Program-made: the position numbers and the translations under genes
Notes under the pieces: generated by a model
What the model was told of the DNA's origin: nothing
The model's database searches: none
Seen by the model: only the letters and a program-made list of their open reading frames with translations
In this document: positions 1 to 64,000 of the stretch, one piece after another
How the letters are laid out: each line of letters begins with the position of its first letter
Numbering within the stretch: the first letter of the stretch is position 1
Source of the DNA: an uncultured Pseudomonadota bacterium
GTDB lineage: Bacteria > JAMCPX01
Assembly: GCA_964547905.1 (NCBI GenBank)
Contig: CAZJPN010000050.1
Span: 11,049-75,048 of the forward strand
Reading direction: 5' to 3'
Length of the DNA: 64,000 nt

Positions 1-351
1 TGCATTGAAACTCAATGGTGCTCCCTCTGCAAATTTTATAGCAATGTCAGGAGGTAAATATGCATTGATGGCAAACGGAAACCTTTGCACCGCAATATCC
101 GATGAGGTATGGAAATTCGCCACCTGCCCTTGTGCATGCACACCGGAATCGGTTCTACCGGCACCTGTTAGTTTTATATCCTCATTCGTTATCCTGCAAA
201 TCGCTTCTTGAACTATTTCTTGAATTGTTACGATATTATTCTGGATTCCCGGGCTTTCGCTTTTCCGCTTTTTTGCATTCCCCGGCTTTTGCGTCTGCCA
301 GCCTTTGTAGTTTGTGCCGTCGTACTCGATGATAAGTTTTATGTTGCGCAT
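1..351 (-). CDS. truA: tRNA pseudouridine(38-40) synthase TruA, partial (3' end lies beyond the window start)
   Basis: Reverse-strand translation from the ATG at ~349-351 reads MRNIKLIIEYDGTNYKGWQTQ...GAGRTDSGVHAQGQVANFHT. This carries the TruA hallmark YDGT.Y.GWQ and GRTD.GVHA motifs. The ORF runs off the window edge. Confidence 0.85.
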   Translation of the reverse strand, partial: MRNIKLIIEYDGTNYKGWQTQKPGNAKKRKSESPGIQNNIVTIQEIVQEAICRITNEDIKLTGAGRTDSGVHAQGQVANFHTSSDIAVQRFPFAINAYLPPDIAIKFAEGAPLSFNA

Positions 352-354
352 CTT

Positions 355-425
355 TTTAAAAGATTGAAAATTAAAGATTCAAAATTAAAAATTCAAGATT
401 AGAAATCAAATTCAAAATTCAAAGC
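355..425. repeat. Degenerate 7-8 bp tandem array (AAGATTC/AAAATTC units), copy 1
   Basis: aagattgaaaattaaagattcaaaattaaaaattcaagattagaaatcaaattcaaaattcaaag. Shares the core TTAATTTTGAATCTTTAAT (reverse complement) with arrays at 4745-4800 and 51041-51121. Confidence 0.6.
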
Positions 426-1053
426 CAAAGGCACCGATTATATATTGCGTGGATAAGTCGAACCCGGTATCACTCTTATGGAAGTCGTTTACCATATCCT
501 GACCAATCCTTATGTCGATGTAAACGTGATCTATCCCGTATTCTGTACGCAGATTGCCGACATGTCTCCTATCGAGAGGATCAAGCACAAAATGTATGCC
601 CGCTATCCAGTTATATCCATATTTATACCCGCTGACTGTTTTGCCTCCTCCTGAGGCTGTTTGATAAAAACCAGTTGCCACACCTCCAGCACCAACGTAT
701 GGGTACACGGGCTGATCATCCCTTAATCTCAATTGTAAAACAGCATCAAGCCTTGCCGGGTAAATCATGAGCGTATACTGCTGTCCAACGCCTGGCTCGG
801 CATATATGGTATTTGTTCCGTAAACAAAACCGAGAGAACCGTCAATACCTACAAAATGATAGAATAAAACACCTGCATTAAGCTGATACAGAGGAACATA
901 ATTGTTTTTATAGAATGATTGCAGAACAGGGTCTTTTGTGAAACGGACTACACCCGCACCGAGGGTGAGTTCGTAATGAACGTTATCGGAGGCGTGGGCC
1001 GGTACCGCCACAAAACCAAAAAATAATAACATAATAAAAATTTTTTTAATCAT
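412..1053 (-). CDS. Outer-membrane beta-barrel protein (OmpA-like/porin family)
   Basis: N-terminal signal peptide MIKKIFIMLLFFGFVAVPAHA. Composition is alternating aromatic/Gly-rich beta-strand type. C-terminal Phe (…GAFGFEF), typical of OMP beta-barrels. Confidence 0.7.
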   Translation of the reverse strand: MIKKIFIMLLFFGFVAVPAHASDNVHYELTLGAGVVRFTKDPVLQSFYKNNYVPLYQLNAGVLFYHFVGIDGSLGFVYGTNTIYAEPGVGQQYTLMIYPARLDAVLQLRLRDDQPVYPYVGAGGVATGFYQTASGGGKTVSGYKYGYNWIAGIHFVLDPLDRRHVGNLRTEYGIDHVYIDIRIGQDMVNDFHKSDTGFDLSTQYIIGAFGFEF

Positions 1054-1088
1054 TCTTATTTTCCCCTTCTAAAGAGCAACTTTTTATC

Positions 1089-1484
1089 CTACCATCTTCC
1101 TCTGTCATTCCCACGCAAGCATGCCCTCGACAACAATCGGGGGTGGGAAGCCAGCCTTACCTCTGTCATTCCCACGGAAGTGGGAATCCAGTCTTTCGTT
1201 AAATCTTTCCAATCTGGATTAAATCCTTCTCTTAATTCTATCTTCCATCTTCTATTCCATTTCTTTAATTGTTTTTCTCTTAATAATGAACTATTTACAT
1301 CATTGGTTTGTTCAAAATATACTAACGTACGAACATCATATCGCTTTGTAAAACCTTCTACAATACCTTCTTTATGTTCATATGTACGCCTTATTAAATC
1401 ATTAGTAACACCAATGTATAAAGTTCCATTTCTTTTACTTGCTAATATGTAAACAGAATAGGAGTTGGTCATAAATACTCTCAT
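1089..1484 (-). CDS. GIY-YIG nuclease family protein; the C-terminal ~30 codons of the ORF are encoded by hairpin repeat DNA
   Basis: YILASKRNGTLYIGVTNDLIRRTYEHKEG matches the GIY-YIG catalytic core. The tail …SVGMTEVRLASHPRLLSRACLRGNDRGRW is a translation of the flanking TGTCATTCCC…GGGAATCCA repeats. Confidence 0.75.
   Translation of the reverse strand: MRVFMTNSYSVYILASKRNGTLYIGVTNDLIRRTYEHKEGIVEGFTKRYDVRTLVYFEQTNDVNSSLLREKQLKKWNRRWKIELREGFNPDWKDLTKDWIPTSVGMTEVRLASHPRLLSRACLRGNDRGRW
1099..1193. repeat. Two tandem hairpin repeats, CTCTGTCATTCCCAC-[28 nt or 4 nt loop]-GTGGGAA(T/G)CCAG
   Basis: 1099-1160 is ctctgtcattcccacGCAAGCATGCCCTCGACAACAATCGGGGgtgggaagccag. 1161-1193 is ctctgtcattcccacGGAAgtgggaatccag. 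Both are perfect stem-loops (TTCCCAC/GTGGGAA). Confidence 0.75.
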
Positions 1485-1512
1485 GGATTCCCGTTTTCAC
1501 GGGAATGACAGG
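1480..1512. repeat. Inverted copy of the TGTCATTCCC…GGGAATCCA hairpin repeat
   Basis: Reverse complement is cctgtcattcccGTGaaaacGGGaatccatgag. It lies in inverted orientation to the 1161-1193 copy, so the pair brackets the GIY-YIG ORF. It also supplies the last codons (…SCHSRENGNP*) of the upstream beta-propeller gene. Confidence 0.7.
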
Positions 1513-3469
1513 ATAATAATTTTTTCCTCTGCTCTATACCTATTATTGCTATCCCAAATATTACTATAAACAAAAAGAGTGTAAAAAACTTCTGCATCAT
1601 TGTTCCATACAGTACAACCATGCTCCCGAATACAAATGGTTTAAGCATAACCCGAACAATGGCCCTTAATGTATCATGCCCTGCTATAAAATGGGCGATT
1701 GGCGGGCTTGTTGCATAGTATACCTTTACAAATAACCTTCCAGCAGCATTCTTTAAAAGCACTTTGTTTCTAAACTGCCTCAATACCCACACATCAAATT
1801 GATCATAAGAACCATAAGCTGCTGTTGCAATAAAACAATTGCCCTTCTGACCCGCAAGCTCAGCCGGGCTCGGAATATGGACGGGTGTAACTGTCACAGT
1901 GTTACTCAATCCACTTGTATTGCCTGCTAAATCGTACGTGATAAGGCCTATATAATAGAGTGTTCCGTTGGTAAGCCCGTTCAGCGTATAAGACGTGGTA
2001 TTGCCTGCATCAGCAACGGTTGAGGGAAGACTGTTTATGTCGAAGGGTGATGTAGAATAATATACAGAGTATCCGCCAACGTACTCAGAGGGACTTGCTG
2101 TCCAACTCAAATAAGCCTTGCTCTCATTGGGTATGGCAGAAAGATTGGAAGCCGACTGGGGCGGAACAGTTAACAATAAAATACTCGTTGATGCGTATGC
2201 TGTAATGCCGCTCGTGGTTTTTACATATATGTATATCGTGTATGGACCGTTTGCACCTCCTGCAAGATTTATGAGGTCGGAGGCATAAACAGGAAACGTC
2301 ATTGTCTGACCTGCTGTCACAGAGCCGCTTACACCTGGTATTGTGAACCCACTGCCCGGTGTGCCGTTTCCCCCTATCTCTGCCTCATAGGTCCCTGCCA
2401 TGGTTGATGACCATGTAATTGTAGATACATTGTTGTTTGTATCGTTGATAGCAGAAGGACTTGTCGATGCTATTGTTACTACACTCGAGAGTTCGTAAAC
2501 CGTGTTCGTACCGTAATCCGTAACATATGCATTAGCACCATTAGAAGTTATATAAGCTTGCTCAAGGTCTGATCCTCCTAAGGATAAGCTGTTGATTACT
2601 GTGTTATTGGATACCTGAATATAGGTAATGCCGCCTGCCGGGGAATTCATGACCATCAAGGTTGAATTATCAGGTGTGAGTGCAAGGCCGTTTGGATGAC
2701 CGCCCGAAGGCAATGTGATTGTATCCACAACATTATTGGAAGATGTATTTATAACAGAGATTGTATTATCGTTTGCATTGGCAACATACAGAGTTGTTGA
2801 ATTTGGTACTAATAAAAGTGCATCGGGATATGAGCCTGTGGTAATGGTTGTTGTTACTCCGTATGTATTTGTGACATTATAATTATATAGAAACACATTC
2901 ACAGCATTCGATGTGCTGTTCGCTACATAAACCTCAGTTGCACTTGCATTTGCAGCTATGCTTATCGGACCGCCTCCCCATGAATTCACTGTGGTAGAAG
3001 AAGAAGAGCCAAGAGGAAAATAAGACCATGAGTTATCCCCATAATTTGTTACAAATACTGTATTGTATGCTATAGCAATGCCGATAGGGTTATTGCCAAC
3101 CGATACTGTAGATGTGGTAAAATTAGCAGAATTGTTCAGACTCACAGCATAAATAGTGCTGTTCGTTCCATTACTTACATAGCCTGTAACATAAGCTATT
3201 GTCCCATCGGGTGTCACAGCAACCATGGACGGGTTTGTACCGGCAAAAATACTTGTAGTAAGAAGCGTGTTGTTTGAAAGGTTGATAATGTCCACTCTTC
3301 CGGTAAGGCTTTCTGCAACAACGGCATACGTTCCGTTGCCAGCAATACCATAAGGCCCGCTGCCAACCGGTATGGAGGCGACCTTGGTATTGGGAAACGC
3401 GTATGCAATACCGGTGTACATTATTAAACAAACTATTATTATGAGTATATTCGGAATCCATTTACCCAT
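1481..3469 (-). CDS. Secreted/cell-surface YVTN-type beta-propeller repeat protein with an FN3-like region and a CFIATAAYGS-type C-terminal domain plus a C-terminal TM helix
   Basis: Start moved to the internal ATG (MGKWIPNILIIIVCLIMYTGIAYA↓F signal peptide) with AAGAGGGG upstream. Repeated …YVTN/YVAN…G…V…D blocks are present. C-terminus reads GNCFIATAAYGSYDQFDVWVLRQFRNKVLL…YYATSPPIAHFIAGHDTLRAIVRVMLKPFV followed by a hydrophobic helix and a basic tail. Confidence 0.6.
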   Translation of the reverse strand: MGKWIPNILIIIVCLIMYTGIAYAFPNTKVASIPVGSGPYGIAGNGTYAVVAESLTGRVDIINLSNNTLLTTSIFAGTNPSMVAVTPDGTIAYVTGYVSNGTNSTIYAVSLNNSANFTTSTVSVGNNPIGIAIAYNTVFVTNYGDNSWSYFPLGSSSSTTVNSWGGGPISIAANASATEVYVANSTSNAVNVFLYNYNVTNTYGVTTTITTGSYPDALLLVPNSTTLYVANANDNTISVINTSSNNVVDTITLPSGGHPNGLALTPDNSTLMVMNSPAGGITYIQVSNNTVINSLSLGGSDLEQAYITSNGANAYVTDYGTNTVYELSSVVTIASTSPSAINDTNNNVSTITWSSTMAGTYEAEIGGNGTPGSGFTIPGVSGSVTAGQTMTFPVYASDLINLAGGANGPYTIYIYVKTTSGITAYASTSILLLTVPPQSASNLSAIPNESKAYLSWTASPSEYVGGYSVYYSTSPFDINSLPSTVADAGNTTSYTLNGLTNGTLYYIGLITYDLAGNTSGLSNTVTVTPVHIPSPAELAGQKGNCFIATAAYGSYDQFDVWVLRQFRNKVLLKNAAGRLFVKVYYATSPPIAHFIAGHDTLRAIVRVMLKPFVFGSMVVLYGTMMQKFFTLFLFIVIFGIAIIGIEQRKKLLSCHSRENGNP

Positions 3470-3548
3470 TCTTTCAATTCCCCTCTTATGTATATCTTCA
3501 AACAGACTATATCGCCTATCCTGATCTATCACGGCAACTTTCCTCTCC

Positions 3549-3635
3549 TGTCATTGCGGGCAAAGCGAAGCAATCTCTCTGTATTCATGAGATTGCTTCG
3601 TCGTGAAGCCTTCGGCGCCACTCCTTGCAATGACA
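3549..3635 (+). repeat. MITE/REP-like nested palindromic element, copy A (termini TGTCATTGC…GCAATGACA)
   Basis: tgtcattgcgggcaaagcGAAGCAATCTCtctgtattcatGAGATTGCTTCgtcgtgaagccttcggcgccactccttgcaatgaca. It has a 9-bp outer inverted repeat and a 12-bp inner stem. It sits in the spacer between the beta-propeller gene and asd. Confidence 0.75.
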
Positions 3636-3693
3636 ACCCACCAGAACAATCGCTTAAGCAATTGCTCATGTTATAATTTTCCACTCTTTTCTA

Positions 3694-4719
3694 TCACAAC
3701 AATCCGTCCTTTATCATCTGCTCTGCTATCTGGATTGCATTCAAAGCAGCGCCCTTTTTCAGTTGATCACCGACAACCCAGAAGTTTAAGCCGTTCTCAA
3801 CAGAATCATCCTCTCGTATCCTGCCTACAAAACAATCGTCCTGGCCTGCTATGAACAGCGGCATTGGATATTTTTTGTGTGCTGGGTCATCTTCAACCTG
3901 TACACCCGGGAATGCGTTTATAAGTTCTATGGCCTTTTGTCTGGTTATTTTCTTTTCCGTCTGGATATTGACAGCAATTGAATGTGCCCTGAAAACAGGT
4001 ACCCTGACAGTCGTCGGAGAAACCTTTATGGTTTGATCGTTCAATATCTTTCTTGATTCATTAATAAGCTTCATCTCTTCCTTTGTATATCCGTTTTCAA
4101 GAAAAACATCAATATGCGGCAATACATTGAATGCAATCTGATAGGGAAACACCTCTACCTTCAAAGGCTCTCCTTTTGCCCATGCCTTTACCTGAGTCTC
4201 AAGCTCTGCCATTGCCTTTGCACCTGCACCTGAAACTGCCTGATAGCTTGTTGCTACCATCCTTATTATCTTGCCATACCTGTGAAGCGGTGCGGCTCCC
4301 ATGAGTGTGACAATAGTCGTACAATTTGGATTTGCGATAATACCTGTTTTTTTGTACTGCTTTATCGCATCCGGATTTATCTCCGGTACGACAAGCGGTA
4401 TGTCAGGCTCCATCCTGAATGCAGAGCTGTTGTCGATAACGACAGCACCGGCATCAACCGCATTTTTTGCGAACTCCTTGCTTCTTGAAGCACCGGCAGA
4501 AAAAAGGGCTACTTCAACACCGGTGAAGGACTTGGGTCCCAATTCTTCCACTGATATGTTCTCTCCCTTGAATTTGAGGGTCTTGCCGTTTGACCTGCTT
4601 GAAGCAAGCAATTTTAATTCCCTGACCGGAAACTTACGTTCCTCAAGCAACTGCAGCATTACGTTGCCTACCGCACCGGTCGCACCTGCAATAGCAACCG
4701 AATAACTTTTACTTCCCAT
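3694..4719 (-). CDS. asd: Aspartate-semialdehyde dehydrogenase
   Basis: N-terminal AIAGATGAVG Rossmann motif, 341 aa Asd-like length and composition. AAAGGAG RBS upstream. Confidence 0.9.
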   Translation of the reverse strand: MGSKSYSVAIAGATGAVGNVMLQLLEERKFPVRELKLLASSRSNGKTLKFKGENISVEELGPKSFTGVEVALFSAGASRSKEFAKNAVDAGAVVIDNSSAFRMEPDIPLVVPEINPDAIKQYKKTGIIANPNCTTIVTLMGAAPLHRYGKIIRMVATSYQAVSGAGAKAMAELETQVKAWAKGEPLKVEVFPYQIAFNVLPHIDVFLENGYTKEEMKLINESRKILNDQTIKVSPTTVRVPVFRAHSIAVNIQTEKKITRQKAIELINAFPGVQVEDDPAHKKYPMPLFIAGQDDCFVGRIREDDSVENGLNFWVVGDQLKKGAALNAIQIAEQMIKDGLL

Positions 4720-4744
4720 TTTCCTTAACTCCTTTTATTGAATG

Positions 4745-4800
4745 TTTATTCCTTAATTTTGAATCTTGAATCTTTAATCTTTAATTTCTTAATCTTCTAT
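4745..4800. repeat. Degenerate 8-bp tandem array (T-AATCTT units), copy 2
   Basis: cttaattttgaatcttgaatctttaatctttaatttcttaatcttc, between leuB stop and asd start. Confidence 0.6.
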
Positions 4801-5853
4801 CCTTTTCAATATTTCCTCGCCCATTTCCAATGTGGAAACCGGTCTCCCTGTCCCATCGTCTATGTCCTTTGTACGTAAACCGTCATTAAGCGCCTTTTGT
4901 ATGGCATTTTCAATCATATCAGAAAGATCTGCCCTGTTAAACGAATATCTGAACATCATTGCAACAGATGCAATAGTGGCAATAGGATTAGCAATGCCCT
5001 TACCTGCAATATCAGGGGCTGATCCATGGATCGGCTCATATAACCCTTTTTTATCACCGATGCTTGCTGAGGGGAGCATGCCGAGTGAGCCGGTAAGCAT
5101 GGATGCCTCATCACTGAGAATATCACCGAACATATTGTCGGTGAGTATTACATCAAATTGTCCCGGATTCCTTATGATCTGCATTGCACAATTATCGACA
5201 TAGAGATGATCAAGCCTTACCTCGGGATAATGTACTGCAACCTCTTTAACGATCTGTCTCCAGAACATCGAAGTCTCGAGTATATTCGCCTTATCAACGC
5301 TTGTTACATGCTTTTTCCTGAGCATTGCAGCATCAAAAGCCCTTTTTGCAATCCTTTCAATCTCTTTGCGCGAATATACAAGCGTGTTGTAGCCTTTTTT
5401 ATTCTCCTTTATACCTCTTGGCTTGCCGAAGTATATGCCGCCGGTAAGCTCTCGTACAACAAGTATGTCTACGTTGCTTATCACCTCTGGTTTTAATGTA
5501 GACGCCTTTAGCAAGGCAGCATAGGGCTTTGCAGGCCTTAGGTTTGCATAAGTCTTGAGTCCTTCCCTGAGTGCAAGCAAAGCTTTTTCAGGCCTGATTG
5601 AAGGTTCTACAACATCCCACTTCGGACCTCCGACTGCACCGAGCAGTACAGCATCCGCCCTTTTCGCTTCCCTTAGATATTCATCTTTTAATGGTACACC
5701 GTAAATATCTATGCTTGCCCCGCCAATAGGAAATTCCTGCATATCAAGTTTTATATTACCTTTTTTCGCTACTTTTGTAAGCACCTTTTTGGCCTGTTCT
5801 ATGACCTCTGGCCCTATCCCGTCCCCGGGCAATATAACTATCCGTTTCTTCAT
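4789..5853 (-). CDS. leuB: 3-isopropylmalate dehydrogenase
   Basis: [18 protein letters not shown]-terminus. Isocitrate/isopropylmalate dehydrogenase family, 354 aa. Confidence 0.9.
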
Positions 5854-5883
5854 AATATCAACACTCCATTGTATTTTATTTAC

Positions 5884-6387
5884 TTAGCGTACCTTCTTCT
5901 CCATATAATTCATCAATCCGCCTGCACTCAAGAGCTTCTGCATAAACTCGGGAATGGGCGTAGCATTATAAACCTTATTAGTTAAAAGCTCTTTTATGAG
6001 TCCTGTGTCAAGATTAACCTCGAGGGGTGTACCTGTTTTTATCCCGCCGTTGGCGAGATCGATATTCTCATTTACCTCAAGCAAAGGTAATCCTATGTTG
6101 AACGAATTCCTGTAGAATATCCTTGCAAAGCTCCTCGCTATTACCAGTGATATACCGGCCGCCATTATAGCAATAGGCGCGTGTTCTCTCGATGAGCCGC
6201 TGCCGAAGTTTGAACCACCGACTATAATATCGCCCTTTGCCACCTTTTTATAAAAATCAGGATCAATACCCTCCATTGCATGCCTCGCAAGCTCATCGTG
6301 ATCAAAGGTATTGAGATACCGTGCAGGTATAATTACGTCCGTGTCGACATCATTACCAAATACATGTGCATTACCTCTTATTATCAT
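5884..6387 (-). CDS. leuD: 3-isopropylmalate dehydratase small subunit (short archaeal-type LeuD)
   Basis: 167 aa aconitase swivel-domain protein. Lies immediately downstream of leuC in the leu operon. Confidence 0.85.
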
Positions 6388-6412
6388 TCTTTGCCTCCTA
6401 ATTTTTTTATAA

Positions 6413-6488
6413 TGTCATTGCGAGGAGTGGAGCGACGAAGCAATCTACCGGTATTGAGGGATTGCTTCGCCTTTGGCTCGCAATGACA
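6413..6488 (-). repeat. MITE/REP-like nested palindromic element, copy B (inverse orientation to copy A)
   Basis: tgtcattgcgaggagtggagcgacGAAGCAATCtaccggtattgagggGATTGCTTCgcctttggctcgcaatgaca. It has a 12-bp perfect outer inverted repeat and a 9-bp inner stem. Its reverse complement aligns with copy A apart from a ~15-nt indel. It sits in the leuD-leuC spacer. Confidence 0.75.
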
Positions 6489-6513
6489 ATTTAACAATAT
6501 GAGCTGCAAACTG

Positions 6514-7803
6514 TTATCCATTGCCCTTTATTCCCAGTTCCTCGGGTGACCCGATCCTGCCAAGTACAGCAGAAGCAGCCACTATTGCCGGGTTAGCAAG
6601 ATAAACCTCGCTCTTCAGATCTCCCATTCTGCCTTTGAAGTTCCTATTCGTTGTTGCAACAGCCCTTTCTCCCGGTGCAAGAACACCCATATGCCCGCCC
6701 AAACACGGACCGCATGTCGGAGTGCTGAATACTGCACCTGCCTCAACAAAGGTCTCAATCAACCCTTCCTTCAATGCCTGCTGATATATTGTACGGGTTG
6801 CCGGGATCACGATCATCCTGAGGTTCGAATTCACCTTTCTGCCTTTTACAATAGATGCCGCAATCCTTAAGTCCTCTATCCATCCGTTCGTACATGAACC
6901 TACAAACGCCTGATCGATGCCTATCTTGCCGACTTCATCTATGTTTTTTGTATTTTCAGGCAAATGCGGGAATGCTACCTGCGGTTTGAGATTCGAAAGA
7001 TCATATTCATAAACATGTTCATACTTTACATCGGGGTCTGAGGTAAAAACCGTATAGGCCCTCTTTACTCTCTGGTTCACATATTTTACCGTCGTTGGAT
7101 CCGGTATGACAATCCCGTTTTTACCTCCTGCCTCGATTACCATGTTGCACATCGTGAATCTTTCACTCATGTTCATGGCATCGATGACATCACCGGTAAA
7201 TTCCATCGCCTTGTAAAGCGCCCCGTCAACGCCTATCTCTCCTATCGTGAAAAGTATCACGTCCTTGCCGTATACCCAGCTCTTGAGTTTCCCCTTTTTA
7301 TCGCTGTGATATACGAATTTTATTGTAGGCGGAACTTTGAACCATGCCTTGCCGCTCATCATTGCTGCGGCAAGGTCTGTACTGCCTACACCGGTTGAGA
7401 AAGCACCGACAGCACCGTAAGTACAGGTGTGACTGTCTGCCCCTATAACAAGATCACCTGGTGCAACAAGCCCTGATTCCGGCAGTAATGCGTGCTCAAT
7501 TCCCATATTGCCCACCTCAAAGTAGTTTTCAATCCCGGTTTCTCTCGCAAAGTCTCTCAGTATCTTACATTGAATTGCCGATTTTATATCTTTGTTCGGT
7601 GCAAAATGATCCGGAACAAGCACTACCTTGCTTTTGTCAAAAACATTTTTACCGCCGTGTCTTTTAAACTCATCTATGGCAATAGGTGCTGTAACATCAT
7701 TTCCAAGAGCCAGATCCACATTTGCCATAATGAGCTGCCCGGGTTCGACATGCTGTAAATCTGCATGTTGAGCCAAAATCTTTTCTGTAATCGTCATTCC
7801 CAT
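6514..7803 (-). CDS. leuC: 3-isopropylmalate dehydratase large subunit (archaeal-type ~420 aa LeuC)
   Basis: Aconitase-family catalytic domain with Fe-S Cys ligands (…GSCTNG…, …CGPCLG…). 429 aa. Confidence 0.9.
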
Positions 7804-7835
7804 ATTTTAAATTCCTTTCTTTCTGTTTTTTGTTT

Positions 7836-7860
7836 ATGCCCCCTTATTTTCCCCCTTACC
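7836..7860. other. Perfect G/C-run stem-loop TTCCCCCTT-acc-AAGGGGGAA in the leuA-leuC spacer
   Basis: 9-bp perfect inverted repeat. Additional C5/G5 runs on both sides (acaccccc…aataaggggg) allow alternative pairings. Confidence 0.5.
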
Positions 7861-7885
7861 AAGGGGGAATTAAAAGGGGGTGTAT

Positions 7886-9415
7886 TTAAAATCCTTTTAT
7901 CCTATTAGCCTTCTTCTGTTCAAGCTTATTCAAAGCGTTTATGTATGCCTTGGCGCTTGCAACAATGATGTCCGTATCAGAACCGGTGTCGCTCACGGTA
8001 TGACTATCCTCTTCTATCCTGACCGATACCTCGCCCTGCGCATCCGTTCCGCCCGTTATCGCATTTACCTGATATCTCATGAGCCTGCTTTTCGTTTTTG
8101 TTATCGAGGTAATGGTCTTATAAACAGCGTCAACAGGCCCATCACCACTGCCGCTCTCGGTCACAACGTTCCCATCCATATTTATCTTTACCGTTGCTGT
8201 TGGGAGCATATCCGTTCCAGAGGAAACATTCACAGATTCAAGTTTATACTTCTCGGCCCACTTAAGAACCCTGTCCGCTATAATAGCCTCGATGTCCTCA
8301 TCGTAAACCTCTTTTTTCTTATCCGCTATCTGCTTAAAGACAACAAAGGCGTTGTCTATCTGCTCGTCTGTCAATTCATACCCGAGTGATTTTACCCTTT
8401 CTCTGAACGCATGCCTGCCTGAATGCTTGCCGAGAACAAGCATGTTCGAGGGTAAACCTATCGATTGAGGCGTCATTATCTCGTAGGTGAGTTTTTCTTT
8501 CAATACCCCGTCCTGATGGATGCCTGCCTCATGTGCGAACGCGTTTGCACCGACGATAGCCTTGTTCGGCTGTACCGATATACCGGTAATCTGACTGAGC
8601 AGCCTGCTTGACGGATAGATCTGTTCTGTAACGGCATCGGTGTAGAAATTAAAAAAGTTTTTTCTTGTTTTCAATGCCATTACTATTTCTTCAAGAGCAG
8701 CATTCCCAGCCCTCTCACCTATGCCGTTTATGGTACACTCTATCTGTCTCGCTCCTGCCTTAAGGGCTGCAAGCGAGTTGGCAACCGCAAGACCAAGGTC
8801 ATTGTGACAGTGTACGCTGATAACAACCGAATCCGGAGCTTTTATATTCGCCTTTACATATCTTATAAGCTCAGAAAATTCGTCAGGGGTAGTATATCCA
8901 ACAGTATCGGGAATATTTATGGTTGTTGCACCGGCATCAACCGCCGCCTGACATACCTTCATAAGATAGTCTTTGTCGCTTCGTGTTGCATCCTCTGCCG
9001 AAAATTCCACGTCTTTGACAAACCCTTTTGCAAGTGCAACAGACTCGGCGGTCATCTGTATTACCTCATCTCTGGTCTTCTTCAGTTTCGCCTTCAGGTG
9101 AATGTCGGAGGTTGCAACAAAAACATGTATCCTGGGCTTGTCTGCAGATTTCAATGCCTCATAGGCCCTTTCCACATCCGTCCTGTTTGTCCTTGCGAGC
9201 CCTGCAATGGTTATATCCTTTACATTGGAGGCTATCTCTCTAACAGCCTCAAAATCGCCGATCGATGCTATCGGAAAACCGGCTTCGATGATATCCACAT
9301 TCAACCGCTTTAACTGCTGGGCTATCTTTAACTTCTCCTGTATGTTCATACTTGAACCTGGAGATTGTTCTCCATCTCTTAATGTTGTATCAAATATTAA
9401 AATTCTATTATTCAT
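7886..9415 (-). CDS. leuA: 2-isopropylmalate synthase
   Basis: Start set at MNNRILIFDTTLRDGEQ, preceded by a strong AAGGAGG RBS 7 nt upstream. HMGL-like TIM barrel plus LeuA dimerisation domain. The 29-codon upstream extension in the ORF track was rejected. Confidence 0.9.
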   Translation of the reverse strand: MNNRILIFDTTLRDGEQSPGSSMNIQEKLKIAQQLKRLNVDIIEAGFPIASIGDFEAVREIASNVKDITIAGLARTNRTDVERAYEALKSADKPRIHVFVATSDIHLKAKLKKTRDEVIQMTAESVALAKGFVKDVEFSAEDATRSDKDYLMKVCQAAVDAGATTINIPDTVGYTTPDEFSELIRYVKANIKAPDSVVISVHCHNDLGLAVANSLAALKAGARQIECTINGIGERAGNAALEEIVMALKTRKNFFNFYTDAVTEQIYPSSRLLSQITGISVQPNKAIVGANAFAHEAGIHQDGVLKEKLTYEIMTPQSIGLPSNMLVLGKHSGRHAFRERVKSLGYELTDEQIDNAFVVFKQIADKKKEVYDEDIEAIIADRVLKWAEKYKLESVNVSSGTDMLPTATVKINMDGNVVTESGSGDGPVDAVYKTITSITKTKSRLMRYQVNAITGGTDAQGEVSVRIEEDSHTVSDTGSDTDIIVASAKAYINALNKLEQKKANRIKGF

Positions 9416-9543
9416 TTTATCCTCCTTTTTATCATTTCGTCCTCTTAATATGGGATTCAGTTCATCCTGCTGATGCGTCATTCTATGCGAATTGAAATCC
9501 ACTTGTTTAAATCGGGTATTAAAAAATTAAAAATGGTACTATT

Positions 9544-10416
9544 TTAAATAGTTAGTTTCTTTGCTCCCCTTTGGGGGAGTAGGAGGGCGATCAGACCGGA
9601 TGCCGTATAAATAATGAATATGGCAAACAACATTTTGATCGGCTCAAGCACGATCAAAGACATCATTATTATTGCAAGCATCAAAAATGAAACAGGTTTT
9701 TCCTTTATCATGTCCGCATTTTTAAAACTTTTATATTTTACAGTGCTTATCATGAGCAGTCCGGATATAAGGACAAGCAGCAGTATTGTAAAATGCTGTG
9801 AGAGTATAAAATCGATCGGTTTGTTCAATATAAGATCAATCGGGTGCTTTATCATGGAAGAAAACAATGCCTTCTTATCTTCGTCAAGACCTGTTGACGG
9901 TGTAACATAGAGTAAAATAGTCGTCGTCACGAGTCCTGCTGCAGCAGGAGACGGCAGACCGTTGAACACACTCTTTTCTACAGTATCTATTTGAGTATTA
10001 AACCTCGCCAGCCTTATTGCAGCGCATGCTACATATATAAATGCAATGACCCACCCAACCCTTCCAAACGAGCTCAGTGCAATAGAATATGCGAGAAATG
10101 CCGGAGCCACACCAAACCCTACAAGATCAGAGAGCGAATCATACTCAACACCAAAAGCACTCGTCGTATGGGTAAGCCTTGCCACCTTGCCGTCAATGCC
10201 GTCAAAAAAGATGGAAAATATAATAGCAATTGCACCATAGAAATAGCTGCCGTTAAATGTCGCTATAATTGAATAAAAACCGGAAAACAGGCTTGCAGAG
10301 GTAAACAGGTTTGGCAGTATATAAATGCCCCTGCTCATACCCCTTGCCGGTCTCTTCTCTGGCACGGTCTCTTTTTCGTAAGTCTTGTTTATTTCTACAA
10401 TATTTTTTTCATTCAT
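9544..10416 (-). CDS. pssA: CDP-diacylglycerol--serine O-phosphatidyltransferase (CDP-alcohol phosphatidyltransferase family)
   Basis: DG.DG..AR…SAFG.E.DSL.DLV.FGVAP motif and multiple TM helices. Translationally coupled to psd (ATG 3 nt after the psd stop). The start codon is uncertain. Confidence 0.8.
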   Translation of the reverse strand: MNEKNIVEINKTYEKETVPEKRPARGMSRGIYILPNLFTSASLFSGFYSIIATFNGSYFYGAIAIIFSIFFDGIDGKVARLTHTTSAFGVEYDSLSDLVGFGVAPAFLAYSIALSSFGRVGWVIAFIYVACAAIRLARFNTQIDTVEKSVFNGLPSPAAAGLVTTTILLYVTPSTGLDEDKKALFSSMIKHPIDLILNKPIDFILSQHFTILLLVLISGLLMISTVKYKSFKNADMIKEKPVSFLMLAIIMMSLIVLEPIKMLFAIFIIYTASGLIALLLPQRGAKKLTI

Positions 10417-10419
10417 ACA

Positions 10420-11055
10420 TTACACAGCTATTATGGTTTCGCCTGCTTTTACTTTATCACCTATACGTACCTTAATCTCTCTATCAGGTTCAACATAAAC
10501 GTCAAGCCTTGAACCAAGTTTAATCATACCATATCTTTTACCGGTTGTCATCTTAGATCCCTTATCCGCATTGCACACTATCCTTCGTGCAACAGATCCC
10601 GCAATCTGCACGGCCACAAGCTTTCGCCCCTTTTCATCGTTTATAAATAATGCCGTCTGTTCGTTCAGTTCCGATGCCTTGTCGGCATAAGCAACATGAA
10701 ATATACCCGGGTTATATTTCTTCTCAATTACAATTCCGTGAACAGGAAACCTGTTTACATGCACATTAAACACGGACATAAAAATACTGAGACACACAGC
10801 GTCTTTTCCCATAAATTGTTCATACTTGTTGTTTTTTGCAATCTTAATAACTGTACCGTCCGCAGGAGAGATAACATAATCACCACTCGGGGTATTCCTC
10901 TCTGGATTTCTGAAAAACAACATCACAAATACCAACAACAATATCGAAGGTATGTACAAAATATATCCATGCCTTATCAGGAACCCTATAACTGCGAGTA
11001 TAAACAAAAATCCTATGTATACCCATCCGTCTTTTACAATAAAATTATTGTCCAT
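10420..11055 (-). CDS. psd: Phosphatidylserine decarboxylase proenzyme (short archaeal-type family)
   Basis: 211 aa with an N-terminal TM segment. Conserved LGS self-cleavage motif (…MIKLGSRLDVY…). Gene order pssA-psd. Confidence 0.8.
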   Translation of the reverse strand: MDNNFIVKDGWVYIGFLFILAVIGFLIRHGYILYIPSILLLVFVMLFFRNPERNTPSGDYVISPADGTVIKIAKNNKYEQFMGKDAVCLSIFMSVFNVHVNRFPVHGIVIEKKYNPGIFHVAYADKASELNEQTALFINDEKGRKLVAVQIAGSVARRIVCNADKGSKMTTGKRYGMIKLGSRLDVYVEPDREIKVRIGDKVKAGETIIAV

Positions 11056-11156
11056 ACGTTAAAATATATACATTATAATTCAAAATTTGCAAAGAATTTT
11101 ATCCCTTGACAATACTTTTTGTTTTAATGTTATGGTTATCACAAAGGAGTTAGAGT

Positions 11157-12443
11157 ATGGATAGACCACATTCCAGTAATTATTTTAAAAAGGCTAAAGA
11201 TCTCATGCCGGGCGGGGTCAACAGTCCTGTAAGGGCTTTTAAGGCTGTAGGAGACGATCCTATTGTCGTTACCCGTGCAAAAGGCAACAGGCTTTATGAT
11301 GCAGACGGCAACAAGTATATTGATTATTGCATGTCCTGGGGACCGATGATCCTTGGTCATGGGAATATAAAGGTGCTGAACGAAATAAGAAAGGCTATAA
11401 GGAATGGCACAAGCTTTGGTACACTATGTCCTTCAGAGATAAGGCTTGCAGAGCTTATTTTAGATGCTTACCCTTCGATAGAGCTTGTGCGCATGGTGAG
11501 TTCAGGCACAGAGGCGACCATGAGTGCTGTAAGAGTGGCACGTGCATATACAAAAAGGGATAAGATCGTAAAATTTGAAGGTGGGTATCATGGTCATTCA
11601 GACCAATTTCTCATTAAGGCTGGTTCCGGTTTAACAACACTGGGAACACCATCCAGTCCCGGTGTGCCGGAGGCATTTGCAGCAACGACACGAACGCTAC
11701 CATACAACGATTTAAATGCCGCTCAAAAACTTATTACGGAAAAGTCAAAAGAGATCGCCGCTGTTATAGTAGAACCTGTAGCAGGCAATATCGGTGTCGT
11801 ATTGCCGGATAAAGGATTCCTTGAAACTTTGAGAGAACTGACCATAAAGCATGGTATAGTCCTTATATTCGACGAGGTAATAACCGGATTCAGAATTTCC
11901 CTGTCAGGAGCACAGGATAGATTCAACATAAAACCTGATATGACAACACTCGGAAAGATCATAGGCGGCGGCTTACCTGTCGGGGCTTACGGCGGGAGAA
12001 AAGACATTATGCAGCTTATTTCGCCTGAAGGACCGGTTTATCAAGCTGGAACACTCTCTGGTAATCCTGTTGCAATGGCAGCAGGCATAGCTACTATAAA
12101 AGAGATAAAATCAAAACCATTGTTCTATAAAGATCTGGAGAAAAAAACAGAACATCTCGTGTATGGTTTAAAGGATGCTGCAAGGCTTGCAGAAAAAAAG
12201 ATAACCGTAAACTCAATAGCATCCATGTTCACGCCTTTCTTTACAGACAGACCTGTAAAAGACCTGCAATCAGCCATGACATCCGACACAAAGCAATACG
12301 CCAGTTTTTTTCATCTCATGTTTGAAAGGGGCGTTTATTTACCACCATCACAGTTTGAGGCCCATTTTGTTTCAATGGCGCACACAACCAATGACATAGA
12401 CAGGACGATAAAATATGCATACGAGGCTTTCAAGAAGCTGTGA
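11157..12443 (+). CDS. hemL: Glutamate-1-semialdehyde 2,1-aminomutase
   Basis: PGGVNSPVRAF N-terminal motif. Class-III aminotransferase fold, 428 aa. AAAGGAG RBS. Confidence 0.9.
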   Translation: MDRPHSSNYFKKAKDLMPGGVNSPVRAFKAVGDDPIVVTRAKGNRLYDADGNKYIDYCMSWGPMILGHGNIKVLNEIRKAIRNGTSFGTLCPSEIRLAELILDAYPSIELVRMVSSGTEATMSAVRVARAYTKRDKIVKFEGGYHGHSDQFLIKAGSGLTTLGTPSSPGVPEAFAATTRTLPYNDLNAAQKLITEKSKEIAAVIVEPVAGNIGVVLPDKGFLETLRELTIKHGIVLIFDEVITGFRISLSGAQDRFNIKPDMTTLGKIIGGGLPVGAYGGRKDIMQLISPEGPVYQAGTLSGNPVAMAAGIATIKEIKSKPLFYKDLEKKTEHLVYGLKDAARLAEKKITVNSIASMFTPFFTDRPVKDLQSAMTSDTKQYASFFHLMFERGVYLPPSQFEAHFVSMAHTTNDIDRTIKYAYEAFKKL

Positions 12444-12448
12444 GCGGC

Positions 12449-12477
12449 TTAAACCGTTTAAACTGTTTAAATAGTTA
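12449..12477. repeat. Intergenic copy of the 18-nt GTTTAAAC-centred minisatellite also found inside polA
   Basis: gcggcttaaACCGTTTAAACTGTTTAAATAGTtaag. Shares the exact 15-mer AACTGTTTAAATAGT with polA DNA at ~52781-52795. Confidence 0.7.
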
Positions 12478-12565
12478 AGAAAGTGGATCGCACGACTCAT
12501 CCACCCCAAGCTTCACTTGGGTGCCTGATGGGGACCCCCTTCGCTCGTTACACAAACCCCCTATT

Positions 12566-12590
12566 TTCCAAATGCATTTTTGGGGTTAAT
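12566..12590. repeat. Post-stop palindromic element (family TTAACCCGAAAAATGCATTTTTCGGGTTAA), copy at the def 3' end
   Basis: ccaaaTGCATTTTTGGGGTTAAtcc. The TTA at 12586-88 is the def stop codon (minus strand). Confidence 0.7.
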
Positions 12591-13098
12591 CCTTGCTTGA
12601 TTTCGATTCTTTTTTAAGGGATTTTATATATGCGTTTCTTTTTAAAAGAGATGCATGTTCAATGAGCGTAATACCATTGAGGTGATCCATTTCATGCTGT
12701 ATGACAGTTGCAAGCAGATCCGTAGCCTCCAAAATCAGGTCCTTGCCATTCCTATCATAGCCTTTTATCACAACCCTCGCCGCCCTTTTTACCTCTATCC
12801 GAAAATCAGGTACACTCAGACATCCTTCTTCTAGAGAAGACTCCCCTTCCGATTCAACAATAACCGGGTTTATAACAGCGATGATCCGCCTTTTATCGTC
12901 CCCAATAGGTACATCCGCTACAAACAATGCTTTTTCTTTTCCTACCTGCGTAGCAGCAAGACCTATACCTGATGCAACATGCATTGTCTCATACATATTA
13001 TCTATAAATCCCTGCAGCTCGCCATTTATATCTTTTATTTCTTTAGCCTTACGCTTCAGTATCTTTTCCGGATATCTGTATATCTTGTAGATCGACAT
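12586..13098 (-). CDS. def: Peptide deformylase
   Basis: GIGLAATQVG, EGCLSVPD and HEMDHLNG motifs. Confidence 0.92.
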   Translation of the reverse strand: MSIYKIYRYPEKILKRKAKEIKDINGELQGFIDNMYETMHVASGIGLAATQVGKEKALFVADVPIGDDKRRIIAVINPVIVESEGESSLEEGCLSVPDFRIEVKRAARVVIKGYDRNGKDLILEATDLLATVIQHEMDHLNGITLIEHASLLKRNAYIKSLKKESKSSKD

Positions 13099-14504
13099 TA
13101 TCCAACCTTTTCGAGTAGTTCCAATTGCTTTTTTGACTCCCTGTGATTCGGATTGTGCACAAGTGCCTTGAGAAAATATCCTCTTGCAGTCTTATAATCC
13201 TGTTTGTTTTTGTATATAATGCCCAGATAGTAATAATTACGTGCCTCGGTCGGATTAAGTTCTACAGCCTTTGAGAATGACCGCTCGGCAGCTTCGACGT
13301 TAACAGGATGATTGCTAAAACTCATGGTTTCCAGGATAGCCAATCCCGTATGGTACTCGGAGATGTTTGGATCATTGCTTATAGCCGTATTGAACATTTT
13401 ATAAGCCTCGGTATATTTCTTCTCGTTTACGTAAACCCTTCCTCTTTCAAAACTCTGTCTTGCAAGTACAGGGTCGGTCTCCGTAAATAATATACTTTTA
13501 TCCTGCTCACTTATCTCTTTTGTATATTTTTCTCTTGTCGAATCTTTATAAAGGATTGTAAATGCTTCGAGTATCTGATTGTACATCTGCAATGCAAGCG
13601 GTTTTATATCTTTATCATCCGTCTCTGCAAATCTATCAGGATGATAATTTTTTGATAATAGTGTAAAAGATGAGAGAATCTGCTCTTTTGTGGCACTCAT
13701 ATCAAGTCCGAGCTTTTCAAAAAGATTCATTGTTTGGAATTTCTCAAGTTTATCCTCTATCTCCGACTTCAGTGAGGCATTTGTGGTTGTTTCTTTCTTT
13801 TCCTCGCCTGGATAAATAAAACCGAGTAGGTTTAAGACACCTATGATCTGTATTGCTTTTAACTCACCCATGCCTGCATTCGCTATAACATCACTCAGGG
13901 TTTTGGTACCATCTATAAGATTATAGAACTTCTCTCCATTCGTATTCTTTATAATATTCAGGCCCTCGGATATAGCTGTATTTTTCCGCATAATGACATT
14001 CGAATGTCCGATGATCTCTTTCAGTTTGTCAGGACTGAATTTTCTCTTTACACCTTCTATCATGAGATCCCATAAGCTCAGATCAAGGGTTATGACCTCA
14101 TTGCTGAAGTGCACATCTTCTATGAAGTTATATTCTGCATCATCGAGTTCAAATATCGAATAAATGATTTCCGAAACCTGTTTTATGACAAGATCGAAAA
14201 GTTGTTCAGGGGTTATGATATTCATGTCTACAAGTACAGTTCCGAGTCTGTTACCCGTTTTCATTACCTCTTTCAGTGCAATATCAAGCTGCTCCTCTGT
14301 TGCTATGTTTAATTTTAATACCATTGCGCCCATTCTGTCAGAAGGCAGGTTGGAAGCCGAAAAAATAGGCTTACCATTTGACAGGTACACTATCTTAACC
14401 TCAGGGCCGTTTGTCAGCCTGAGTATGCCTTTAACCCTAGCTGTATGTAAACTCATAAGAAGTTTCAGAAACGGAGTATTTTTTAATCTACCTTTATTAA
14501 GCAT
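13098..14504 (-). CDS. DUF4388 domain / J-domain (DnaJ) / TPR-repeat protein
   Basis: N-terminal DUF4388-like segment (…LLMSLHTARVKGILRLTNG…IVYLSNGKPIFSAS…). Central J domain with an HPD motif (…LSKNYHPDRFAE…). C-terminal TPR-like repeats (…AYKMFNTAISNDPN…). Confidence 0.6.
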   Translation of the reverse strand: MLNKGRLKNTPFLKLLMSLHTARVKGILRLTNGPEVKIVYLSNGKPIFSASNLPSDRMGAMVLKLNIATEEQLDIALKEVMKTGNRLGTVLVDMNIITPEQLFDLVIKQVSEIIYSIFELDDAEYNFIEDVHFSNEVITLDLSLWDLMIEGVKRKFSPDKLKEIIGHSNVIMRKNTAISEGLNIIKNTNGEKFYNLIDGTKTLSDVIANAGMGELKAIQIIGVLNLLGFIYPGEEKKETTTNASLKSEIEDKLEKFQTMNLFEKLGLDMSATKEQILSSFTLLSKNYHPDRFAETDDKDIKPLALQMYNQILEAFTILYKDSTREKYTKEISEQDKSILFTETDPVLARQSFERGRVYVNEKKYTEAYKMFNTAISNDPNISEYHTGLAILETMSFSNHPVNVEAAERSFSKAVELNPTEARNYYYLGIIYKNKQDYKTARGYFLKALVHNPNHRESKKQLELLEKVG

Positions 14505-14534
14505 TTGTTTTTTATTTAAGCACAGTTATCAAAT

Positions 14535-14996
14535 CTATTCAACTGTAATTCTTTTCAATTTCTTGATAGTCTTCTGTTTCTTTTTGCCGGTGAGTATTTC
14601 TTTTATGCTCCATAGTACCTGCATCCTCGGGTCTGTTGAATCTTCTTTTCCTAATTTTGTCAGCTCCTCGTCTACCATGTTGTTTATCATATATATTATT
14701 TCCCCGGCATCTGCCGGCATTTCACCTATTCGTAAAGGATCTATGATCCTCTTTATTACGACATTTAAAATTAATTGCATAGTTGTAAGGAGTGATGATA
14801 ATGCCTTTGCGGTAGGCATATTCTCGTAACCTTCGATTATTTGTTTTACGAACTCTATAACATCGTCCAGCGCAAGTATGTCTTCTCTATTTGCAGTCAA
14901 AAAATGTTGTTTCGCAGAACGAAGCGACTGCAGCGCGGCGGGATTCAATTTACCTTTTGTACCCTTGTTTTTCATATAAAAACAATCTTTAACCAA
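14535..14996 (-). CDS. Hypothetical protein (153 aa), translationally overlapped with the upstream ArsA-family ATPase gene
   Basis: No recognisable motifs. Lys-rich C-terminus. 25-nt overlap with the arsA-like gene suggests co-expression. Confidence 0.4.
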   Translation of the reverse strand: MVKDCFYMKNKGTKGKLNPAALQSLRSAKQHFLTANREDILALDDVIEFVKQIIEGYENMPTAKALSSLLTTMQLILNVVIKRIIDPLRIGEMPADAGEIIYMINNMVDEELTKLGKEDSTDPRMQVLWSIKEILTGKKKQKTIKKLKRITVE

Positions 14997-16132
14997 TCGC
15001 CCTCTATAGTTGCCTCTTTTATCTGTCTCGTTTGAAGAGCCCTCGGCAGCATGAGATTACGCTGAAAATTTTTTATTTTAATTATAAGTTCGTCTCCGCT
15101 TGTAATAAGTCCTATATCCTCTTTTTTAACACCCGGCATCTTTATCATAAGCAGAAAATGATCCCCTTTCTTGCTTATCTTGATAGGGGCATCTTTATTA
15201 AAACATGTCGTAGGATCGTCTTCTTTGAACAAACCTTGTGCAAATTTTAACAGCGACGCTATTCCAACCATCTCTCTGTCATAAAGGATTGATTTGAAAA
15301 TAGGAGTTCCATGAAACACCCGGGCTATATGCTTGATATGTTTATCCTGTATACCAAGCCAGTTGGACAGGTAAGAGTTATTGATTTCCTGCGGATAGAC
15401 CTTGTTTACCACAAGGGCATCAACCGTAAATCCGAACATGTTCAGGTACGTGTACGCACGCTGAGATTCATTTATAACCATCTTCTCAGGATTTATGACG
15501 AGCCTTATTGTCGTAATATTACTGTCCAAGAGCAATCCTTTGATTTTTATCATTTTGAGATACAGCTTCTCAATAGAACCGTAAACTTCATCTTTTGGAA
15601 AAGGGATCCGTGTTATCCTTTCGGCAGCAGGCCTTACAATCTTTGCTATTTTTCTGCCTATATTGAAAAACTTATCCATGTACCATTGAAATATTTCAGG
15701 AAAGCTCAGCAGTCTTATGGTACTGGCTGTCGGTGCACAGTCTATGATTATAGTGTCATAATTGCCATCCTGTTTAAACTCAAGCAGCTTGAGGAGGCTG
15801 AATAATTCTTCCATGCCCGGGAGTGTTGCAAGCTCGTCGGACATAAGTTCGTCAAGCCCCTGACTCTGAAGCAGGGTCTTTACGTAAGATTCTATTTTGC
15901 CCCAGTTATCCGCTATCTCTTTATAGATGTCTATTTCCTGACCATACAGGTTTTCCTTTAATTTCTGAGGGGTATTGCCTATCTGGATCGAAAACGCATC
16001 GGAAAGACTATGAGCAGCGTCCGTACTCAGAACAATTGTTTTATGTCCGAGTTCAGATGCAAGCACAGCAGTAGCGGCAGATACTGTGGTCTTGCCAACC
16101 CCGCCTTTTCCTGTGTAGAGTATTACCCGCAT
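14972..16132 (-). CDS. ArsA/Get3-family P-loop ATPase with a C-terminal HSP20-like (alpha-crystallin-type) domain
   Basis: Deviant Walker A KGGVGKTT at the N-terminus. ArsA-family A-loop region. ~80-aa C-terminal beta-rich extension (…HFLLMIKMPGVKKEDIGLITSGDELIIKIKNFQRNLMLP…) resembling the ArsA HSP20-like domain. Confidence 0.7.
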   Translation of the reverse strand: MRVILYTGKGGVGKTTVSAATAVLASELGHKTIVLSTDAAHSLSDAFSIQIGNTPQKLKENLYGQEIDIYKEIADNWGKIESYVKTLLQSQGLDELMSDELATLPGMEELFSLLKLLEFKQDGNYDTIIIDCAPTASTIRLLSFPEIFQWYMDKFFNIGRKIAKIVRPAAERITRIPFPKDEVYGSIEKLYLKMIKIKGLLLDSNITTIRLVINPEKMVINESQRAYTYLNMFGFTVDALVVNKVYPQEINNSYLSNWLGIQDKHIKHIARVFHGTPIFKSILYDREMVGIASLLKFAQGLFKEDDPTTCFNKDAPIKISKKGDHFLLMIKMPGVKKEDIGLITSGDELIIKIKNFQRNLMLPRALQTRQIKEATIEGDWLKIVFI

Positions 16133-16176
16133 ATCATTATTTTAAGTTTTTTTTTATAGGACGGTCAATCATATTC

Positions 16177-16264
16177 TTAACCCAAAAAATGCAATAGGGA
16201 GGTTTGTTCCTTCGCTCCGTGTACCTACCCGAAGAGAATGAGGGTAGGGGGAATTTTCGGGTTA
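16177..16264. repeat. Split copy of the post-stop palindromic element with a 57-nt insertion
   Basis: TTAACCCAAAAAATGCAA-[tagggaggtttgttccttcgctccgtgtaCCTACCCgaagagaatgagGGTAGGgggaa]-TTTTCGGGTTAA. The insert carries its own CCTACCC/GGGTAGG stem. It lies between the cobA/hemD stop and the arsA-like start. Confidence 0.65.
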
Positions 16265-16270
16265 AAAAGC

Positions 16271-17779
16271 TCATCGTTCATTTTTATAATTTATTATAAT
16301 TTCTTGAATTAACGCTTCTATAGTATAAGACGAAGGCTGAATTTTGACTTCAAGCCCCATATCATGAGCAGTCTTTGCAGTTATAGGTCCTATGCAGGCT
16401 ATATCGGCATGTTCGAGTATATGAAATGCATTCTCCCCGAACATATCAAAAAAATTGGTTACCGTTGACGAACTGGTAAAAACAGCGATATCCACGCCCT
16501 CTTTTAGATAAGGCAGTATATCCTGTCTTATTTCTGCCCTGATTGTTTTATAAACAGCGACAACATTCACCTTGGCTCCCATTTTTTTAAGTTCATCCAC
16601 AAGGATCATCCTTGCTTCCTTAGCCCTCGGTATAAGAATTTTTTTACCGTGCACCTCACCGTTTAGCAAGGTAATAAGTCCTTCTGCCCTGAATTCTTCC
16701 GGCACATGATTTACCCTTATTTTTAGATCTTCTATTGCCTGTGCAGTCTTAGGACCGATTGCCACTATCTCTGCATTCCCAATTTCCCTTATATCTTTTC
16801 CGGATCTCCACAACCTGTCTACAAACCTACCGACTGCATTTGCACTCGTAAATATTATTATATCATAAGTATCAAGCTCTGTTATGGCATTATCAAGAGG
16901 CATAGAATCATCAGGAGTTGCAATCTGTATGGTTGGCTGCTCTATAACAAATGCACCGAGCCATTCGAGAGACTGCCTCAAGATTGAGCTGTCCGTCTCC
17001 ATCCTTGTGATTAGCACCTTCTTGCCAAACAAAGGGAGATTCTCAAACCAGTTCAGTTTATCACGCAGCGTAACAACTTTACCAATAATGATAAGCGCCG
17101 GCGTAATGAAAGGCTTATGGCTTTCCTCAAGTATATCTTTTAATGTACATACAGAGGTCGACTGCATGGGCATTGTGCCCCATCGGATAACAGCTACGGA
17201 ATCATGTATGTCTCTTCCTTTGCTTACAAGCTTCTGTGTTATTTGTTTTATCTGCGCAACACCCATCAACACTACAATCGTGTCAATTTTAGCAATGGCA
17301 TCCCAGTTGTGTTCATCGATACCGGCTGCCGTATGTTTATGACCGGTTATTATCACCACAGAAGACGACAGATCGCGGTGGGTAAGCGGGATACCGGCAT
17401 AGAGAGGAACTGCATTTATCGATGATACACCGGGAATAATCTCAAACTCGATCCCCTCTTCCGCAAGCGCAACGGCTTCTTCCCCTCCTCTTCCAAAGAG
17501 GAATGGGTCTCCGCCTTTAAGTCTCAACACATTATGACCGGCCATTGCTTTATCTATAAGTATTCTGTTGATCTCATCCTGAGACTTTATATGTTCCCCT
17601 GCCATTTTCCCAGCGTATATAAGCTCGGTTGAAGGACCTGCATATCTGAGCACCTCTTTGTTGATGAGATGATCGTACACTATCACATCCGCAGTCTTTA
17701 TGTGATTTATAACCTTCAGAGTGAGAAGTTCTGCATCCCCTGGACCTGCACCGGCTATGTATACTTTACCTCTCTTCAT
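16271..17779 (-). CDS. cobA-hemD: Bifunctional uroporphyrinogen-III C-methyltransferase / uroporphyrinogen-III synthase
   Basis: N-terminal SUMT domain (VYIAGAGPGDAELLTLK…) fused to a HemD-like C-terminal half. 502 aa. Confidence 0.85.
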   Translation of the reverse strand: MKRGKVYIAGAGPGDAELLTLKVINHIKTADVIVYDHLINKEVLRYAGPSTELIYAGKMAGEHIKSQDEINRILIDKAMAGHNVLRLKGGDPFLFGRGGEEAVALAEEGIEFEIIPGVSSINAVPLYAGIPLTHRDLSSSVVIITGHKHTAAGIDEHNWDAIAKIDTIVVLMGVAQIKQITQKLVSKGRDIHDSVAVIRWGTMPMQSTSVCTLKDILEESHKPFITPALIIIGKVVTLRDKLNWFENLPLFGKKVLITRMETDSSILRQSLEWLGAFVIEQPTIQIATPDDSMPLDNAITELDTYDIIIFTSANAVGRFVDRLWRSGKDIREIGNAEIVAIGPKTAQAIEDLKIRVNHVPEEFRAEGLITLLNGEVHGKKILIPRAKEARMILVDELKKMGAKVNVVAVYKTIRAEIRQDILPYLKEGVDIAVFTSSSTVTNFFDMFGENAFHILEHADIACIGPITAKTAHDMGLEVKIQPSSYTIEALIQEIIINYKNER

Positions 17780-17781
17780 AT

Positions 17782-18681
17782 CTATAAACCAACCAACCTT
17801 GATGCACCTGACTTCAACAGTTCTTCTGCAAGCCTGACACCTGTGTTATATGCTTGTTCCTTTGCTCCGGTAACATTGCTTTGATAAAAAGCATTGCCCT
17901 GCGTATCTGCAATAAATCCTGTCATTTCAATATCATTATTAATTATAGCGGCATGTGCACCTGCTGGTATCTGACAACTGGCTCCCAGACGTGCTACGAA
18001 CCCACGCTCTGCAGAAGCCCTATAAAATGTCTTGTTATCATTTAATTTATCGATAAAAGTTTTTAGGGCGCTATTATCTTTATGTGCTTCTACGGCTATG
18101 ATCCCCTGCCCTGCAGCAGGTATTATGTCCAGCTTTTCCATGAATTCCGGTTTTATACCAAGCCTGTTCACGCCTGCATACGCAATGACAATGGCATCGT
18201 ACTGTCCCGCCATCAATTTCCTTATCCTTGTATCAATATTGCCCCTGAGCATATCAAACCTTAGCCCCGCATTCATCCTCTTTAATTGTACTATTCTCCT
18301 CAGGCTCGTTGTGCCGATAACAGCATCAGCTTTTAAAGCAGCGAGTGTTGTCCTCTTATTGAAAACAATGGCATCCCATGGCTCTTCAGCAGGCGGTGTT
18401 GCAGCTATGTATAGTCCGTCCGGTATCTCTGCTGGCATGTCCTTCATACTGTGTACGGCAATATCAACTTCTTTTGACAGGAGTGCTTTTTCTATCTCTT
18501 TAACGAATAGGCCTTTGCCGCCGATATCGGTCAGCGATACATCCTGTATGGCATCTCCGGATGTCTTTATTATAACCAATTCTACATCTATGGCGATGTC
18601 CGTCTTTTCGAGAAGCGTCTTTATATAATTTGCTTGCCATAGGGCAAGTTTACTACCTCTTGTACCAATCCGTATCTTCAT
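17782..18681 (-). CDS. hemC: Hydroxymethylbilane synthase (porphobilinogen deaminase)
   Basis: MKIRIGTRGSKLALWQA N-terminus. 299 aa. Confidence 0.9.
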   Translation of the reverse strand: MKIRIGTRGSKLALWQANYIKTLLEKTDIAIDVELVIIKTSGDAIQDVSLTDIGGKGLFVKEIEKALLSKEVDIAVHSMKDMPAEIPDGLYIAATPPAEEPWDAIVFNKRTTLAALKADAVIGTTSLRRIVQLKRMNAGLRFDMLRGNIDTRIRKLMAGQYDAIVIAYAGVNRLGIKPEFMEKLDIIPAAGQGIIAVEAHKDNSALKTFIDKLNDNKTFYRASAERGFVARLGASCQIPAGAHAAIINNDIEMTGFIADTQGNAFYQSNVTGAKEQAYNTGVRLAEELLKSGASRLVGL

Positions 18682-19937
18682 ATCTTAAATATCTTCTTCA
18701 ACAACGTTATATCCTTCAAAACTTCACCTCTTCTATGAACATTCTTTATCTCCGTAATAGGCTCGTGCAGGATCTTATTTACTATACCTCTTGACATGGC
18801 ATCAAGCACTTCTATATCTTTTTTTGCAGGCTTTTCCAACTTTGATATTGCCTCTTTCAATTCCTGCTGCCGTATAGCTTCGAATTTATCTTTCAAAGAT
18901 ACGATCGTTGGAACCAATGATAACTCGCCAAGCCAGTTCAGAAACCTGTTGACCTCTTCCTCTATAAACCGCTCTGCTTCTCCGGCAGCTTTTCCCCTTT
19001 CCCTCATGTTCTGGCTTGTAACACCTTTAAGATCGTCTATATCAAAAAGGAATATGCCTTCAAATGCGGATATCGAAGGCTCTATGTTTCTTGGTACCGA
19101 TATATCTATAAAAAAAAGCGGTTTATGCTGTCGTGCCTTTATTATCTTCGCCATTCTGTCGTTCGTGATAAGGTAATGATCTGCTGATGTGGAGCATATA
19201 ACAATATCGACATCCATAAGTTGATCGTACAACTCGTCAAATTCAACTGCACTGCCCTTTAATCGTCCCGCAAGCTCAGACGCATGCGTATATGTTCTGC
19301 TCAATACGATCAGTTTCGTTGCACCGGCATCCCTGAGATACTTTGCTGCATCCTCTGCCATTTCTCCTGCACCCATAAGGAGTACATTCTTTCCGCCCAA
19401 TCTGCCAAAGATTTTTTTTGCAAGCTCCACGGCGACGGAACTCACGGAAACGGTGTACAACCCAATCGTGGTAAACGTCCTTACCTTTTTTGCCACTCTG
19501 AACGCCCTATGCATAAGCCTGTTTAATATCGGACCTGTCGTGGAATTGTATGATGCGATCTTATAAGCGTCTTTTGTCTGTCCGAGTATCTGTGCCTCTC
19601 CAATAACCATAGAATCAAGGCTGCTTGCGACCCTGAATACATGGGTTACGGCATCCCTGTCTTCATGCATAGAGAGATAAGAAGAGAGTGATTTTTTATC
19701 TATACCTCCGAACCTGCTCATAATGTTCATTATTACATCCATGTTTTTTTCGGCGTCCTCGCAAACGGTATAAAATTCTATACGGTTACATGTTGACAGT
19801 ATGATAGCCTCGCTTATCTCAGGAAAAGACAAAATTTCCTTAAGAATGGAAGGAATCTGTTCTTCCGTAAAGCTGAGTTTTTCTCTCAACTCTACAGGCG
19901 CTGTTTTATGGTTTAATCCTACAACAAGAAGTTTCAT
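18678..19937 (-). CDS. hemA: Glutamyl-tRNA reductase
   Basis: MKLLVVGLNHKTAPVELREKL N-terminus. NADP-binding Rossmann region. 419 aa. Confidence 0.9.
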   Translation of the reverse strand: MKLLVVGLNHKTAPVELREKLSFTEEQIPSILKEILSFPEISEAIILSTCNRIEFYTVCEDAEKNMDVIMNIMSRFGGIDKKSLSSYLSMHEDRDAVTHVFRVASSLDSMVIGEAQILGQTKDAYKIASYNSTTGPILNRLMHRAFRVAKKVRTFTTIGLYTVSVSSVAVELAKKIFGRLGGKNVLLMGAGEMAEDAAKYLRDAGATKLIVLSRTYTHASELAGRLKGSAVEFDELYDQLMDVDIVICSTSADHYLITNDRMAKIIKARQHKPLFFIDISVPRNIEPSISAFEGIFLFDIDDLKGVTSQNMRERGKAAGEAERFIEEEVNRFLNWLGELSLVPTIVSLKDKFEAIRQQELKEAISKLEKPAKKDIEVLDAMSRGIVNKILHEPITEIKNVHRRGEVLKDITLLKKIFKI

Positions 19938-19940
19938 AAC

Positions 19941-20744
19941 TTAAAAATTGTGATAACCTTTGAATATAAAGTTAACCCCTATAAAACTGAATAAAACGAG
20001 CAGGAAACAAAAAATCGACACCCACGCAAACTTTTTCCCCCTCCACCCAAGGCTTATGCGTCCATGAAGTATAAAAATATATGCAAACCATATAATCAGT
20101 GACCAGGTTTCCTTTGGATCCCAGTTCCAGTAGCTTCCGTATATCCTGTCAGCCCATAGGGCACCTGTTATTATACCGAGGGTCAAAAACGGAAAACCTA
20201 TCGTCAATGTCTTATATGCCAGATCGTCGAGTATAAAAAGAGATGGCAGCCATTTTGTAATCCAGATAATGCGTTTATGCTTTAGCCATGTCTCCTGTAA
20301 AATATACATGATTGAAGAAATGAAGGATAACGCAAAAAGGCCATAGGATGTTATCGATAGCAATACATGAATGGGAAATATATCGGTGTTAAAGATGGGG
20401 CTTAATTCTTTTGTGCTGCCCTTCAACAGCATAAATACAATGATCAGTATGATAACGAACGGTGTGGAGAAACCAATGATCGAGGTAGTTCCTCTGAATA
20501 TTACCGATACGAGTATGGCTCCGACAGCAAGCGCCCACGCAAACATAAATATGGCATATTTTAATGAAAAAATGGGGAATATGCCCGAACTTTTGTAGAA
20601 CAACAATAGTATCCCCGTCTGCAAGATAACACCGAGTATAATACCGACAAGTGCAGCTATTTCCAGTTTTTTATCCCTGTAAAAGGCATACCCAATACTC
20701 ATTGCCGCAGCAAGGATATAAAATATAAGCGTTAGTATCATCAT
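19941..20744 (-). CDS. Cytochrome c assembly protein (CcsA/ResC/HemX-like polytopic membrane protein)
   Basis: Eight predicted TM helices with a Trp-rich WxxxW region (…WNWDPKETWSLIIW…). Position within the hem operon. Confidence 0.65.
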   Translation of the reverse strand: MMILTLIFYILAAAMSIGYAFYRDKKLEIAALVGIILGVILQTGILLLFYKSSGIFPIFSLKYAIFMFAWALAVGAILVSVIFRGTTSIIGFSTPFVIILIIVFMLLKGSTKELSPIFNTDIFPIHVLLSITSYGLFALSFISSIMYILQETWLKHKRIIWITKWLPSLFILDDLAYKTLTIGFPFLTLGIITGALWADRIYGSYWNWDPKETWSLIIWFAYIFILHGRISLGWRGKKFAWVSIFCFLLVLFSFIGVNFIFKGYHNF

Positions 20745-20808
20745 TTTAATTCATCAACCTGAAAACCGCATTTATTATTTTCCGATGTTCATACCTCAAG
20801 CTTCACGA

Positions 20809-21474
20809 CTAAAGCCCGGCTATTTTATCTCCCGTAAAGGATGAGATAAAATTATCTATAAACCGCCTTAACGACTTTGAATCATTCTTTTTTATATATC
20901 TTGATAGCCTTCCAATAGAAAGCTTATTGAGCGTCTGTTCAATGTTTACTTTAACTCCGCTTTTCTTTATTTTTAACAACCTGCTTCTAATCTTTATAAT
21001 ACTATGAATGAGTTTCATATATTCCGTATTTAACAATTTATCAATCCTTTTTTTTAATAGTACTGTTGCATAAGGGGCAAGGCCGTTTGTTGAAACCGTT
21101 ATTGTAACCTTGCCTTTTTTCATCATAGCAGGCATTATGAAATCACAATAAACAGGCGTATCAACAACATTTGTGAGGATATGCCGTGGCCTTGTATCCT
21201 GAAAAATTTTTTTGTTTACATAAGTATCGTTCGTAGCCGCATATACAAGATACATACCTGCGAGGTCCGAAGACCTGTACGGCCTTTTTATAAGTTCAAT
21301 CTTATTCTGTATTTTTAATTTTAATACGGGCTTTATAGAAAACGGAGCAACAACCTTTACCCGCGCGCCCGATTTTATCAATTGTACGACTTTCCGGTAT
21401 GCAACACTACCGCCGCCTACAACCAGGCAATGCTTCTTATTTATGTTTAAAGAAATAGGATAATATTTGTTCAA
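20809..21474 (-). CDS. Precorrin-2 dehydrogenase / sirohydrochlorin ferrochelatase (SirC/CysG N-terminal domain type)
   Basis: VVGGGSVAYRKV…SGARVKVVAP NAD-binding motif typical of the sirohaem synthase N-terminal domain. Confidence 0.75.
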   Translation of the reverse strand: MNKYYPISLNINKKHCLVVGGGSVAYRKVVQLIKSGARVKVVAPFSIKPVLKLKIQNKIELIKRPYRSSDLAGMYLVYAATNDTYVNKKIFQDTRPRHILTNVVDTPVYCDFIMPAMMKKGKVTITVSTNGLAPYATVLLKKRIDKLLNTEYMKLIHSIIKIRSRLLKIKKSGVKVNIEQTLNKLSIGRLSRYIKKNDSKSLRRFIDNFISSFTGDKIAGL

Positions 21475-22070
21475 AAGCTGAGCCCGAATCCCATACTGAG
21501 GAATATGCCGTTCATATGTATACTGTCTATCTTTGCTATCGTTACCGGCAGGTACTGATAGCCCATATCGATATTGAATAACCAGCTTGGTAATTGCGAG
21601 CTCATGAGTACATCAGCACCTATGCCTGCCCTGAACCCAAAAGCGGAACTATCGCTGGTTGCCGTACTGTCTGTATACCCGGTGGTTGAACTGATCGTCG
21701 TATAATTTAACAGCGAGAATACATAAGGATCAAAGGGGTAGTTGCTGATCGGGTTTACCCTGACACCGGCATCAAACGAAGGCATAACGGTTATCCTGTC
21801 CACGGCAACACCCTCGCCATTATTCACCATAATAGTCTGGCCTGACTGCTGCGCTGTCCTTCCCCTGAGATCCATGCAAAGCCAGTTATGGTATACGTTG
21901 AAATCATAACCGAGCTGAAACGTTGTCGATGGATCTGAAAGCACACTCAGAGGCTGTGAAAAATTAAGGTTGTCCGAAGAAAGGGTAATCGTACCAGCCT
22001 TTACACCGGTCGCACCCAATACCGTCGCAGACAATATTACCATTATAATAGATATTTTTTTCATTCGGCA
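21471..22070 (-). CDS. Outer-membrane beta-barrel protein
   Basis: Signal peptide MKKISIIMVILSATVLGATGVKA. Beta-strand-rich composition. C-terminal …GFGLSF. Confidence 0.65.
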   Translation of the reverse strand, partial: CRMKKISIIMVILSATVLGATGVKAGTITLSSDNLNFSQPLSVLSDPSTTFQLGYDFNVYHNWLCMDLRGRTAQQSGQTIMVNNGEGVAVDRITVMPSFDAGVRVNPISNYPFDPYVFSLLNYTTISSTTGYTDSTATSDSSAFGFRAGIGADVLMSSQLPSWLFNIDMGYQYLPVTIAKIDSIHMNGIFLSMGFGLSF

Positions 22071-22117
22071 CATCTGTTTCATATTTTTTTAATATACTTC
22101 TTTTTTACCTGACAGTC

Positions 22118-22216
22118 CACCCCGTTAGAAAATTCTCATTATTACATGCATTATAATTTATCATTTAAAAGCCGTCAGACCCGGATACCATTAATTCATA
22201 TATTTTCTAACGGGGT
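22118..22216. repeat. Long-range inverted repeat CCCCGTTAGAAAAT … ATTTTCTAACGGGG (14-bp arms, ~71-nt loop)
   Basis: Perfect 14-bp arms at ~22118-22131 and ~22203-22216, in the spacer downstream of the SARP-like remnant. Confidence 0.55.
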
Positions 22217-22232
22217 AAACCTCTTGACACTC

Positions 22233-25126
22233 TCATACCTGCTTCTTTGATTTTATGATACTTTGATACAGCTCTTTTGTTTTATCCGACGGTTCTATGT
22301 CAAGCGTTTGAGATAAGATCGCTACACAGCGCTTATACGTAGCAACAGCCTCGGCATAGCGGCCCAGAGATTTATAGATTATCATCAGACACTGGTAAAA
22401 AAGCTCTACGTGGTTATCCGCTTCTAAACTTTTTTGATATGTTAAGATTGCATTGCGCATCTCTCCGGCACCATCATAATACATGCCCAATTGTTCAATA
22501 AAACGTGTAAACCTGTCGTGCAACTTTTCTCTAAAACTTATAGCCCATGATGGGAGTGCATCCTGTGTAAAAAAATCTCCTCTATATGTGTCAAAGATGC
22601 GCCTTTCCATGGCTTTAATCTCTTTCTGCTTTTTTGATAAGTCCTTACCGGTTAACAGTGACTCCATTTTGTCTAAAAGATGCTCAAATGCCCGCACATC
22701 CACCCAGCATTTTTTTGTATTCAGCATAAGCCTGCCTGCCTGTGAAATCACGGCATCATTGGAACCGAGCAGTTTCCTTAACCTATGGATGGTCGTTTCC
22801 AATGTCTGGTGGGCATAATCACCCTGGGCCTCTGGCCACAAAGCGCTGCTTATTTGATCAAGCCCGACTGCTCTTTCATAATTAATGATCATGAATTGCA
22901 GCAACTCGATGGGCTTAAGCTGTGCTTTCCTGGATAATGCAATCTGCGTATCTTCCTTAAAAATCTTAAAATTGCCGAGGGTATAAAACCTAAACGCCTA
23001 TGGCCAATCTTCGCATCCCAGGGGAGGCGTGTCAGGCATAAGGTTGCGCCTCTCTATAAGACTTCTGACATACTCTTTTTTGATTCCATGCTCAAGTGCC
23101 TTGACACAGAGCCGTGCCATGACAGACGGACGCCAGCCCGGAAAGTTTACATATCCCATATCCTGCCCGAGCTGCATTGCCCTGCGGAGAAATCTCAAAC
23201 CCGATCGTTCTTTGTTTTGATCAAACGCAAACAAGGCTTTTACGACAAGATACATATATCTGAAATGCCTCTGTTTGCTGACGATTCGAGACGTTTTGTT
23301 GAGATAGTACAATGCCATGGTATCGTCCGAAAGTTCATGCAGACCTGAGCCATTTGTACAGAGCTCATTACCATCAGATTTACGTCGCCTGATTCGATAG
23401 CCGGGGTCATGCCCATGTTCTGGATGTTGTATGCAGAAGCAAAATCCTCTCTCATCATTGCCTCCTCGGTTAATTTCATATAATAGGTGGCACGATCATA
23501 AACTCCTGTCTGATCTATGGTTTTAGAAATCTTTTGTAAAAACTGTCTTCCAAGCGGGATATTCCCGGTGCTCATCATCCATGCGGCACCAAACGATATG
23601 AGCATATGATCCATGACGTGTATCTCCGTGGTTTCGGCTAACTGTATCCCATCATTTAATGCCTTGAATTCAGGGTCAGAAGCTACGGTATAATAGTTGT
23701 AGAGGACTTCTATGATTTTAAATACAAGGAACGTCATAGGAGATATCCGGTTTGAATACTCCAGGTCTTTCAACGGTGGCAGGACCGTTTCCTCCATTCG
23801 GATATCACCTATTGTTGAGAAGTGAAGGGCTATATTGGTACTTAACTGTACTCTCATATCGGGGTTATTCGTGTTTTGTAAAATAAGCACAGCTCATTTC
23901 AGCCATTTTTTAATCCTGGGATTGTATTGCTGTCTGAAATTCAGGGCGTAAAACATCTTGATTACCGCTATTTCTTCTGTTTTTGTGGCAGGAAAGCCCT
24001 TCCATTTTTTCACAAGCTTTTCCATAATATTGATCCATGGATCGTGAAGCCTTAACTTTCCAAACCCATACGTGATGGAATCGGAAACCCCGGTCCATGC
24101 TATAAATATTCCGTTCCTGTCTTTATTCTTTGTGAACAGCTTGAATGACTTCTTAAAAAGAACATAGCTCTCTTCGGGATTGAATGGCAGTCTGCATGCG
24201 CCGAGCCAGTATTGTAACCATGGATTACCCTCTATGATATCATCCGGTAAAGCCTTAAGCCATGCCTCCAACGTACGGTTTCTACCTTGTGAAATAAGAT
24301 CAAATGCGTTTTTAAGTATTAACCTTACAGCTTCGGACCAGTCCTTGGATTGCAAAAAAAGCGTGACCGCATCCTCAACATATCCCGATTCTTCCAATAC
24401 CTTTGCGGCATTTTGTTGAATTCCCGTGAGCTTTTCGTAATTCCACCTGCTCCGCGTCTTCGATAGCAGGAATTCCCTGAACAGGTCATGGTACTTGTAG
24501 GTATTGTCCTGATGCTTGATGGTAAAATAATGAGAGCCGATAAGGTGAGCGAGATCTTATCGGATGATTGTTTCCCCGCCATCCGATTCGCCATCTTCAC
24601 GGTCATGGACGGAAAAAAAGGACGCTCGCAGGAGGAAATCCTGTGCCGACGGATCCGTTTTATCGAAAATCTCGGCTGAAAAATAATCAAAGATCGATTG
24701 ATAGTCCTTCAGACCGCCCTTTCCGACGGCCTCTACCCCCATCTTGTGCTGTTCAAGCATAAGCACGAGTCCGGCAGCCCAGCCGTCTGTCCAATTGTGC
24801 AGCTTCTCTACCGTCTCCCGGTTGTGACCATTGCCGGAACGCAGTTTGATCAGTGCTCCCGTTTCATCGGGCGTAAACTTGATCTCCTCATTGCTGACGA
24901 CAGCCAGCACGCTGTCTTCCCTCAGACGCGAGAATATGCCGGGAGGTTCCGTCCGGCTGATCACCATGACATTGCCGCTCGCGGGAATCCTCATCAAAGC
25001 CTCATTCAGAACATTATGGAACGCGGAGTTACCGTTGATCTCATGATAATTATCAAACATGAGGACAAAACCTTCGGGCAGCATGCCGTAAAGGCTCTCA
25101 AAAAATCTATGCGTATATGTGCCGAT
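22233..25126 (-). pseudogene. Decayed large regulator: MalT-like STAND NTPase plus helical repeats fused to a C-terminal SARP-type wHTH-BTAD; 5'-truncated, three in-frame nonsense codons and one frameshift
   Basis: Reverse-strand reading gives a MalT-like Walker B (FVLMFDNYHEI), TDGWAAGLVLM…, SHYFTIKHQDNTYKYHDLFREFLL and WLQYWLGACRL. The same frame then runs into FRFYTLGNFKIF…LKPIELLQFMIINYERAVGLDQISSALWPEA (OmpR/SARP wHTH) and a BTAD helical domain. In-frame stops: TAA at 24557-59, TGA at 23894-96 and TAG at ~22995-97. There is a frame change within 23240-23318. No P-loop can fit before the upstream stop at ~25127. Confidence 0.6.
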
Positions 25127-25184
25127 TTATAGCCAACAAAGATAGATTTTTTTTATTGTATGCGGTAGAAAAAGTCAATGCAAC

Positions 25185-25211
25185 TCAAAAGAAATGCATT
25201 TTTTCGGGTTA
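25185..25211. repeat. Post-stop palindromic element, copy at the ABC permease 3' end
   Basis: gaaaTGCATTTTTTCGGGTTAAtg. The TTA at 25209-11 is the permease stop codon. Confidence 0.7.
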
Positions 25212-26033
25212 ATGTATCAGGGTTGGATACAGGCGTCTTGCTGTCAGGAGAAAAACGATAAAAACGAACACCATGACAACGAGATCAAAACCAAAGCTGT
25301 GAACGCTCTGCCCGCCTTTAATCATGAGGCTACGAAGAGCATCTACAAGATACGTCAATGGATTAAATCTCGCAAACCACCGCAGCCATGGAGGCATGAG
25401 TTCGAGCGGATAGATCGCATTACTCGCAAAGAAAAGCGGCATCGTCAGAATCTGCCCTATTCCCATAAAGCGCTCGCGGGTTTTTACTATGCAGGCAATT
25501 ATCAGCGAAAAGGTAGAAAAAATAGCAGATCCCAGAACAACGCTCAATAAAACACCGCCTATTGCCCATGGCTCCCAACGCAGCGAAATACCCATGGCAA
25601 GCGCTATAAAATAAATAATTACCACTTGCACCAATCCCCTGAATCCTGATGAAACCGCTTTTCCCAGGACAAGTGAAATACGATGTGCAGGGCTTACCAT
25701 AAGCTTGTGGATAATTCCGAGGTCCCTTTCCCAAATAACGGCAATACCATAGAATATGGCGCTGAACAACACGCTTTGGGCAAGGATGCCGGGGGTCATG
25801 AAGGCAATATAACTTACCTGACCTGTCGGTATGCCCCGGACCCGGCTGAATACCTGCCCGAATATCACAAGCCACAACACAGGCTGGACCGCACGCGTAA
25901 AGAGCTCGGTAGGATCACGAACAAGCTTCTTTATTTCAACCTCGGAGATGGCCAGGCTTTCTCTGAAAAACTCAACAAGGAAAAAAGAACTAAGCCAGGC
26001 GGTTTGCCGTTCTGCGTGTTTTTCTGACATCAC
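25209..26033 (-). CDS. ABC-2 type transporter permease
   Basis: Six TM helices. ABC-2 family pattern. Overlaps the upstream ATPase gene. Confidence 0.8.
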   Translation of the reverse strand: MMSEKHAERQTAWLSSFFLVEFFRESLAISEVEIKKLVRDPTELFTRAVQPVLWLVIFGQVFSRVRGIPTGQVSYIAFMTPGILAQSVLFSAIFYGIAVIWERDLGIIHKLMVSPAHRISLVLGKAVSSGFRGLVQVVIIYFIALAMGISLRWEPWAIGGVLLSVVLGSAIFSTFSLIIACIVKTRERFMGIGQILTMPLFFASNAIYPLELMPPWLRWFARFNPLTYLVDALRSLMIKGGQSVHSFGFDLVVMVFVFIVFLLTARRLYPTLIH

Positions 26034-26823
26034 GGTAATTCCCTCCTTCCTCTATAACGCCTCCACTGTAATGGACAAATACATCATCCAGATTGGCATC
26101 TGTTCCCACGGAGGCTTTCAGATCAGCGGGGCTTCCGGATATTGTAATTTTACCCCGGTGTATGAGGGCTATCTCATCGCAAAGCCTGTCAGCCTCTTCC
26201 ATGTCATGCGTGGTTATCAGTATCGTCATTCCGTACTCTTTCTTCAATGCGATAAGCCGTTCCCAGACCACCCGACGTGCAACAGGATCCAATCCTATGG
26301 TAGGCTCATCAAGGAATAAAACAGCAGGCAGGTGAAGCATTGCCTGCGCCAGTTCGAGCCTCCGGATCATGCCGCCTGAATAAGTCTTTACAAGCTTATT
26401 TGAAGACTCCGTGAGATTCATAAAATTGAGTGCATCCGCAACTCTTGCTTTTCGATCATAGCGTTTCATACCATACAGTTTTGCCGAGAGCATGAGGTTT
26501 TCATAAGCAGTGAGACCTCCATCCGCAGAAAGCATCTGAGGTACATATCCAATCCTTTTTCTCACCTCTTTTGAGGATAAATTTACATCGAAACCTGCAA
26601 CCATTGCAGTGCCTGACATAGGATCAAGAAGTGTCGTCAACATTTTGATCGTGGTACTTTTACCTGCACCGTTAGGACCGATCAAACCAAAGATCTTTCC
26701 ATACGGGACATGAAGATCCATTGAATCGACAGCAACAAAATCGCCGAACTTCCGTGTGAGTTTATTCGTTTCGATTGCCCATAAAGAAAGTGGAGGTATT
26801 TTTTTATTGTCTGAATCCGACAT
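25990..26823 (-). CDS. ABC transporter ATP-binding protein (DrrA-like exporter ATPase)
   Basis: Walker A GPNGAGKST, signature LSGGM-like YSGGMIRRL, Walker B VLFLDEPT. Confidence 0.88.
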   Translation of the reverse strand: MSDSDNKKIPPLSLWAIETNKLTRKFGDFVAVDSMDLHVPYGKIFGLIGPNGAGKSTTIKMLTTLLDPMSGTAMVAGFDVNLSSKEVRKRIGYVPQMLSADGGLTAYENLMLSAKLYGMKRYDRKARVADALNFMNLTESSNKLVKTYSGGMIRRLELAQAMLHLPAVLFLDEPTIGLDPVARRVVWERLIALKKEYGMTILITTHDMEEADRLCDEIALIHRGKITISGSPADLKASVGTDANLDDVFVHYSGGVIEEGGNYRDVRKTRRTANRLA

Positions 26824-26840
26824 CTTGATTCTATCCTGTC

Positions 26841-27320
26841 TTATACTTTTTTATCTTTGCTCGGTACATGAACAACTTTATTATCAATTGAAAAAAGCCC
26901 TTCGAGTTCGTTTAATCCTTGTAAAAGAGCTTTGCGGTTTTTTGAATCCAGCATTGAAACCTTTTTACTGAGCCTATTTTCTGCTGCGGTTTTTATCTGA
27001 TTGAAAAGTGCAATGCCCATATTTGTCAGTCTGAGAGGGGACTTCCTGCGATCAGCAGCATCATGACTTCTCTCTATGAACCCTCGCCTTACCAGAGTTT
27101 CTACACTTCTGGACATGGATGGCTGACTCACTCCGTGGTGCTGTGCAATCTCGTTTATGAGCGTCCTTCCTCGTATGATACTACCAAGTATCCGGAAATG
27201 AGGAACACTCAAATCCGCTGGAATGCATGATCGCATCTCGGCACGTACACGCGCCATGGAGAGCGGTATTATTTCCAAAAGTCTTTTTGCTATTTTAGTC
27301 TCGTTTTGCATATATAACAT
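26841..27320 (-). CDS. MarR-family transcriptional regulator
   Basis: wHTH region …LINEIAQHHGVSQPSMSRSVETLVRRGFIERSHDAADRRKSPLRLT…, typical MarR. First gene of the marR-ABC operon. Confidence 0.8.
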   Translation of the reverse strand: MLYMQNETKIAKRLLEIIPLSMARVRAEMRSCIPADLSVPHFRILGSIIRGRTLINEIAQHHGVSQPSMSRSVETLVRRGFIERSHDAADRRKSPLRLTNMGIALFNQIKTAAENRLSKKVSMLDSKNRKALLQGLNELEGLFSIDNKVVHVPSKDKKV

Positions 27321-27393
27321 TGTTAATATGTAATATTGTTATATAATTGTCAAGAAGTATCTATCGAATGGCTTTGTTGGACAGCAGGTTTGA

Positions 27394-28230
27394 TTACTTG
27401 GAATCGGTGATAATTCTGGTAAACATATTAAACGGTACAAACTCAAAATATCTGTTTGAAATCGTAATAAATTTATTTTTAAATTCCGTCAACTCTTCCG
27501 CAGGCTTATTCAAAATAACAAACCTGCCGCTTAATTCTTCCGGCACGATCTTTTCCGTTCCGCACAAGCCGTACAAATGCACCCCTCTTCTTTTACATAT
27601 TTCAGCTATTGCAAGTGAACCCGTTTTGCAGACAAATCCGTCCCTATGAATTGCGTCCCCGCCGATAAGGACTGCATCAATATCTCCAGAAGCAAGCATG
27701 CTGATACCCGCTGCGTCTGTTGCGTACGTGACGGGTATCGACAGATTTGCAAGTTGTATCATCATATGAGCGCCTTCATTCATGGGCCTTGATTCAAGGA
27801 CTACAACCCTGAACTTTGAACCATGCCCGTATGCGTATTTCAAACCTGCAAGAACTGTAGAACTCGATGAATATGTCATCACTGTTTTACTTTTTTTAAG
27901 CAAACCCGATACTTTTGCCGCAATAATATTGGTATGTGTTTCTATTGCTGCTTCGAACCTATCAAGATAGAGTAAAATATTGTTGCGTTCAGCAGTGCCT
28001 GCCAGTTTCCCAATACCGGATGCAAGATTAAGCATAATACCCATGGAAGGCTGGGAAGATATAAGTTGTTCGGATATCAGTTTGCATAAATGGGCAGATA
28101 CTCTCGTATTTTTACGTTTGATAATGCTCCTTATACGTTCGATGGCATTTAAAGCTATCCGTACAGACCCCGAGGTGTTATCATTCGTTAAATGCTTTGA
28201 TAATCTTTCTATATCATGAACAGAACTCAT
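27394..28230 (-). CDS. Initiation factor 2B-related family protein (eIF-2B alpha/beta/delta / MtnA / ribose-1,5-bisphosphate isomerase superfamily)
   Basis: C-terminal …VLIGGDAIHRDGFVCKTGSLAIAEICKRRGVHLYGLCGTEKIV… matches the IF-2B family core. 278 aa. GAGGGAG RBS. Confidence 0.55.
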   Translation of the reverse strand: MSSVHDIERLSKHLTNDNTSGSVRIALNAIERIRSIIKRKNTRVSAHLCKLISEQLISSQPSMGIMLNLASGIGKLAGTAERNNILLYLDRFEAAIETHTNIIAAKVSGLLKKSKTVMTYSSSSTVLAGLKYAYGHGSKFRVVVLESRPMNEGAHMMIQLANLSIPVTYATDAAGISMLASGDIDAVLIGGDAIHRDGFVCKTGSLAIAEICKRRGVHLYGLCGTEKIVPEELSGRFVILNKPAEELTEFKNKFITISNRYFEFVPFNMFTRIITDSK

Positions 28231-28254
28231 ACCACCTACTCCCTCATGAAAAAA

Positions 28255-28282
28255 TCAGGGGTCCAACACCTTGAACCCCTGA
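28255..28282 (-). terminator. Rho-independent terminator for the upstream acyl-CoA dehydrogenase gene
   Basis: Minus strand reads CAGGGGTtcaaggtgttggACCCCTG followed by ATTTTTTC. 7-bp GC-rich stem plus a U-tract. The next gene's RBS and ATG follow immediately. Confidence 0.7.
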
Positions 28283-28347
28283 AGATAGAAACAAACAAAA
28301 TATTGGGAATTTAGATTTAAAAATAAATTCTCTTTAACAGCGTTTCC

Positions 28348-30168
28348 CTATAACGAGTAACTTTCTTTTTCAATAATATGCTGAGCTATCTTATCCTTTA
28401 TACCGGATACATTCAAAGGATAGGTAAACGTGAGTGCTGACAGTGCCTTTTCGTAAGCGGCAAACTCATTTGCATTGTCCTCTGCCACGTCACCAAGCAC
28501 CTGTCTTGCAGTAAGAGTGATCTTGTTAAGCGCTTCATAAACAAAAGCCCGGGTAAGAAGTACCGGTATTGTAACTGCCGAATCGCCTTTCATATTTTTC
28601 AATTTGAGCGTTCTGAGTACTACCGAGTCCATTCCATAAACATCTATAATCATATTGGCCAACTGTTCGAATATATACTCGCCCTTCCCAAATTGAAATG
28701 CCTTATCTGCAAGGGCAGCCATGTATTTCTGTACAGCTACCCCGGTGGTATAAACGGTCAGCTTCTTCGCTATATCCGTTGCAAGTTTTTCTATACCAAG
28801 TAGACCGGATTCGGGTTTCTTATTTACCTTGCCGGATTCTATGTCGGTAGCTATTTCACTGAATTTACCCATAAAATCGAGTTCGCCCTTCATGGATTTC
28901 TTTGCAATAGCACCAGGTATAAGTAAGCGGTTAACCTCATTGGTACCTTCGAAGATCCTGTTGATTCTTGCATCTCTATACGCCCTTGCCACCTTGTAGT
29001 CTTCTATATATCCATACCCTCCGAGACTCTGCACTCCTTCATCAACTACAAAACCGAGAATCTCCGAGCCGTATACCTTCATTATCGATGCCTCTATGTC
29101 ATAATCCTCAAATATCTTTGCAGCCTTCTTACTGTAATCCGGTGCACCATGGTCAAGTGCATGTATTGCATTGTCAATCATACCTGCTGTCCTGTACGAC
29201 ATACTTTCAGAGGCATAAACCTTGATCATCATGTCTGCAAACTTTCTTCTGATCATACCAAAACTTGATACGGGCTGTCCAAACTGTATTCTCTGATTCG
29301 TGTATTGGGATACTTGCTTTATCACTTCTTTTGAACCACCTGTTGATGCAACTCCAAGCTTTAAACGCCCTATATCCAACACTCCTAAGGCTGATTGATG
29401 TCCTTTACCAATCTCCCCAAGTACATTTTCTACAGGCACTTTTACATCACTCAATACAAGAGGCCTTGTTGATGAGCCCTTTATTCCCATTTTATTTTCC
29501 TCTTTGCCTGTCGACAAACCTTCGTAGGTTTTTTCAACAATAAAAGCCGTAAACTTCTCACCGTCAATCTTTGCATACACAATAAAAAGATCGGCAATAC
29601 CTGCATTTGTTATAAATTGTTTTTCACCGTTGAGGATATAATATTTGCCATCATTGCTTAAAACAGCTTTGGTCTTGGCGCCGAGTGCATCCGAACCATA
29701 CCCTGTTTCTGTAAGAGCGTAGGCAGCTATCATCTCTCCGCTTGCAAGTTTTGGAAGATATTTCTTTTTCTGTTGTTCATTCCCGAAATAAACGATTGGC
29801 AATGTACCTATGCCATTATGTGCGAGTACTGTTCCGGCAAAAGCCCCTGATTTTGCTATTGCCTCGGATACCCTCAATGCTGTAGATAGATTCATTCCAA
29901 GACCACCGAATTCTTCCGGGATCTCTATCATCAAAAGACCAAGTTCCCCAGCTTTTTTCATCAGCTTGGTATTTAATTCTATCTTTTTATCATGATCCTC
30001 CAATGCGTCTTCCAGAGGAAGGACTTCTTTTACCATAAAATCATCCGCAGTGTCCGCAAAACTTAATTGCTCTTCTGTGAACTCTTCTGGAACAAAGATA
30101 TCCTTTGCCGTTGTAGGTTCAAGCAAGAAACCACCACCAATAGGCTTTTTTTTGTCTTCTTTACTCAT
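28348..30168 (-). CDS. Acyl-CoA dehydrogenase (long form with a C-terminal helical extension)
   Basis: ACAD N-, middle- and C-domains (…YALTETGYGSDA…, …YRDARINRIFEGTNEV…). Start set at MSKEDKKK, preceded by AAAGGAG 7 nt upstream (the ORF track started 9 codons earlier). Confidence 0.85.
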   Translation of the reverse strand: MSKEDKKKPIGGGFLLEPTTAKDIFVPEEFTEEQLSFADTADDFMVKEVLPLEDALEDHDKKIELNTKLMKKAGELGLLMIEIPEEFGGLGMNLSTALRVSEAIAKSGAFAGTVLAHNGIGTLPIVYFGNEQQKKKYLPKLASGEMIAAYALTETGYGSDALGAKTKAVLSNDGKYYILNGEKQFITNAGIADLFIVYAKIDGEKFTAFIVEKTYEGLSTGKEENKMGIKGSSTRPLVLSDVKVPVENVLGEIGKGHQSALGVLDIGRLKLGVASTGGSKEVIKQVSQYTNQRIQFGQPVSSFGMIRRKFADMMIKVYASESMSYRTAGMIDNAIHALDHGAPDYSKKAAKIFEDYDIEASIMKVYGSEILGFVVDEGVQSLGGYGYIEDYKVARAYRDARINRIFEGTNEVNRLLIPGAIAKKSMKGELDFMGKFSEIATDIESGKVNKKPESGLLGIEKLATDIAKKLTVYTTGVAVQKYMAALADKAFQFGKGEYIFEQLANMIIDVYGMDSVVLRTLKLKNMKGDSAVTIPVLLTRAFVYEALNKITLTARQVLGDVAEDNANEFAAYEKALSALTFTYPLNVSGIKDKIAQHIIEKESYSL

Positions 30169-30180
30169 TTTTTTCTCCTT

Positions 30181-30198
30181 TGAATGAATATTCATTCA
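30181..30198. promoter_or_regulatory. Perfect 18-bp palindrome TGAATGAATATTCATTCA, a candidate FadR(TetR-family)-type operator, 13-30 nt upstream of the ACAD start
   Basis: TGAATGAAT|ATTCATTCA. Matches the Bacillus-type FadR/YsiA box class (TGAATGA-N4-TCATTCA) for beta-oxidation genes. Confidence 0.5.
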
Positions 30199-30274
30199 CT
30201 TTATACCATACAGATTTATATCAATGCAAGCAAAATATGAGAAATGGTTTTGCAAATTTCCTCATTGTGTTTTG

Positions 30275-31153
30275 TCAACTACCAACAAGAGTCTCTGCAT
30301 ACGCTATTATTTCTTTTGCAACATCCTGTTTATTTATTTTCTCCAGCGCCTCGATACCGGGAGATGGATTTATCTCCAATACCTTTGGTCCGTCTGAACT
30401 TTCTATAATATCAACACCTGCGACATCGAGTCCTATTGTCTTGACGGCCCGTATAGCTATATCCGCATATAACGGCGGCAGGACTATCTTTTCTCCCTGC
30501 CCACCGCGGTGGATATTCGTTCTGAACTCACCCGCCCTTGCAATCCTGCGCATCGAAGCTATCACCATGTCACCAACTACCAATACCCTGATGTCCCTCC
30601 CCCTTGATTCCGCCACAAACTGCTGGATAATAATATTCTGTCCAAGGCTGAAAAAGGCATTGATGGTTGACTCTATCGAATCTCTGGACTCCGCAAGTAT
30701 AACACCTATCCCCTGTGCACCTTCGATAAGCTTTAGAATAACTGGTGGACCGCCCACAAGTTTTAAAGCTGTTTCAATATCCTCGGGATTGCGTATCATT
30801 GCTGTTGCAGGTACATCTATCTTACGGGCAAGCAGGCATTGAGCGGTCATGAATTTATCGCGTGCGAGTGCTATTGCAGATGATCTGTTGATAACGGGGA
30901 TATCGAGGAGCTCAAACTGTTTAACTACCGACATGCCGAAGCTGTTTATCGTGCCGGATATGCGAGGTATTACAATGTCGGGAAGCTTAAGGATCTTATC
31001 TTTATATGTTATAAGAGCTTTTTCATCGAGTATGGCAATATTAAACTTTAAGGGATCTATGACCTTTATAGCATGCCCTTTTTTTCTCGCCGCTTCTGCA
31101 AGTCTTCTGGTAGAATATATGCCAATCTTTTTAGATAATAGAAGTATATGCAT
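30275..31153 (-). CDS. rimK: RimK-family ATP-grasp ligase (ribosomal protein S6--L-glutamate ligase-like)
   Basis: MHILLLSKKIGIYSTRRLAEAARKKGH N-terminus. ATP-grasp fold. 292 aa. Confidence 0.8.
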   Translation of the reverse strand: MHILLLSKKIGIYSTRRLAEAARKKGHAIKVIDPLKFNIAILDEKALITYKDKILKLPDIVIPRISGTINSFGMSVVKQFELLDIPVINRSSAIALARDKFMTAQCLLARKIDVPATAMIRNPEDIETALKLVGGPPVILKLIEGAQGIGVILAESRDSIESTINAFFSLGQNIIIQQFVAESRGRDIRVLVVGDMVIASMRRIARAGEFRTNIHRGGQGEKIVLPPLYADIAIRAVKTIGLDVAGVDIIESSDGPKVLEINPSPGIEALEKINKQDVAKEIIAYAETLVGS

Positions 31154-31821
31154 CAGTACATTATGATAATTTGTCTGTGAAGCATAAGGGTTTTAATCCA
31201 TAACTTTAATTGTTTGTTGTACTCTTTCTGTTCAAGCAATTCCTTTATATCCTTTTCAGCAGCCTGCTTATTCATACCCTTATATTTATCCCTGTTACTA
31301 TCGTAGTATTGCTCGATATCTTTATTCGTTACATTAATGAGCATTTTTACCTCATCGTTGAGGTACTGCTTTACTACGAGTGTATCACCCATGTATTTTT
31401 TAAGATAGACCTCTGTTATGGCGTACTGTTTCGTATAATTATTGTAATCATTATCCGATTTAAACTTCGCTCTGAACCGGGCAATCATATTCGTAATCTC
31501 CTGCTGATCGGGCGGGTTTATTGATAACAATTGTGCGTCCTTCAGCATAAGTGTTCTATCTATAAGCCTGTCCAAAGACAATTTCATAAACTGATGATCC
31601 TTAAGATCTTGAACAGCTTCACTGTATCCGGATTTCAATACCGCACTTACAGCGGCATACTGCACAAGCTGCACATTTGTTATAACACCGGCTCCCTGTA
31701 CCGAGGCTACTATACTGTCAACCATAATCTGTTCTGCATGTGCATAAGACGGCTTTATAAATAATAAAACTGAAAATATAAAACATAATATTATTTTTTT
31801 TGTTATTTTATATCGTTTCAT
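31153..31821 (-). CDS. Periplasmic SurA N-terminal-domain chaperone-like protein (no PPIase domain)
   Basis: Signal peptide. SurA_N-like region. Position immediately upstream of bamA in the same orientation. Confidence 0.55.
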   Translation of the reverse strand: MKRYKITKKIILCFIFSVLLFIKPSYAHAEQIMVDSIVASVQGAGVITNVQLVQYAAVSAVLKSGYSEAVQDLKDHQFMKLSLDRLIDRTLMLKDAQLLSINPPDQQEITNMIARFRAKFKSDNDYNNYTKQYAITEVYLKKYMGDTLVVKQYLNDEVKMLINVTNKDIEQYYDSNRDKYKGMNKQAAEKDIKELLEQKEYNKQLKLWIKTLMLHRQIIIMY

Positions 31822-31846
31822 CTGTTATAAACCATAATTCTTTCGC

Positions 31847-34705
31847 TTACAGGATCGTGCCTATGAAGAAATGCCACGCTGTTAGCGGTTCATTCGGTCT
31901 TTTGTCAAGCTTAAAACCGATATCAAGATTAAGAGCCCCGGCAGGTGTAACATATCTTATACCGAAACCCGCGCTCTTCCTTATGTCGTGCATACCTGTC
32001 AGTTCAAAACCGGATGGAGATGACCAAACATTACCACCATCCGTAAACACAACGCCGTCAAAACTATCTATCAATTTTAAACGAAACTCCGTCTGATAGT
32101 TAAGCATGATATCGCCTCCGACAGGAGTATTCCCTGGTCCCATAGGACCGACACTATCTTCGGCAAAACCTCTTATGGTGGATCCACCGCCAAGATAAAA
32201 TCTTTTTTCTATAGGGAGGTCAATCGTCGTACCAAGCGGCCATGCATAACCACCCCTTAGAGAAAGTACGTAGGTCAAGCTGCCGTTTATAGGTATATAC
32301 TTTGTTGCCGCAGTATATAATTTTACGTATTCTTCCTGAGATAAAAACCAACTCTTAGCCCAATCGACTCTGAATAGCTGTAAATATCCATTCGTAGGGT
32401 TGAATGGATTATTCCTGTCATCGATAAGTATAATCGGAGATACTATGCCAAGCTGCCTTTGTTCGAAATCCGCAGGAGTTAAAATGGCACCCGGCTGCAC
32501 ATCCATAGGCTCTCTTATTTCAAATTCATACTGAAGTGAGAGCTTTACGGCTGAGCCGATATTTCTGTCGAGTCCCAAAATTGTACTTTCTGACTTTAAC
32601 CCATATCCTATCCAGAAGTTCCTTACATATGAATCTATAAGATTTATCCTGCCAGTCATATTGGTATTGAAGAGATAATTTTGGGTATAACCGAGTTCAA
32701 TGACACGTTGATTCGTCAGGTAATTACTGTGATTAAACATGGGTTTTAATGCATAAACGACGGGCTGCACACCGCCGTCCACATGAAAGTTTATGGACTT
32801 TGCGCTTCCCATTATATTGTTATCGTATAAGTCTATTGCCCCCCTATATCCCTCTACAGTGCCATAGCCAATAGAGAATGAAACACCTCTGGTTTTACGC
32901 TCTTTCACTATAACGGCTACATCGACTATGTTATTATGCATCGTATCGGATATGGGTTTTATATCTGCACTCTCAAAATAACCTGTCCTCAAAAGATTTA
33001 TTCTGCTCTGTATGATATTGTCGGGTATAAAATATCCTCCTGTTTTAAAATCAAGATTTTTCGTTATAACCCAGTCCGCTGTCTTGGTATTGCCGGCTAT
33101 TATAATTTTGCCTATACGTATTCTGTTACCTTCCGTTATGTCGAAGTTTATCGATGCCTGATCATTGTGTATCGTGTAGTTGTAATTTACCTCTGCATTT
33201 ATATAACCATGCGAGAAATAGAGCTGCTCTATCTGCCTTTTTATATCCTGCACCTGCCACATATTGAATGGTCCGCCCATTTTTATCTTTTTTATCAACG
33301 ACATTACTCTGTCATTCATATTCTCGGATACACCTCTTATACCAACACTACTCACAATGGTTTGCATACCCTCTTCTATGGAAATCGTTAAGTTAATCCA
33401 TTCTTTTCTTTTATCTATAAAATCTATTCTTACACCTTTTATTCTGACATTGAGAAATCCGTTAATTTTATAGAGATAGATAATAGCCTTGAGATCGTTC
33501 TCTAACCTTGTTGGCGATAGTATCCCATTGTATTTGTAGTTGTAGACATAAGCATACATTTTCCATGGAGATGTGAGCATCTGTGCTCTGAGAGCTGAAT
33601 AGCTTATATGGGTATTGCCGCTAAAGAAAATACCGGCAATGTAGATTTTTTGCCCCATGTGTATGTCGAAGATAACATGTATTCTTTTCTTTTTTATAAT
33701 ACTATAATCAACCCGGCAAAGATAATAGCCCCGATCCCGGAGTGCATTTTCAATCCTGTTTTTATAAAGTTCGAAATTTATGAATCCTTCGTTCTTTTTT
33801 ATTCCCATTATATCCATAAGTTCACTTTTGGTTAAGTATTCATTACCCGTAAATCCCATAACATACATTGGACCGGCGGTTATGTTTATGTTTATATACG
33901 CTCCGAGAAAATTATCGGAGTACACAATCTCGGGTTTATGTATAGCCGCCTGCCAGTAACCTTGTGAATAATAATACGACTCGAGTATACCTGCTATATT
34001 GTCTATTTTACTCTTTACGACAATATCACCCGGGCTTATCCTCATTTTTTTTAAAAGAATGGAACTATTTATTTCAGGGTCACCCGTAATATCTATCTTT
34101 CTTATTTTTGCCGGGTATCCTTCTTTCACATCTACCTGCAGGTCAACGGTATTGTAGGAAGTCGGTGTAAATGTTACGCTTACATTCACTGTCATATAAC
34201 CATTATCGTTATAAAACTTTATTGCACGTTCTTTCACGACATCGATTAATTCATTGTAAAAATGCGTATCCGGCTGCAAATAAATAGCATGCTCAAGCTC
34301 CTTAACCGACACACTTTTTACTCCATAAAATACTATTTTTGAAACATCGATAATAGGTTTACAGATGTAGGTAAGATTTATTTTATTCTCTTCTGATTTA
34401 ACATAAAGTTGAACGTTCGAACACTGTCCGGTCGAGTAGAGAAGCCTTATAGAGTCATCGGCATCCAATATGCTAAAAGGCTTTCCATTCTTAGTTTTTA
34501 TAAGCTCTTTGATACCTTCCGTTTTTACGTCAGGAGGAAACCGCAGTGTAACTCCGGATATAAGCATACCATTATACCGGTCTATGTTTAAATCAGCATA
34601 AGCAGGGTAAACCGAAAAAACAAATAAAATAACCGATATCAACAATACAGCATAAAAAAAATCGTGATTCATTTTCAAATGAATTTTTGGCAAAAACCGA
34701 TTCAT
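31847..34705 (-). CDS. bamA: Outer membrane protein assembly factor BamA (Omp85 family, multiple POTRA domains plus a 16-strand barrel)
   Basis: 952 aa. N-terminal signal/anchor. POTRA-like repeats. C-terminal Omp85 barrel ending …GFGIRYVTPAGALNLDIGFKL…WHFFIGTIL. Confidence 0.8.
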   Translation of the reverse strand: MNRFLPKIHLKMNHDFFYAVLLISVILFVFSVYPAYADLNIDRYNGMLISGVTLRFPPDVKTEGIKELIKTKNGKPFSILDADDSIRLLYSTGQCSNVQLYVKSEENKINLTYICKPIIDVSKIVFYGVKSVSVKELEHAIYLQPDTHFYNELIDVVKERAIKFYNDNGYMTVNVSVTFTPTSYNTVDLQVDVKEGYPAKIRKIDITGDPEINSSILLKKMRISPGDIVVKSKIDNIAGILESYYYSQGYWQAAIHKPEIVYSDNFLGAYININITAGPMYVMGFTGNEYLTKSELMDIMGIKKNEGFINFELYKNRIENALRDRGYYLCRVDYSIIKKKRIHVIFDIHMGQKIYIAGIFFSGNTHISYSALRAQMLTSPWKMYAYVYNYKYNGILSPTRLENDLKAIIYLYKINGFLNVRIKGVRIDFIDKRKEWINLTISIEEGMQTIVSSVGIRGVSENMNDRVMSLIKKIKMGGPFNMWQVQDIKRQIEQLYFSHGYINAEVNYNYTIHNDQASINFDITEGNRIRIGKIIIAGNTKTADWVITKNLDFKTGGYFIPDNIIQSRINLLRTGYFESADIKPISDTMHNNIVDVAVIVKERKTRGVSFSIGYGTVEGYRGAIDLYDNNIMGSAKSINFHVDGGVQPVVYALKPMFNHSNYLTNQRVIELGYTQNYLFNTNMTGRINLIDSYVRNFWIGYGLKSESTILGLDRNIGSAVKLSLQYEFEIREPMDVQPGAILTPADFEQRQLGIVSPIILIDDRNNPFNPTNGYLQLFRVDWAKSWFLSQEEYVKLYTAATKYIPINGSLTYVLSLRGGYAWPLGTTIDLPIEKRFYLGGGSTIRGFAEDSVGPMGPGNTPVGGDIMLNYQTEFRLKLIDSFDGVVFTDGGNVWSSPSGFELTGMHDIRKSAGFGIRYVTPAGALNLDIGFKLDKRPNEPLTAWHFFIGTIL

Positions 34706-37700
34706 CAGAATTCAAACTTGTATTTTAAATCACCGCCCAAGTTGCCGATATTGTTGTTAGAGGTGTTCGATTGCATTGTAGAAATATTGTTATCCCAGCT
34801 GCCCACGAAATAAAGACTTCTGCTTAACCTGTATTCACTCTGAAAACGCTGCAGGTTGTATCCGCTTAGATCATAAGAGTACATTATATCCAGATCATTG
34901 GTAAGGCGTTTTGTAACCGTGAGCCTTATGCTTGTTGTAGATGCCCCTATCGGGTAATATGGTTCTACCTGAATGTTATCTATCCAGAAAAGCCTTCTGA
35001 ATTTATTAAGATTTTGATTGCCAACCAATTCAGAAAAGATGTCCTTTGCTAACTTACTGCCCACCGCTGTCCCAACCTCATAAGCTGCGGCTGAACTTAT
35101 TCCGCTCTTCATCAAATCAGCCGGCGTTACTCCATAAGTAAGCAGGCTGATTATATCCATTTCATCGAGATTCGGCGGATAAGATGTAAGACTTACATTT
35201 AATTTATCAAGTTCTCCGGCAATGGTTAGATATATACTGTACTCCGTATATTCATTGTTTACCATAAATTGCTGGCTCGTAGAAGCTCTTAAATCTACAA
35301 ATGGATTGTGCAAATGTTCGCTGGTATATGTAACAACGGCATTATCAATACCGAAAACGGTCGACCTGTAATAGAGCTTTCCATCGCTTGTAGAGATGTT
35401 ACCAACTATCACAGGATTATCCACATCACCTGTAATTTTCAGTTCCGCACTCAAAATACTGTTTATGATATTATTATCTATAAAAATGCTGTTTTCCGCT
35501 CCGACGTTAATATTCAACTTCAATGGGTGCCCTTTTTTTTGTTCTATGATTTGAGGTTCATATCTCCTGCGCTGAAATTTAAGCATTTCATCTTCCCAGT
35601 TTATGTAATCCGTGTATGTCGCATCCAAGATTTTTATGTTACCTTCAAGTACAGGCTGGGGATAGTTACCTTGCAGGTCGAGATCGCCCTCCAACCGCAT
35701 TGGAATTGTGTTGGCATAAACAAAGCTGATACCTTTCAAGTTCAAAGAAATATCAAATAGTTTCGGCAACACTCCCTCCATTACAATCCTTCCGTTACCG
35801 GACATTGTCCCTGAATTTATATTCCCCGTCATGTCCTTTATGATTATATTGTTGCCGGCCATAAGCACGGATATGTGTAAACCTGAAACAGATATCGGCT
35901 GTTCAGCTAATGTAGCGTTACCATTCAGATCTGCATTACCATTGAATAAAACATTATCTTTTTCGCCATATATTCTTGCATTAATTTTGAATTTACCGTT
36001 TGCACCGGCAAATATGTTTGTAAAAACGGGTAAATAGCTTAAATCAATATCTGCATCAACAAGCGTATCAATACTACCCTTTAAATTGAAAAACCCCTTC
36101 AATGAAACAAGGCTGTTTTTACCCTTTATGGAAAATTCTCTGAAGTATATATTATCCTTTGCAATATCTATAAACACCGGTTTATCATTCTCGAATACTG
36201 CAAAGTTAGCACCAAATGATACGTTGTTAAGATATACGTATCCAACGAGAGAATCGGGTAAATCTTTGAGCCTGCCTACAAGCCATAATGTTCCCGTGAC
36301 ATCAGAGGTTAAACCGATGCCGGATAAAATCGACAATACAGGATGCACATTGAATTTATCAAATTGGGTCCTGAGCCGGAAAGGATACCCATCCCTTATA
36401 TCAAGTTCGGCTTTGATGTCTAAACTACCGTCAAACACTTCAGCAATGGTTGAGAACACCCTGTCTGAAAAACTAACAGATGCGGAACAATCCGGTATAC
36501 CTACATTATCATAAGTTATATTCTTTAATTTCAAATTCATGCTGCCGATGGGATTATACACCGTTCCGGTAATATCACCCGCAAAAGATGAAACAGCTTT
36601 TACATGAGGGTCCAGTCTTACTATTGTATTCATATTATCGATGCTGAATCTTTCTGTATCAAAATCTACAGCTATATTACCATTTTCTGAAATGTGTCCT
36701 CCTATGTGGAGATTATCTTCACCCTTTTTAAACACGGCGCTATCTATATTGAACACACCATGATCCATGGTCATTTTTAGATAGCCGCTGTCAAATGATT
36801 GGAAGTAAATGTCCGGATGCAGGAAAGAAAGATCCGCATAACCACTCATCGTCCCGATCGGTCCATCAAACCTTACGCTGCCTGTTACATAGCCCCCCAC
36901 GGTAAACCCATTTAGAAACGACCGCGTATTGGTCTGCATCTCTTCCAACCGGGTAAATTTGTAGCCTATGTTATCGGCAATATCCTTCAACAAAACGGGT
37001 TGAAGTTTTGCATCCATATGCAGTTCGACATCTTTTGTAAATTGTATACCACCATCAACGTGCATCCTCGAATCGCCTTTGACAGCCCTTACGGAGTTGA
37101 GAAAAAGAACATTTTTACTGAAGTTTATTACGCCCGTTACATTACCCAATTTTATATGTTCCATGCTATAATTATTGAAAGAAACATCTCCGTGAATAAC
37201 TATATCCTTAAAAGGGCCTGCCACATATCCCTGAACACTGCCAATGCCTGTGTAAGACATAGAAGCAATCGGGCTTACATCATGCATGTCCATTTGCACT
37301 GAATCAAACTGCGAAAACATTGCACCTGTAAAATATAATGCCGTATCTGCATGCAATAAAGAATCGGAGGATTTGATAGTTGTTTCTGTGATATACGCAC
37401 ATTGATTGGTAATGATAAGCCCTGATCGGATGTCAACAGGCTTGACAACCATAATGGTATTTTTTTTCCTGCTCCTGAAAAAATCGTCGTATACGGAAAA
37501 CCTTATGAATTGCAAATCAAAATCACCGGAGAAATACACAGGATTGAACTCACCTTTAACTTCTATTCGCCCCGTTATATCTGCATCCACATATGGATTA
37601 GGTACGGTCAAAGCATACAGCATCTCACCGAAACTTATACCTTTAAGATCCAGTGAGAATTCCGCAGGAAGTTCATCATTCGAAAAATCTATGTCCCCGT

Positions 37701-38712
37701 TAAATTTAACCGTGCCTTTGGCTATCGAAACATCCGCCTTTTTTATATAAAGTTTTTGCGACTTAAATACATAGGATAGATCGCCCGTACCACCTCTTAT
37801 GTGTCCTATTCCCATATCACGAAAACCTACATCCCCGGATGAGGAAGGATTTAGTATGCTACCTTTGACACTTCCGTCAAATTTATAATCTCCGCTCAGC
37901 TCGGGTATTGATACCGGAAGCGTTTTTATGAATGTATTGAATTGCTGTATGTTATCAACCGATGCTTTTAACCTTAAATCGAGGTATGGATTGTCATAAT
38001 CGTTTACACTCCCATGGACAACAAAACTGAATGAATTTGATCGTATTCTTAAGCTGTTTATAGATATATCTCTATTTATAATAGCACCATTGAACTCACT
38101 GTCCGATAGTGTAATAGTGCTGCCGTACCTTGATAGAGACAGTCCTTTTATATCCACGACACCGTTTACGCTTTTACCCGCAAGCTCCGGATATACATTC
38201 ATTGAAACATCCTTCGCTACAACATCGGTACTGGAAGCGGGCATACTGATTGAAAGGGCTGTATTGCTTACAACAACATGTTGAATGGTAACCGGAAGCT
38301 CTCCAGCTATTTTATTAATATCTATGGCTGTTGTTTTGCCATGCATTTTTCCCGGAAGTTTTTTGTTTATCACGAGTGACACCTTTGCATCATTTATATA
38401 AACCACCTTCAATTGAGGCTTTTTTTTGAGTATGCTCGGCGGTTCGAATACAACAGTCAATTTTCCTATTTCGGCTTTATAACTTGCATCACCTTTTATG
38501 AGGAGCGAAGATAAGGTTACACTTGAAGATAAAATGGATATATCTATTCTTCCTATAGAGACATGTATGCCTGTTTTATCCGTTATGAATTTTTCGATTC
38601 TACCCTTGAAAAGATTTTCTACTACGTCGGTTCTTAAAATCACAACAATGGCAAGCATCAGCAGAAGGATGATGCCGTAAAATATATACGCCTTAGTCTT
38701 TCTTTTTTTCAT
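34705..38712 (-). CDS. tamB: Translocation and assembly module protein TamB (AsmA-like, DUF490 C-terminal domain)
   Basis: 1335 aa. Single N-terminal TM anchor. Very long beta-rich repetitive body. C-terminal DUF490-like region. Adjacent to bamA. Confidence 0.8.
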   Translation of the reverse strand: MKKRKTKAYIFYGIILLLMLAIVVILRTDVVENLFKGRIEKFITDKTGIHVSIGRIDISILSSSVTLSSLLIKGDASYKAEIGKLTVVFEPPSILKKKPQLKVVYINDAKVSLVINKKLPGKMHGKTTAIDINKIAGELPVTIQHVVVSNTALSISMPASSTDVVAKDVSMNVYPELAGKSVNGVVDIKGLSLSRYGSTITLSDSEFNGAIINRDISINSLRIRSNSFSFVVHGSVNDYDNPYLDLRLKASVDNIQQFNTFIKTLPVSIPELSGDYKFDGSVKGSILNPSSSGDVGFRDMGIGHIRGGTGDLSYVFKSQKLYIKKADVSIAKGTVKFNGDIDFSNDELPAEFSLDLKGISFGEMLYALTVPNPYVDADITGRIEVKGEFNPVYFSGDFDLQFIRFSVYDDFFRSRKKNTIMVVKPVDIRSGLIITNQCAYITETTIKSSDSLLHADTALYFTGAMFSQFDSVQMDMHDVSPIASMSYTGIGSVQGYVAGPFKDIVIHGDVSFNNYSMEHIKLGNVTGVINFSKNVLFLNSVRAVKGDSRMHVDGGIQFTKDVELHMDAKLQPVLLKDIADNIGYKFTRLEEMQTNTRSFLNGFTVGGYVTGSVRFDGPIGTMSGYADLSFLHPDIYFQSFDSGYLKMTMDHGVFNIDSAVFKKGEDNLHIGGHISENGNIAVDFDTERFSIDNMNTIVRLDPHVKAVSSFAGDITGTVYNPIGSMNLKLKNITYDNVGIPDCSASVSFSDRVFSTIAEVFDGSLDIKAELDIRDGYPFRLRTQFDKFNVHPVLSILSGIGLTSDVTGTLWLVGRLKDLPDSLVGYVYLNNVSFGANFAVFENDKPVFIDIAKDNIYFREFSIKGKNSLVSLKGFFNLKGSIDTLVDADIDLSYLPVFTNIFAGANGKFKINARIYGEKDNVLFNGNADLNGNATLAEQPISVSGLHISVLMAGNNIIIKDMTGNINSGTMSGNGRIVMEGVLPKLFDISLNLKGISFVYANTIPMRLEGDLDLQGNYPQPVLEGNIKILDATYTDYINWEDEMLKFQRRRYEPQIIEQKKGHPLKLNINVGAENSIFIDNNIINSILSAELKITGDVDNPVIVGNISTSDGKLYYRSTVFGIDNAVVTYTSEHLHNPFVDLRASTSQQFMVNNEYTEYSIYLTIAGELDKLNVSLTSYPPNLDEMDIISLLTYGVTPADLMKSGISSAAAYEVGTAVGSKLAKDIFSELVGNQNLNKFRRLFWIDNIQVEPYYPIGASTTSIRLTVTKRLTNDLDIMYSYDLSGYNLQRFQSEYRLSRSLYFVGSWDNNISTMQSNTSNNNIGNLGGDLKYKFEF

Positions 38713-38872
38713 CTTTCACTTCTACCGTATCCGGCTTTTGTCCCTGCACGCGGTATTCCTCCTTAAGCCATTTACCGAGATCTATCATTTTACATCTATA
38801 GGAACAGAATGGTCTATATGGATTCCCTTCCCAACCGATCTTTTTTTTGCATACAGGACATCGAATATTCAT
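38693..38872 (-). CDS. yacG: DNA gyrase inhibitor YacG (zinc-ribbon protein), 59 aa; below the ORF-track size cut-off; 3' end overlaps the tamB start by 20 nt
   Basis: Manual translation gives MNIRCPVCKKKIGWEGNPYRPFCSYRCKMIDLGKWLKEEYRVQGQKPDTVEVKDEKKKD. Compare E. coli YacG …CPTCGK.V.W…[22 protein letters not shown].R…: conserved CPxC…RPFCSxRCxxIDLGxW.xEE.R. Confidence 0.85.
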   Translation of the reverse strand: MNIRCPVCKKKIGWEGNPYRPFCSYRCKMIDLGKWLKEEYRVQGQKPDTVEVKDEKKKD

Positions 38873-38942
38873 ATAGTTAATTATATAGCAGCAAAACAGG
38901 AGGTTTTAAAGAAAATAAAATGATCTAAAAATGATTTGTCTG

Positions 38943-39581
38943 CTAATCTATAAGCCTCTGTCTGAGTGCTATTGCCACTGCCTCCGTTTTATCCGAGGCT
39001 CCAAGTTTTTCGTACACCTTTTTAAGATGTCTTTTTACCGTCTCTTCACTTATGGAGAAAGCTGTTGCTATTTCCTTGTATCGTTTCCCGTCCGAAAGCA
39101 TCGAAAGTATACCAAGCTCTATGCTGGACAACACCTTGCTCTTTTCTATCTGCATATCCACAGCAATTTTTTTGAGAACAGGGAGCGTGACTGCCGATTG
39201 AAGAAAACCGTTGCCATGATAAACAGAGCGAATTGCATTAACAAGTTCAACGGAACTTACGTCTTTCAAAAGATATCCTTTTGCTCCGGCATGTATGGAT
39301 TCAAAAACATAATTAGGGTTATCGTACATTGAAAGTACAATCACACTGCACTTCTTAAAATCTCTGACAATTTTCGGGATAAGCGATATCCCTCCCACAT
39401 TTTTCATCTTTATATCAAGCAGCATCACATCGACTTTAATTTTTCCGAGTATGCCCAGAACTTCATCGCCATCTTTCGCTTCGGCTACAACTCTCATGTC
39501 GTTCTGATTGTTTATAATATACTTTATACCTTCCCTGACAACCTTATGATCATCAACAAGCATTACCGAGATATTGTTCAT
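38943..39581 (-). CDS. Two-component response regulator, NarL/FixJ (LuxR-type HTH) family
   Basis: Receiver domain (MLVDDHKVVREG…D…LLDIKM…) plus C-terminal LuxR HTH (…ISEETVKRHLKKVYEKLG…). Start set at MNNISVMLVDDH. Confidence 0.85.
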   Translation of the reverse strand: MNNISVMLVDDHKVVREGIKYIINNQNDMRVVAEAKDGDEVLGILGKIKVDVMLLDIKMKNVGGISLIPKIVRDFKKCSVIVLSMYDNPNYVFESIHAGAKGYLLKDVSSVELVNAIRSVYHGNGFLQSAVTLPVLKKIAVDMQIEKSKVLSSIELGILSMLSDGKRYKEIATAFSISEETVKRHLKKVYEKLGASDKTEAVAIALRQRLID

Positions 39582-39695
39582 ATGGATGCTTATAAACAAA
39601 AAAATTACTTTTTTCAAACATTACTTTCAACACCGCCAACTTGACATAAAAGACCAAAAGAGTGATTCTTTAACTCAAGGCACGGTAAAATTTAT

Positions 39696-40703
39696 ATGCG
39701 GAACAAAAAGGCCGATACAAAAATTATCAAGAATATAAGAAAGATAGCCATAACAGGAGTAAACAGCTTTATAGGCTGCAATCTTACCAGGCAACTCTCC
39801 CACAATCCGAAGTACAAAATCATAGCAATAGATATAAGAAAACCGGACTTTCTCGGGAAAAATATCAAATTTTATAAGATCGATCTTACAGAACCAATGA
39901 TTGACGCCGTAATTGCAGGGATCTTCAAAAAAGAGGGTATTGACGAAGTTATACATCTTGCATTTTTATCCGGACCGATAAAGAATACCTCCCTTTCACA
40001 CGAGCTTGAAGTAATAGGCACGCTAAACATACTCCATGCGTCATCAGCGGTAAAATTAAAGAAATTCATAATAAGATCGACAACCATGGCATACGGTGCA
40101 AACGCAACAAACCCAAACTTTCTTACAGAAGAACATCCTTTAATGGCAGACCCAAAGATGGAGTACCTAAAAGATAAGGTAGAAGTAGAATATCTTGTTA
40201 AGAGGTTTAAAGAAAAAAATCCTCAAGCCACGGTCACTGCTTTAAGACTATGCGCAATAATGGGTCCGACAGTGAAAAACTTTTTAACTTCCTACTTTGC
40301 AAGTCCCGTAATACTTACAATACTCGGGTTTGATCCGCTGTTTCAATTTGTACACGAGGAGGATGTTATAGATATTTTCAGGGTAGTTGTCGAGGACGAT
40401 TATCCGGGTATATTCAATATAGTGGGAAGGGGTGTTCTTCCGTTCAGTACCATACTAAAACTATCCGGTAAGATCGGCATCCCAATCCCGTATAAGATAG
40501 CATACTCAATGGTAGGGGTATTGTGGTCAGCCAATTTATCTCCGGTACCACCAACTTTTCTCGACTTCCTTAAATACACATGGCTTGCAGATGGGGCTAA
40601 AGCAAAAAAGATAATGAAATTTGAAGCACGCTACAAAATAAAAGATACACTGAAAAGTCTTACGGGAACCTATCGTCTGAGGGAATTAAAGCTGGTGGGT
40701 TGA
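39696..40703 (+). CDS. NAD-dependent epimerase/dehydratase family protein (extended SDR)
   Basis: Rossmann motif ITGVNSFIGCNL. 335 aa. Confidence 0.75.
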   Translation: MRNKKADTKIIKNIRKIAITGVNSFIGCNLTRQLSHNPKYKIIAIDIRKPDFLGKNIKFYKIDLTEPMIDAVIAGIFKKEGIDEVIHLAFLSGPIKNTSLSHELEVIGTLNILHASSAVKLKKFIIRSTTMAYGANATNPNFLTEEHPLMADPKMEYLKDKVEVEYLVKRFKEKNPQATVTALRLCAIMGPTVKNFLTSYFASPVILTILGFDPLFQFVHEEDVIDIFRVVVEDDYPGIFNIVGRGVLPFSTILKLSGKIGIPIPYKIAYSMVGVLWSANLSPVPPTFLDFLKYTWLADGAKAKKIMKFEARYKIKDTLKSLTGTYRLRELKLVG

Positions 40704-41683
40704 AAATAATCATGGGGAAAAGCATGCACAAAAACAACATACCGTCTTTATCCTCAAAAACAAAACATTCTGTAAATACAAAGGGATCCCACGCTGGGTT
40801 TACCCTTGCTCCTGCCTTAACCGGAAAGGTAAAGGAATTCTTTTCTCAATTCTCCACAAAAAAGATCAAAGAGCAACTATCCGGTATAACTATGTGGGCA
40901 ACCTCTATGGAGATTGATGAATTCGGACTCGATCCGATATTTACGGCAAAAGCAAAGGTCTTCTTCGATCTGCTTTATGACAAATGGTGGAGGATAGAAG
41001 CTATCGACATGCATAACATACCTTCGTCAGGCAGGGCATTGCTCGTTTCCAATCATTCAGGGGGAATCCCGATAGACGGAGCCATGATCGTAACATCCAT
41101 TGTCAAAAAACATCCTGTTAAACGGATCGCAAGACCACTCGTGGAAGACTTTGCATATTACATGCCGTTCGTGAATTCGTTTCTTATAAAAACAGGAAGT
41201 GTAAGGGCATCCCAGGAAAATGCGGAAAGATTACTCGAAAAGGAACAACTTGTCATAGTCTTCCCGGAAGGCATAAAAGGCATAGGTAAGCCTTTTAAGG
41301 ACAGGTATAAATTGCAGAGATTCGGAAGGGGTGGATACATAAAACTTGCAATAAAAACACATTCACCGATTATACCGGTAGCAGTTGTCGGTGCAGAAGA
41401 AGCCTATCCGATTATAGGAAGAATCGACTGGCTTGGTAAAATATTCGGCGTTCCGTACCTCCCGACAACACTATTTTTTCCATGGCTCGGACCTATTGGA
41501 GCAATACCACTTCCAACAAAGTGGTATATAAAATACGGCAAACCGATTGACATGGAAAAGTATAGTGAGCATGACATCGATGACGATATTCTTATAAACA
41601 GATTATCCGAAAATGTAAGAACACGTATACAACAAATGTTAACAGAAATGCTCAAGCAAAGAAAATCCATATTCTTCGGCTAA
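40700..41683 (+). CDS. Lysophospholipid (1-acyl-sn-glycerol-3-phosphate-type) acyltransferase
   Basis: Acyltransferase HxxxxD motif (…LVSNHSGGIPIDGAMI…) and FPEG block (…VIVFPEGIKGIG…). Confidence 0.8.
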   Translation: MKIIMGKSMHKNNIPSLSSKTKHSVNTKGSHAGFTLAPALTGKVKEFFSQFSTKKIKEQLSGITMWATSMEIDEFGLDPIFTAKAKVFFDLLYDKWWRIEAIDMHNIPSSGRALLVSNHSGGIPIDGAMIVTSIVKKHPVKRIARPLVEDFAYYMPFVNSFLIKTGSVRASQENAERLLEKEQLVIVFPEGIKGIGKPFKDRYKLQRFGRGGYIKLAIKTHSPIIPVAVVGAEEAYPIIGRIDWLGKIFGVPYLPTTLFFPWLGPIGAIPLPTKWYIKYGKPIDMEKYSEHDIDDDILINRLSENVRTRIQQMLTEMLKQRKSIFFG

Positions 41684-41712
41684 CTCGCAAAAATTGCATT
41701 TTTCGGTTCAAA
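41680..41712. repeat. Post-stop palindromic element, copy at the acyltransferase 3' end
   Basis: cTAACTCGCAAAAATTGCATTTTTCGGTTcaaac. The TAA at 41681-83 is the acyltransferase stop. Confidence 0.7.
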
Positions 41713-41754
41713 CACTTGACTATAAAAATAATTTCTACATAATGAAGTCTTCAT

Positions 41755-41827
<73 letters not shown>

Positions 41828-41958
41828 TTTTGCTTTTCAATAGATTAGTCGATCCTCTCTACGTCTCAATTCACTCCTGCTACCGTTTTTGCTATAATAT
41901 TGTTGAAACTCTGTTAACCCAAAAACCTTATCTCTTTAAAATTTGTAGCCTCGCCTCA

Positions 41959-43761
41959 TTATTCGAACCATTCTGGCCGCATCTTAAGAGTGAGCCCTTC
42001 TGCTTTTCCCAGGGTTTCCGCAATGCCCTTTATTTTGGGAAGTTCATAGGTAAAAAAATACCTGCAAGTATGAATCTTGGATTTATAGAAAGTATCGTCC
42101 TTTTTATTGGAAGCTGAACGAAGAGCTATGCTTGCTTTGGTCGCCTGCAGAAGCCACTGCCATGCTATAGTAATGATACCAAAGAGCTCAAGGTAGAGCG
42201 TGGCGTCAGCCAAGAAAAATTCTGTCTCACCCTTACGAGCAATACCGATGAGTGATTCTGTGATGCCTTGCAAAATTTTTATCGCCTCTGCAAGCAAACC
42301 TGCACAATCTTTACACTCATCTATCTCATGGCCAGCCGCAATAGCCTTCTTAAGCTCTTCCAGAAACAGCAAAAAGGCCCTGCCATTTTTCATTACGACT
42401 TTACGTCCGAGCAAGTCCATCCCCTGAATGCCGGTCGTCCCCTCATGGATCGAGTGAATTCGTACGTCACGGTAGTACTGTTCGAGAGGAAATTCGTCGC
42501 AATAACCGTAGCCGCCAAGACACTGCAAACCTTGACTTACCGAGAGAATTCCCATTTCGGATGGATAACTCTTAGCGACCGGAGTGAGGAGATCGAGTAA
42601 AAGCTCATATCGTTCTTTTTCCTCCCCTTGAGTTACAAAGGCCAAGTCAACATATTGGGAACATTGGAAAATAAGGGATAGTGAGCCTTCAACTACAGCA
42701 CGCTGAAAAAGCAGCATTCTTTTTATATCGGCATGTTCTATTATCGGTATCTGGGGGGTAAGCGGATCTTTAGACGCGATCGGCCTTCCCTGAGGACGCT
42801 GTTTCGTATACTCGAGAGAGGCATAATAAGCGGCTGAAGCAATCGCGGTAGCACCCATACCAACATCGATCCTTGCCTCGTTCATCATTTGGAACATGTA
42901 ACTCAAGCCCCTGTTCGGTTCACCAACCAACCAACCGCGGCAGTCATCATTGTCTCCAAACGCAAGCTGTGTGATCGGTGCACCTCGGTAGCCAAGTTTG
43001 TGGTAGATACCCATACAGGTTACATCATTTGTTACCAATCCGCCGTTTTTTTCTGGACGTTTTTTCGGGACAACAAACAGTGATATTCCCTTGACTCCTA
43101 TGGGCGCTCCCTCTATCCTGCCCAACAGCAGATGGACAACGTTTTCTATTGATTCATAATCTGAAGAGGAGATGAATATCTTCTGTCCCTTTATTCTGTA
43201 AAAGCCTTCCTTAGTTGGGATCGCGAGCGTCGTAATATCGGTAAGCGAGGAGCCTGCTTGGGGTTCTGTTAAGGCCATCGTTCCCTGCCAGAGGCCAGCA
43301 AACATCTTTTGCACATAGGTTTGAATCAACTCTTGAGATCCGAACGAGGTTATCAGATGAGCTGCGCCGGCTGTCAAAAACGGATAAACTGAAGCCGAGT
43401 AATTAGCAGCGGCGAAAATGCCGCGAAACGCTGTCATAAGCATATTCGGGATCTGTTGCCCGCCATACTCATAGGAAGACTCCGCCCCTATCCATCCTCC
43501 CTCACCACAGGCCTTCATGATCTGTGCTGCCAGCGGGTGGACATACACTTTACCATCTTTGAATTCAGGCGGTTTTTTGTCCATTTCGGTAAAAGCAGGG
43601 AAGAGCATATCCTTCCCCATCTGCATCGCTGTAGAGAGAACCAGATCAAAGGTTTCCTTACTGTGATCGGAAAAATATGGGTATTTGGTTAACCGAGCAG
43701 CGTCGAACATTTCGTAGAGTAAGAACTCTAAATTCCTTAAATTAATAAATTGTTCAGCCAT
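41959..43761 (-). CDS. Acyl-CoA dehydrogenase (600 aa, long N- and C-terminal extensions)
   Basis: ACAD catalytic signature regions (…YRDVRIHSIHEGTTGIQG…, …GGYGYCDEFP…). A half-copy of the post-stop palindrome (TTTTTGGGTTAAC at ~41913-41926, minus strand) follows its stop. Confidence 0.82.
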   Translation of the reverse strand: MAEQFINLRNLEFLLYEMFDAARLTKYPYFSDHSKETFDLVLSTAMQMGKDMLFPAFTEMDKKPPEFKDGKVYVHPLAAQIMKACGEGGWIGAESSYEYGGQQIPNMLMTAFRGIFAAANYSASVYPFLTAGAAHLITSFGSQELIQTYVQKMFAGLWQGTMALTEPQAGSSLTDITTLAIPTKEGFYRIKGQKIFISSSDYESIENVVHLLLGRIEGAPIGVKGISLFVVPKKRPEKNGGLVTNDVTCMGIYHKLGYRGAPITQLAFGDNDDCRGWLVGEPNRGLSYMFQMMNEARIDVGMGATAIASAAYYASLEYTKQRPQGRPIASKDPLTPQIPIIEHADIKRMLLFQRAVVEGSLSLIFQCSQYVDLAFVTQGEEKERYELLLDLLTPVAKSYPSEMGILSVSQGLQCLGGYGYCDEFPLEQYYRDVRIHSIHEGTTGIQGMDLLGRKVVMKNGRAFLLFLEELKKAIAAGHEIDECKDCAGLLAEAIKILQGITESLIGIARKGETEFFLADATLYLELFGIITIAWQWLLQATKASIALRSASNKKDDTFYKSKIHTCRYFFTYELPKIKGIAETLGKAEGLTLKMRPEWFE

Positions 43762-43786
43762 AAACCTGTCCCTTTTCCCTTTAAAA

Positions 43787-43802
43787 TACCAAGATTAATC
43801 TT
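43787..43802. promoter_or_regulatory. Perfect 16-bp palindrome CCAAGATTAATCTTGG in the divergent ACAD/ctpA spacer
   Basis: CCAAGATT|AATCTTGG, ~26 nt upstream of the ACAD ATG (minus strand). Confidence 0.4.
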
Positions 43803-43979
43803 GGCTACTTAATGAAGTCGGCTATCTTTTAAACTACCTTAAAGTTGTTGGTTAAGCTTGTCAAGTTTTTAATGGCTGAGGCAGATGTTTTTCCTTTCTT
43901 GAATTTCATCGAATAAATATAATAATCAGGACGCACTCAATCTCTTGTCTTTTCAAAGAAAAGGCTTTATGATATAAAA

Positions 43980-45335
43980 ATGAATAAATCCAATACGGAG
44001 GAACAAATGAAACCGAAAACGATTAGAAGCTGGTGGATAGTGATCCTTATTCTGGCTGTTACCTCAGCTTTTGCAGCTAAAATTGTAGCCAATAAAGAAC
44101 TCCCTCAAAAGAGTAACGAAACCAGATATGAAGAACTTGGTCTGTTTACATCTGTTCTTAACAAAGTCCAAAAAGACTATGTAGAACCTGTAAGCACGAA
44201 AAAGCTCATCTATGGTGCTTTAAAGGGCATGATCAGCTCTCTCGATCCTCATTCAGGCTTCATGACACCCAATGAATATAAAGATCTCGAAGTAAGCACA
44301 CAGGGACAATTCGGCGGTGTTGGGATGACAATAACACTAAAGAACGGCATACTTACGGTAATATCTCCTATAGAAGATACACCTGCTGCAAAAGCAGGGA
44401 TAGAACCAGGTGATAAAATTATCATGATAGACGGTAAACCTACAAATGATCTCACCCTTGAACAAGACCTTGATATGATACGCGGACCGAGCGGTACGAA
44501 AGTGAGGATAACTGTTATCAGGGAAGGATTGAAACAGCCAAAGATTTTTGATTTAACAAGGGAAATCATAAAAATTAAAAGTGTTAAATACGACGTTATT
44601 GATGGACATTATGGATACATAAGGATTATACAGTTTCAGGAAACTACCAACAGCGAACTTCAGAAAGCTCTTGACGAAATACATAAAAAAACAGGCAATG
44701 ACGTTGAAGGTGTTATACTTGATTTGAGAAATAATCCAGGCGGGCTGCTCGATCAGGCAGTTGCTGTTGCCTCCCGCTTTATAAAGAGCGGCCTTATTGT
44801 TTACACAAAGGGCAGACTTCCGGATCAACAATTAAAGTTTATGGCAAGCGGTAAAAATGTCGAACCCGATTATCCTATAGTAGCTTTAATTAACGGTGGT
44901 ACGGCAAGCGCCTCCGAGATAGTCGCCGGTGCATTACAGGATCACAAGAGGGCGATAATCGTTGGAACACCAAGCTTTGGCAAAGGCTCCGTTCAAACAA
45001 TTATTCCGTTAGAGGACGGCTCTGCACTCCGCCTGACTACCGCCCTTTACTACACGCCAAACGGCAAATCTATCCAGGCCGAAGGAATACAACCCAACAT
45101 AACGATGCACGAAGAGAAGATCGTAGAAGAAGAATCACAGAATATTTTTGGTGTAAAAGAAAAAGATCTTGAAGGGCATTTCCCTGCACAAAATAAATTA
45201 CCAAAAGAGAAAATAAAAGAGACAAAGAAGACAGAGAACCTATTGAGCGATAGTGAAATAAAGCGTGCACTTGATATACTGAAGGGTATCCACCTTTACA
45301 CTGCTATAAATGGAGGTAGCACTGTCAAAAATTAA
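43980..45335 (+). CDS. ctpA: Carboxyl-terminal processing protease (S41 family, PDZ domain)
   Basis: N-terminal TM anchor, PDZ region and S41 catalytic core (…GGTASASEIVAGALQDHKRAIIVGTPSFGKGSVQ…). Confidence 0.88.
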   Translation: MNKSNTEEQMKPKTIRSWWIVILILAVTSAFAAKIVANKELPQKSNETRYEELGLFTSVLNKVQKDYVEPVSTKKLIYGALKGMISSLDPHSGFMTPNEYKDLEVSTQGQFGGVGMTITLKNGILTVISPIEDTPAAKAGIEPGDKIIMIDGKPTNDLTLEQDLDMIRGPSGTKVRITVIREGLKQPKIFDLTREIIKIKSVKYDVIDGHYGYIRIIQFQETTNSELQKALDEIHKKTGNDVEGVILDLRNNPGGLLDQAVAVASRFIKSGLIVYTKGRLPDQQLKFMASGKNVEPDYPIVALINGGTASASEIVAGALQDHKRAIIVGTPSFGKGSVQTIIPLEDGSALRLTTALYYTPNGKSIQAEGIQPNITMHEEKIVEEESQNIFGVKEKDLEGHFPAQNKLPKEKIKETKKTENLLSDSEIKRALDILKGIHLYTAINGGSTVKN

Positions 45336-45652
45336 TGAAGTGGTTTTATAGATTTCTATTGCTTCTCATAATAGCAATGGCCGTATACGCCGTCGCCTCG
45401 CATGGTGGAGTATACGATCTATGGCAAATTAAGAAGAATATAGCACAGGTGGAGGCAAGGAATACGTTGTTGACGCAGGAGAAAGATAACCTTGCAGAAC
45501 AAATAAACTTATTACAATCGAACAATTTTTATATAGAAAAGATAGCACGTGAGGAGCTTGGTATGGCAAGAAAAGATGATATAGTAGTCTATCTGAGAAA
45601 AGATAACAACCACACTCCTCAGTTCCCTGCAGTAAATCATAACGAAAAATAA
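45335..45652 (+). CDS. ftsB: Cell division protein FtsB/DivIC (septum formation initiator family)
   Basis: N-terminal TM helix plus a coiled coil (…EARNTLLTQEKDNLAEQINLLQSN…IEKIAREELGM…). 105 aa. Confidence 0.7.
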   Translation: MKWFYRFLLLLIIAMAVYAVASHGGVYDLWQIKKNIAQVEARNTLLTQEKDNLAEQINLLQSNNFYIEKIAREELGMARKDDIVVYLRKDNNHTPQFPAVNHNEK

Positions 45653-45670
45653 AAACTATATTTTCATATT

Positions 45671-47767
45671 ATGGCTGACCGAAAGAAGAAACATATTTTT
45701 ATTATATCTCTATTCTCAATTATGCTCGCAGCTACTTCCGCTTGCTATGTATTGGGTATAGGATCAGGCAATGATTACGACAATATTTTTTTTATAGCCT
45801 TTATTGCCCTTTTTTTTATTTTTTCAATTATTTCTTATATAGTAACTAAAATCCCACAGAACATAAAAAATATTATGCTTTCGCTGCTTATCGTCGCTGC
45901 CTTCATAATAATGCTTGATTATATTGAAGTTACGTTTCTGTTTAACGCTTATTCTTCCATCTATTTGATATTCAGTCTTATAACACTGTTGTTCGGTATT
46001 GCCGATGGGGTTATCACTGTTTTATACGGTGCCGCATTGTTCTTAACAAAGTCTTACATTTATTCAATACCTTATGATCGCTATATATATTATTCTCTCG
46101 TTTCCATGGTCTCTGTTATAACCATAGGGTTGTTGGTAGCCTACGAAAGGAAGATATTAGAGAGATTGAAAAATAAAATTTCCACACTTCAGGAGGCACC
46201 CATAGAGTTCAGTTTAAAGCCGGGCGGTAAGAGTGATTATGTTCAATATTCCGAAATCATTTCCGATGATGGACTTAAAAAGGAAAAAAACAGACTTATG
46301 GTTATGCTCAACGAAAGGTTATTCAATATCGTAGAAACGATCCGCTCCGCGATACATCCCTTCACGGTGATACTCTACCTCGTAGACAATGACATGAAAT
46401 TAAGAGGCAGAGAAATACTATCAAACAGTGAATGGATAGATATGGATAAACCGCTTTCAGCGGACGATTCCTATATCGGCTGGATACTGAAGAATAAAAA
46501 AAACATGCTCCTCAATGAGATAAAAGACGAAATCAAAGGCATACCATACTACTCCAGAAATGAAGGTATTAAGTCATTCATGGCTGTACCTGCTTTACGT
46601 GAAAATGATATAATAGGTATTATATGTGTAGACAGCCTTGAAGTTCAGGCATTTACGGATGAACATACAAAAATATTAACCGTAATAGCGAATCAGATCA
46701 TAGATCTGCTTGACAACATAGAATTGCAGTACAGATTACGATACGATATGTATGAGAAAAGCGCTATGTATACCTTTGTAAGAACTCTTTCTCATTATAT
46801 AGATGTGGCAGATATAGCGAAAGCATCTCTCAGTGAGATCATAAGGATCACGAATGCCAATGCGGGTATTTTCGCAACGAAGAATGAACACAAAAATTTT
46901 GATATAGTTTTCACCCATAATATCGATAAAAATATTGTCGGTAAAGATTTATTTATTGACACCGAACCAACACACGACGGTATACTGGAAAGTCAGTTGT
47001 CGGTAACTTCACAGGTTGCAACATCTCAGATAAAACTCCTTTATCCAGCATTGTACAACCTTTATGTACCCGATAAAACTCTAAAATATACAGCCATAAT
47101 ATCCCTGCGTGGAAAGATGGAAGAAGTAGGCTTGATAGTTTTATTCATGGGAAACACCATCAATGAAAGGATAAGTATAATTCTCGACACACTTATAAAT
47201 CAGGTTTCCATATCCCTTTATAACTCTATCCTATTCAATAAACTTGGTAAATTGGCAATAACAGACGGACTCACGGATCTCCATAATCACAGACATTTTC
47301 AGGAGTATTTAGAGGCCGAGATAAAAGAGGCAATCAGGTATGATAAACCCTTGACCCTGCTCATGATAGATATAGATCATTTTAAAATATTAAACGATAC
47401 ATACGGACATCCGCAGGGAGACAGAGTTTTGAAGAAATTATCGGATATCATCATGCAAACCATAAGGGATGTCGATTATGCAGCAAGATATGGGGGTGAA
47501 GAATTCTGCATAGTACTCCCCAATACCGATAAGAAGGGGGCGTACAAGACAGCAGAACGGTTAAGAAAGGCGATCGAGTCTTTAATAATAAAAACAGAGG
47601 CCGGAGACAACATCAGATTTACCATAAGTATAGGTATATCCTCCATACCCGAAGATGCAAAGAATAAAAGTGAGCTTATACTCCACGCAGATAGGTCACT
47701 CTACCTAGCCAAAGAAAATGGTAGGAACAGAACGACAATTTATGATACTATGAAATTAAAGGAGTAA
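45671..47767 (+). CDS. Membrane-anchored GAF-domain diguanylate cyclase (GGDEF)
   Basis: Polytopic N-terminal membrane domain, two GAF-like regions, C-terminal GGDEF with RYGGEEF active-site motif. Confidence 0.85.
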   Translation: MADRKKKHIFIISLFSIMLAATSACYVLGIGSGNDYDNIFFIAFIALFFIFSIISYIVTKIPQNIKNIMLSLLIVAAFIIMLDYIEVTFLFNAYSSIYLIFSLITLLFGIADGVITVLYGAALFLTKSYIYSIPYDRYIYYSLVSMVSVITIGLLVAYERKILERLKNKISTLQEAPIEFSLKPGGKSDYVQYSEIISDDGLKKEKNRLMVMLNERLFNIVETIRSAIHPFTVILYLVDNDMKLRGREILSNSEWIDMDKPLSADDSYIGWILKNKKNMLLNEIKDEIKGIPYYSRNEGIKSFMAVPALRENDIIGIICVDSLEVQAFTDEHTKILTVIANQIIDLLDNIELQYRLRYDMYEKSAMYTFVRTLSHYIDVADIAKASLSEIIRITNANAGIFATKNEHKNFDIVFTHNIDKNIVGKDLFIDTEPTHDGILESQLSVTSQVATSQIKLLYPALYNLYVPDKTLKYTAIISLRGKMEEVGLIVLFMGNTINERISIILDTLINQVSISLYNSILFNKLGKLAITDGLTDLHNHRHFQEYLEAEIKEAIRYDKPLTLLMIDIDHFKILNDTYGHPQGDRVLKKLSDIIMQTIRDVDYAARYGGEEFCIVLPNTDKKGAYKTAERLRKAIESLIIKTEAGDNIRFTISIGISSIPEDAKNKSELILHADRSLYLAKENGRNRTTIYDTMKLKE

Positions 47768-47770
47768 TCA

Positions 47771-48496
47771 ATGATGAAAAAACTTGGCGTTAATATCGAT
47801 CATATAGCAACGATTAGACAGGCAAGAAAGACAAACGAGCCTGATCCTGTAAATTCAATCAGTATCATAGAGCTTGCGGGCGCTGACAGCATTGTTATGC
47901 ATCTCAGAGAGGACAGAAGGCATACACAGGATAGAGATCTTGAACTTGCACGAAAGATTGTCAAAACAAAACTAAATCTGGAAATGGCACCGACACAGGA
48001 GATGATAAAGATAGCACTTGATATAAAACCTGATACCGTCACACTTGTCCCTGAACGCAGAGAGGAACTCACAACCGAAGGAGGACTTGAAGTGGCCCTG
48101 AATATGGAATCGTTTAAGAAATACATAAGATTGTTTCATGATGCGGATATTGTTGTCAGTCTTTTCATAGATCCAGACCTTGACCAGATAAAAGCAGCCC
48201 ACAGGGTAGGCGCTGATGTGGTGGAGATAAGCACAGCAAGGTACAGCGAATCAAAAATAAAGAAAGAGCTCGAAACAAATATACAACAAATAATCAATGC
48301 GGTTATAACAGCAGAGAAATTAAAGCTCGGGATAGCAGCAGGACATGGTCTTACCTACATCAACATAGAACCGATAACCAGAATAGATGCAATAACAGAG
48401 TATAATATAGGTCATTCTATCATAGCGAGAGCTTTATTTATAGGCATTACTCATGCTGTAAAAGAAATGAAAGATAAGATAAATTCGAGATTATAG
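47771..48496 (+). CDS. pdxJ: Pyridoxine 5'-phosphate synthase
   Basis: MMKKLGVNIDHIATIRQAR N-terminus. 241 aa TIM-barrel PdxJ. Confidence 0.9.
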   Translation: MMKKLGVNIDHIATIRQARKTNEPDPVNSISIIELAGADSIVMHLREDRRHTQDRDLELARKIVKTKLNLEMAPTQEMIKIALDIKPDTVTLVPERREELTTEGGLEVALNMESFKKYIRLFHDADIVVSLFIDPDLDQIKAAHRVGADVVEISTARYSESKIKKELETNIQQIINAVITAEKLKLGIAAGHGLTYINIEPITRIDAITEYNIGHSIIARALFIGITHAVKEMKDKINSRL

Positions 48497-48529
48497 ACAC
48501 TAAAACTTACTAAAAGGAGATAATAAGTT

Positions 48530-49357
48530 ATGGCCATAATAACCATATCAAGAGGAACATTCAGCGGCGGAGAAAAACTGGCGGAATGCCTTGCCAAAAA
48601 ATTAGAGTATAAATCAATAAGTAGGGAGATCCTTGTACAAGCCGCTGAAAAATATGGTATTTCAGAGAACAAATTAATAACAGCCATGGAAGCAAAACCT
48701 GCTATGAGAGAACGACTGTCATTAAATATAGACAGGTTCCGCTACCTTTCTTTTATACAGGCCACCCTATGTGAAGCGGCAAAAAATGATAACATTGTTT
48801 ATTACGGGCACGCAGGTCATCTTCTTTTAAAAGACGCATGCCCCATCATAAAGGTCAAGGTTATAGCAAGTATGGAACAGCGAATCCTCTTTGCCATGGA
48901 GCGTAACAAAATTTCCCGGGAAGCGGCGATTCCTTATATCAAAAAAATGGACAAATACAGGAAACAATGGACAAAGTTTCTTTATGATATTGACTGGAAT
49001 GATCCTTCGCTGTACGATATTATCATAAATTTGAAGGACACGAGCATACAAACAGCTTGTTATATGATAGCTGTTATGACAACAGCCCCGGAATTCAAAC
49101 TCACAGAGGTTTCAAAAAAGGCTTTAGCAGATCTCACACTTGAGAGCCAGGTAAAGGCAAGGCTTGCAGCCGATGATACTACGAAAGATTATATGCTGAA
49201 AATTGCGGTAAAAGACGGCAATGTAAGAGTCAGCGGCAGGGTTAAAAATGTCGAGGATGCCAATAGAATAAAAACCATTATCGAAGAAATGCCCGGTGTC
49301 AAGAGTATGGACTGCAGTTGCGTAAACTATTACATAAATGATGATGTAATACTTTAA
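48530..49357 (+). CDS. Cytidylate kinase-like family protein fused to a C-terminal BON domain
   Basis: N-terminal ITISRGTFSGGEKLAECLAKKLEYKSISREIL… (cytidylate-kinase-like family). C-terminal …GNVRVSGRVKNVEDANRIKTIIEEMPGVKSMD… (BON). Confidence 0.55.
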   Translation: MAIITISRGTFSGGEKLAECLAKKLEYKSISREILVQAAEKYGISENKLITAMEAKPAMRERLSLNIDRFRYLSFIQATLCEAAKNDNIVYYGHAGHLLLKDACPIIKVKVIASMEQRILFAMERNKISREAAIPYIKKMDKYRKQWTKFLYDIDWNDPSLYDIIINLKDTSIQTACYMIAVMTTAPEFKLTEVSKKALADLTLESQVKARLAADDTTKDYMLKIAVKDGNVRVSGRVKNVEDANRIKTIIEEMPGVKSMDCSCVNYYINDDVIL

Positions 49358-49386
49358 CTCCGAAAATGCATTTTTCGGGTGAATCG
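49355..49386. repeat. Post-stop palindromic element, near-full copy between the convergent BON-protein and MFS genes
   Basis: TAACTCCGAAAATGCATTTTTCGGGTGAAtcg. The TAA at 49355-57 is the plus-strand gene's stop. Confidence 0.75.
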
Positions 49387-49404
49387 CCCTCTTTTGGGTG
49401 GTTT

Positions 49405-50913
49405 CTATTCTGAAAGAAAATGCTCTTTCGCCATCTTTACCCTGCCCTTCTTGGTAATGGAAAGTATGGCTGAAATGAAATTAAGGATCGTATAGGTGAT
49501 AATTACCACTACAAACCCATGCATAAAACCGTTTTCCCTGAGCTGATGAGGTGCACTGTTGATATTGATATGATGATAGCCCTTTGTGGTTAAATATGCC
49601 GCTGTTATCGAGGTTATGATAAGTCCGGAAATATCTATACCAAACACCCTTCCGCTTGCCCGCATCATGTTGAGAATGCCGCCCGCACTTCCCAGTCTTT
49701 CTTCTGGAACACTTCCCATGACAGCGCTGTTGTTCGGCGGGGTAAATAAGCCCATACCCAATCCCAGTGTTGTAAATTCTATGATTAGTACAGCCACATC
49801 AGGATGTCTGCCGGAAAAGATCATGCAAAAGGATGCGATAGAGCATATAAACATACCAAGAGATGTCATGATGGGCGGACCATACTTGTCGGAAAGTGCG
49901 CCCGCAATAGGTGCAACAATGGACATGGTAATGGGTATAGGGGTTAATAATGTCCCTGCCGTAAACGCGGAGAATTTTGCTATGTTTTCAAGATAGAACG
50001 GCATTATGAAAAGTATACCGAACAAAACATAATAAGAAAAGAATCCTGTAATATTACCAGCTGAAAAATCGTATATTTTATACAATTTAAAATCCATCAT
50101 TGGATAACTTAATTTTAATTCCGCTACGATGAATACACTGAAGAAAATAACAAATAATAGAATATAGGTGACTATGGTATCGGACTCCCAGCCCAATTTA
50201 CGCCCTTCGTTCAATGCCAGCACAAGAAACAATAAGGCAGCCGCAAATGTAATACTTCCTATGTAATCCATCTTTTCTCTAATCTTTGATCTCTTATCCT
50301 TTGGTAAAACATACAAAGCTGCCAGCGTTCCAATAATACCAATCGGTACGTTTACATAAAAAATAGAACGCCATTTTGTACCGAAGAGGTTCAGATTTAT
50401 AAGCAGGCCGCCAAGAAAAGGACCAACCGACATAGCAATAGCCTGCACGGCACCCTGAATACCAATAGCCTTTCCGAGCTCTTTTGGCGGGAAACATTGA
50501 GTTATAATGGCAACAGAATTAGCCTGCAACAAGCCGCCGCCGACAGCCTGAATCACCCTTGAAATGATCATAAATTCTATGTTCGGTGCAACGCCGCATA
50601 ATGCAGAACCTATTGTAAAAATGACAAAACCAAGATTGTACATTCTGCTTCTTCCGAACATGTCTGCAAGCCTTCCGAAAAACGGCAGAAAAATTGTAAG
50701 CGTAAGCATGTATGCCATTGCGACCCATTCATCAAGATGCAGGGATATATGGTAATACTTTTCAAGTGTAGGTAATGCAATATTCTCTATACTTACATCG
50801 AGTGCAGACATGGATGCACCGATTAGAACAGTTGTCAGTATAAACCATCGCCATTGAGGATGCGATGAAAAGAAGGGATGAGGCCATTTAGCTTTCAGAG
50901 TATTTCCTTCCAT
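49405..50913 (-). CDS. MFS transporter, DHA2 (14-TMS drug:H+ antiporter) family
   Basis: 14 predicted TM helices. MFS motif A-like G..ADMFGRSRMYNLG. 502 aa. Confidence 0.82.
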   Translation of the reverse strand: MEGNTLKAKWPHPFFSSHPQWRWFILTTVLIGASMSALDVSIENIALPTLEKYYHISLHLDEWVAMAYMLTLTIFLPFFGRLADMFGRSRMYNLGFVIFTIGSALCGVAPNIEFMIISRVIQAVGGGLLQANSVAIITQCFPPKELGKAIGIQGAVQAIAMSVGPFLGGLLINLNLFGTKWRSIFYVNVPIGIIGTLAALYVLPKDKRSKIREKMDYIGSITFAAALLFLVLALNEGRKLGWESDTIVTYILLFVIFFSVFIVAELKLSYPMMDFKLYKIYDFSAGNITGFFSYYVLFGILFIMPFYLENIAKFSAFTAGTLLTPIPITMSIVAPIAGALSDKYGPPIMTSLGMFICSIASFCMIFSGRHPDVAVLIIEFTTLGLGMGLFTPPNNSAVMGSVPEERLGSAGGILNMMRASGRVFGIDISGLIITSITAAYLTTKGYHHININSAPHQLRENGFMHGFVVVIITYTILNFISAILSITKKGRVKMAKEHFLSE

Positions 50914-50970
50914 AATTTATCCCACTTATCCTTTCATAAAGATTATCGAGAACTACTCTTGGAAAGTTAA

Positions 50971-50986
50971 ATATTGTATACAATAT
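50971..50986. promoter_or_regulatory. Perfect 16-bp palindrome ATATTGTATACAATAT between a putative promoter (TTGACA…TATTTT) and the MFS start
   Basis: ATATTGTA|TACAATAT, ~58 nt upstream of the MFS ATG. A TTGACA -35-like hexamer lies ~25 nt further upstream. Confidence 0.45.
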
Positions 50987-51040
50987 ACAAAATATACCTT
51001 ATAAAAAAAAGTGTCAAGGGAATTTTTTTAAATTGGATTT

Positions 51041-51121
51041 GCTCAATCTTGAATCTTACGTTTGGAGTTCTTAGTTCTTAGTTCTTAGTTTTTAATTTTG
51101 AATCTTTAATCTTGAATTTCT
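51041..51121. repeat. Degenerate 7-bp tandem array (AGTTCTT x3 then AATTTTG/AATCTTT/AATCTTG), copy 3
   Basis: gaatcttacgtttggAGTTCTTAGTTCTTAGTTCTTAGTTTTTAATTTTGAATCTTTAATCTTGAATTTC, directly after the polA stop. Confidence 0.65.
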
Positions 51122-53821
51122 TTAAGCATCCGCCCATGTCTTGCCGAAACTTATGGATACTTTAAGAGGAACGAGCAGCTTCATCGCATCTTCCATCTGC
51201 TCTTTTAAAGCCACTGAAAATGCTTCGACCTGTTCATCCTTGATCTCAAATAATAGCTCGTCATGTATCTGAAGGATCATTCTTGTGTCAAACCCTTTTC
51301 TTTTTATCATGTTGTCAACCCTGAGCATTGCCACCTTTATCAGATCAGCGGCACTGCCCTGCACAGGGGTGTTGATGGCTATACGCTGATAAGCCGGGTT
51401 ATCAAGCGTTTTAGGAATATACCTGCGTCTGCCGAGGATCGTACCGACATACCCTGTCTGCCGTACACCGTTCAGTATATCATCTATATAAGCCCTTACG
51501 CCCTTGTATTCGTTAAAATACGCATCTATGATAACCTGCGACTGGTCGGGTGATATATTGAGCTGTTTTGACAGCCCGTAAGCAGACATGCCGTACATAA
51601 TGCCGAAGTTTACGACCTTAGCTGTGTTCCTCATCTGCGAAGTAATATCCGGTACCGGTACCTGAAATATGCTTGATGCAGTTGTGGTATGGATATCCTG
51701 ATCATGCATAAATGCATCGATCAACACTTCATCCGATGAAAGGTGTGCCATGATCCTGAGTTCGATCTGAGAATAATCAGCACTCAATATAGAATAACCT
51801 TCATCAGCTATAAACGCCTTCCTTATCATCTTACCATACTCATCCTTGATAGGGACATTCTGGAGATTTGGTTCGCTGCTTGAAAGCCTGCCTGTAGCAG
51901 TGCCTGTTTGTATAAAATGGGTATGTATTCTGTGTGTATGCGGATTCACGTATTCAGGTAATACATCTATAAAGCTGTTTTTAAGCTTTGACAGGTTGCG
52001 GTGTTCAAGCAGGTAATTGATAAACGGATGTTTGTCCTTTAGCTCGTTTAACACCTCATTATCCGTAGAATAACCGGTTTTTGTCTTTTTTACAGGAGAC
52101 AGTTTGAGCTCTTCAAACAGGATAGCAGCTATCTGCTTTGGCGAATCCGGATTAAAAGAGCTTGCTGTATATGACCGCATACCGCCCATAAGACTATCAA
52201 GCTGTTTTTTAAATCGCTCTGACAGCTCTTTCAGATATAGATAGTCAACCTTTATCCCTGTATACTCCATCCTTGCAAGGACTGCTGATAGCGGCATCTC
52301 TATCTTGTAGAATAACGGCTCTAAGGCATCATCCTTCAGCCGCTGTGTGTAAAGTTCTGCAAGCCTTTTTAACTGTAAAGCACATTTTATCAGATAAGCA
52401 GCCCTGCCCTGCCATGCTTGCTTATTATTATTGAGCATATGAGGAGGTTCAAGCCGTTCAAACAGTTCAAGCGGTTCAGGCGGTTTAAACGGTTGCAACG
52501 GTTTAAACTGTTCCAACGGTGCGGGCGGTATTTGCTCTCCGAATTCGGATAATGATAAAGACTCTATAGAATAGCTTTTTGCTTCAGGATTGCAAAGGTA
52601 TGCAGCCAGCTCCACGGAAAACAGTTTTGCATTTACATTAATATTATTTTCCATGCACAATTTATAAACAGCCTTTGCATCATGCACAATCACTCCCGTA
52701 TCATAAGAAAGCACTGTCTTTATGACATCTATAGCCATTGGAATGGTGGAACCGTTTAAACGGTTGGAACTGTTTGAACTGTTTAAATAGTACGCTCTGT
52801 CGGCATGGATGACCATTTCATTGTTTACAAAGAATAAAGAGATCTCTTCTGCACGCCGTATTACATCTTCGATATCTTTAATATTTTTTATCTCTGTATA
52901 ATCAGATTCTTCATTTGATACCTCTGGTTTGCCGAGCTTATCTATAAGCTTATGAAACTCAAGTTCGGAGAACAGCTTTATCAGCCTTGCTCTTTGTTCG
53001 TCCGTAGCATTGCTAAAGACAGAGGGTGGCAATCTTAATGACTCAAATTCTATATCAACAGGTACATCGTGTTTCAATTGTACCAGTGGTTTCGTGATGC
53101 TGTATAATTGTTCTTTTGAATTTATAAGGGAAGTCTTTATACGCTGATTTGTAATCTCATCAATATGATCATAAATGCCGTCGATACTATGATATTTCAT
53201 AAGCAGATCCATTGCTGTTTTTTTGCCGATACCCTGCACGCCCTTTATATTATCGATACTGTCGCCTGTAAGAGTAAGAAATTCGGTCATCTGTAAAGGA
53301 CTTACACCAAATCTCTCAACCACATCATCGGCTGTTATCCATTGATCCTTCATCGTATCCAGCATAACAACCTCGTCAGATACGACAGACATAAGGTCTT
53401 TATCACTACCGATAATAACAACACCGAACCCCGCTGCCTTTGCTCTGTCTGTAATAGTCGCTATAACGTCATCAGCTTCGAACCCCTCCTTGAATATATG
53501 CTTTACTCTCAGAGCATCGGTGATTTCGAAGATATAGGGAAACTGGACTGAAAGGTCATCGGGAGGAGCGCCTCTGTTTGCCTTATATTCCGTATCAATC
53601 TGCTCTCGAAATGTGGGCCCTTTCGAATCGAACACAACCAAAAGGTAATTCGGTTTGTATTTCTCTATAGTTTTTATCAGCATGTTTGCATAGCCGTATA
53701 CGGCATTCGTCGGTATACCCTTTTTATTGGTTAATGGCGGGAGTGCATGGTATGCACGAAAAATATAGGTGCTGCCATCAACGATAAACAGCAGCGGACG
53801 TTTTGCAATTGGAATTGTCAT
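51122..53821 (-). CDS. polA: DNA polymerase I (5'-nuclease, vestigial 3'-5' exonuclease region, polymerase domain)
   Basis: N-terminal 5'-3' exonuclease motifs, C-terminal family-A motifs (…RRAAKTINFGIIYG-like RNTAKVVNFGIMYGMSAYGL…, …QIHDELLFE…). The central region carries in-frame 18-nt tandem repeats (protein LEQFKPLQPFKPPEPLELFERLEP and NSSNSSNRLNGS). Confidence 0.92.
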   Translation of the reverse strand: MTIPIAKRPLLFIVDGSTYIFRAYHALPPLTNKKGIPTNAVYGYANMLIKTIEKYKPNYLLVVFDSKGPTFREQIDTEYKANRGAPPDDLSVQFPYIFEITDALRVKHIFKEGFEADDVIATITDRAKAAGFGVVIIGSDKDLMSVVSDEVVMLDTMKDQWITADDVVERFGVSPLQMTEFLTLTGDSIDNIKGVQGIGKKTAMDLLMKYHSIDGIYDHIDEITNQRIKTSLINSKEQLYSITKPLVQLKHDVPVDIEFESLRLPPSVFSNATDEQRARLIKLFSELEFHKLIDKLGKPEVSNEESDYTEIKNIKDIEDVIRRAEEISLFFVNNEMVIHADRAYYLNSSNSSNRLNGSTIPMAIDVIKTVLSYDTGVIVHDAKAVYKLCMENNINVNAKLFSVELAAYLCNPEAKSYSIESLSLSEFGEQIPPAPLEQFKPLQPFKPPEPLELFERLEPPHMLNNNKQAWQGRAAYLIKCALQLKRLAELYTQRLKDDALEPLFYKIEMPLSAVLARMEYTGIKVDYLYLKELSERFKKQLDSLMGGMRSYTASSFNPDSPKQIAAILFEELKLSPVKKTKTGYSTDNEVLNELKDKHPFINYLLEHRNLSKLKNSFIDVLPEYVNPHTHRIHTHFIQTGTATGRLSSSEPNLQNVPIKDEYGKMIRKAFIADEGYSILSADYSQIELRIMAHLSSDEVLIDAFMHDQDIHTTTASSIFQVPVPDITSQMRNTAKVVNFGIMYGMSAYGLSKQLNISPDQSQVIIDAYFNEYKGVRAYIDDILNGVRQTGYVGTILGRRRYIPKTLDNPAYQRIAINTPVQGSAADLIKVAMLRVDNMIKRKGFDTRMILQIHDELLFEIKDEQVEAFSVALKEQMEDAMKLLVPLKVSISFGKTWADA

Positions 53822-55368
53822 ACCAGGCTTGAGATTACGTACGGTATGCGCTCAAGCATATCGGATGCGAGCACAGCACTGTTTTTGTGATAGGCATAAA
53901 CAATATCACCTGCCATACCATGTATGAAAACGCCCGCAATAGCTGCATTCTGCGTACTTATACCTGTAGCGATCAAACCGGCAATAATGCCGGTGAGCAC
54001 ATCACCCATACCACCGGTAGACATGCCTGGATTGCCGGTAGGATTGATCCAGATGTCTCCATTTTTATTTGCTATGATAGTCCTCGCACCTTTCAGGACA
54101 AGGGTACATTTATATCTCTTTGCAAAATCCATAGACAGGTTGATCCTGTCCTGGTTGATCTCTTTCGGATTCATGTTGATGAGCCTGCCGAATTCCCCTG
54201 GATGGGGTGTAAGGACAATATTTTCATTATTGATTTCAAGCAGAATATGAGGATTCTGTGCAATAATATTGATCCCGTCTGCATCTATTACAACGGGTAA
54301 TTTGCACCTATGCAAAAAATCAAAGACAAACTCGGTTGTCTGTTTTTCGGTACCAATGCCAGGCCCTATCGCCACAACATCCCTTGTCTGTAAAAGCCTT
54401 TCTGCCTGTGTAATGGCTGATTTATCTATAGCACCGCCAAGGGTTTCTGTTAACGGCTCTTTTAATGCTTCGATAACCGTTGTTTCGAAGACCGGTATCA
54501 AGCCCTCTGGCCCAGCGATAGTAACAAGTCCACTGCCTGCACGCAATGCGCCCTTTGCAGTGAGTATTGCAGCTCCACTTTTACCTTCAGAACCTGCTAT
54601 AACCAATGTATGTCCATAATCACCCTTGTTTGTAGCATAGTTACGTGTCCTTAATATAGAATTTATATAGTTGTAGTCTAACAGGGTATATGGAATATAT
54701 GTTTGTTTGATAAGCCTGTCGGGTATCGATATATCAACAACCTCCACATCTCCTGCAAATTCAGCGCCGGGATAAACAACCAGCCCTATCTTTGCCAATC
54801 CGAATGTAATGGTCTTTTTTGCCCTTACTGTAATGCCTGCAACAGCACCTGTGTCCGCATCGATACCTGATGGTACATCGACTGCAACAACAGGCAGACC
54901 GGAGTTATTTATAAGATTTATTGCACCTGCATACGGTTCTTTAACATTCCCCTTTATACCTGTACCGAGCAATGCATCTATTATAGTGCCCCTTTCTTTG
55001 AGATTAATATCCGTCTTGTCAAATTCACCGATATCCTTAAGCTCGTGTATAACATCCGTAATCCTGCTCAATGCCGTATAATTTATGGCTGCGTCCTCTG
55101 AAAGCTCTTCTTTTTTGCCAAAGAAAATCACATCGACATGATACCCCTTATTTATAAGATGTCTTGCTGCAACAAATCCATCACCGCCATTGTTACCCTT
55201 TCCGCAGAACACGACAACCCCCTTTTTTGCCTGTGCATCAAACTCTTTTATAATTGTCTGCGCAACGGAACGCCCGGCATTCTCCATGAGTACGATGCTT
55301 TTTACGCCAAAAGATTCAGCGGCCTTTTTATCAAGGGATCTTATTATTTCGGATGTGACAACCTTCAT
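53818..55368 (-). CDS. nnr: Bifunctional NAD(P)H-hydrate epimerase / ADP-dependent (S)-NAD(P)H-hydrate dehydratase
   Basis: YjeF N-terminal domain (…VVFCGKGNNGGDGFVAARHL…) plus a C-terminal carbohydrate-kinase-like domain (…GGMGDVLTG…). Confidence 0.85.
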   Translation of the reverse strand: MKVVTSEIIRSLDKKAAESFGVKSIVLMENAGRSVAQTIIKEFDAQAKKGVVVFCGKGNNGGDGFVAARHLINKGYHVDVIFFGKKEELSEDAAINYTALSRITDVIHELKDIGEFDKTDINLKERGTIIDALLGTGIKGNVKEPYAGAINLINNSGLPVVAVDVPSGIDADTGAVAGITVRAKKTITFGLAKIGLVVYPGAEFAGDVEVVDISIPDRLIKQTYIPYTLLDYNYINSILRTRNYATNKGDYGHTLVIAGSEGKSGAAILTAKGALRAGSGLVTIAGPEGLIPVFETTVIEALKEPLTETLGGAIDKSAITQAERLLQTRDVVAIGPGIGTEKQTTEFVFDFLHRCKLPVVIDADGINIIAQNPHILLEINNENIVLTPHPGEFGRLINMNPKEINQDRINLSMDFAKRYKCTLVLKGARTIIANKNGDIWINPTGNPGMSTGGMGDVLTGIIAGLIATGISTQNAAIAGVFIHGMAGDIVYAYHKNSAVLASDMLERIPYVISSLV

Positions 55369-55432
55369 AAAACCTCCCTCGGTTTTATTTATCTGTTTTT
55401 AGAATAAGGATCAATCTTTATATTTATAGTCA

Positions 55433-56968
55433 TCAAGATACATTTTGGGCAGTCAATGAAATTCCGAGCCTTGCCCTTCTCATCAGCCATGGGGTTGGTC
55501 TATACCTGGGATCACCATAAAAACTGTACAAGAAATTAAGTATATTCAGTACCTTTATTGCACCTATTCTATCACCCCATTCAAGCGGACCAAAAGGATA
55601 ACCAAGTCCCAATTTTATCGCAAGGTTTATATCTTCAGGCGATGCAATGCCCTTTTCGGCAACATTGCAGCCAATATTAACGATCATGGATAATACTCTC
55701 CCAACAACAAAGGCCGGGCTGTCATTGATTAAATCAACGGTTACACCGTCCGCACTAAAAACAACCTCTGATATATCTTTTATATGTTTCGATGTACCGG
55801 GGGTAGACATAATTGTCCTATGTTTGCCGAAATTCATAAATGTATCTACGGCGATTACCCTTTTTGGATCCAGGCTACGATTGAGTGCGATTGTTGTGGC
55901 ATCTTCAGCTATCGGCGATACAACTATAATAGAGCCTTCATTGGGTTTGTTATCCGCATCAATACCAATGCCTATCGATTTCAAATAAGAAGTTAAGATT
56001 TTATAGCCTTCGATATTGGTATTATCAACCCATACTTTTATGCCTTTGATATCTACATTCTCTTTTTTCTTGATTTGCTCCTGAATTACAGGCTTTCCAT
56101 TTTCATAGACATAAAACCCTTTGCCTGTTTTGCGTCCCAATAATCCCGCATTAAGACGCGTTTGTGCAATATATGATGGCCGAAACATTGGGTCATGATA
56201 AAATTGATTGTATATAGCCTCTGTTGCGGTGTGTGAAATATCAAGTCCGGTTAGATCGAACAGCTCGAATGGCCCCATTCTAAAACCGGCAACATCCCGT
56301 AGAATACTATCTATCTGAAAGGTATCGGTAATATTTTCGCTTACTATGGCAAGGCTTTCTGTTCCATAGGCTCTGCCTATATGGTTTACGATAAAGCCCG
56401 GAGTATCCTTTGTAAGAACAGGCGTATGTCCAATCTTTTTAGCTATTCCGACCAAAGTTTTTATCGTTCGATCCTCTGTTGCCAATCCCTTAACAACTTC
56501 CACAAGCTTCATAAGAGGTACCGGATTGAAAAAATGGAAGCCTGCTACCCTTGAAGGATTTTTGCATACAGAAGCAATCGCGGTAACCGATAGTGAAGAC
56601 GTATTTGTAGCAATAATGCATTCGTTAGAAACGATATCCTCAAGCTTCTTAAATAACTCTCTCTTTGCATTTGGATTCTCTATGATGGCCTCGACAACAA
56701 CATCGCATTGAGAAAAATCCTTCAACCCATCTGCCTTTTTTATCAAAGACATCGCTTTCTTTGCATCAGCTTCTTTTATCTTCCCCTTTGTTAAACTTTT
56801 GTTTATCATTTCCTCTATAAAATCTATTGCACTCAGAACCACTTTTGATTCGGTATCGTAAAGCAATACGTTCATACCTGAAAGCGCTGCAACCTGAGCA
56901 ATGCCTCTACCCATAGCCCCAGCGCCAACAATGCCAATGGTAAGAGTATCTTTATCATCAAAAGCCAT
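55433..56968 (-). CDS. 3-hydroxyacyl-CoA dehydrogenase family protein (NAD-binding plus C-terminal domains, 511 aa)
   Basis: IGIVGAGAMGRGIAQV Rossmann motif. 3HCDH N- and C-domain organisation. Confidence 0.8.
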   Translation of the reverse strand: MAFDDKDTLTIGIVGAGAMGRGIAQVAALSGMNVLLYDTESKVVLSAIDFIEEMINKSLTKGKIKEADAKKAMSLIKKADGLKDFSQCDVVVEAIIENPNAKRELFKKLEDIVSNECIIATNTSSLSVTAIASVCKNPSRVAGFHFFNPVPLMKLVEVVKGLATEDRTIKTLVGIAKKIGHTPVLTKDTPGFIVNHIGRAYGTESLAIVSENITDTFQIDSILRDVAGFRMGPFELFDLTGLDISHTATEAIYNQFYHDPMFRPSYIAQTRLNAGLLGRKTGKGFYVYENGKPVIQEQIKKKENVDIKGIKVWVDNTNIEGYKILTSYLKSIGIGIDADNKPNEGSIIVVSPIAEDATTIALNRSLDPKRVIAVDTFMNFGKHRTIMSTPGTSKHIKDISEVVFSADGVTVDLINDSPAFVVGRVLSMIVNIGCNVAEKGIASPEDINLAIKLGLGYPFGPLEWGDRIGAIKVLNILNFLYSFYGDPRYRPTPWLMRRARLGISLTAQNVS

Positions 56969-57027
56969 TTTAGCTCCTTTCGAATATTGATTTATTTTTT
57001 TCTATAAATTTCCCTAAAGACATTAGC

Positions 57028-58233
57028 CTACAACATTTCCACGATCATTGATATACCCTGCCCCACCCCGATACACATTGAAACAAGTCCGAATTGAATA
57101 CTATTCCTTCTCTTCATTTCGTGGAGTAATTTTGTCATGAGTATTGCACCGGTTGCACCAAGCGGGTGCCCGGCTGCTATTGCACCGCCATTGGGATTTA
57201 ATCTGGAATCAGTGTAATCCATTTTCCATTCATTCAAAACAGCCAATGACTGGGCTGCGAAGGCTTCGTTTAGTTCAATTGATTTTATATCATTTAGGGT
57301 TAATCCCGCTCTATCCAGCGCCTTCTTTGTTGCAGGTACAGGTCCTATTCCCATGATTCTTGGGGAAACACCGGCTACAGCTATGCTTTTTATCTTTGCA
57401 ATAGGCTTTAATCCATGCGCTCTGCCATACTCTTCTGATACAAGGAGAACTGCCGCGGCACCATCACTCAATTGGCTTGAGTTGCCGGCAGTAACAGTCC
57501 CATCCTTCTTGAACACGGGCTTTAACTTTGATAATTTCTCCATAGATGTATCTCTCCTTGGACCTTCATCCATTTCCGCAGCACCTTTTTTAGTTTCAAT
57601 TGGTACAATTTGATCTTTGAAAAAGCCGTTATCGATTGCCTGTACAGACCTTTGATTGCTCAATAGTGAAAATTTATCCTGTTCTTCTCTTGGAATTTTA
57701 TACATATCCGCGAGATTTTCCGCAGTCATTCCGAGCGAATCCGTGTGCCCCAAAGCTTCCATCTTTGGGTTTACGAGACGCCAGCCCAATGTTGTATCGT
57801 ATGTAGTAATATTGCCTTTTTGGAATGCTTGATCTGGTTTCGGTATTACCCATGGTGCCCTGCTCATAGATTCTACACCTCCGCCTATATAAACATCTCC
57901 CTCTCCCAGCATTATGCAGCGGGCTGCTTCGGAAATAGCTTCGAGTCCGGAACCGCACAATCTATTCACGGTGCATCCGGCAATTTCTATCGGAAATCCT
58001 GCCAAAAGCAAGCTCATACGAGCAACATTGCGATTATCCTCTCCTGCCTGGTTAGCACATCCCAAATACACATCCTCGATATCTTTTATTGCGATACCGT
58101 TTCTCTTTATTATCTCTTTTAAAACGATAGCACCAAGGTCATCCGGTCTTATAGAAGACAATATTCCGCCGTGTTTGCCTATCGGGGTTCTTACAGCATC
58201 TATAAGCCATACAATTTTTGTTATATTTTCCAT
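57028..58233 (-). CDS. Acetyl-CoA C-acyltransferase (thiolase)
   Basis: Thiolase active-site regions (…VNRLCGSGLEAI…, …NPNGGAIAAGHPLGATG…, …CIGVGQG…). Confidence 0.9.
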   Translation of the reverse strand: MENITKIVWLIDAVRTPIGKHGGILSSIRPDDLGAIVLKEIIKRNGIAIKDIEDVYLGCANQAGEDNRNVARMSLLLAGFPIEIAGCTVNRLCGSGLEAISEAARCIMLGEGDVYIGGGVESMSRAPWVIPKPDQAFQKGNITTYDTTLGWRLVNPKMEALGHTDSLGMTAENLADMYKIPREEQDKFSLLSNQRSVQAIDNGFFKDQIVPIETKKGAAEMDEGPRRDTSMEKLSKLKPVFKKDGTVTAGNSSQLSDGAAAVLLVSEEYGRAHGLKPIAKIKSIAVAGVSPRIMGIGPVPATKKALDRAGLTLNDIKSIELNEAFAAQSLAVLNEWKMDYTDSRLNPNGGAIAAGHPLGATGAILMTKLLHEMKRRNSIQFGLVSMCIGVGQGISMIVEML

Positions 58234-58389
58234 TTTACCTCCAATCTACAATAGTCTTTAGCTATAAAAAACTATAGTAGATCATGCAGGTATTGCAATA
58301 GTTTCTGTCAACTATGCAACAAAACAAATAAAAGCAACGGAACTTTTTTAAAAGGTGTTTCGTTTAATAAGGCAAGGAGGAAAGAACAA

Positions 58390-58827
58390 ATGAAAAAAAC
58401 AATTATGGCAGGTATGGCAGTCCTTATAGGACTGATGATATCGGGGAGTGTTTATGCTATGGGCCCTGGTGCATGGCAAGGTAGAGGTTTTACAGCAGTT
58501 GCAAACCTAAACATAGAGTCTGTAAAGAATTTTCTAAAAGATACTTCTGCAACACGTAATGAACTTATCATAAAACGTATTGAGCTGGTGAAAGCATACC
58601 AGGAAAAAGAAGTAAATTACGACAGGATAGCAGCGATACAAAAAGAGATTATAGACCTCAAAACAAAGATCCTTGATGCTGCACGGAAATACGGACTCGA
58701 TAAAGAGCTTGGACCATGGTTCGGCAGAATGGGACATGGCATGATGGGAAAAGGTATGAAACCTGGGATGAAAGGTATGAGACCGGGCGGCATGATGGGT
58801 TGTTCACCATGTAATACACCTCAATAA
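58390..58827 (+). CDS. Periplasmic Spy/CpxP/ZraP-like protein with a Met/Gly-rich C-terminal tail
   Basis: Signal peptide MKKTIMAGMAVLIGLMISGSVYA, a helical LTxxQ-like core, and C-terminus GRMGHGMMGKGMKPGMKGMRPGGMMGCSPC. Confidence 0.5.
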   Translation: MKKTIMAGMAVLIGLMISGSVYAMGPGAWQGRGFTAVANLNIESVKNFLKDTSATRNELIIKRIELVKAYQEKEVNYDRIAAIQKEIIDLKTKILDAARKYGLDKELGPWFGRMGHGMMGKGMKPGMKGMRPGGMMGCSPCNTPQ

Positions 58828-58866
58828 CACAACTTTGCGGTACAACTACATGGAATAAGAGTTATA

Positions 58867-58896
58867 AAGGGAAATGCTTTACCCGCGTTTCCCTTT
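58867..58896 (+). terminator. Stem-loop terminator after the Spy-like gene, overlapping the acpS stop codon
   Basis: AAAGGGAAAtgctttacccgcgTTTCCCTTT followed by ATTCTTTTGC. 9-bp stem. The acpS stop (TTA on the plus strand) lies in the loop. Confidence 0.55.
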
Positions 58897-59271
58897 ATTC
58901 TTTTGCATTACAACAACGGCAACAGCAAAATCATGCTCATGTGTCAAAGATATATTGAAACTCACATCTTTATTCTCAAGTACTGATAACTTACCGTGCA
59001 GTTTTATATCCGGCATGCCGTCAGCCCTTCTTATAACCTCTATATCCCTATAATTATAATAGCCCCTATAAATCGGTGATATTGCCTTTCTGACCGCTTC
59101 TTTGGCAGCAAATCTTGCAGCATATCGCTCCGCCTTGTACTTGAAACGCTCACAATAACTTCGTTCTGCATCTGTAAAAATCCGCTCTATAAACATCTTG
59201 CCCTTCTGTTCAAGCAATCTCTCTATACGCGAAACCTTGACAATATCGATACCGATACCCAAAGTATCCAT
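58879..59271 (-). CDS. acpS: Holo-[acyl-carrier-protein] synthase
   Basis: MDTLGIGIDIVKVSRI… N-terminus (compare E. coli MAILGLGTDIVEIARI). 4'-phosphopantetheinyl transferase fold. Start moved to the internal ATG (the ORF-track start was TTG 14 codons upstream). Confidence 0.85.
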   Translation of the reverse strand: MDTLGIGIDIVKVSRIERLLEQKGKMFIERIFTDAERSYCERFKYKAERYAARFAAKEAVRKAISPIYRGYYNYRDIEVIRRADGMPDIKLHGKLSVLENKDVSFNISLTHEHDFAVAVVVMQKNKGKRG

Positions 59272-59343
59272 GACAATATCATTCTCCACAAACTTTCTTG
59301 TTTTTAAATGCAATTTTGGAGTTAATTACGGTAATTATGAAGA

Positions 59344-60054
59344 TCATCGGGCTTTATTTGTCGGGACCGGCTTTCCAAGTTCCTGCAATACGAGTTTCAT
59401 ATCGTTCCATACAACTTTTTTCTCCTTTTCGTTGCGTAAAAGGTATGCTGGATGATACGTAGGCATAACTTTTATCCCCTTATAACTAAAGAATCTCCCT
59501 CGTAATTCAGAAATTTTCATCTGCTCGTGGAGTCCGAGTATTGCTGCCGTTGAATACCTGCCGAGCGTAACTATGACTTTTGGTTTAATAATATCTATCT
59601 GATTAAATAGATATGGCACGCATGCCGTTATTTCATCATCCATCGGCCCTCTGTTGTCAGGCGGCCTGCACTTAATAACATTCGCTATAAACACCTCTTC
59701 TCTCGTCATACCCATTGCTTTGATAATATCTGTGAGTAACTTGCCTGCCCTTCCTACAAAAGGTCTTCCCTGTTGGTCTTCATCATAGCCCGGAGCTTCG
59801 CCTATAAACATAAGTATTGCATTATAATCTCCTTCACCCGGCACCGTATGCGTCCTTGCATTGGCAAGTCTGCATTTATGACACTCTTCAACCGCGAGTC
59901 TGATATTCTCTATTGATATCTTTTTATTATCGTCATGGACGTTTAAAACAGCACTGCACTCATGTTTGGGTTGAGAAGGCATGGGAAACCCGTCATACCC
60001 GAGTTCTTTAAGGTATTGCATATATTCGACAAGTGATTCTATATGCGCCTTCAT
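59344..60054 (-). CDS. Uracil-DNA glycosylase, family 4
   Basis: GEAPGYDEDQQGRPFVGRAGKLL motif and an N-terminal 4Cys-type region (…CHKCRLA…). 236 aa. Confidence 0.85.
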   Translation of the reverse strand: MKAHIESLVEYMQYLKELGYDGFPMPSQPKHECSAVLNVHDDNKKISIENIRLAVEECHKCRLANARTHTVPGEGDYNAILMFIGEAPGYDEDQQGRPFVGRAGKLLTDIIKAMGMTREEVFIANVIKCRPPDNRGPMDDEITACVPYLFNQIDIIKPKVIVTLGRYSTAAILGLHEQMKISELRGRFFSYKGIKVMPTYHPAYLLRNEKEKKVVWNDMKLVLQELGKPVPTNKAR

Positions 60055-60220
60055 ATAAATTTAGTTTTTCACTATAAACAAAATATTAGCATGTTCAACA
60101 AAAATTACAAGAGAACGATTGAAATATTGTTTTTTAAGGTCTATACTGAAAAAAACAAAACGATTTATAAAAAGGCCTGTAGGGAAAAGAAATTATTAAT
60201 AAGGGACAACAATAATACAA

Positions 60221-62029
60221 ATGGGTATCATAAAGAAACTATCCGGTGAACTTGTCAGCAAGATAGCAGCTGGCGAGGTCATAGAAAGACCTGCATCCAT
60301 CGTAAAAGAGCTGCTTGAAAATGCAGTTGACGCTGGTGCAGATGCAATAGAAGTAGAACTCAGGAACGGCGGCATAGATCTCATACGGATTCATGATAAC
60401 GGGACTGGTATTCTAAAAGAAGACATCGAGCTTGCAGTGCAGAGGCATACTACAAGCAAGCTATACAATGAAAATGAACTTTATGAAATAGTAACACTTG
60501 GCTTCAGAGGCGAAGCACTTTATAGTATAGGTGTAATCTCTGAATTGGAGATTGTAACAGAACATAAACGTGAGGATATCGGTACCATTATCAATGTCAG
60601 GGGTGGAAATGTTGTTAACAAAGCCGAGGTTGCGCATGATACCGGTACAACGGTAACGGTATCAAACCTTTTCTTCAACACACCGGCAAGGAAGAAGTTT
60701 CTCGGCTCCCCTCAAGCCGAATACAGGGCGTGTCTGGACGTTGTAGACAGGTTTGTGTTTGGGTATAAAAATATAGGCATAGGACTCATCAACAATTCAA
60801 AAGAGGTCTTTAATATACAGCCTGCCCAGCTTGAAGCAAGAGCACTATTAAGGATAGACCAGAGGCTTAAGAACAAGTTATACGATGTTCATTTTGACAA
60901 CGGTATAATAAAGGTCGAAGGATATACATCGGATCCCGACTATAATACCAATTCTTCAAGGTATATATATCTGTTTGTTAATGGAAGATATATCATTGAT
61001 AAATCCCTTAATTACAGTATAACAAACGCATATTCGACAGCCCTTGAAAGAGGACGCTATCCTGTAGCTGTTATAAATCTTTTTATACCTCATAATTTTG
61101 TCGATGTTAACATTAACCCAACAAAAACTGCTGTAAAATTCGCCGATAGGTCAATGGTATACGATGCTGTGAGTAATGCCATAAGAGACTCGATCAATAA
61201 AAGAGCCATCGTTTATACTTCTATCGATCCCGGGCTGAATAAAAACAAATACAAAGAGGAGGTAAAAGAAGCAGTCGAGTCGTACACAACATTGCATCAG
61301 CACATCAATAATATATATAATGGATACGGCGCGTCAAAAAAAATGCAGACCGATTTTACTTCTCAATATACAAACCCTGGCATCGAGAGTGATTCTGGAA
61401 CAAGTATTCAACAGACTATTTTACAAAATGGAGAGTTCTCCTCTTTGAACATTCATGCACAATTTAATGCGACATACATCGTTGCATCATCCTCGGACAG
61501 CTTAGTGCTGATAGATCAGCATGCAATGCACGAAAGGATTATATTTGAAAAGCTTTCAAAGAACTCACAGGCAAGGCAGAGGCAATCTCAATTTCTAACG
61601 GCACCTCAGGAGATCTTTTTAAATGAAAACAGAATGAGTACTATCATGGAAATACAGGATGCTCTGGGTAAAATAGGCTATGAGCTGACAATCGGGCATA
61701 ACAGTGTGCATGTTCATGCAATACCTGCCGACACTGTATTTACACCACTGTCGCTGATAGAGCTTATAGACAACATCATGCAGAAAGATGGTTCAAGCCA
61801 TACGGAACTTACCGCTGATCAAAAAACAGATCCATTATACAAGATTATGGCAGATGTAGCATGCAAAAGTGCGGTCAGGGCAGGTGATTTTCTGCCCGTT
61901 GAAAAGATAAAGGCGCTTTTCATGCAGCTTGATCAGCTTGGCATACCGCTCAATTGTCCTCACGGCAGACCATTTGTCTTCATCCTGCCGAAAGTAGAGA
62001 TTGAAAAATTCTTTCACAGACGGGTATAA
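60221..62029 (+). CDS. mutL: DNA mismatch repair protein MutL
   Basis: GHKL ATPase motifs (…ELLENAVDAGA…, …DNGTGI…, …GFRGEAL…). C-terminal dimerisation domain. 602 aa. Confidence 0.92.
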   Translation: MGIIKKLSGELVSKIAAGEVIERPASIVKELLENAVDAGADAIEVELRNGGIDLIRIHDNGTGILKEDIELAVQRHTTSKLYNENELYEIVTLGFRGEALYSIGVISELEIVTEHKREDIGTIINVRGGNVVNKAEVAHDTGTTVTVSNLFFNTPARKKFLGSPQAEYRACLDVVDRFVFGYKNIGIGLINNSKEVFNIQPAQLEARALLRIDQRLKNKLYDVHFDNGIIKVEGYTSDPDYNTNSSRYIYLFVNGRYIIDKSLNYSITNAYSTALERGRYPVAVINLFIPHNFVDVNINPTKTAVKFADRSMVYDAVSNAIRDSINKRAIVYTSIDPGLNKNKYKEEVKEAVESYTTLHQHINNIYNGYGASKKMQTDFTSQYTNPGIESDSGTSIQQTILQNGEFSSLNIHAQFNATYIVASSSDSLVLIDQHAMHERIIFEKLSKNSQARQRQSQFLTAPQEIFLNENRMSTIMEIQDALGKIGYELTIGHNSVHVHAIPADTVFTPLSLIELIDNIMQKDGSSHTELTADQKTDPLYKIMADVACKSAVRAGDFLPVEKIKALFMQLDQLGIPLNCPHGRPFVFILPKVEIEKFFHRRV

Positions 62030-62063
62030 CCCAAAACCGGTAGCTGTTCCCATTTATTCCTGC

Positions 62064-62951
62064 TTATCTATTCAAATAATGAACAAGTTTGATGGGGAGT
62101 TTTAATATTTTTATAGTGTTTATTAATAAAAAAACAGAAATACCATCCAGCAGGTGAAAAACTATAATAAGAGATCCGGATAACGGTCTCAACTTAGGAT
62201 ATTCTCTATAAAATTGAAACAGTTTGTGCATGTTTTTATTCTCTATAAAGAAAAACTGCTTCACAAAACCAGCCAATGTTGCTCTTTTTACTATATCCAC
62301 AGCCATATGAAGATAATGTTTTGTACCTGTAAGCATATCCAATTTATTGAATTGATGTACCGTGTACAGATTACTACAAAATACCGTCCTGATTTTTTTG
62401 CCCTGTCTTATATAATGGAGGTTGTTCGTTATCTCCAGCAAATAGCCGGCGTTGTCGGGTATATCAATCTCAAGGAAATCCTTTTTCCAGAAAGCCCTTT
62501 CGCCGCCAAAATATTTCGCACAATTTGTCCAGCCCCATACCGGAGTTCTGTCACCTGCCCTGTCAAGGATCATTTGATCCACCTCTTCATGTATAACCGG
62601 CGAAATCAATGAATCCATATTTTTATGGGTTAAACCGATCAAATCAGAATCAAGCATAACAATAAGATTGCCGGTCGACTCGATCACACCCCTTTTTATT
62701 ACGCCTGTCTTACCGTTCTTTTGAGGGAGCGTGATGACCTTCAATACGGGGCAAGCCTGCTGATATGATTTTGCTATTTGTGTTGTACGATCGTCCGATC
62801 CGTCATCAACGACAAGGATCTCGTTAAACCTGCTGTAGGTTGTTACGACATCCAGAACACGCGAGATGTTCTTCTCTTCATTATATGCAGGTATAATGCA
62901 GGAGATTGTTACGTCTTCATTTGTATTCAAATCATTCACATTTATCTCCAA
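62064..62951 (-). CDS. Glycosyltransferase family 2 protein
   Basis: …SCIIPAYNEEKNISRVL… and VDDGSDDRT motifs (DXD-type GT-A fold). Confidence 0.8.
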   Translation of the reverse strand: MEINVNDLNTNEDVTISCIIPAYNEEKNISRVLDVVTTYSRFNEILVVDDGSDDRTTQIAKSYQQACPVLKVITLPQKNGKTGVIKRGVIESTGNLIVMLDSDLIGLTHKNMDSLISPVIHEEVDQMILDRAGDRTPVWGWTNCAKYFGGERAFWKKDFLEIDIPDNAGYLLEITNNLHYIRQGKKIRTVFCSNLYTVHQFNKLDMLTGTKHYLHMAVDIVKRATLAGFVKQFFFIENKNMHKLFQFYREYPKLRPLSGSLIIVFHLLDGISVFLLINTIKILKLPIKLVHYLNR

Positions 62952-63087
62952 ATTCCAGTTTATTAAATACTAAAACATGTTTTCGTTCGGATGTGAAACA
63001 AATTTTTAATTATGAGAAAACTTCATGTTTCGATATCCTGGTTTCCCAATTCTTGACTTGTTTTAAACACACATTTAATATGGAGGC

Positions 63088-63846
63088 ATGGTTAAAGTTG
63101 CTATAATAATACCCGCAAGATACAGTTCAAAGCGTCTGCCAGGAAAGCCACTCTTAAAACTTGGGAATAAAACTATCATCCAGCATGTTTACGAGAACGC
63201 AAAAGCATCGAGACTTGCTGACAGGGTGATCGTTGCCACCGATGACAGGCGTATAGAGGAAGCAGTAAGAAACTTCGGCGGAGAATGCAGAATGACACCC
63301 GAAGGCATAAAGAGCGGATCAGACAGGATAGCATACGTTGCAAAACATATAGACAGCGAACTCATAATGAACCTGCAGGGAGATGAGCCTTTCTTGAAAC
63401 CTTCTTTCTTTGACAGGGGATTAGAATTGGCACTGTCAAACAAAGACATACCGGTCGTAACGCTTGCTGCAAAGATAAAAACCATTGACGAACTCGATAA
63501 CCCGAACAATGTAAAGGTTGTAGTGGATAAGCATGGGTATGCGCTTTATTTCTCGCGTTTTCCCATTCCATTCATCCGGAACGATAAGGGAAAGCTTGTC
63601 AAAAAGATCAATGGACATTACAGACATATAGGTATCTACATATTCAGACGTAAGGTACTGCTGGAGTTCGTAAGCATGAAGCAGTCTGCACTCGAGAAAA
63701 TGGAGATGCTTGAACAATTAAGGCTGCTCGAAAATGGTTATAGGATCATGGTTGCTGTTACGGGCAATCCGCCGGCCGGCATAGATACGGCTGAAGATTT
63801 AACAAGGGCTCAGGCTTTTTTTATGAAAAAAAGGAAGGTATTATGA
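63088..63846 (+). CDS. kdsB: 3-deoxy-manno-octulosonate cytidylyltransferase (CMP-Kdo synthetase)
   Basis: [23 protein letters not shown]-terminus. 252 aa. TTGACT -35-like hexamer and GGAGG upstream. Confidence 0.9.
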
Positions 63847-64000
63847 AATCAAAATTTATATTTGTTACCGGAGGAGTCGTATCGTCTCTTGGCAAGGGTA
63901 TTGCTTCGTCCTCTATCGCAGCCCTTTTACAGGCAAGAGGGCTGAATGTAACCCTGCAAAAACTTGATCCCTATATCAATGTCGACCCTGGAACAATGAA
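63843..64000 (+). CDS. pyrG: CTP synthase, N-terminal fragment (continues beyond the window end)
   Basis: [52 protein letters not shown] is the canonical PyrG N-terminus. 4-nt overlap with kdsB. Confidence 0.9.

Follow-up and report, generated by a model that had tools for sequence, protein, structure and literature searches.

The 64-kb stretch of DNA analysed here (the window) contains a row of genes that all lie on the - strand, in the order leuA, leuC, element B, leuD, leuB, asd, element A, a beta-propeller/fn3 protein gene and a GIY-YIG nuclease gene (Table 1). This gene row confirmed the preliminary description, in which both copies were placed in spacers between co-directional genes. 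Judging from this position, A and B are probably co-transcribed within the operon.

Two small ORFs antisense to the operon read through A and B and had no match in Pfam, which bears out the earlier statement that they are products of the elements. That A might interrupt the beta-propeller gene within its 5' coding part was considered and largely rejected, because the long N-terminal extensions of relatives were not conserved and were themselves read-throughs of different hairpin repeats. Most likely, this region is a spacer without coding function, and the beta-propeller gene truly starts near 3470. Such elements give rise to small spurious ORFs and add false N- or C-terminal extensions to real genes. 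Examples were the Ssn call of 131 aa, the beta-propeller gene with its CHSRENGNP end and an insert in truA at locus L239.

Table 1. Positions of the elements, hairpins and associated ORFs in the window
Feature	Position (nt)	Strand	Details
Ssn-family GIY-YIG nuclease gene	1089-1484	-	core ~1200-1472; Pfam GIY-YIG E = 1.5e-14
Second 3' hairpin of ssn	1103-1154	+	TGTCATTCCCAC-N28-GTGGGAAGCCAG; same type as the NTS-like hairpins, long loop
NTS-like hairpin 3' of ssn	1164-1191	+	TGTCATTCCCACGGAAGTGGGAATCCAG; inverted relative to the 5' hairpin
NTS-like hairpin 5' of ssn	1484-1511	-	CTGTCATTCCCGTGAAAACGGGAATCCA; directly 5' of ssn, overlaps the first ATG
Element A	3549-3635	+	87 nt; asd/beta-propeller spacer; inverted pair of tagged hairpin units
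A, short unit	3549-3579		read on the + strand
A, loop	3580-3587		read on the + strand
A, inverted long unit	3588-3635		read on the + strand
A, side mini-hairpin	~3602-3622		within the long unit
Element B	6413-6488	-	76 nt; leuC/leuD spacer; opposite orientation to A
B, long unit	6413-6449		read on the + strand
B, loop	6450-6456		read on the + strand
B, inverted short unit	6457-6488		read on the + strand
Small ORF through A	3488-3676	+	peptide SLRAKRSNL...RLLRREAFGATPCND
Small ORF through B	6280-6486	+	peptide SLRGVERRSNL...RDCFAFGSQ

Structure of elements A and B

Each element consisted of two inverted units of about 30 nt with a short, host-specific loop in between. The unit was composed of a (C/T)GTC tag, ATTGC, a purine-rich core (GAGCGAAGCGAA or GAGGAGCGAAGCGACGAA), GCAAT and a C(CAG) tail. 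The sequence of A was TGTCATTGCGGGCAAAGCGAAGCAATCTCTC-loop-TGAGATTGCTTCGTCGTGAAGCCTTCGGCGCCACTCCTTGCAATGACA, and that of B was TGTCATTGCGAGGAGTGGAGCGACGAAGCAATCTACC-loop-GAGGGATTGCTTCGCCTTTGGCTCGCAATGACA. Each of the four units in the two elements had TGTC-ATTGC...GCAAT-C. The family consensus of the tail was CCAG and the window copies ended in CTC, CCC and CTA, so that the first C alone was kept. What had been taken for terminal inverted repeats are two whole inverted hairpin units, the architecture of a REPIN or REP dimer.

Alignment showed that the reverse complement of B matched A better than B did as it stands. An element profile built from 166 unrelated copies had exactly two matches within the 64 kb: A (3550-3634, + strand, E = 2.9e-12) and B (6414-6487, - strand, E = 4.1e-15). 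Coordinates, alignment and strand of the profile matches all agreed with the initial report of two nested palindromes in opposite orientation. The indel between the copies, put at ~15 nt in that report, was 12 nt by alignment; it was the chief difference between A and B and was located in the side mini-hairpin.

Intergenic hairpins are common, and A and B might be chance palindromes or ordinary intrinsic terminators; this explanation was refuted by the word counts, the terminator scan and the profile matches, and its probability is negligible. The word GAAGCAATC occurred 7 times in comparison with 0.69 expected, and none of 100 shuffles reached 7; the three extra sites of this word were located in unrelated sequence without the element. 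The word GTCATTGC occurred 7 times in comparison with 2.2 expected. The RNA folds of A and B were -37 to -42 kcal/mol (z = -3.2 to -8.0 relative to shuffled controls), and the DNA folds were -21 to -24 kcal/mol (z = -5.3 to -6.5). The profile came from unrelated genomes and still matched both copies at E values of ~1e-12 to 1e-15. A terminator scan of 3300-6800 detected nothing terminator-like at either element, and no T run followed either stem; on the transcribed (-) strand, B was followed by TTATAAAAAAATTAGGAGG.

Nearest-neighbour DNA energies predicted a weak hairpin for a lone unit of the A/B type (-1.5 to -4.5 kcal/mol, z ~0). The nested fold, which was favoured, had its GTC tags base-paired and not free. 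No Rfam family was found at A or B, either at the gathering threshold or at E <= 1, and the consensus copies gave sub-threshold noise of microRNA type alone. A literature search with exact sequence words of the element returned only unrelated primer matches. A and B are a real non-coding DNA repeat of the REP/REPIN-like kind.

Relatives and the wider element family

Comparison with related operons showed gain, loss and decay of the elements. At the A site, the element was absent in L247, L249 and L250, and L245 had a decayed half copy. At the B site, L245/L246 had a diverged orthologous copy; L247 and L249, with a spacer of 12 nt, and L250, with one of 51 nt, lacked the element. The ssn cassette was absent at the same site in L247 and L249. 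Empty sites, which the preliminary description had proposed to look for in relatives, were therefore seen for A, B and the ssn cassette. Since B and half of A were common to a relative with 90% LeuD identity, neither insertion is recent. The elements entered intergenic spacers of the operon in the lineage of the window, left no target duplication, and are decaying in a relative. That some close relatives have them and others do not speaks against an ancient RNA that has been conserved.

The element was near-identical in hosts of 30-72% GC. These hosts included Bradyrhizobium, cyanobacteria, Chloroflexi, Patescibacteria and Bacteroidales, and the element was also carried by prophage-like contigs. 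It was found in at least 120 genome stretches from many phyla and in 114 IMG/VR stretches; a plasmid collection queried with the consensus element gave 3 records only. Thus, the family did not consist of just two copies conserved in distant relatives, and hundreds of copies were present in other genomes. A fourth arm was found in 354 of 430 pattern matches, and the base 5' of GTC was C in 80% and T in 19% of 179 copies; neither feature was required by the search pattern. The tag-to-stem spacers were 9 and 15 nt, with the combinations (15,9) in 35, (9,9) in 30 and (9,15) in 30 of 182 full copies. The loop between the arms was 5-30 nt long and host-specific, and its GC content followed that of the host (r = 0.64, hosts of 30-72% GC). 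One copy, at L239, lay in frame within the truA ORF.

The preliminary description had called the elements MITE/REP-like. The REP-like and mobile character was upheld; the strict MITE character was not, for target-site duplication was absent in 168 of 179 copies and at both A and B. As classical MITEs, the elements would be deletion derivatives of a DDE-type insertion sequence that are moved in trans, and their small size, inverted repeats of 9-12 bp at the termini, intergenic position and multiple copies would fit. This origin is nevertheless highly improbable in view of the missing direct repeats. Moreover, the "terminal repeats" were whole conserved hairpin units common to several phyla, no parent insertion sequence with these ends was seen, and the loop held no remnant of a transposase gene. 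Rough clustering of the ORFs around 234 copies yielded no recurrent transposase-like family and no candidate mobilising enzyme. The largest neighbour clusters looked like structural genes of phages or gene transfer agents, together with spurious GC-rich ORFs.

REPs stabilise upstream mRNA. Such stabilisation was also raised for REPs in PMC3733652, and A and B could accordingly be primarily cis-acting operon RNAs (an mRNA stabiliser, a processing site or a modulator of translational coupling) whose nature as a DNA repeat is secondary. Both elements are inside the co-directional gene row and would be transcribed, their RNA folds are very stable, and, when the window and L245 were compared, conservation in B was higher in the inner arms than in the flanks. 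However, A and B are oppositely oriented relative to transcription, and three relatives with the same operon had neither element, with 12-nt or overlapping junctions in their place. The same sequence was found in many phyla where the context is unrelated, as well as on prophage-like contigs and even in the truA ORF; the lack of any Rfam match and of a terminator-like T run, as well as the inactivity of SsnA on RNA (PMC11893778), also speaks against a primary role in RNA, which we regard as unlikely.

Association with Ssn genes and working model

The ssn gene of the window encoded a single-domain GIY-YIG protein of ~95 aa, with the Tyr/Tyr/Glu residues kept and tagged hairpins on both sides; the 131-aa ORF call continued into the downstream hairpins. 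In this call, the hairpin at 1164-1191 was translated as ...DWIPTSVGMT, and homologues also had hairpin-encoded tails. The protein shared 57% identity over 89 aa with an N. gonorrhoeae ssnA homologue, and its motif was EKQLKKWNRRWK. Inspection of the sequences showed the motifs VYIL, LYIG and REKQ, where Y6, Y17 and E64, mutated in Neisseria SsnA (PMC11893778), are located. Searches of NCBIfam and of PDB sequences with the Ssn gave nothing informative.

The TGTCATTCCC hairpins noted earlier around the GIY-YIG gene were found at three places (Table 1). The DNA fold of the 5' hairpin was -7.8 kcal/mol (z = -4.3), and the hairpin at 1164-1191 was 82% complementary to it. Ssn nucleases cut single-stranded DNA beside NTS, and an NTS-ssnA-NTS layout has been described (PMC11893778); the cassette of the window has this layout. 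Its hairpins have an ATTCCC stem and are a sister type, not the A/B type; this ssn gene is separated from A by 2 kb and from B by 5 kb. The (C/T)GTC tag, the AT stem start and the C(CA) tail were common to both types, in line with the proposal that A, B and the GIY-YIG hairpins form one superfamily.

Metagenomes were scanned with a pattern that held one outer arm and an Ssn N-terminal coding pattern, and nothing more. At least 120 loci were obtained; among the matches listed, 115 had an Ssn HMM match and in 111 the Ssn gene adjoined the arm (<= 120 nt from the outer arm). Beyond the stop codon, where the pattern imposed no constraint, element words were found in 86 of 94 loci and a full pair in 38 of 94, mostly 1-30 nt after the ssn stop. 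With the profile, elements adjacent to ssn were detected upstream in 96 and downstream in 74 of the 111 loci, and on both sides in 68. Among the 96 arm-linked Ssn proteins with a readable motif, 80 had [AG]GSR after EKQxK, and the rest were mostly close variants; homologues of the Ssn of the window had K/R-W-x-R instead. By these motifs, the Ssn proteins adjoining the paired element form a group of their own.

Adjacency of solitary copies to ssn was rejected, as ssn was within reach in only 1 of 234 randomly sampled element loci (L189; phmmer and an HMM of 120 homologues). When viral contigs were searched with the single Ssn protein, 1 locus only was found (L238), and junction patterns in viral contigs gave zero true matches and one false positive. 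No [AG]GSR-type Ssn was encoded in the 64-kb window, where the sole Ssn has the other hairpin type; the cognate enzyme of A and B was therefore not seen, and the two elements could be fossils.

The working model as a whole, a REPIN-like repeat linked to Ssn nucleases, is given a probability of about 0.75, and its link to Ssn cleavage is drawn by analogy. When the region becomes single-stranded during replication, transformation or conjugation, the strands would fold, as for SsnA and NTS in Neisseria. By the same analogy, a cognate Ssn of the EKQIK[AG]GSR group would bind the unit and nick the DNA, still single-stranded, at a position a few bases 5' of the tag. Such ssn genes have elements of the A/B type on both sides, and solitary pairs such as A and B would be their non-autonomous relatives. 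The way in which copies multiply is something that we can only infer. GIY-YIG enzymes are hydrolytic nucleases with, to our knowledge, no strand-transfer chemistry, so cutting alone fails to explain the copying. Co-transcribed hairpins of the stability given above might also act on the RNA; as A and B had no terminator features, this would be at most altered mRNA stability or processing.

A more far-reaching reading, whose chances we put slightly below even, is that the ATTGC-type pair of A and B serves a distinct Ssn group (EKQIK[AG]GSR) as specific substrate and is also its non-autonomous offspring, the two forming a REPIN/RAYT-like system of hairpin pair and nuclease that spreads horizontally across phyla via single-stranded DNA. 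The pair would then seed intergenic spacers, prophage regions and even ORFs while being invisible to the published SRM motif. If this were true, Ssn-linked repeats would be far more pervasive than reported, and the recognition unit may be the pair and not the single hairpin.

Comparison with known repeat systems

The REPIN-RAYT system (PMC3116915, PMC3337134) resembled the present one in having two inverted REP units and a spacer that form one long hairpin. Both systems also have a nuclease-type gene in single copy with these repeats at its flanks, and both lack target duplication (PMC3116915). Mobilisation by a RAYT (IS200/IS605-type REP-associated tyrosine transposase) would account for this architecture and for the missing target duplication, as in single-strand transposition. 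It is very unlikely, however, because REPIN-RAYT systems have a GTAG tag and an HUH Y1 transposase with a covalent intermediate, whereas here a (C/T)GTC tag occurred with a hydrolytic GIY-YIG enzyme, and the gene flanked by the element was ssn. In addition, no RAYT, other transposase or associated enzyme was found with CGTC-tagged units by Di Nocera et al. (PMC3733652), and the clustering of ORFs around 234 copies was likewise without a recurrent transposase-like neighbour. REPIN-RAYT systems are described as vertically inherited and lineage-specific (PMC3116915, PMC3337134), whereas the A/B-type element was near-identical across phyla.

RPE-4 and RPE-6 (Rickettsia palindromic elements) and Neisseria dRS3 are CGTC-tagged units (PMC3733652). 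The stems of RPEs and dRS3 differ in sequence from those of A and B, and RPEs are longer composite elements. Ogata and colleagues reportedly described in-frame insertion into protein genes in 2000 as the hallmark of RPEs; it was mirrored by the truA copy in L239.

The A/B type shared with the SRM/NTS repeats the (C/T)GTC tag, the ATT stem start, the C(CAG) right after the stem, the hundreds of interspersed copies, the position on either side of a GIY-YIG gene for a single-domain protein of ~95 aa and the distribution over many phyla (PMC11893778). It flanked Ssn-family (cd10448-like) GIY-YIG genes at the 111 loci. In Neisseria, Ssn requires the GTC tag to cut and the C that follows the stem to bind (PMC11893778); every unit of A and B had GTC directly 5' of the stem and C directly 3' of it. 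The SRM stem is 8 bp with a loop of 3-5 nt, whereas the A/B unit has 5 Watson-Crick pairs and a conserved purine-rich core of 12-18 nt. The A/B type was nearly always an inverted pair, and pairing is absent from the text of PMC11893778. Its Ssn partners had EKQIK[AG]GSR, in comparison with EKQLKKWNR in Neisseria SsnA. The published SRM motif, HGTCWYN(0-2)YYVSBRHN(0-5)WNVSBRGN(0-2)RNCYNB (PMC11893778), had its sole match in the window at 1483-1510 and matched no unit of A or B and neither the short nor the long consensus. It also missed ssn-flanking hairpins in Planktothrix, Spirosoma and S. meliloti, so that the motif, as a search heuristic, under-detects.

In 2013, the superfamily of CGTC-tagged REPs was an orphan without a known enzyme, and in 2025 Ssn nucleases were found to cut beside one sub-type. 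The window holds both sides, repeats and Ssn, within 6 kb and points to a sub-type missed by the SRM motif. This sub-type has a near-invariant sequence over hosts of 30-72% GC, is paired and not single, and flanks an Ssn group of its own. Chenal et al. (PMC11893778) proposed tools that cut single-strand DNA, and the new pair of Ssn and site is a candidate for these. Otherwise, the biology is ordinary: two interspersed repeats in operon spacers.

CGTC-tagged REPs have a CGTC or TGTC tag, a stem starting with AT and a CCA tail, and are mostly head-to-head dimers (PMC3733652). The A/B type was like them in its tag (TGTC in many copies), in a stem whose first two positions are AT, and in its tail. 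Further likenesses were the inverted dimers with spacers of 20-100 bp or shorter, the location between co-directional or convergent genes, occasionally intragenic, and the abundance in Alphaproteobacteria such as Bradyrhizobium (PMC3733652). The four described CGTC families have stems of 8-9 bp and loops of 4-5 nt (PMC3733652), and the A/B unit has neither. The reported "Bradyrhizobium CGTC-1 with other loops" may include the ATTGC type. On the sequence likenesses, A and B are a paired-hairpin sub-type of the superfamily of CGTC-tagged REPs and Ssn-related hairpins.

Copies A and B in the window

Elements A and B are a real REP/REPIN-like repeat (REPIN, inverted REP pair), and the preliminary description, which had read them as REP-like, was supported overall. 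They occupied the positions it had assigned (see the table) in the minus-strand gene row leuA, leuC, B, leuD, leuB, asd, A, beta-propeller/fn3 protein and GIY-YIG, with all flanking genes on the minus strand. Both copies had outer arms TGTCATTGCGrG / CyyGCAATGACA and inner arms CGAAGCAATC / GATTGCTTCG. The opposite orientation first proposed also held: the reverse complement of B aligned to A with a higher score than B as read, and a profile from 166 unique copies of other organisms matched A on the plus strand (E = 3e-12) and B on the minus strand (E = 4e-15). On the plus strand, A read as a short unit (a tagged hairpin of about 30 nt) followed by a long one, and B as long followed by short. 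Their chief difference was indeed an indel, of 12 nt and not about 15 nt, within the side mini-hairpin. The profile found no further copy in the 64-kb window, and hundreds of copies were recovered elsewhere by arm scan. GAAGCAATC occurred 7 times in the window versus 0.69 expected; four sites were arms of A and B, and three lay in unrelated sequence without the element.

The RNA folds of A and B had energies of -37 to -42 kcal/mol (z = -3.2 to -8.0) and the DNA folds -21 to -24 kcal/mol (z = -5.3 to -6.5). A terminator scan showed no terminator features at either copy; both would be co-transcribed and form stable RNA hairpins. The two small plus-strand ORFs across them, previously called artefactual, were read-throughs of the elements with no match in a Pfam search.

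The window also contained A/T-rich runs of AAAGATT / CAAGATT / AAAATT-type short units in several intergenic spacers, mutually 77-86% complementary or identical, and arrays of a 9-nt unit (GTTTAAACG / GTTCAAACn) in direct and inverted orientation, with one short block at 12.4 kb and, at 52.4-52.8 kb, two blocks separated by about 250 nt.

Coordinates of repeats and hairpins in the window and in compared loci
Feature	Sequence	Position	Length	Location or family
Element A	window	3549-3635	87 nt	asd / beta-propeller spacer
Element B	window	6413-6488	76 nt	leuC / leuD spacer
A/T-rich runs	window	356-411; 4737-4792 (leuB-asd spacer); 51078-51125		families D2, I1, I4
9-nt unit arrays	window	12438-12487; 52447-52803		families D1, I3, I6
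5' hairpin of ssn cassette	window	1481-1511		end of beta-propeller gene call
Solitary hairpin	L250	~12930-12960		corresponding place
GGGGCGAGGCAnnGCCTCGCCCC hairpin	L247	~10845-10875		asd / beta-propeller spacer
GGGGCGAGGCAnnGCCTCGCCCC hairpin	L249	~10795-10820		asd / beta-propeller spacer
GGGGCGAGGCAnnGCCTCGCCCC hairpin	L250	~10935-10965		asd / beta-propeller spacer
Sister long-core hairpin	L245	8556-8586; 9701-9830		leuD-leuB spacer
Array with three element copies	L079	2900-3450		IMG/VR contig, GC-rich host
Element copy	L239 (JGI 3300047581)	3317-3401		in frame within truA ORF

Anatomy and spread of the element

A scan demanding three of four arms found the element in 114 IMG/VR stretches and in at least 120 stretches of one-genome-per-species contigs. 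Among the matches listed, hosts included Proteobacterial and cyanobacterial names (Bradyrhizobium, Sphingomonas, Rickettsiales, Nostoc/Okeania/Rivularia) as well as Chloroflexi, Patescibacteria, Bacteroidales, Ignavibacteria, Zixibacteria, Planctomycetes and Spirochaetes. Judged from ORF translations, many of the "viral" contigs (IMG/VR loci L004-L117) resemble structural regions of alphaproteobacterial prophages or gene-transfer agents, and the element lies in the gaps between their genes.

The 182 full copies resolved the element into two inverted units, each in the order (C/T)GTC, ATTGC, core, GCAAT, CCAG. The core was short (GAGCGnAGCGAA) or long (GAGGAGCGAAGCGACGAA), and short/short, short/long and long/short combinations dominated. 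Two features not demanded by the pattern recurred: the fourth arm, in 354 of 430 matches, and the base preceding GTC, which was C in 80% and T in 19%. The inner stem reached 2.7 bp into the loop versus 0.36 in shuffled loops, partly due to a conserved CAG/CTG tail. Loop composition tracked the host (r = 0.64 with flank GC), while the arms stayed constant across hosts of 30-72% GC. Target-site duplications, suggested earlier as a check, were absent from the flanks of 168 of 179 copies. By nearest-neighbour energies a single unit was a poor hairpin, and in the predicted nested fold the tags were base-paired. The unit core includes GCGAAGC, reportedly of unusual stability as a DNA mini-hairpin (Hirao and colleagues).

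The array in L079 is a mosaic, BIME-like arrangement, in which the copies alternate with a palindromic unit CATCCTTCGAGGCTCGCTGCGCTCGCACTTCAGGATGAGGG at a period of about 157 nt. In L239, the copy within the pseudouridine synthase gene truA adds VIARSGDAGDTTKQSRCREIASSLARND and about 20 further residues where the window organism's TruA loop is VDKVSGRVKGEKGG.

Presence and absence among relatives

The relatives compared had the gene order of the window and 79-90% LeuD identity (L245/L246, GCA_027322025.1, 90%; L247, 88%; L249, 86%; L250, 79%). At site B (leuC/leuD), full in the window, L245/L246 carried the same element, flanks and orientation, with one outer arm mutated and a 12-nt insertion in the side hairpin; L247 and L249 had a 12-nt spacer, and L250 an unrelated spacer of 51 nt. 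At site A (asd/beta-propeller), also full in the window, only the long unit and loop were present in L245/L246. L247, L249 and L250 lacked both copies and provided the empty sites sought; at site A they had a different GC-rich hairpin, GGGGCGAGGCAnnGCCTCGCCCC. In the relatives, other tagged hairpins occurred in further spacers of the leu/asd operon. The pattern at both sites is that of interspersed repeats being gained, decaying and being lost, and contradicts a conserved operon RNA. Gene callers read the GGGGCGAGGCAnnGCCTCGCCCC hairpin as ...CRGEALPRP... in an extended N-terminus.

The ssn cassette, present in the window, was on a different contig (L240) in L245/L246, and absent from L247 and L249; in L250 a solitary hairpin stood at its place. 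L239 also had the cassette, its Ssn being 89% identical to that of the window. The beta-propeller gene call of the window ended within the 5' hairpin of the cassette (...CHSRENGNP*), and the L250 hairpin, without ssn, gave ...YHSRENGNP*; L247 and L249 had neither at this gene end. ACAGAGGAAG...GATAAAAAG followed the gene end in L247; in the window it lay on the right-hand side of the cassette.

Association with Ssn genes and known hairpin families

The Neisseria gene ssnA, a GIY-YIG gene of 94 aa, has the repeat NTS (CGTCATTCCCGCGMAVGCGGGAATCYRG) and related "SRM" hairpins on its flanks (Chenal et al. 2025; PMC11893778). The hairpin is bound by SsnA and three homologues only when single-stranded, and the cut falls a few bases upstream of it; cutting depends on GTC and binding on the C that follows the stem, and SsnA acts on neither RNA nor duplex DNA (PMC11893778). 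The hairpins around the GIY-YIG gene of the window were exactly of NTS/SRM type (e.g. TGTCATTCCCGTGAAAACGGGAATCCA), one matching the published SRM motif, and its protein was 57% identical to an N. gonorrhoeae SsnA homologue; the "one superfamily" suggested for these hairpins and A/B therefore agrees with the literature. The closest homologues of this Ssn had hairpin-encoded extensions (MSFPRKRES..., MPAFAGMT..., ...DWIPDQVGNDK), and its relatives carried K/R-W-x-R, not [AG]GSR.

A metagenome scan required only TCGCAATGAC, then a degenerate Ssn N-terminal coding pattern 15-45 nt on, and yielded at least 120 loci. Among the 120 listed, 115 matched the Ssn HMM and 111 had the Ssn gene within 120 nt of the arm. 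The region 3' of the ssn stop codon was left unconstrained; among the matches listed, it contained element words in 86 of 94 loci and a complete pair in 38 of 94, mostly 1-30 nt away. By profile, 96 of the 111 listed loci had the element adjoining ssn upstream and 74 of 111 had it downstream; 68 had it on both sides. Median identity of the listed element-flanked proteins was 48% with the Ssn of the window and 49% with that of N. gonorrhoeae; [AG]GSR followed EKQxK in 80 of the 96 with a readable motif, the others having mostly close variants. A general adjacency of solitary copies to ssn was ruled out, as only 1 of 234 sampled loci (L189) showed it; this Ssn was of the AGSR kind, with an A/B-type pair after the gene.

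Plasmid ssn genes were flanked by other hairpin types, called cognate: inverted pairs on both sides in Azospirillum, and in Planktothrix (L255) a sister long-core hairpin, GTCATTCTGAG...GAAGAATC. This long-core type, (C/T)GTCATTCTGAg...CGAAGAATC, was not matched by the published SRM motif. The Planktothrix gene lay between MmeI and DISARM drmA genes. Ssn protein group and hairpin type co-vary, as a cognate enzyme/site relation predicts.

We infer that Ssn of the [AG]GSR group would recognise A/B units; solitary pairs would derive from, or depend on, ssn cassettes, and spread would use single-stranded DNA. Single-strand-specific, tag-dependent cutting is established for the related NTS/SRM hairpins (PMC11893778). 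Weak points of the Ssn model are that the 64-kb window holds no cognate Ssn for the A/B type, that single units fold poorly and that the tags are paired. Copying is not explained by a hydrolytic nuclease alone.

In CGTC-tagged REPs the tag, CGTC or often TGTC, is unpaired, the 8-9-bp stem has A-T pairs first, the loop is 4-5 nt long and the tail is CCA; they occur mostly as inverted dimers and have no associated transposase (Di Nocera et al. 2013; PMC3733652). The A/B type differs from them in stem and loop length and from SRM repeats in not matching the published search motif. The in-frame truA copy of L239 resembles insertions of Rickettsia palindromic elements. Functionally, the A/B element belongs with the Ssn-related tagged hairpins.

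Follow-up and report, generated by a model that had tools for sequence, protein, structure and literature searches.

A stretch of bacterial DNA of 64,000 nt, analysed here as a whole (the window), carries a short word that returns at the ends of genes, and we asked what kind of sequence this word represents. A sequence-only reading had described it as a perfect palindrome of ~30 nt, TTAACCCGAAAAATGCATTTTTCGGGTTAA, recurring at six or more loci. The sequences quoted in that reading were all found in place and the repeated word is real, with the shared tip TTAACCCRAAAAATGCA occurring in six credible copies (S1, S2, S3, S4, S5 and S8), but the idealised 30-mer has no match in the window, even at 3 mismatches; as the headline object it is a mental consensus. 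Palindromes are present at only two window sites, 49354-49383 and 41680-41712, only one arm is found at 12566-12590 and at 25185-25211, and at 16177-16264 two arms are separated by 60 nt. The frequency of the 13-mer, which that reading had proposed to compare with expectation, exceeds that of shuffled sequences: allowing up to 2 mismatches, 7 matches were observed in the window versus 2.4 expected, and none of 100 shuffles got to 7. For the 15-mer AACCCGAAAAATGCA with up to 2 edits, 7 matches were observed versus 0.67 expected (maximum of 4 in 200 shuffles), six of the seven falling in the non-coding 6.6% of the window. The copies amount to about 1 per 10 kb (6 in 64 kb), are found on only 6 of 55 genes, and all are either intergenic or overlap genes at the stop codon only.

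Most of the window copies are one-ended fragments, and different copies cover different parts of a longer element. S1 (12475-12589, plus strand) is a 115-nt right-end fragment with the order GTGGATCGCACGAC, hairpin CACCCAAG/CTTGGGTG and then ...ACAAAC...CATTTTTGGGG, which aligns with the right 105 nt of full-length copies in genomes L084 and L128. Its terminal TTAA (12586-12589) is the TAA stop of def (minus strand, stop 12586-12588) and a second TTAA is located at 12475-12478; the version in the 97% relative L135 is 43 nt shorter, L123 has a 28-nt tip only, and no copy was found at this site in L124, L161 and L162. S2 (16177-16265, minus strand), bordered by the cobA-hemD stop on one side and by the -35 box of the ArsA promoter (called at 16168-16139) on the other, is an 81-nt internally deleted element that consists of 12 nt of the left tip and the final ~70 nt of the right end, has TTAA at 16177-16180 and 16262-16265, and folds with its termini paired (-27.6 kcal/mol, z -2.8). 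S3 (25195-25212, minus strand) is a tip-only remnant, TTAACCCGAAAAAATGCA, that is kept in L135 and contains the stop of the ABC-2 permease gene as its TAA (25209-25211). With at most 10-12 nt derived from the element it is ambiguous and may be partly native sequence, because the TTAACC and CATTT flanks are native in L161/L162, where an unrelated 38 nt lie between them.

S4 (41680-41712, plus strand) is a degenerate tip-to-tip palindrome, CTAA-CTCGCAAAAATTGCATTTTTCGG-TTCAAA, with a weak fold (-2.4 kcal/mol) that occupies the entire 31-nt spacer from the acyltransferase stop to the tRNA-Phe promoter; a variant is present in L003, and L159 (83%) and L160 (80%) have unrelated spacers of ~80 nt ahead of the same promoter. 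The best palindrome is S5 (49354-49383, no strand assigned), TTAA-CTCCGAAAATGCATTTTTCGGG-TGAA, in the spacer of the convergent cytidylate-kinase/BON and MFS genes, its left TAA being the BON-gene stop (49355-49357). Relative to the consensus it lacks one A and carries substitutions; it is retained in L003 with 2 substitutions, the same spacer in L126 (92%) contains a one-ended long-form copy of 56 nt, and no copy was found in this spacer in L127 (84%) and L006 (79%). The UDG-ACPS spacer holds S8 (59284-59325, minus strand; nhmmer E = 5.5e-9), an end module of 42 nt, TTAACTCCAAAATTGCATTTAAAAACAAGAAAGTTTGTGGAG, that had been overlooked before and is kept in L003. Two proposed half copies were not significant in the profile search. 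At 41913-41926, GTTAACCCAAAAAC (no strand assigned) matches the S2 tip exactly over 12 nt, and the corresponding position in L003, the 97% relative, reads AATCCCAAAAAC without TTAA, leaving it doubtful as a solo tip; TAACCCAAAACCGG at 62027-62040 (no strand assigned), at the mutL stop, is probably a chance match.

Comparison with other metagenome genomes places the tip in context: it is evidently the terminal inverted repeat of an element that is 47-330 nt long and non-coding, and what had been taken for a 30-nt unit is really two 13-nt tips of this element, fused at their common TGCA. Intact copies with TTAA on both sides and inverted ends were found in L084 (2947-3184, 238 nt), L128 (330 nt and 47 nt) and L131. 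Read from each end, the sequence is CCCRAAAAATGCA(TTTNNAAA)ATAGGGAAGTTTGT, and the ends are true inverted repeats of ~35 nt. Similarity reaches 45-105 nt past the palindrome (nhmmer E 1e-9 to 1e-23), coding capacity is absent, and AGGTATTCTTCGAATAT, the block that varies least in the full element, is internal; together with GAGGACTTAAA..TCGTTTATA.CAAA and GTGGATCGCACGAC it is common to genomes of 36-55% GC. Pairing of the subterminal hairpin is kept via different sequences (ACCCATGC/GCATGGGT, CACCCAAG/CTTGGGTG and CCTACCC/GGGTAGG). Among the 115 matches to the 18-base core in the genome collection, the perfect 30-mer is present in two other genomes, L020 and L084, and near-perfect in L029 and L099; by our own calculation the chance of an extension by TTAAC/GTTAA is ~1e-6 per match. 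In L033 the 22-mer lies between TCAA and TCAA, a direct repeat, where an extended palindrome would give TTGA.

The presence or absence of copies in orthologous spacers, a comparison that the sequence-only reading had suggested, gave a filled and an empty state at S2. The spacer from cobA-hemD to ArsA measures 138 nt in the window and 137 nt in L135, versus 52 nt in L123, 43 nt in L124 and 52 nt in L161/L162, and the difference is exactly the TTAA-to-TTAA segment, the flanks aligning around a single uninterrupted (T)TAA. The site is filled in L135 and L136, and empty in L123 (CTTAAAATATG), L124 (CCTAAGAATATG) and L161/L162 (TTTGTAAGAATATG). By these alignments S2 is a clean insertion, although a TTAA duplication is here indistinguishable from a TA or TAA duplication, or from an HUH-type event of the form 'insert 3' of TTAA, end in TTAA'. 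S2 is the only site with this textbook comparison, the S1, S4 and S5 spacers not being alignable between relatives. Presence is graded and lineage-specific, with 6 copies per 64 kb here, 2-3 per 21 kb in the 97% relative and 0-1 per 20 kb in more distant relatives.

The association with stop codons is partial. It had been claimed that the terminal TTAA supplies the stop in each case; this holds for def, the ABC-2 permease, the BON gene and, reading CTAA instead of TTAA, the acyltransferase (stop 41681-41683), but not for cobA-hemD, which ends with a TGA 6 nt upstream of the copy, or for the ACAD gene, whose stop lies 33 nt from the 41913 tip. Three of the nine T/TAA stops in the window are occupied. 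As 9 of the 64 free TTAA sites overlap a stop, finding 3 or more of 6 copies there has a binomial p of ~0.04 (our own calculation), only a modest excess over other free TTAA sites. Def has 170 aa whether the element is present or not, the BON protein has 275 aa in all relatives and the acyltransferase C-terminus, FFG followed by the stop, is conserved. Since protein lengths and C-termini thus equal those of relatives without the element, the window stops were not made by it; they are pre-existing T/TAA codons on which it sits.

We consider it fairly probable (about 0.68) that a non-autonomous, MITE-like mobile DNA element targeting TTAA left these sites as copies of itself, most of them truncated or collapsed. 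A miniature mobile element with TTAA preference had been among the alternatives listed earlier, and it is backed by filled and empty insertion sites, TTAA flanks, inverted ends and a repeat family that lacks coding capacity and is dispersed over several genomes. Moved by a transposase, the element would integrate at TTAA or (T)TAA, either duplicating TTAA or needing it on both sides. Insertions would survive selection mainly where TTAA is harmless, at T/TAA stops and in other gene-end spacers, because coding sequence takes up 93% of the window and promoters lie in upstream spacers; a T/TAA stop would be such a harmless site, which would explain why the tip so often begins exactly at the stop. 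The 22-bp palindromes CCCGAAAAATGCATTTTTCGGG would be two 13-nt tips joined at their common TGCA: being identical to its reverse complement, (A)TGCA(T) forms a direct repeat within the inverted ends, and slippage or deletion between the TGCA copies would remove the interior, leaving exactly the palindrome. A candidate enzyme is an IS1380/piggyBac-like DDE transposase, which would fit CCC...GGG ends beside a 4-bp TTAA; TA duplication by an IS630-like enzyme, with ends ACCC...GGGT, would fit equally. Neither the window nor the neighbourhood of any copy yielded an autonomous element or a transposase with these ends. Counting against a MITE, the internal block AGGTATTCTTCGAATAT and the kept hairpin represent more constraint than a decaying MITE needs.

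Mobilisation as single-stranded DNA by an HUH enzyme (REP/REPIN-like with RAYT, or of the palindrome-associated IS200/IS605 type), with TTAA as cleavage or target tetranucleotide at the hairpin foot instead of a target-site duplication, appears unlikely. The filled and empty S2 sites match it as well, the short forms resemble REPs in being palindromes (22-30 nt) at the 3' ends of genes, a fixed tetranucleotide adjoins the stem, and the subterminal hairpin is kept by compensatory changes. However, IS200/IS605 ends are not inverted repeats, whereas those of the element are, over ~35 nt; the stems are AT-rich and weak, and no Y1/RAYT gene was found in the window or beside any copy. The tag TTAA also differs from GTAG and CGTC, by which most REPs are sorted (PMC3733652).

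Little probability attaches to the reading that the 240-330-nt unit, transcribed and functional, is a small structured RNA gene or cis-RNA, mobile or duplicated, with the window copies as fragments of it. The blocks conserved across genomes of 36-55% GC, the compensatory variation in one hairpin and the folding of S2 and the 47-nt copy, better than shuffles (z -2.8 and -3.0), are in line with an RNA, but shuffles fold as well as S1 and the L084 right end (z -0.55 and +0.44), Rfam gave no match even at E up to 1-10, and most window copies lack most of the unit. Moreover, both orientations relative to the adjacent genes are seen among the copies, and the independent full copies, ~5, are too few for covariation.

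A gene-end signal selected by the host is very improbable, whether it would terminate transcription, stabilise mRNA 3' ends, bind a nucleoid or termination factor, or serve as a DNA-uptake word. Copies do lie at gene 3' ends, mostly on the strand of the upstream gene, L020 and L084 keep perfect palindromes, and a small GGGTGAATCGCCC hairpin with a T-tract overlaps the right edge of S5. Yet relatives of 80-95% identity lack the copies at the orthologous gene ends, the copies themselves are decayed and come in many lengths, all but 6 of 55 genes are without one, and in L131 copies also occur in a divergent-promoter spacer and upstream of bamD. The remark that this is not a textbook intrinsic terminator proved apt, as the hairpins fold at only -2.4 and -8.6 kcal/mol, have no U-tract and no terminator was called at any site. 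Uptake sequences are far more densely spaced and are found in coding DNA too; at ~1 copy per 10 kb, never inside genes, decayed, variable and absent from close relatives, neither the uptake-signal nor the factor-binding alternative found support. Chance or convergent similarity of AT-rich gene-end hairpins, which would fit the unrelated hairpins in unrelated taxa among most of the 115 collection matches and a 17-mer tip found 12 times by chance in viral contigs, is refuted for S1, S2, S5 and S8 by 7 matches against 0.67 from shuffles, by similarity running 45-105 nt past the palindrome and by viral matches that never extend into the module, and is possible only for 41913, 62027 and, in part, 25195.

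As a putative MITE, the element resembles Correia (Neisseria), RUP (pneumococcus) and ERIC/IRU elements, which are non-coding and ~50-350 nt long, have terminal inverted repeats and a short AT-rich flanking duplication, are dispersed between genes and often at gene ends, vary in presence between close relatives and in size by internal deletion, and can carry nested repeats. It shares no sequence similarity with them and differs in the tip that is often the stop codon, the 22-bp tip-to-tip form and a parent IS that is not known; its flank is TTAA, that of Correia and RUP TA. In Tourist/PIF-Harbinger MITEs and the IS5 family (IS1031 group) a three-base TAA/TTA is duplicated, which would fit the S2 junctions, but a T almost always precedes the TAA, in favour of a four-base site, and the ends are unlike the IS5 type. 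In the prokaryotic IS1380 family, related to piggyBac, the ends start with CC and the duplication is 4-5 bp. Like these and piggyBac elements with their MITEs, whose integration is specific to TTAA (PMC7351741), the element has TTAA at both flanks and 5'-CCC...GGG-3' ends, a likeness of 3+4 bases, with no such transposase found in the window or beside copies; piggyBac proper is eukaryotic, and the host here is bacterial. REP/REPIN sequences with RAYT are likewise short palindromes outside genes, have a fixed tetranucleotide at their foot and follow stop codons singly or as inverted pairs; here the tag is TTAA instead of GTAG/CGTC, the stems are AT-rich, the palindrome appears to be the collapsed ends of a longer inverted-repeat element, and no RAYT gene was found in the window or beside copies. 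The word 'TTAA' occurs nowhere in a 2024 review of prokaryotic MITEs (PMC10969869). With no match found in the literature, the element is apparently undescribed, and otherwise it would be ordinary selfish DNA.

The sequence-only reading had described a ~30-nt perfect palindrome that recurs after stop codons at six or more loci. All sequences quoted in it were found where it had placed them, and the idealised 30-nt palindrome TTAACCCGAAAAATGCATTTTTCGGGTTAA had no match in the window, even with three mismatches allowed. The word as such is clearly over-represented: TGCATTTTTCGGG gave seven matches with up to two mismatches versus 2.4 expected, and AACCCGAAAAATGCA gave seven with up to two edits versus 0.67 expected, none of 200 dinucleotide shuffles having more than 4. 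Six of the seven AACCCGAAAAATGCA matches lie within the 6.6% of the window that is non-coding. Only the sites at 49354-49383 and 41680-41712 are palindromic, the latter in degenerate form, and a scan of the window for perfect hairpins picked up none of the element sites.

Alignment of the window sites with copies from relatives resulted in a common module of ~45 nt, TTAACCCRAAAAATGCA(TTTNNAAA)ATAGGGAAGTTTGTGTAA. An nhmmer profile built on this module and run against the window scored the sites at 12589 (E 5e-14), 59325 (E 5e-9), 16177 (E 1e-4) and 49380 (E 3e-3), followed by those at 25212 (E about 0.1) and 41708 (E about 0.7). The site at 59325 belongs to an additional copy (59284-59325, minus strand) absent from the original list, and the proposed half copies at 41913 and 62027 fell below significance in this search.

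Intact elements were obtained by scanning metagenomes with a long-form pattern, which gave only seven loci, two of these by chance, and by scanning a genome collection. An element of 238 nt (locus L084, 2947-3184), two copies of ~330 nt with an unrelated palindromic repeat nested inside (loci L128 and L131) and one of 47 nt (L128, 3428-3474) are each flanked by TTAA on both sides, and the ends of the L084 and L128 elements align as inverted repeats over ~35 nt, save for one 8-nt indel. In alignments with the full element, the window copy at def (12475-12589, plus strand) corresponds to its right-hand 105 nt, the copy after cobA-hemD (16177-16265, minus strand) to a 12-nt left tip fused to the right-hand 70 nt, and the copy at 59284-59325 to a single end module; the tips of the cobA-hemD copy, ~10 nt long, can be aligned to the family tip. 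Within the full element, conservation is highest in an internal block (AGGTATTCTTCGAATAT), and a hairpin ~45 nt from the right end is retained via differing sequences in three copies. A second, unrelated palindromic repeat family of ~75-85 nt, GTCATTGCGAG..GCGAAGCAATC..GATTGCTTCG..CTCGCAATGAC, occupies two intergenic spacers of the window (3550-3634 and 6414-6487) and is also nested within full-length TTAA elements of loci L128, L130, L131 and L133; a literature search for its word gave no match.

Orthologous spacers were compared for presence or absence of the element and for a TTAA duplication, as had been proposed, each relative being labelled by the percentage of identical amino acids in the marker protein through which it was retrieved. 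The spacer from cobA-hemD to ArsA measures 138 nt in the window and 137 nt in the 97% relative (L003/L135/L136), where the element is present as well, and is empty in L123 (95%, 52 nt), L124 (~92%, 43 nt) and L161/L162 (ArsA at least 90%, 52 nt); relatives at 79-84% are not comparable here. The additional DNA relative to the empty alleles is exactly the TTAA-to-TTAA segment, and the flanks of the empty alleles align around one uninterrupted (T)TAA (CTTAAAATATG, CCTAAGAATATG, TTTGTAAGAATATG). The filled site reads TTAA...TTAA, as do the elements of L084 and L128, versus a single TTAA, CTAA or GTAA in L123, L124 and L161, i.e. a target-site duplication with a single site in the empty alleles, the junctions fitting a length of 2, 3 or 4 bp. 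The element landed in the short gap that separates the stop codon of the preceding gene from the -35 box of the ArsA promoter, which is conserved.

The other sites vary among relatives, too. At def, the 115-nt fragment of the window is 43 nt shorter in the 97% relative, reduced to a 28-nt tip in L123 and missing from L124, L161/L162 and L125 (79-84%). Between the BON and MFS genes the window palindrome is matched by a palindrome with two substitutions in the 97% relative and by a one-ended 56-nt copy in L126 (~92%), and L127 and L006 (79-84%) carry none. Between the acyltransferase gene and tRNA-Phe the 31-nt palindrome of the window is a variant palindrome in the 97% relative, and L159 (83%) and L160 (80%) have unrelated spacers of ~80 nt, after which the conserved tRNA-Phe promoter is kept. 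The site at 25195-25212 (minus strand) is a weaker case: its flanks TTAACC and CATTT are native in L161, so at most 10-12 nt of this site are element-derived. Copies at other loci are found in L126, L127, L160 (truncated, 190 nt), L084, L128, L130 and L131, and copies are missing at orthologous sites in relatives. Copy density drops with distance from the window genome, from 6 per 64 kb in the window and 2-3 per 21 kb in the 97% relative to 0-1 per 20 kb in more distant relatives. Directly after tRNA-Phe, the 97% relative contains ~1.4 kb of extra DNA that is absent in the window (L003 1930-3340 versus window 41830-41958) and encodes three small ORFs, one with a weak YD-shell match, as if a small segment had been integrated or deleted at this tRNA gene.

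Searching the other element-bearing loci by tblastn with proteins of the window clade yielded no orthologues, so how broadly the family is distributed can be judged only from MAG labels, which are unreliable, and a wide taxonomic range should not be read from these labels (Deltaproteobacteria, Bacteroidetes, Ignavibacteriae, 'bacterium'). For L020, from a record titled Nitrospira japonica MAG, the G+C content of the contig is 34.7%, which seems too low for that organism, whose G+C is much higher, so the bin label is probably wrong.

The palindrome of the sequence-only reading is probably a collapsed form of the element. Scanning its 18-base core across 185,579 genomes gave 115 matches, mostly unrelated hairpins and none from the source genome. 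The exact 30-mer is present in L020 and L084, near-perfect copies occur in L029 and L099, and in L033 the 22-mer, i.e. the palindrome without its TTAA flanks, lies between TCAA and TCAA, a direct repeat, indicating that the flanks are duplicated sequence rather than a continuation of the palindrome. The 22-mer consists of two 13-nt tips overlapping at TGCA. Since (A)TGCA(T) is self-complementary it forms a direct repeat within the inverted ends, and loss of the DNA between its two copies would leave exactly the 22-mer. The core scan also returned six to seven copies each of a repeat of its own in two unrelated genomes, a Ruegeria MAG (L025, L036, L042, L044, L063, L108) and a Clostridia MAG (L021, L037, L065, L076, L086, L116). 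These repeats have a CCGAAAATGCATTTTCGG core in common, read CCCGATCCCGAAAATGCATTTTCGGGTTGCCTC in one genome and TTAATACCCCGAAAATTGCATTTTCGGGGG in the other, and appear to be independent palindromic repeat families.

We listed the 70 nt 3' of every stop codon in the window, with genes assigned by Pfam. The stop is the TAA of the word TAAC(C/T)C..AAAA..TGCA in def (12586-13098, minus strand), the ABC-2 permease gene (25209-26033, minus strand), the acyltransferase gene (40700-41683, plus strand) and the gene for a cytidylate-kinase-like/BON protein (48530-49357, plus strand). The claim that TTAA supplies the stop in each case holds for these four, in the acyltransferase gene as CTAA, and fails for cobA-hemD, which ends with a TGA 6 nt upstream of the word, and for the ACAD gene. 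The statement that TTAA can end ORFs in both orientations is borne out elsewhere, as in L020 the right TTAA terminates zapA, which is encoded on the opposite strand, and in L099 the left TTAA terminates a deoxynucleoside kinase gene. Def has 170 aa with or without the element, the BON protein has 275 aa in all relatives, and the acyltransferase ends with FFG-stop in all of them, indicating that in the window the element occupies stops that were already there and created none. In loci L127, L130 and L160, ORFs read into the element and end at an internal TAG or TGA, so the final few codons of a gene can also be substituted by the element.

The window contains 367 TTAA sites, 298 coding, 55 free intergenic and 9 overlapping a T-TAA stop, and three of these nine are occupied by the element. 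As stops make up 9 of the 64 harmless sites, the binomial probability that at least three of six copies fall on stops is ~0.04, a modest excess consistent with insertions into spacers that bear promoters being selected against in addition. The association with stop codons is probably a consequence of the TTAA target site and of purifying selection in a compact genome.

Other features of the window were noted. AT-rich arrays with a 7-nt period (AAGATTC/AAAATTA...) at ~340-411, 4735-4788 and 51045-51121, a third type of gene-end repeat, start directly past the stops of the minus-strand genes 412-1053, isocitrate/isopropylmalate dehydrogenase (4789-5853) and polA (51122-53821). A small stand-alone ORF of 131 aa with a GIY-YIG nuclease domain (1089-1484) shares 4 nt with the end of the beta-propeller/fn3 gene upstream of it. 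The acyltransferase ORF has an N-terminus ~70 aa shorter than its relatives (396-402 aa) and in this lineage overlaps the upstream epimerase gene by 4 nt. A MalT-like regulator (AAA_16/WHD_MalT/BTAD, 22233-25084) appears split into five consecutive ORFs versus 1093-1132 aa in L135 and L161, probably due to pseudogenisation or assembly frameshifts.

Together, these data define a real repeat family that is MITE-like, TTAA-targeting and apparently undescribed, in line with the earlier suggestion of a miniature mobile element with TTAA target preference. Like MITEs, the elements are small (22-330 nt) and non-coding, with no ORF or Pfam domain inside and ordinary housekeeping genes as flanking ORFs, and they share terminal inverted repeats (~35 nt in L084 and L128), dispersed copies (six in the window) and insertion polymorphism with empty orthologous sites. 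The TTAA duplication (4-5 bp) and CC(C)...GG(G) ends of piggyBac/IS1380 are matched, a likeness in sequence that we treat as resemblance only. If the ends are shifted by one base, duplication of TA or TAA accounts for the junctions equally well; the ends would then read ACCC...GGGT with TA duplicated (IS630-like), or TAA would be duplicated (IS5/Harbinger-like). No related autonomous IS with the ends of the element was found in ~1.5 Mb of sequence examined, and Pfam searches that included all unassigned window ORFs revealed no transposase, integrase or Y1 enzyme in the window or beside any copy. A search for paired ends 0.5-4 kb apart that enclose a transposase gave one 3-kb pair (L084) with two ORFs, one without Pfam match and the other DUF2249/DUF1858, and no transposase.

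The internal block and the retained subterminal hairpin leave some room for an HUH-type mechanism or an RNA role. IS200/IS605-derived palindrome-associated elements have a subterminal hairpin at both ends, of which the element has one, near its right end, and the clear ~35-nt inverted repeats, which that type lacks, rule against it. REP/REPIN sequences are G+C-rich palindromes of 20-40 nt tagged by GTAG/CGTC; here the tag is TTAA, the stem CCCGAAAAA/TTTTTCGGG is AT-rich (-2.4 to -8.6 kcal/mol), and no RAYT (Y1 transposase) gene is present among the window genes or adjoining copies. The palindrome had been considered not to be a textbook intrinsic terminator, and indeed its folds are weak (-8.6 and -2.4 kcal/mol), no T-tract follows it, and a terminator scan called none of the sites; a small GGGTGAATCGCCC hairpin with a T-run directly past 49383 is a better terminator candidate for the BON gene. 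An uptake-signal-like word, also suggested earlier, is contradicted by six copies per 64 kb with none in coding sequence, as DUS/USS occur about once per kb on both strands, coding sequence included. A sigma-70 or Bacteroidota-type promoter inside the module, considered by eye, was dropped because the spacing varies between copies.

Neither the window copies nor the elements of L084 and L128 matched a family of Rfam 15, at gathering or at permissive E-values, and BLAST against plasmids and phages gave no match. Scans of viral contigs returned nothing or chance 17-mers, which never extend into the module. The literature search found neither a TTAA-specific bacterial MITE nor any use of the sequence words of the element, and 'TTAA' does not occur in the text of a 2024 review of prokaryotic MITEs (PMC10969869).

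Going beyond the MITE-like assignment, the copies might be non-autonomous derivatives of a strictly TTAA-specific bacterial cut-and-paste transposon with CCC...GGG ends, a prokaryotic functional counterpart, or IS1380-side relative, of piggyBac. T-TAA stops would then be survivable landing sites, the internal block and the covarying subterminal hairpin would belong to an unusual mechanism of recognition or regulation, and the palindrome of 22 bp would perhaps still be mobilisable. We regard this scenario as unlikely, at about one chance in seven.

The MITE-like family explains why the same word starts exactly at several stop codons without invoking a new termination or uptake signal. Annotators of these uncultured lineages can mask it as a repeat (profile TTAA-CCCRAAAAATGCA...ATAGGGAAGTTTGT), and where a gene adjoins the element its end may be a few codons off, as is the case in loci L127, L130 and L160. 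Should the element prove to be driven by a transposase specific for TTAA, this would have some interest both for the evolution of transposons and as a tool.

Follow-up and report, generated by a model that had tools for sequence, protein, structure and literature searches.

Established knowledge of MalT and AfsR was the basis of the analogy drawn herein, under which the protein in question would be an ATP/ligand-gated oligomerising switch. The characterised SARP classes (small, medium, large, and SARP-LAL) always carry their SARP domain N-terminally, and small SARPs (~300 aa) consist of a DNA-binding domain (DBD) plus BTAD (PMC10972967). The window (the whole 64,000-nucleotide stretch of DNA analysed) harbored a broken relative of these systems on its minus strand at 22233–25126, and this region is very probably a unitary pseudogene: a copy, inactivated recently and no longer functional, of a cytoplasmic transcription activator of ~1070 aa that transduced signals.

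The sequence comparison was applied to the intact orthologue found at the syntenic position in L008 (a 102.7-kb contig from JGI 3300047583), together with MalT and AfsR. The orthologue and MalT/LAL regulators shared the N-terminal part: its first ~410 residues aligned end-to-end with the NTPase and winged-helix arm of MalT (PDB 8bob, E 1.3e-23; orthologue residues 8–408), with Walker A and Walker B at equivalent positions and a MalT-type TPR sensor region after this part, and the NCBIfam MalT model matched residues 11–410 (E 1e-53, far under its equivalog cut-off: 183 vs 537 bits). They differed in output, which was SARP winged helix-turn-helix (wHTH) plus BTAD in the orthologue family, while it is a LuxR-type HTH in MalT; domain search gave no C-terminal LuxR/GerE match in the last piece of the window copy or in the orthologue, and Trans_reg_C and BTAD were found there instead. 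The window copy further differed from MalT in being broken and in having no P-loop. The orthologue and AfsR or other large Streptomyces SARPs (SARP-NOD-TPR) shared the same three module kinds, namely SARP domain, STAND NTPase, and TPR repeats; AfsR 22–285 (PDB 8hvr, 8k60, and 8jke) aligned with the last 250 residues of the orthologue, and the NCBIfam AfsR model matched residues 817–1066. However, the SARP module was C-terminal in the orthologue (residues 813–1065 of 1069, as aligned with the AfsR SARP domain) but N-terminal in AfsR, the NTPase was MalT-type rather than NB-ARC-type, and the window host, which HemA homologues place in an uncultured 'Deltaproteobacteria'/Thermodesulfobacteriota-like lineage, was not an actinomycete. 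Pfam placed AAA_16/NPHP3_N at residues 22–163, TPR_MalT at 621–765, Trans_reg_C at 843–895, and BTAD at 914–1062 of the orthologue, and the family domain order on it was AAA_16/NPHP3_N, WHD_MalT, TPR_MalT, Trans_reg_C, and BTAD; the order guessed in the preliminary description from the broken copy (STAND ATPase, helical repeats, and then a C-terminal SARP wHTH–BTAD) was thus the right one.

The same description had called this architecture unusual, and the database search spoke against that. The concatenated conceptual translation of the window copy had 961 homologues, the best 120 of which were essentially full-length proteins of 683–1133 aa (all but one at least 936 aa) with the same precomputed domain set (AAA_16/AAA_22/NPHP3_N, WHD_MalT, TPR_MalT, Trans_reg_C, and BTAD), and nearly all of these 120 covered 97–100% of the query. 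They belonged to a family of ~1000–1130 aa distributed in Deltaproteobacteria, Nitrospirota, and other metagenome-assembled genomes (MAGs), and they were already named as 'BTAD domain-containing putative transcriptional regulator' or 'MalT/DNA-binding SARP family transcriptional activator'. Once repaired, the window copy was a full-length member of this family except for the first 105 residues, showing 35–57% identity over 97–100% of the length to nearly all of the best 120, with one partial member covering 59%; as it stands, it is a pseudogene, unlike the family members. The C-terminal SARP arrangement is thus common in sequence databases, with hundreds of automatically named full-length members, and unusual only against the experimentally studied SARPs. 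No experimentally characterised member of this C-terminal-SARP, MalT-NTPase family was found in the SARP literature searched; the family is a large one so far named by automatic annotation only. The genomic contexts of distant members were not conserved: no conserved partner genes were found around the two members P0001 and P0007, and, because these gene contexts were unrelated, no target regulon could be proposed.

The region 22233–25126 was flanked by the genes for an ABC-2 permease and for a small outer-membrane beta-barrel protein and was listed as five successive minus-strand ORFs: ORF 1 (24557–25084), ORF 2 (23894–24397), ORF 3 (23240–23890), ORF 4 (22998–23318), and ORF 5 (22233–22904). 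Three-frame translation and tblastn bore out the preliminary description in that these ORFs made up one long collinear MalT-like/SARP reading from 25126 to 22233, split by stops and frame changes. The pseudogene body corresponded to the intact orthologue from codon 106 through codon 1069 and the stop, as defined by tblastn with 120 homologues and by frameshift-aware alignments against the homologues P0001, P0002, and P0007 and the L008 protein; homologue residues 106–1062/1069 were collinear with window 25126–22236 in this end-to-end homology, and the 120 homologues matched nowhere else in the window by tblastn. Three parts of the ancestral protein could be recognised in the body: (i) the Walker B region FVLMFDNYHEI (25037–25069, minus strand), which aligned via the orthologue with YLVIDDYHLI of E. 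coli MalT; (ii) a remnant of the OmpR/SARP-type wHTH (Pfam Trans_reg_C, E 5.8e-07) at 22758–22916, corresponding to residues 28–80 of the last piece; and (iii) a BTAD remnant (Pfam, E 1.3e-16) at 22257–22703. Both Pfam matches exceeded their gathering scores, and BTAD followed directly on the wHTH, as is the rule for SARPs; the motifs quoted in the preliminary description were present, and the Walker B motif and the C-terminal SARP-type module had both been noticed there. When the separate fragments were submitted to Pfam, only this last piece was recognised and the NTPase and TPR pieces gave no match, so the homology of the latter two was seen only with the concatenated translation.

The genes flanking the region were intact in ORF and alignment, and all of them lay on the minus strand: MarR regulator (26841–27320), ABC ATPase (25990–26823), and ABC-2 permease (25209–26033) upstream, and the small outer-membrane beta-barrel protein (OMP_b-brl; 21471–22082) downstream. 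The remainder of the window was made up of housekeeping genes that were long and intact, among them leuA/C/B, asd, hem genes, polA, mutL, and bamA/tamB, and all other ORFs terminated normally under code 11; this excludes decay across the whole genome as well as a non-standard genetic code. The promoter/terminator scan gave counts not above those of shuffled sequence. The sole match in the Rfam and tRNA scans of the window was a tRNA-Phe at 41754–41828, which was unrelated to the pseudogene.

L008 was reached by way of two neighbouring proteins, ABC ATPase and CcsB, and their clusters at 90% identity, the best match in the protein homologue search itself being 57%. It carried an intact 1069-aa regulator from a TTG start and the same flanking genes in identical order: TamB, BamA-like, SurA_N, RimK, acyl-CoA dehydrogenase, IF-2B-like, MarR, ABC ATPase, ABC-2 permease, regulator, OMP_b-brl, NAD_binding_7, CcsB, HemA, HemC, etc. 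The window and L008 showed ~90% nucleotide identity inside the regulator gene and 94–97% in the flanks. The same intact allele was present in L011 from a sister sample. The more distant MAG clean1809 (contigs L005 and L006) contained an 80%-identical copy, which had an intact upstream region and N-terminus with GLPGSGKTT, was intact at three of the sites broken in the window (the TGA, third-frameshift, and TAG sites; see below), and was preceded in tandem by a 47%-identical paralogue. An intact orthologue with the same domain order, which the preliminary description had suggested looking for, was thus found in L008 and, as the same allele, in L011. Premature stops and indels were restricted to the regulator gene, and no frameshift or premature stop was seen in any other complete gene of the alignment with L008.

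Alignment of the window copy against L008 as the reference, with the clean1809 copy (L005) as the second comparison, placed six lesions, namely one large deletion (333 nt), three indels of a single nucleotide, and two nonsense codons. Outside these lesions, window 25126–22236 and L008 residues 106–1069 aligned without gaps at 85% amino acid identity. The intact orthologue at the syntenic position and the simple kinds of mutation that separate it from the window copy are as expected for a pseudogene.

Lesion 1 was the 333-nt deletion, whose junction (25125–25127, minus strand) was set by blastn blocks and manual inspection, since global MAFFT alignment put the deletion in a wrong place. It corresponded to L008 11700–12032 and took away the Shine–Dalgarno sequence GGGAGGG, the TTG start, and codons 1–105, which include Walker A GLPGSGKTT (assigned via alignment to MalT 8bob); its junction displayed 1–3 nt microhomology. 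The P-loop (Walker A, GxxGxGKT) that characterises the family was accordingly absent, and because the codons bearing it were deleted, the locus was assigned as a pseudogene of the family and not as a functional member. Absence of Walker A had been noted before from the short distance between the homology and the stop codon of the ABC-2 permease (82 nt, 25127–25208). The missing N-terminus stands as described, and its cause is corrected here to a clean internal deletion that retained the upstream intergenic DNA: 25127–25208 was homologous to the regions upstream of the regulator in L008 and L006, and it contained a length-variable A8/A9 tract at 25147–25154.

Lesions 2 and 3 were two frameshifts of opposite sign: (i) a +1 T insertion at 24613–24619, turning T6 in L008 into T7, and (ii) a 1-nt deletion at 24553–24554 (L008 GATAAGATACTC vs window GATAAGATCTC), restoring the original frame. 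Read in its other frame, the segment 24619–24553 encoded FFPSMTVKMANRMAGKQSSDKI, which matched the homologues, while the uncorrected frame gave unrelated sequence and then TAA. This TAA (24559–24557) lay inside the 22-codon out-of-frame stretch that lesions 2 and 3 enclose in the frameshift-aware alignment, and hence it was not an independent mutation. Lesion 4 was a TGA at 23896–23894 replacing Arg516 (CGT in L008 and CGA in L005), lesion 5 was a 1-nt (T) deletion at 23340–23344 giving the third frameshift, and lesion 6 was a TAG at 23000–22998 replacing conserved Trp815 (TGG in both L005 and L008). Of the three different in-frame stops proposed previously, TGA and TAG were therefore true nonsense codons and TAA was a consequence of the +1 shift; the single frame change proposed inside 23240–23318 gave way to three single-base frameshifts, the last of which (~23341–23344) fell just outside that bracket. 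Plain tblastn with the closest homologues matched residues ~106–700 to 25126–23342 and residues ~701 to the end to 23342–22240 in another frame; it missed the first two frameshifts because the shifted stretch of 22 codons was short, and these were revealed by custom frameshift-aware protein-to-DNA alignment. The locus thus offers a worked example of lesion mapping, in which an apparent in-frame stop was the by-product of two flanking frameshifts of opposite sign. The three 1-nt indels, together with the TGA and TAG, left the window copy no single uninterrupted reading frame, and from its sequence a full-length product would not be possible.

The contig was metagenome-derived and one lesion resided in a homopolymer, which would suit the view that errors of sequencing or assembly produced the stops and frameshifts and that the organism itself carries an intact gene. 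The lesions were hence compared with separately assembled contigs (Logan assemblies) from runs SRR12217121, SRR12217122, and SRR12217123, recovered by exact-protein look-ups. L003 (SRR12217123) was 100% identical across 19345–26238; L004 (SRR12217122) was identical over 22015–25323 save A9 in the intergenic tract where the window has A8; and L002 and L015 (both SRR12217121) jointly spanned 27473–23442, with the same A8/A9 tract as the sole difference and with 100% identity of L015 over 23442–24647. The assembly of L002 ended 14 nt before the T-run, a further point in favour of an artefact, but L015 overlapped L002 and continued with the same T7. Assembly error is excluded as the source of the lesions because they recurred in independent assemblies of three runs. 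These runs have consecutive accessions and may represent one population; a fixed artefact of the sequencing platform is unlikely for the substitutions. Four separately assembled contigs with the same sequence at the lesions, error types as atypical as a 333-nt deletion and two substitutions, and ~17 kb of adjacent coding sequence free of such errors together make an artefactual origin extremely improbable.

Genuine decay of the gene, which the preliminary description had preferred to stop-codon recoding, was strongly supported by the syntenic intact orthologue (L008 and L011), by L005/L006, and by the repeated recovery of the lesions. Bypass of the stops and frameshifts into a functional protein would take TGA as selenocysteine, TAG as pyrrolysine or a suppressed codon, and programmed or transcriptional slippage at T7, and the T-run might otherwise act as a reversible phase-variation switch. 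T7 is indeed a slippage-prone type of sequence, and the stop codons were of different kinds; however, the orthologues had Arg and Trp at the stop sites rather than Cys/Sec or Lys/Pyl, the two other indels were outside slippery runs, and every other ORF in the window ended normally under code 11. Above all, start codon, ribosome-binding site, and P-loop were irreversibly lost with the 333-nt deletion; for this reason recoding is effectively refuted, leaving it a negligible probability, and phase variation via the T-run was likewise rejected.

Genuine decay could still have left a functional piece. The 3′-terminal ORF (22233–22904 from a TTG start or 22233–22892 from an ATG start; 219–223 aa) retained the BTAD in full and the greater part of the wHTH, it ran open as far as its natural stop, and it is predicted by gene callers; it might therefore be a stand-alone, sensor-less small SARP akin to the known ~300-aa SARPs with DBD and BTAD (PMC10972967), the other fragments perhaps being separate bona fide genes as well. 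The 3′ third was also 93–100% identical in nucleotide sequence to the intact orthologue, with dN/dS of 0.37 after the TAG. Nevertheless, the orthologues carried one unbroken ORF over all the breaks, and independent small genes were rejected on this ground, homology pointing to a single continuous orthologue ORF in place of the separate genes that had been considered as an objection. Moreover, the 3′ ORF started ~30 codons into the DNA-binding domain, with loss of the N-terminal beta-strands (AFRFYTLGNFKIF...), and no Shine–Dalgarno-like sequence preceded its TTG or ATG start; the high 3′ identity was explained by a recombination-like mosaic that was present in neighbouring genes too, and the 17 substitutions in the 3′ part were too few to demonstrate selection. 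A surviving small SARP is thus very unlikely, and there is a slim chance that the 3′ ORF is still expressed, giving a SARP-like factor that has no sensor and acts constitutively.

With the whole locus taken as a pseudogene, its age was assessed by comparison with L008. In the protein-guided codon alignment, dN/dS was 0.29 overall (0.27 in the 5′ part and 0.32 in the 3′ part), values that are well below 1 and would also fit residual selection on fragments, and the intact neighbours had dN/dS of 0.05–0.43 against L008. Nonsynonymous and synonymous changes on the two branches (outgroup clean1809) were 64/50 for the window and 56/45 for L008 (Fisher p = 1). Because dN/dS of 0.29 and the branch counts resemble the intact state, inactivation seems recent relative to the split from L008. 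A modest sign of relaxed constraint, and the only one, came from highly conserved sites (positions shared by six or more of eight distant homologues), at which window-specific changes numbered 18 and L008-specific changes 5 (binomial p = 0.011, in an alignment with a few gap artefacts). The gene was mosaic in its identity to L008, with the 5′ two-thirds being 80–90% and the 3′ third 93–100% identical at the nucleotide level, and neighbouring genes were similarly variable (91.6% to 98.8%); this pattern suggests recombination between strains. As a pseudogene of a common regulator family, the window copy is young and ordinary.

If it worked as MalT and AfsR do, the ancestral protein would have used its N-terminal STAND NTPase, MalT-type winged helix, and TPR sensor arm to pass between an ADP-bound off state and an ATP/ligand-bound oligomeric on state; in the on state, the C-terminal SARP wHTH–BTAD would have been released to bind direct repeats in promoters and recruit RNA polymerase. 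In the window lineage, the gene lost its ribosome-binding site, start codon, and P-loop by one microhomology-flanked deletion of 333 nt, and it gained three 1-nt indels (one of which fell in a run of six T) as well as two nonsense mutations of the transition type. The pseudogene carries little weight alone, being a single decayed accessory regulator in an otherwise intact chromosomal region. The window and JGI 3300047583 nonetheless form a natural knock-out/intact allele pair for the 'inverted AfsR' class, and a population comparison could reveal the regulon.

A second kind of loss was observed in the related contig L010 (~87% nucleotide identity), from which the whole MarR/ABC/ABC/regulator/OMP block was absent; of the ABC ATPase gene, 135 nt were left behind, which argues for an independent loss by deletion. 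Decay in the window and deletion of the whole cassette in L010 point to a MarR/ABC-2/regulator/OMP block that is dispensable and repeatedly lost.

The gene-by-gene divergence comparison was applied to window 16332-36822 and its closest relative L008, a JGI metagenome contig carrying an intact syntenic regulator orthologue. Divergence was mosaic, varying from gene to gene: (i) 91.6% nucleotide identity in the ABC ATPase gene, (ii) 98.8% in the ABC-2 permease gene, and (iii) 80-90% in the 5′ two-thirds and 93-100% in the 3′ third of the regulator pseudogene, with the identity break near window 23330-23345. This pattern of sequence identity suggests homologous recombination between strains as the source of the mosaic. 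The orthologue in L008 (85% identical) was reached only via its neighbouring genes, and the best identity among regulator homologues from a large protein-database search was 57%.

The non-coding region upstream of the regulator gene (window 25127-25200; L008 11616-11699; L006 2848-2908) was conserved in all three lineages, still with 76% nucleotide identity between the window and L006, a contig from the distant MAG clean1809. Within it lay TGCATT...TGCATTGACTTT...CATAC.ATAA, which may be a promoter or operator; the 333-nt deletion that removed the 5′ end of the pseudogene left this region and motif in place. A poly-A tract in the intergenic DNA that precedes the pseudogene (window 25147-25154) was A8 in the window and SRR12217123 and A9 in SRR12217121 and SRR12217122, the sole difference among independent assemblies at this locus.

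L010, a relative with ~87% nucleotide identity, was devoid of the entire MarR/ABC ATPase/ABC-2 permease/regulator/OMP cassette at L010 2143-2431 (GCA_013285365.1, JABEBX010022037.1; counterpart window 21485-27402), but it kept a 135-nt remnant of the ABC ATPase gene (matching window 26587-26721), and thus the cassette was lost there independently, by deletion.

In L006 1-3544 (DAHXOM010000035.1), a regulator paralogue (47% identical) was located directly upstream of the orthologue in tandem; the paralogue 3′ end, together with the DNA just beyond its stop codon, had 81% nucleotide identity to window 22218-22343.

Follow-up and report, generated by a model that had tools for sequence, protein, structure and literature searches.

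In-gene long simple-sequence repeats (VNTRs) of prokaryotes have been surveyed by Mrazek and co-workers and, as far as they are treated in the summary in PMC4679880, consist of short head-to-tail units whose copy number varies between strains, with units of a multiple of three nucleotides tolerated in open reading frames (ORFs) if they are stop-free. TAACTGA heptamer direct repeats are also described there, from Beggiatoaceae, cyanobacteria, and Bacteroidetes (PMC4679880). The arrays reported here, built from a 9-nt unit (N-GTTYRAAC) and found at three loci in the 64-kb stretch of DNA that was analyzed (hereafter, the window), resemble the in-gene VNTRs in all of these respects. They differ from the usual examples in that a single unit with a palindromic core occurs at several coding and non-coding loci and in distant phyla, and in that the host gene encodes a housekeeping replication and repair enzyme, whereas the usual hosts are surface or contingency genes. 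With the TAACTGA repeats and the cyanobacterial STRR they may share the use of one particular unit, and not of similar ones, in many small tandem sets; both are patchy across phyla, with many copies just upstream of genes. Unlike these heptamers, the nonamer core is palindromic and the arrays mix the transition variants GTTTAAAC, GTTTGAAC, GTTCAAAC, and GTTCGAAC. With a unit of 9 nt instead of 7 nt, the nonamer arrays are able to lie in frame inside genes and are indeed found there; in the window, two sets out of three are coding, setting them apart from the mainly intergenic STRR type.

Several other known systems invite comparison. As in contingency loci, units appear to be gained and lost by slippage; however, a 9-nt unit cannot shift the frame and the arrays lie outside promoter spacers, such that on/off switching in polA is not possible. 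REP/BIME elements and MITEs are likewise short, dispersed, palindromic sequences often found in spacers after stop codons, but the nonamer arrays lack conserved flanks, terminal inverted repeats, and target duplications, are strictly tandem at 9 nt, and occur in frame in ORFs. Self-complementary units that can fold in single-stranded DNA, favoring slippage, are also a feature of hairpin-forming expansions (CTG/CAG), although here the unit is 9 nt, the arrays span 3–20 units, and hairpin stability is only modestly above that of shuffled sequence. Since the units abut, with one variable base between cores, the arrays do not have the unique spacers of similar length that define a CRISPR array. 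In the searchable literature we found no description of the nonamer family and no two-unit string, and queries for nonamer or 9-bp repeats and for Nitrospirae repeats were unproductive.

Two of the three arrays lie in polA (nt 51122–53821, minus strand), which encodes a DNA polymerase I of 899 aa. Its assignment rests on the ORF and on Pfam matches to the 5′-3′ exonuclease (PF02739, PF01367) and DNA_pol_A (PF00476) domains; the best solved-structure match is the full-length Pol I 6vde (E 1e-159), and NCBI holds an identical protein on a contig of 76,465 bp. Block A (nt 52442–52519, minus strand; aa 435–460; PLEQFKPLQPFKPPEPLELFERLEPP) comprises about eight 9-nt units read in the phase C-CNG-TTY-RAA, giving P-[LF]-[EKQ] tripeptides, while block B (nt 52745–52789, minus strand; aa 345–359; YLNSSNSSNRLNGST) comprises about five units read as NGT-TYA-AAC, giving x-[SL]-N tripeptides. 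The two blocks are 300 nt apart. One DNA unit is thus read within polA in two codon phases (P-F-K in block A and x-S/L-N in block B), and Pfam detected no repeat family in PolA that would point to a conserved, phase-independent peptide repeat of the collagen-like G-X-Y type. Both extents were drawn from Tandem Repeats Finder together with a codon view, and the sequences, coordinates, and translations of the arrays agree with the preliminary description of this DNA.

Both blocks are in frame between the 5′-3′ exonuclease and polymerase domains, in a region that had been proposed to be a linker or vestigial 3′-5′ exonuclease, an assignment that our domain analysis upholds. The region shows a faint PF22619 match and no match to PF01612, the signature of a proofreading 3′-5′ exonuclease that is present in relatives at 40% identity, and the acidic residues of Exo I, II, and III are replaced. 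The positions that we take to correspond to the Klenow motifs read VNNEM, HDAKAV, and AAYLIKCA. Judged from these replacements, the 3′-5′ exonuclease domain of this PolA is catalytically dead. The structure prediction places both blocks in disordered surface loops, with AF2 pLDDT values below 50 at aa 350–360 and 436–470 and of 80–93 in the adjoining segments. Block A, which is rich in proline (P-x-x), immediately precedes the long helix that opens the polymerase domain, and the inter-domain region of Pol I is length-variable across the family.

The third array is non-coding and lies in the spacer between hemL (glutamate-1-semialdehyde aminomutase; nt 11157–12443, plus strand) and def (peptide deformylase; nt 12586–13098, minus strand; PF01327 on orthologous genes), two genes that face each other and are therefore convergent. 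It holds three units (GCTTAAAC C GTTTAAAC T GTTTAAAT) at nt 12447–12472, beginning 3 nt past the hemL stop codon, and is untranslated in every relative examined. We considered whether it might be translated in hemL homologues of greater length (436 and 463 aa), but their C-termini are identical and the length differs at the N-terminus. The spacer contained no terminator-like site in a terminator scan, and Rfam gave no match at the arrays, its sole match in the window being a tRNA (nt 41755–41827). The use of the unit in two phases in polA and its untranslated occurrence after hemL mark the repeat as a feature of the DNA.

The preliminary description had called the polA repeat an 18-nt minisatellite. 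The tandem array is real, but the basic unit is 9 nt, or three codons, with a self-complementary 8-nt core: Tandem Repeats Finder reported period 9 at all three loci, with 6.4 copies in block A (nt 52446–52503), 4.0 in block B (nt 52749–52784), and 2.6 in the hemL spacer (nt 12449–12471). Longer periods appear beside it as overlapping rows (9/18/27 across nt 52446–52520 for block A and 9/18 across nt 52747–52784 for block B). The sharing of the unit between polA and a non-coding spacer, also claimed earlier, is borne out by an exact 15-mer common to the hemL spacer (nt 12461–12475) and block B (nt 52777–52791); with 18 nt removed, block B is identical to the spacer array over 24 nt, degenerate end unit included. 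Scanning the window for units at 9-nt spacing, each within two mismatches of GTTTAAAC, we found four runs of at least three units, all within the three loci; 20 mononucleotide shuffles averaged 0.1 such runs and never gave more than 1. The motif GTTTAAAC itself occurs five times (1.5 expected), and no other 9-mer array in the window exceeds three copies. Outside the arrays, GTTYRAAC singletons in the window are neither enriched nor avoided (5 against 4.4 expected), and we consequently rejected a restriction-site-like avoidance or enrichment. On the plus strand, single-stranded folding is more stable than that of shuffles for block A (z = −2.9) and block B (z = −2.3), but for four of the six strands or alleles folding is no more stable than in shuffles, and hairpin propensity is modest.

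Copy number varies between close relatives. Compared with the polA of a relative at 95.5% (~96%) identity (L001), the only internal indel is one 9-nt unit in block A; across ~22 kb of alignment at 94.4% identity, coding sequence holds just one other indel. The variable unit, AACCGCCTG on the coding strand (P-E-P; nt 52477–52485, minus strand, a placement that is register-ambiguous in the DNA alignments), is absent from that relative. The shorter allele was seen on three contigs with P0001 and on one further contig with P0122, and the ORF is open in both alleles, as the earlier proposal of a frame-preserving unit change foresaw. On one JGI contig, polA is split into two ORFs (P0122/P0123), with the break at about aa 585, far from and unrelated to the arrays. 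The hemL spacer array has three units here and four in two relatives (L122 and L123), and is missing in two others (L124 and L125); its alleles were seen in independent assemblies. With whole-unit, 9-nt differences in both block A and the hemL spacer, the candidate VNTR of the preliminary description stands. At the ends of the window, Logan contigs of SRR12217121 and SRR12217123 are 100% matches, but their coverage does not include the arrays.

At greater distance the arrays disappear. Blocks A and B were suggested to be insertions relative to orthologues, and our alignment finds both absent from PolA orthologues at 62–77% identity, most of which are 31–37 aa shorter; a simple insertion does not describe block A against the 77% relative, in which an unrelated stretch of equal length takes its place. 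Conservation of the residues flanking the arrays, Y-Y-[LI]-N and G-[LM]-F, extends to relatives without arrays, and in 22.7 kb of the 77% relative no nonamer-family array was found. A search of metagenome contigs with the exonuclease-domain segment returned one distant match only (32% identity).

A search for further arrays revealed many loci in the genes and spacers of several other, anaerobic phyla, and the phenomenon is thus not special to polA. In a scan of species genomes restricted to the GTTNNAAC pattern, mixed GTTTAAAC/GTTTGAAC/GTTCAAAC arrays occurred at many loci, concentrated in Nitrospirota (24) and anammox Planctomycetota (8), which together hold about half of the ~62 YR-type loci. 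At least four phylum-level groups carry the N-GTTYRAAC unit, with several loci from the same MAG. Besides spacers, arrays lie in frame within unrelated genes, housekeeping genes included; among the hosts are those of a NifEN-like protein, CobQ, a helicase, RecJ, and Cas6-like proteins, with the same two codon phases as in polA (GSN/GLN/SSN/RLN or PFE/PFK/QFK). The arrays tend to cluster locally (six within 1.3 kb in L006, five in L044, two in polA). All period-9 arrays of at least 3.5 copies in the Nitrospirota and anammox loci examined belong to the GTTYRAAC family, a comparison biased by the preselection of these loci with the GTTNNAAC pattern. Among 70 arrays, the flanks have only partial units in common and show no conserved ends, and a mobile element with conserved ends was rejected on that ground; an origin in phages was likewise rejected, with four YR-type units found at only 4 loci among 2.9 million viral contigs. 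Many arrays in other genomes end 10–20 nt ahead of a Shine-Dalgarno-like sequence, and arrays border the accessory cassettes that are inserted in one cas locus.

The whole-unit variation in close relatives and the scatter across phyla indicate that the N-GTTYRAAC arrays are real, slippage-prone, and probably neutral, and probably not a working part of Pol I. We thus consider it probable that they form a dispersed nonamer family of long simple-sequence repeats (VNTRs), altered by slippage and near-neutral in Pol I. Units would be gained and lost by replication slippage or misalignment, which the self-complementarity of the unit may aid through hairpins in single-stranded DNA; MutS probably recognizes loops as large as 9 nt inefficiently. 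The arrays may have been seeded in place by ancestral codons that already resembled the unit, Y-L-N (TAT TTA AAC) and L-F-E (CTN TTY GAA), and the conserved flanks in array-less relatives fit such an origin. They would persist in polA because 9 nt equals three codons, GTTTRAAC is stop-free in two of three phases, and loops tolerate low-complexity insertions, and they would be near-neutral passengers that alter loop length only. The proposed neutrality and seeding draw on few sequences. Several observations sit poorly with this slippage reading: slippage alone accounts neither for the recurrence of the unit at separate loci and in distant phyla nor for the fact that, in the pattern-selected Nitrospirota and anammox loci, all period-9 arrays of at least 3.5 copies are of one family; hairpin propensity is modest; and the 24 nt that the hemL array has in common with block B, together with the 300-nt spacing of the polA arrays, could mean copying between loci instead of independent growth.

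Most of these observations speak for a sequence-specific active process that makes or spreads the arrays, with those in polA and hemL as its products rather than those of generic slippage. Candidates would include a protein that binds GTTYRAAC, nicks it or stalls replication there, templated repeat addition in break repair, and ectopic gene conversion. The presence of the unit in at least four phylum-level groups, the share of YR-type loci in Nitrospirota and anammox Planctomycetota, the origin of several loci in the same MAG, the local clustering, the hemL/block B identity, the lack of any other 9-mer at 3.5 or more copies in the pattern-selected loci examined, and the arrays around the cas cassettes are all compatible with it. 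Against it, the arrays are without conserved flanks or terminal structures, no candidate gene was found, singletons in the window occur at the expected level, arrays are rare in viral contigs, and the unit-like ancestral codons at both polA sites fit a local origin; on balance we hold such a process to be unlikely, if worth keeping in view. Doubtful, too, is a dedicated, horizontally distributed GTTYRAAC-specific mechanism, such as a protein that binds or nicks the unit or repeat addition templated at breaks, common to Nitrospirota, anammox Planctomycetota, Omnitrophota, some Thermodesulfobacteriota, and this lineage, that seeds and grows arrays in spacers and in frame in housekeeping genes; if true, disordered tripeptide insertions, as well as sites of recombination or regulation, would have a source that has so far gone unrecognized.

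Selection at the protein level, with flexible or proline-rich linkers or interaction motifs tuning the domain spacing of Pol I and the likeness to hemL incidental, could draw on the proline-rich character of block A just before the long helix and on the variable length of the region across the family. It is nevertheless quite improbable, as one DNA unit yields two unrelated peptides in polA and goes untranslated after hemL, no repeats are present in relatives at 77% identity or less, unit number varies between ~96% relatives, nonamer arrays elsewhere lie in unrelated proteins and spacers, and disorder is predicted for both blocks. We give even less credence to a cis-acting regulatory DNA or RNA (binding-site arrays or 3′/5′ UTR structures) in which the hemL copy is functional and the polA copies are spill-over. 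The position of the hemL array between convergent genes, 3 nt past the stop, the many arrays ahead of Shine-Dalgarno-like sequences, and the translational role suggested for TAACTGA repeats (PMC4679880) would suit it; however, the spacer has no terminator-like site or Rfam match, the same spacer of a 90% relative lacks the array, and the folding of the hemL array is not more stable than that of shuffles. An assembly artefact or a similarity by chance can be practically dismissed: by our own estimate (N²/4^15, ~4 pairs) a shared 15-mer in 64 kb is by itself near expectation, but the excess of runs over shuffles and the presence of the arrays in independent NCBI and JGI assemblies refute both.

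If the slippage reading holds, the odd peptides in this Pol I would be recent, variable, DNA-driven insertions in dispensable loops, which should not be annotated or modeled as functional motifs, and the arrays could serve as strain markers. Able to lie in coding sequence, the nonamer family is a counterpart to the unexplained heptamer repeats known from cyanobacteria and Beggiatoaceae. Should the specificity for the unit hold, it offers a tractable case for why one short unit expands across lineages and for how low-complexity insertions enter conserved proteins. Separate heptamer arrays are also present in the window; an apparent difference in heptamer copy number between two Logan contigs (L134 and L135; 206 and 213 aa) proved to be a start-codon call, the DNA being identical.

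The polA gene (51122–53821, minus strand) encodes an 899-aa DNA polymerase I, assigned from its open reading frame and Pfam matches to two 5′-3′ exonuclease domains (aa 11–265) and a polymerase domain (DNA_pol_A, aa 529–898); the top match of its product in a search of solved structures was a full-length Pol I. Two tandem arrays lie within polA on the minus strand, block A (52442–52519, aa 435–460; PLEQFKPLQPFKPPEPLELFERLEPP) and block B (52745–52789, aa 345–359; YLNSSNSSNRLNGST), and a third, GCTTAAAC-C-GTTTAAAC-T-GTTTAAAT, occupies 12447–12472 in the spacer that separates hemL from the convergent def gene, and begins 3 nt past the hemL stop codon. The repeat strings and translations in the preliminary description were correct upon re-reading, as was its mention of a copy after hemL, but its 18-nt unit was not, given Tandem Repeats Finder returned a period of 9 nt at all three loci. 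With 18 and 27 nt both multiples of 9, the repeat unit is N-GTTYRAAC, which joins one free base to a palindromic 8-mer. Stretches in which three or more units follow one another every 9 nt number four in the window, all inside the three loci (0.1 in shuffles), and single GTTYRAAC octamers occur there about as often as by chance.

The coding strand of block A reads CCG TTT AAA / CCG TTG CAA / CTG TTT GAA, etc., giving P-[FL]-[EKQ], and that of block B reads CGT TTA AAC / AGT TCA AAC, etc., giving x-[SL]-N, indicating that one DNA unit is used in two codon phases within polA. The array after hemL is untranslated. What repeats in the polA blocks is the DNA sequence rather than a protein motif. 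Since the third codon phase of GTTTAAAC and GTTTGAAC yields TAA or TGA, and the palindromic core imposes the same phase choices on both strands, two peptide types alone are tolerable.

Members of the polA protein family were found at 96%, 77%, and 62–70% identity; relatives of the window's organism carry the NCBI label 'Deltaproteobacteria bacterium', and the nearest named relatives of hemL are Nitrospirota (about 60% identity). By protein alignment, both blocks are absent from the 62–70% members, mostly 31–37 aa shorter, and block B is absent from the 77% member, in line with the suggestion that the blocks are insertions relative to orthologues; at the block A position, however, the 77% member holds an unrelated stretch. 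In the closest relative (96%; JGI contig Ga0502072_00067, polA nucleotide identity 95.5%), the sole internal length difference in polA is exactly 9 nt, in block A, and is one of two coding indels across about 22 kb of synteny (94.4% identical). The shorter block A allele was found on several independent contigs. Among four relatives from which the hemL-def spacer was obtained, two (hemL 94% and 90% identical; assembled by JGI and NCBI) carry four units where the window has three, the difference being a single clean 9-nt indel; in a third (90%), the spacer is 28 nt long and contains no array, and the fourth (83%) also lacks it. The anticipated copy-number variation was therefore seen between relatives, but in steps of 9 nt rather than 18. 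The arrays are polymorphic in 9-nt steps and have been acquired or lost across short evolutionary distances.

Several other differences were noted in these comparisons. The other coding indel relative to the closest relative (21 nt, about 58729–58780) falls in a 138-aa hypothetical ORF and adjoins a 15-nt tandem repeat (ATGGGAAAAGGCATG). Collinearity with the closest relative fails next to the window's single tRNA gene (41755–41827; about 41000–41915), and the lack of a clean alignment past it suggests a variable or integration-prone region. A 41-nt segment of the hemL-def spacer (about 12508–12548), which includes a short inverted repeat (CACCCCAAG...CTTGGGTG), is missing from the spacer of one four-unit relative (L122), which is collinear elsewhere. 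A second repeat family, of 7-nt units (GATTCAA, GATTAAA, AAGAACT, and variants), occupies three intergenic spots (356–429, 4738–4796, and 51066–51119); the array directly 3′ of the polA stop codon is absent in the closest relative, which has unrelated spacer sequence there. One 15,916-bp JGI contig of this relative has polA split between two called ORFs (P0122 and P0123; 585 and 312 aa), the break near aa 585, distant from the repeat blocks, probably being a frameshift or assembly error. Short Logan contigs (L134–L137) from SRR12217121 and SRR12217123 are identical to the window at both ends, and both datasets probably contain its source population.

Between the 5′-3′ exonuclease and DNA_pol_A domains of the polA protein, Pfam did not find the PF01612 proofreading domain, and a faint PF22619 match was the sole signal. 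The presumed positions of the Klenow Exo I, II, and III motifs read VNNEM, HDAKAV, and AAYLIKCA, in which we take the catalytic acidic residues to be replaced. In an AlphaFold2 model (17-sequence alignment, mean pLDDT of 81), pLDDT falls below 50 at aa 350–360 and 436–470, coinciding with blocks B and A, with adjoining segments at 80–93. The blocks are thus predicted to sit in loops of a 3′-5′ exonuclease-like domain, which agrees with their earlier placement in a linker or vestigial 3′-5′ exonuclease region; this is the most length-variable portion of the polA family alignment.

A scan that took a single genome from each species and looked for four GTTNNAAC-N units in a row, a pattern limited to GTTNNAAC, returned at least 119 loci. 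Among the matches listed, one class comprises perfect arrays of arbitrary 9-mers in bacteria of all kinds, which are generic microsatellite-like repeats, and another (about 62 loci) comprises heterogeneous arrays mixing GTTTAAAC, GTTTGAAC, GTTCAAAC, and GTTCGAAC. The listed loci of this second class include 24 in Nitrospirota/Thermodesulfovibrionales MAGs and 8 in anammox Brocadiaceae/Scalinduaceae, with the remainder including Omnitrophota and Thermodesulfobacteriota; some MAGs have several loci. Given Nitrospirota represent roughly 1% of species genomes (a rough estimate), their enrichment among the matches listed for the GTTNNAAC pattern looks strong. The 8-kb scan loci hold extra, unselected arrays of the nonamer family, with as many as six in 1.3 kb, and at the Nitrospirota and anammox loci, themselves picked by this pattern, no period-9 array of 3.5 or more copies falls outside the family. 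Nonamer arrays are rare in viral contigs.

Array-free relatives keep Y-Y-[LI]-N where block B starts (TAT TAT ATA AAC GGC ACC in the 77% relative) and G-[LM]-F-[ED] where block A ends (e.g., CTT TTC GAA), and TAT TTA AAC and CTG TTT GAA C are near-perfect repeat units. This resemblance of conserved flanking codons to units points to seeding in place, whereby ancestral codons resembling the unit by chance would have grown into both polA arrays through 9-nt duplications. Subsequent change would occur by slippage, tolerated in frame because 9 nt equals three codons and the host loops appear dispensable. Folding as ssDNA was more stable than in shuffles for the + strands of block A (z = −2.9) and block B (z = −2.3), but not for their opposite strands or for the hemL arrays; hairpin-assisted slippage is plausible, though without strong support.

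The reading with the most support is that of a dispersed family of nonamer tandem repeats changing by slippage, of which the polA blocks would be presumably neutral passengers, not functional modules. It leaves unaccounted the recurrence of the unit in distant lineages, the clustering of arrays, and the 24 nt common to the hemL array and block B, degenerate end unit included. A sequence-specific process behind the arrays (binding, nicking, templated addition, or ectopic conversion) seems to us rather improbable. An artefact is an unlikely source; the arrays are real, being present in independent assemblies. A regulatory role is likewise unlikely, as is protein-level selection on the polA repeats. 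Many scan-locus arrays are intergenic, ending 10–20 nt upstream of a Shine-Dalgarno-like sequence, and others lie in frame in a NifEN-like protein, CobQ, a DEAD-box helicase, RecJ, and Cas6-like proteins. The in-frame arrays encode GSN/GLN/SSN/RLN or PFE/PFK/QFK, both phases of the window's polA.

For such a nonamer family, parallels exist. In-frame repeats with unit lengths in multiples of three, varying from strain to strain, are known in prokaryotes, according to surveys summarised in PMC4679880. The TAACTGA heptamers and cyanobacterial STRR (PMC4679880) likewise consist of one short, specific unit in many small tandem sets, patchy across phyla and of unknown mechanism; the unit here differs in being a nonamer with a palindromic core, found in frame inside housekeeping genes, and in its taxonomic range. 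No paper containing a two-unit string of the nonamer family or describing it was found in the open-access literature. A contingency locus (9 nt being three codons, the frame is kept), a CRISPR array, and a known RNA were rejected for the N-GTTYRAAC arrays, as was a REP/MITE element, conserved flanks not being found around the arrays in the scan loci.

In Nitrospirota and Brocadia MAGs, arrays occur within or directly after Cas6-like RAMP genes (L026, 2433–3860; L006, 2361–3607; L097, 192–541), and at the L026 cas locus, they flank small inserted accessory cassettes, namely an antitoxin/toxin pair, a four-helix-bundle protein, and an ORF6N-type protein. Syntrophorhabdus MAGs hold many 9-nt arrays of another, non-palindromic unit (GTTCCAAC-G / GTTGGAAC-C), with several loci per genome (L014, L020, L058, L073, L084, L088, and L104).
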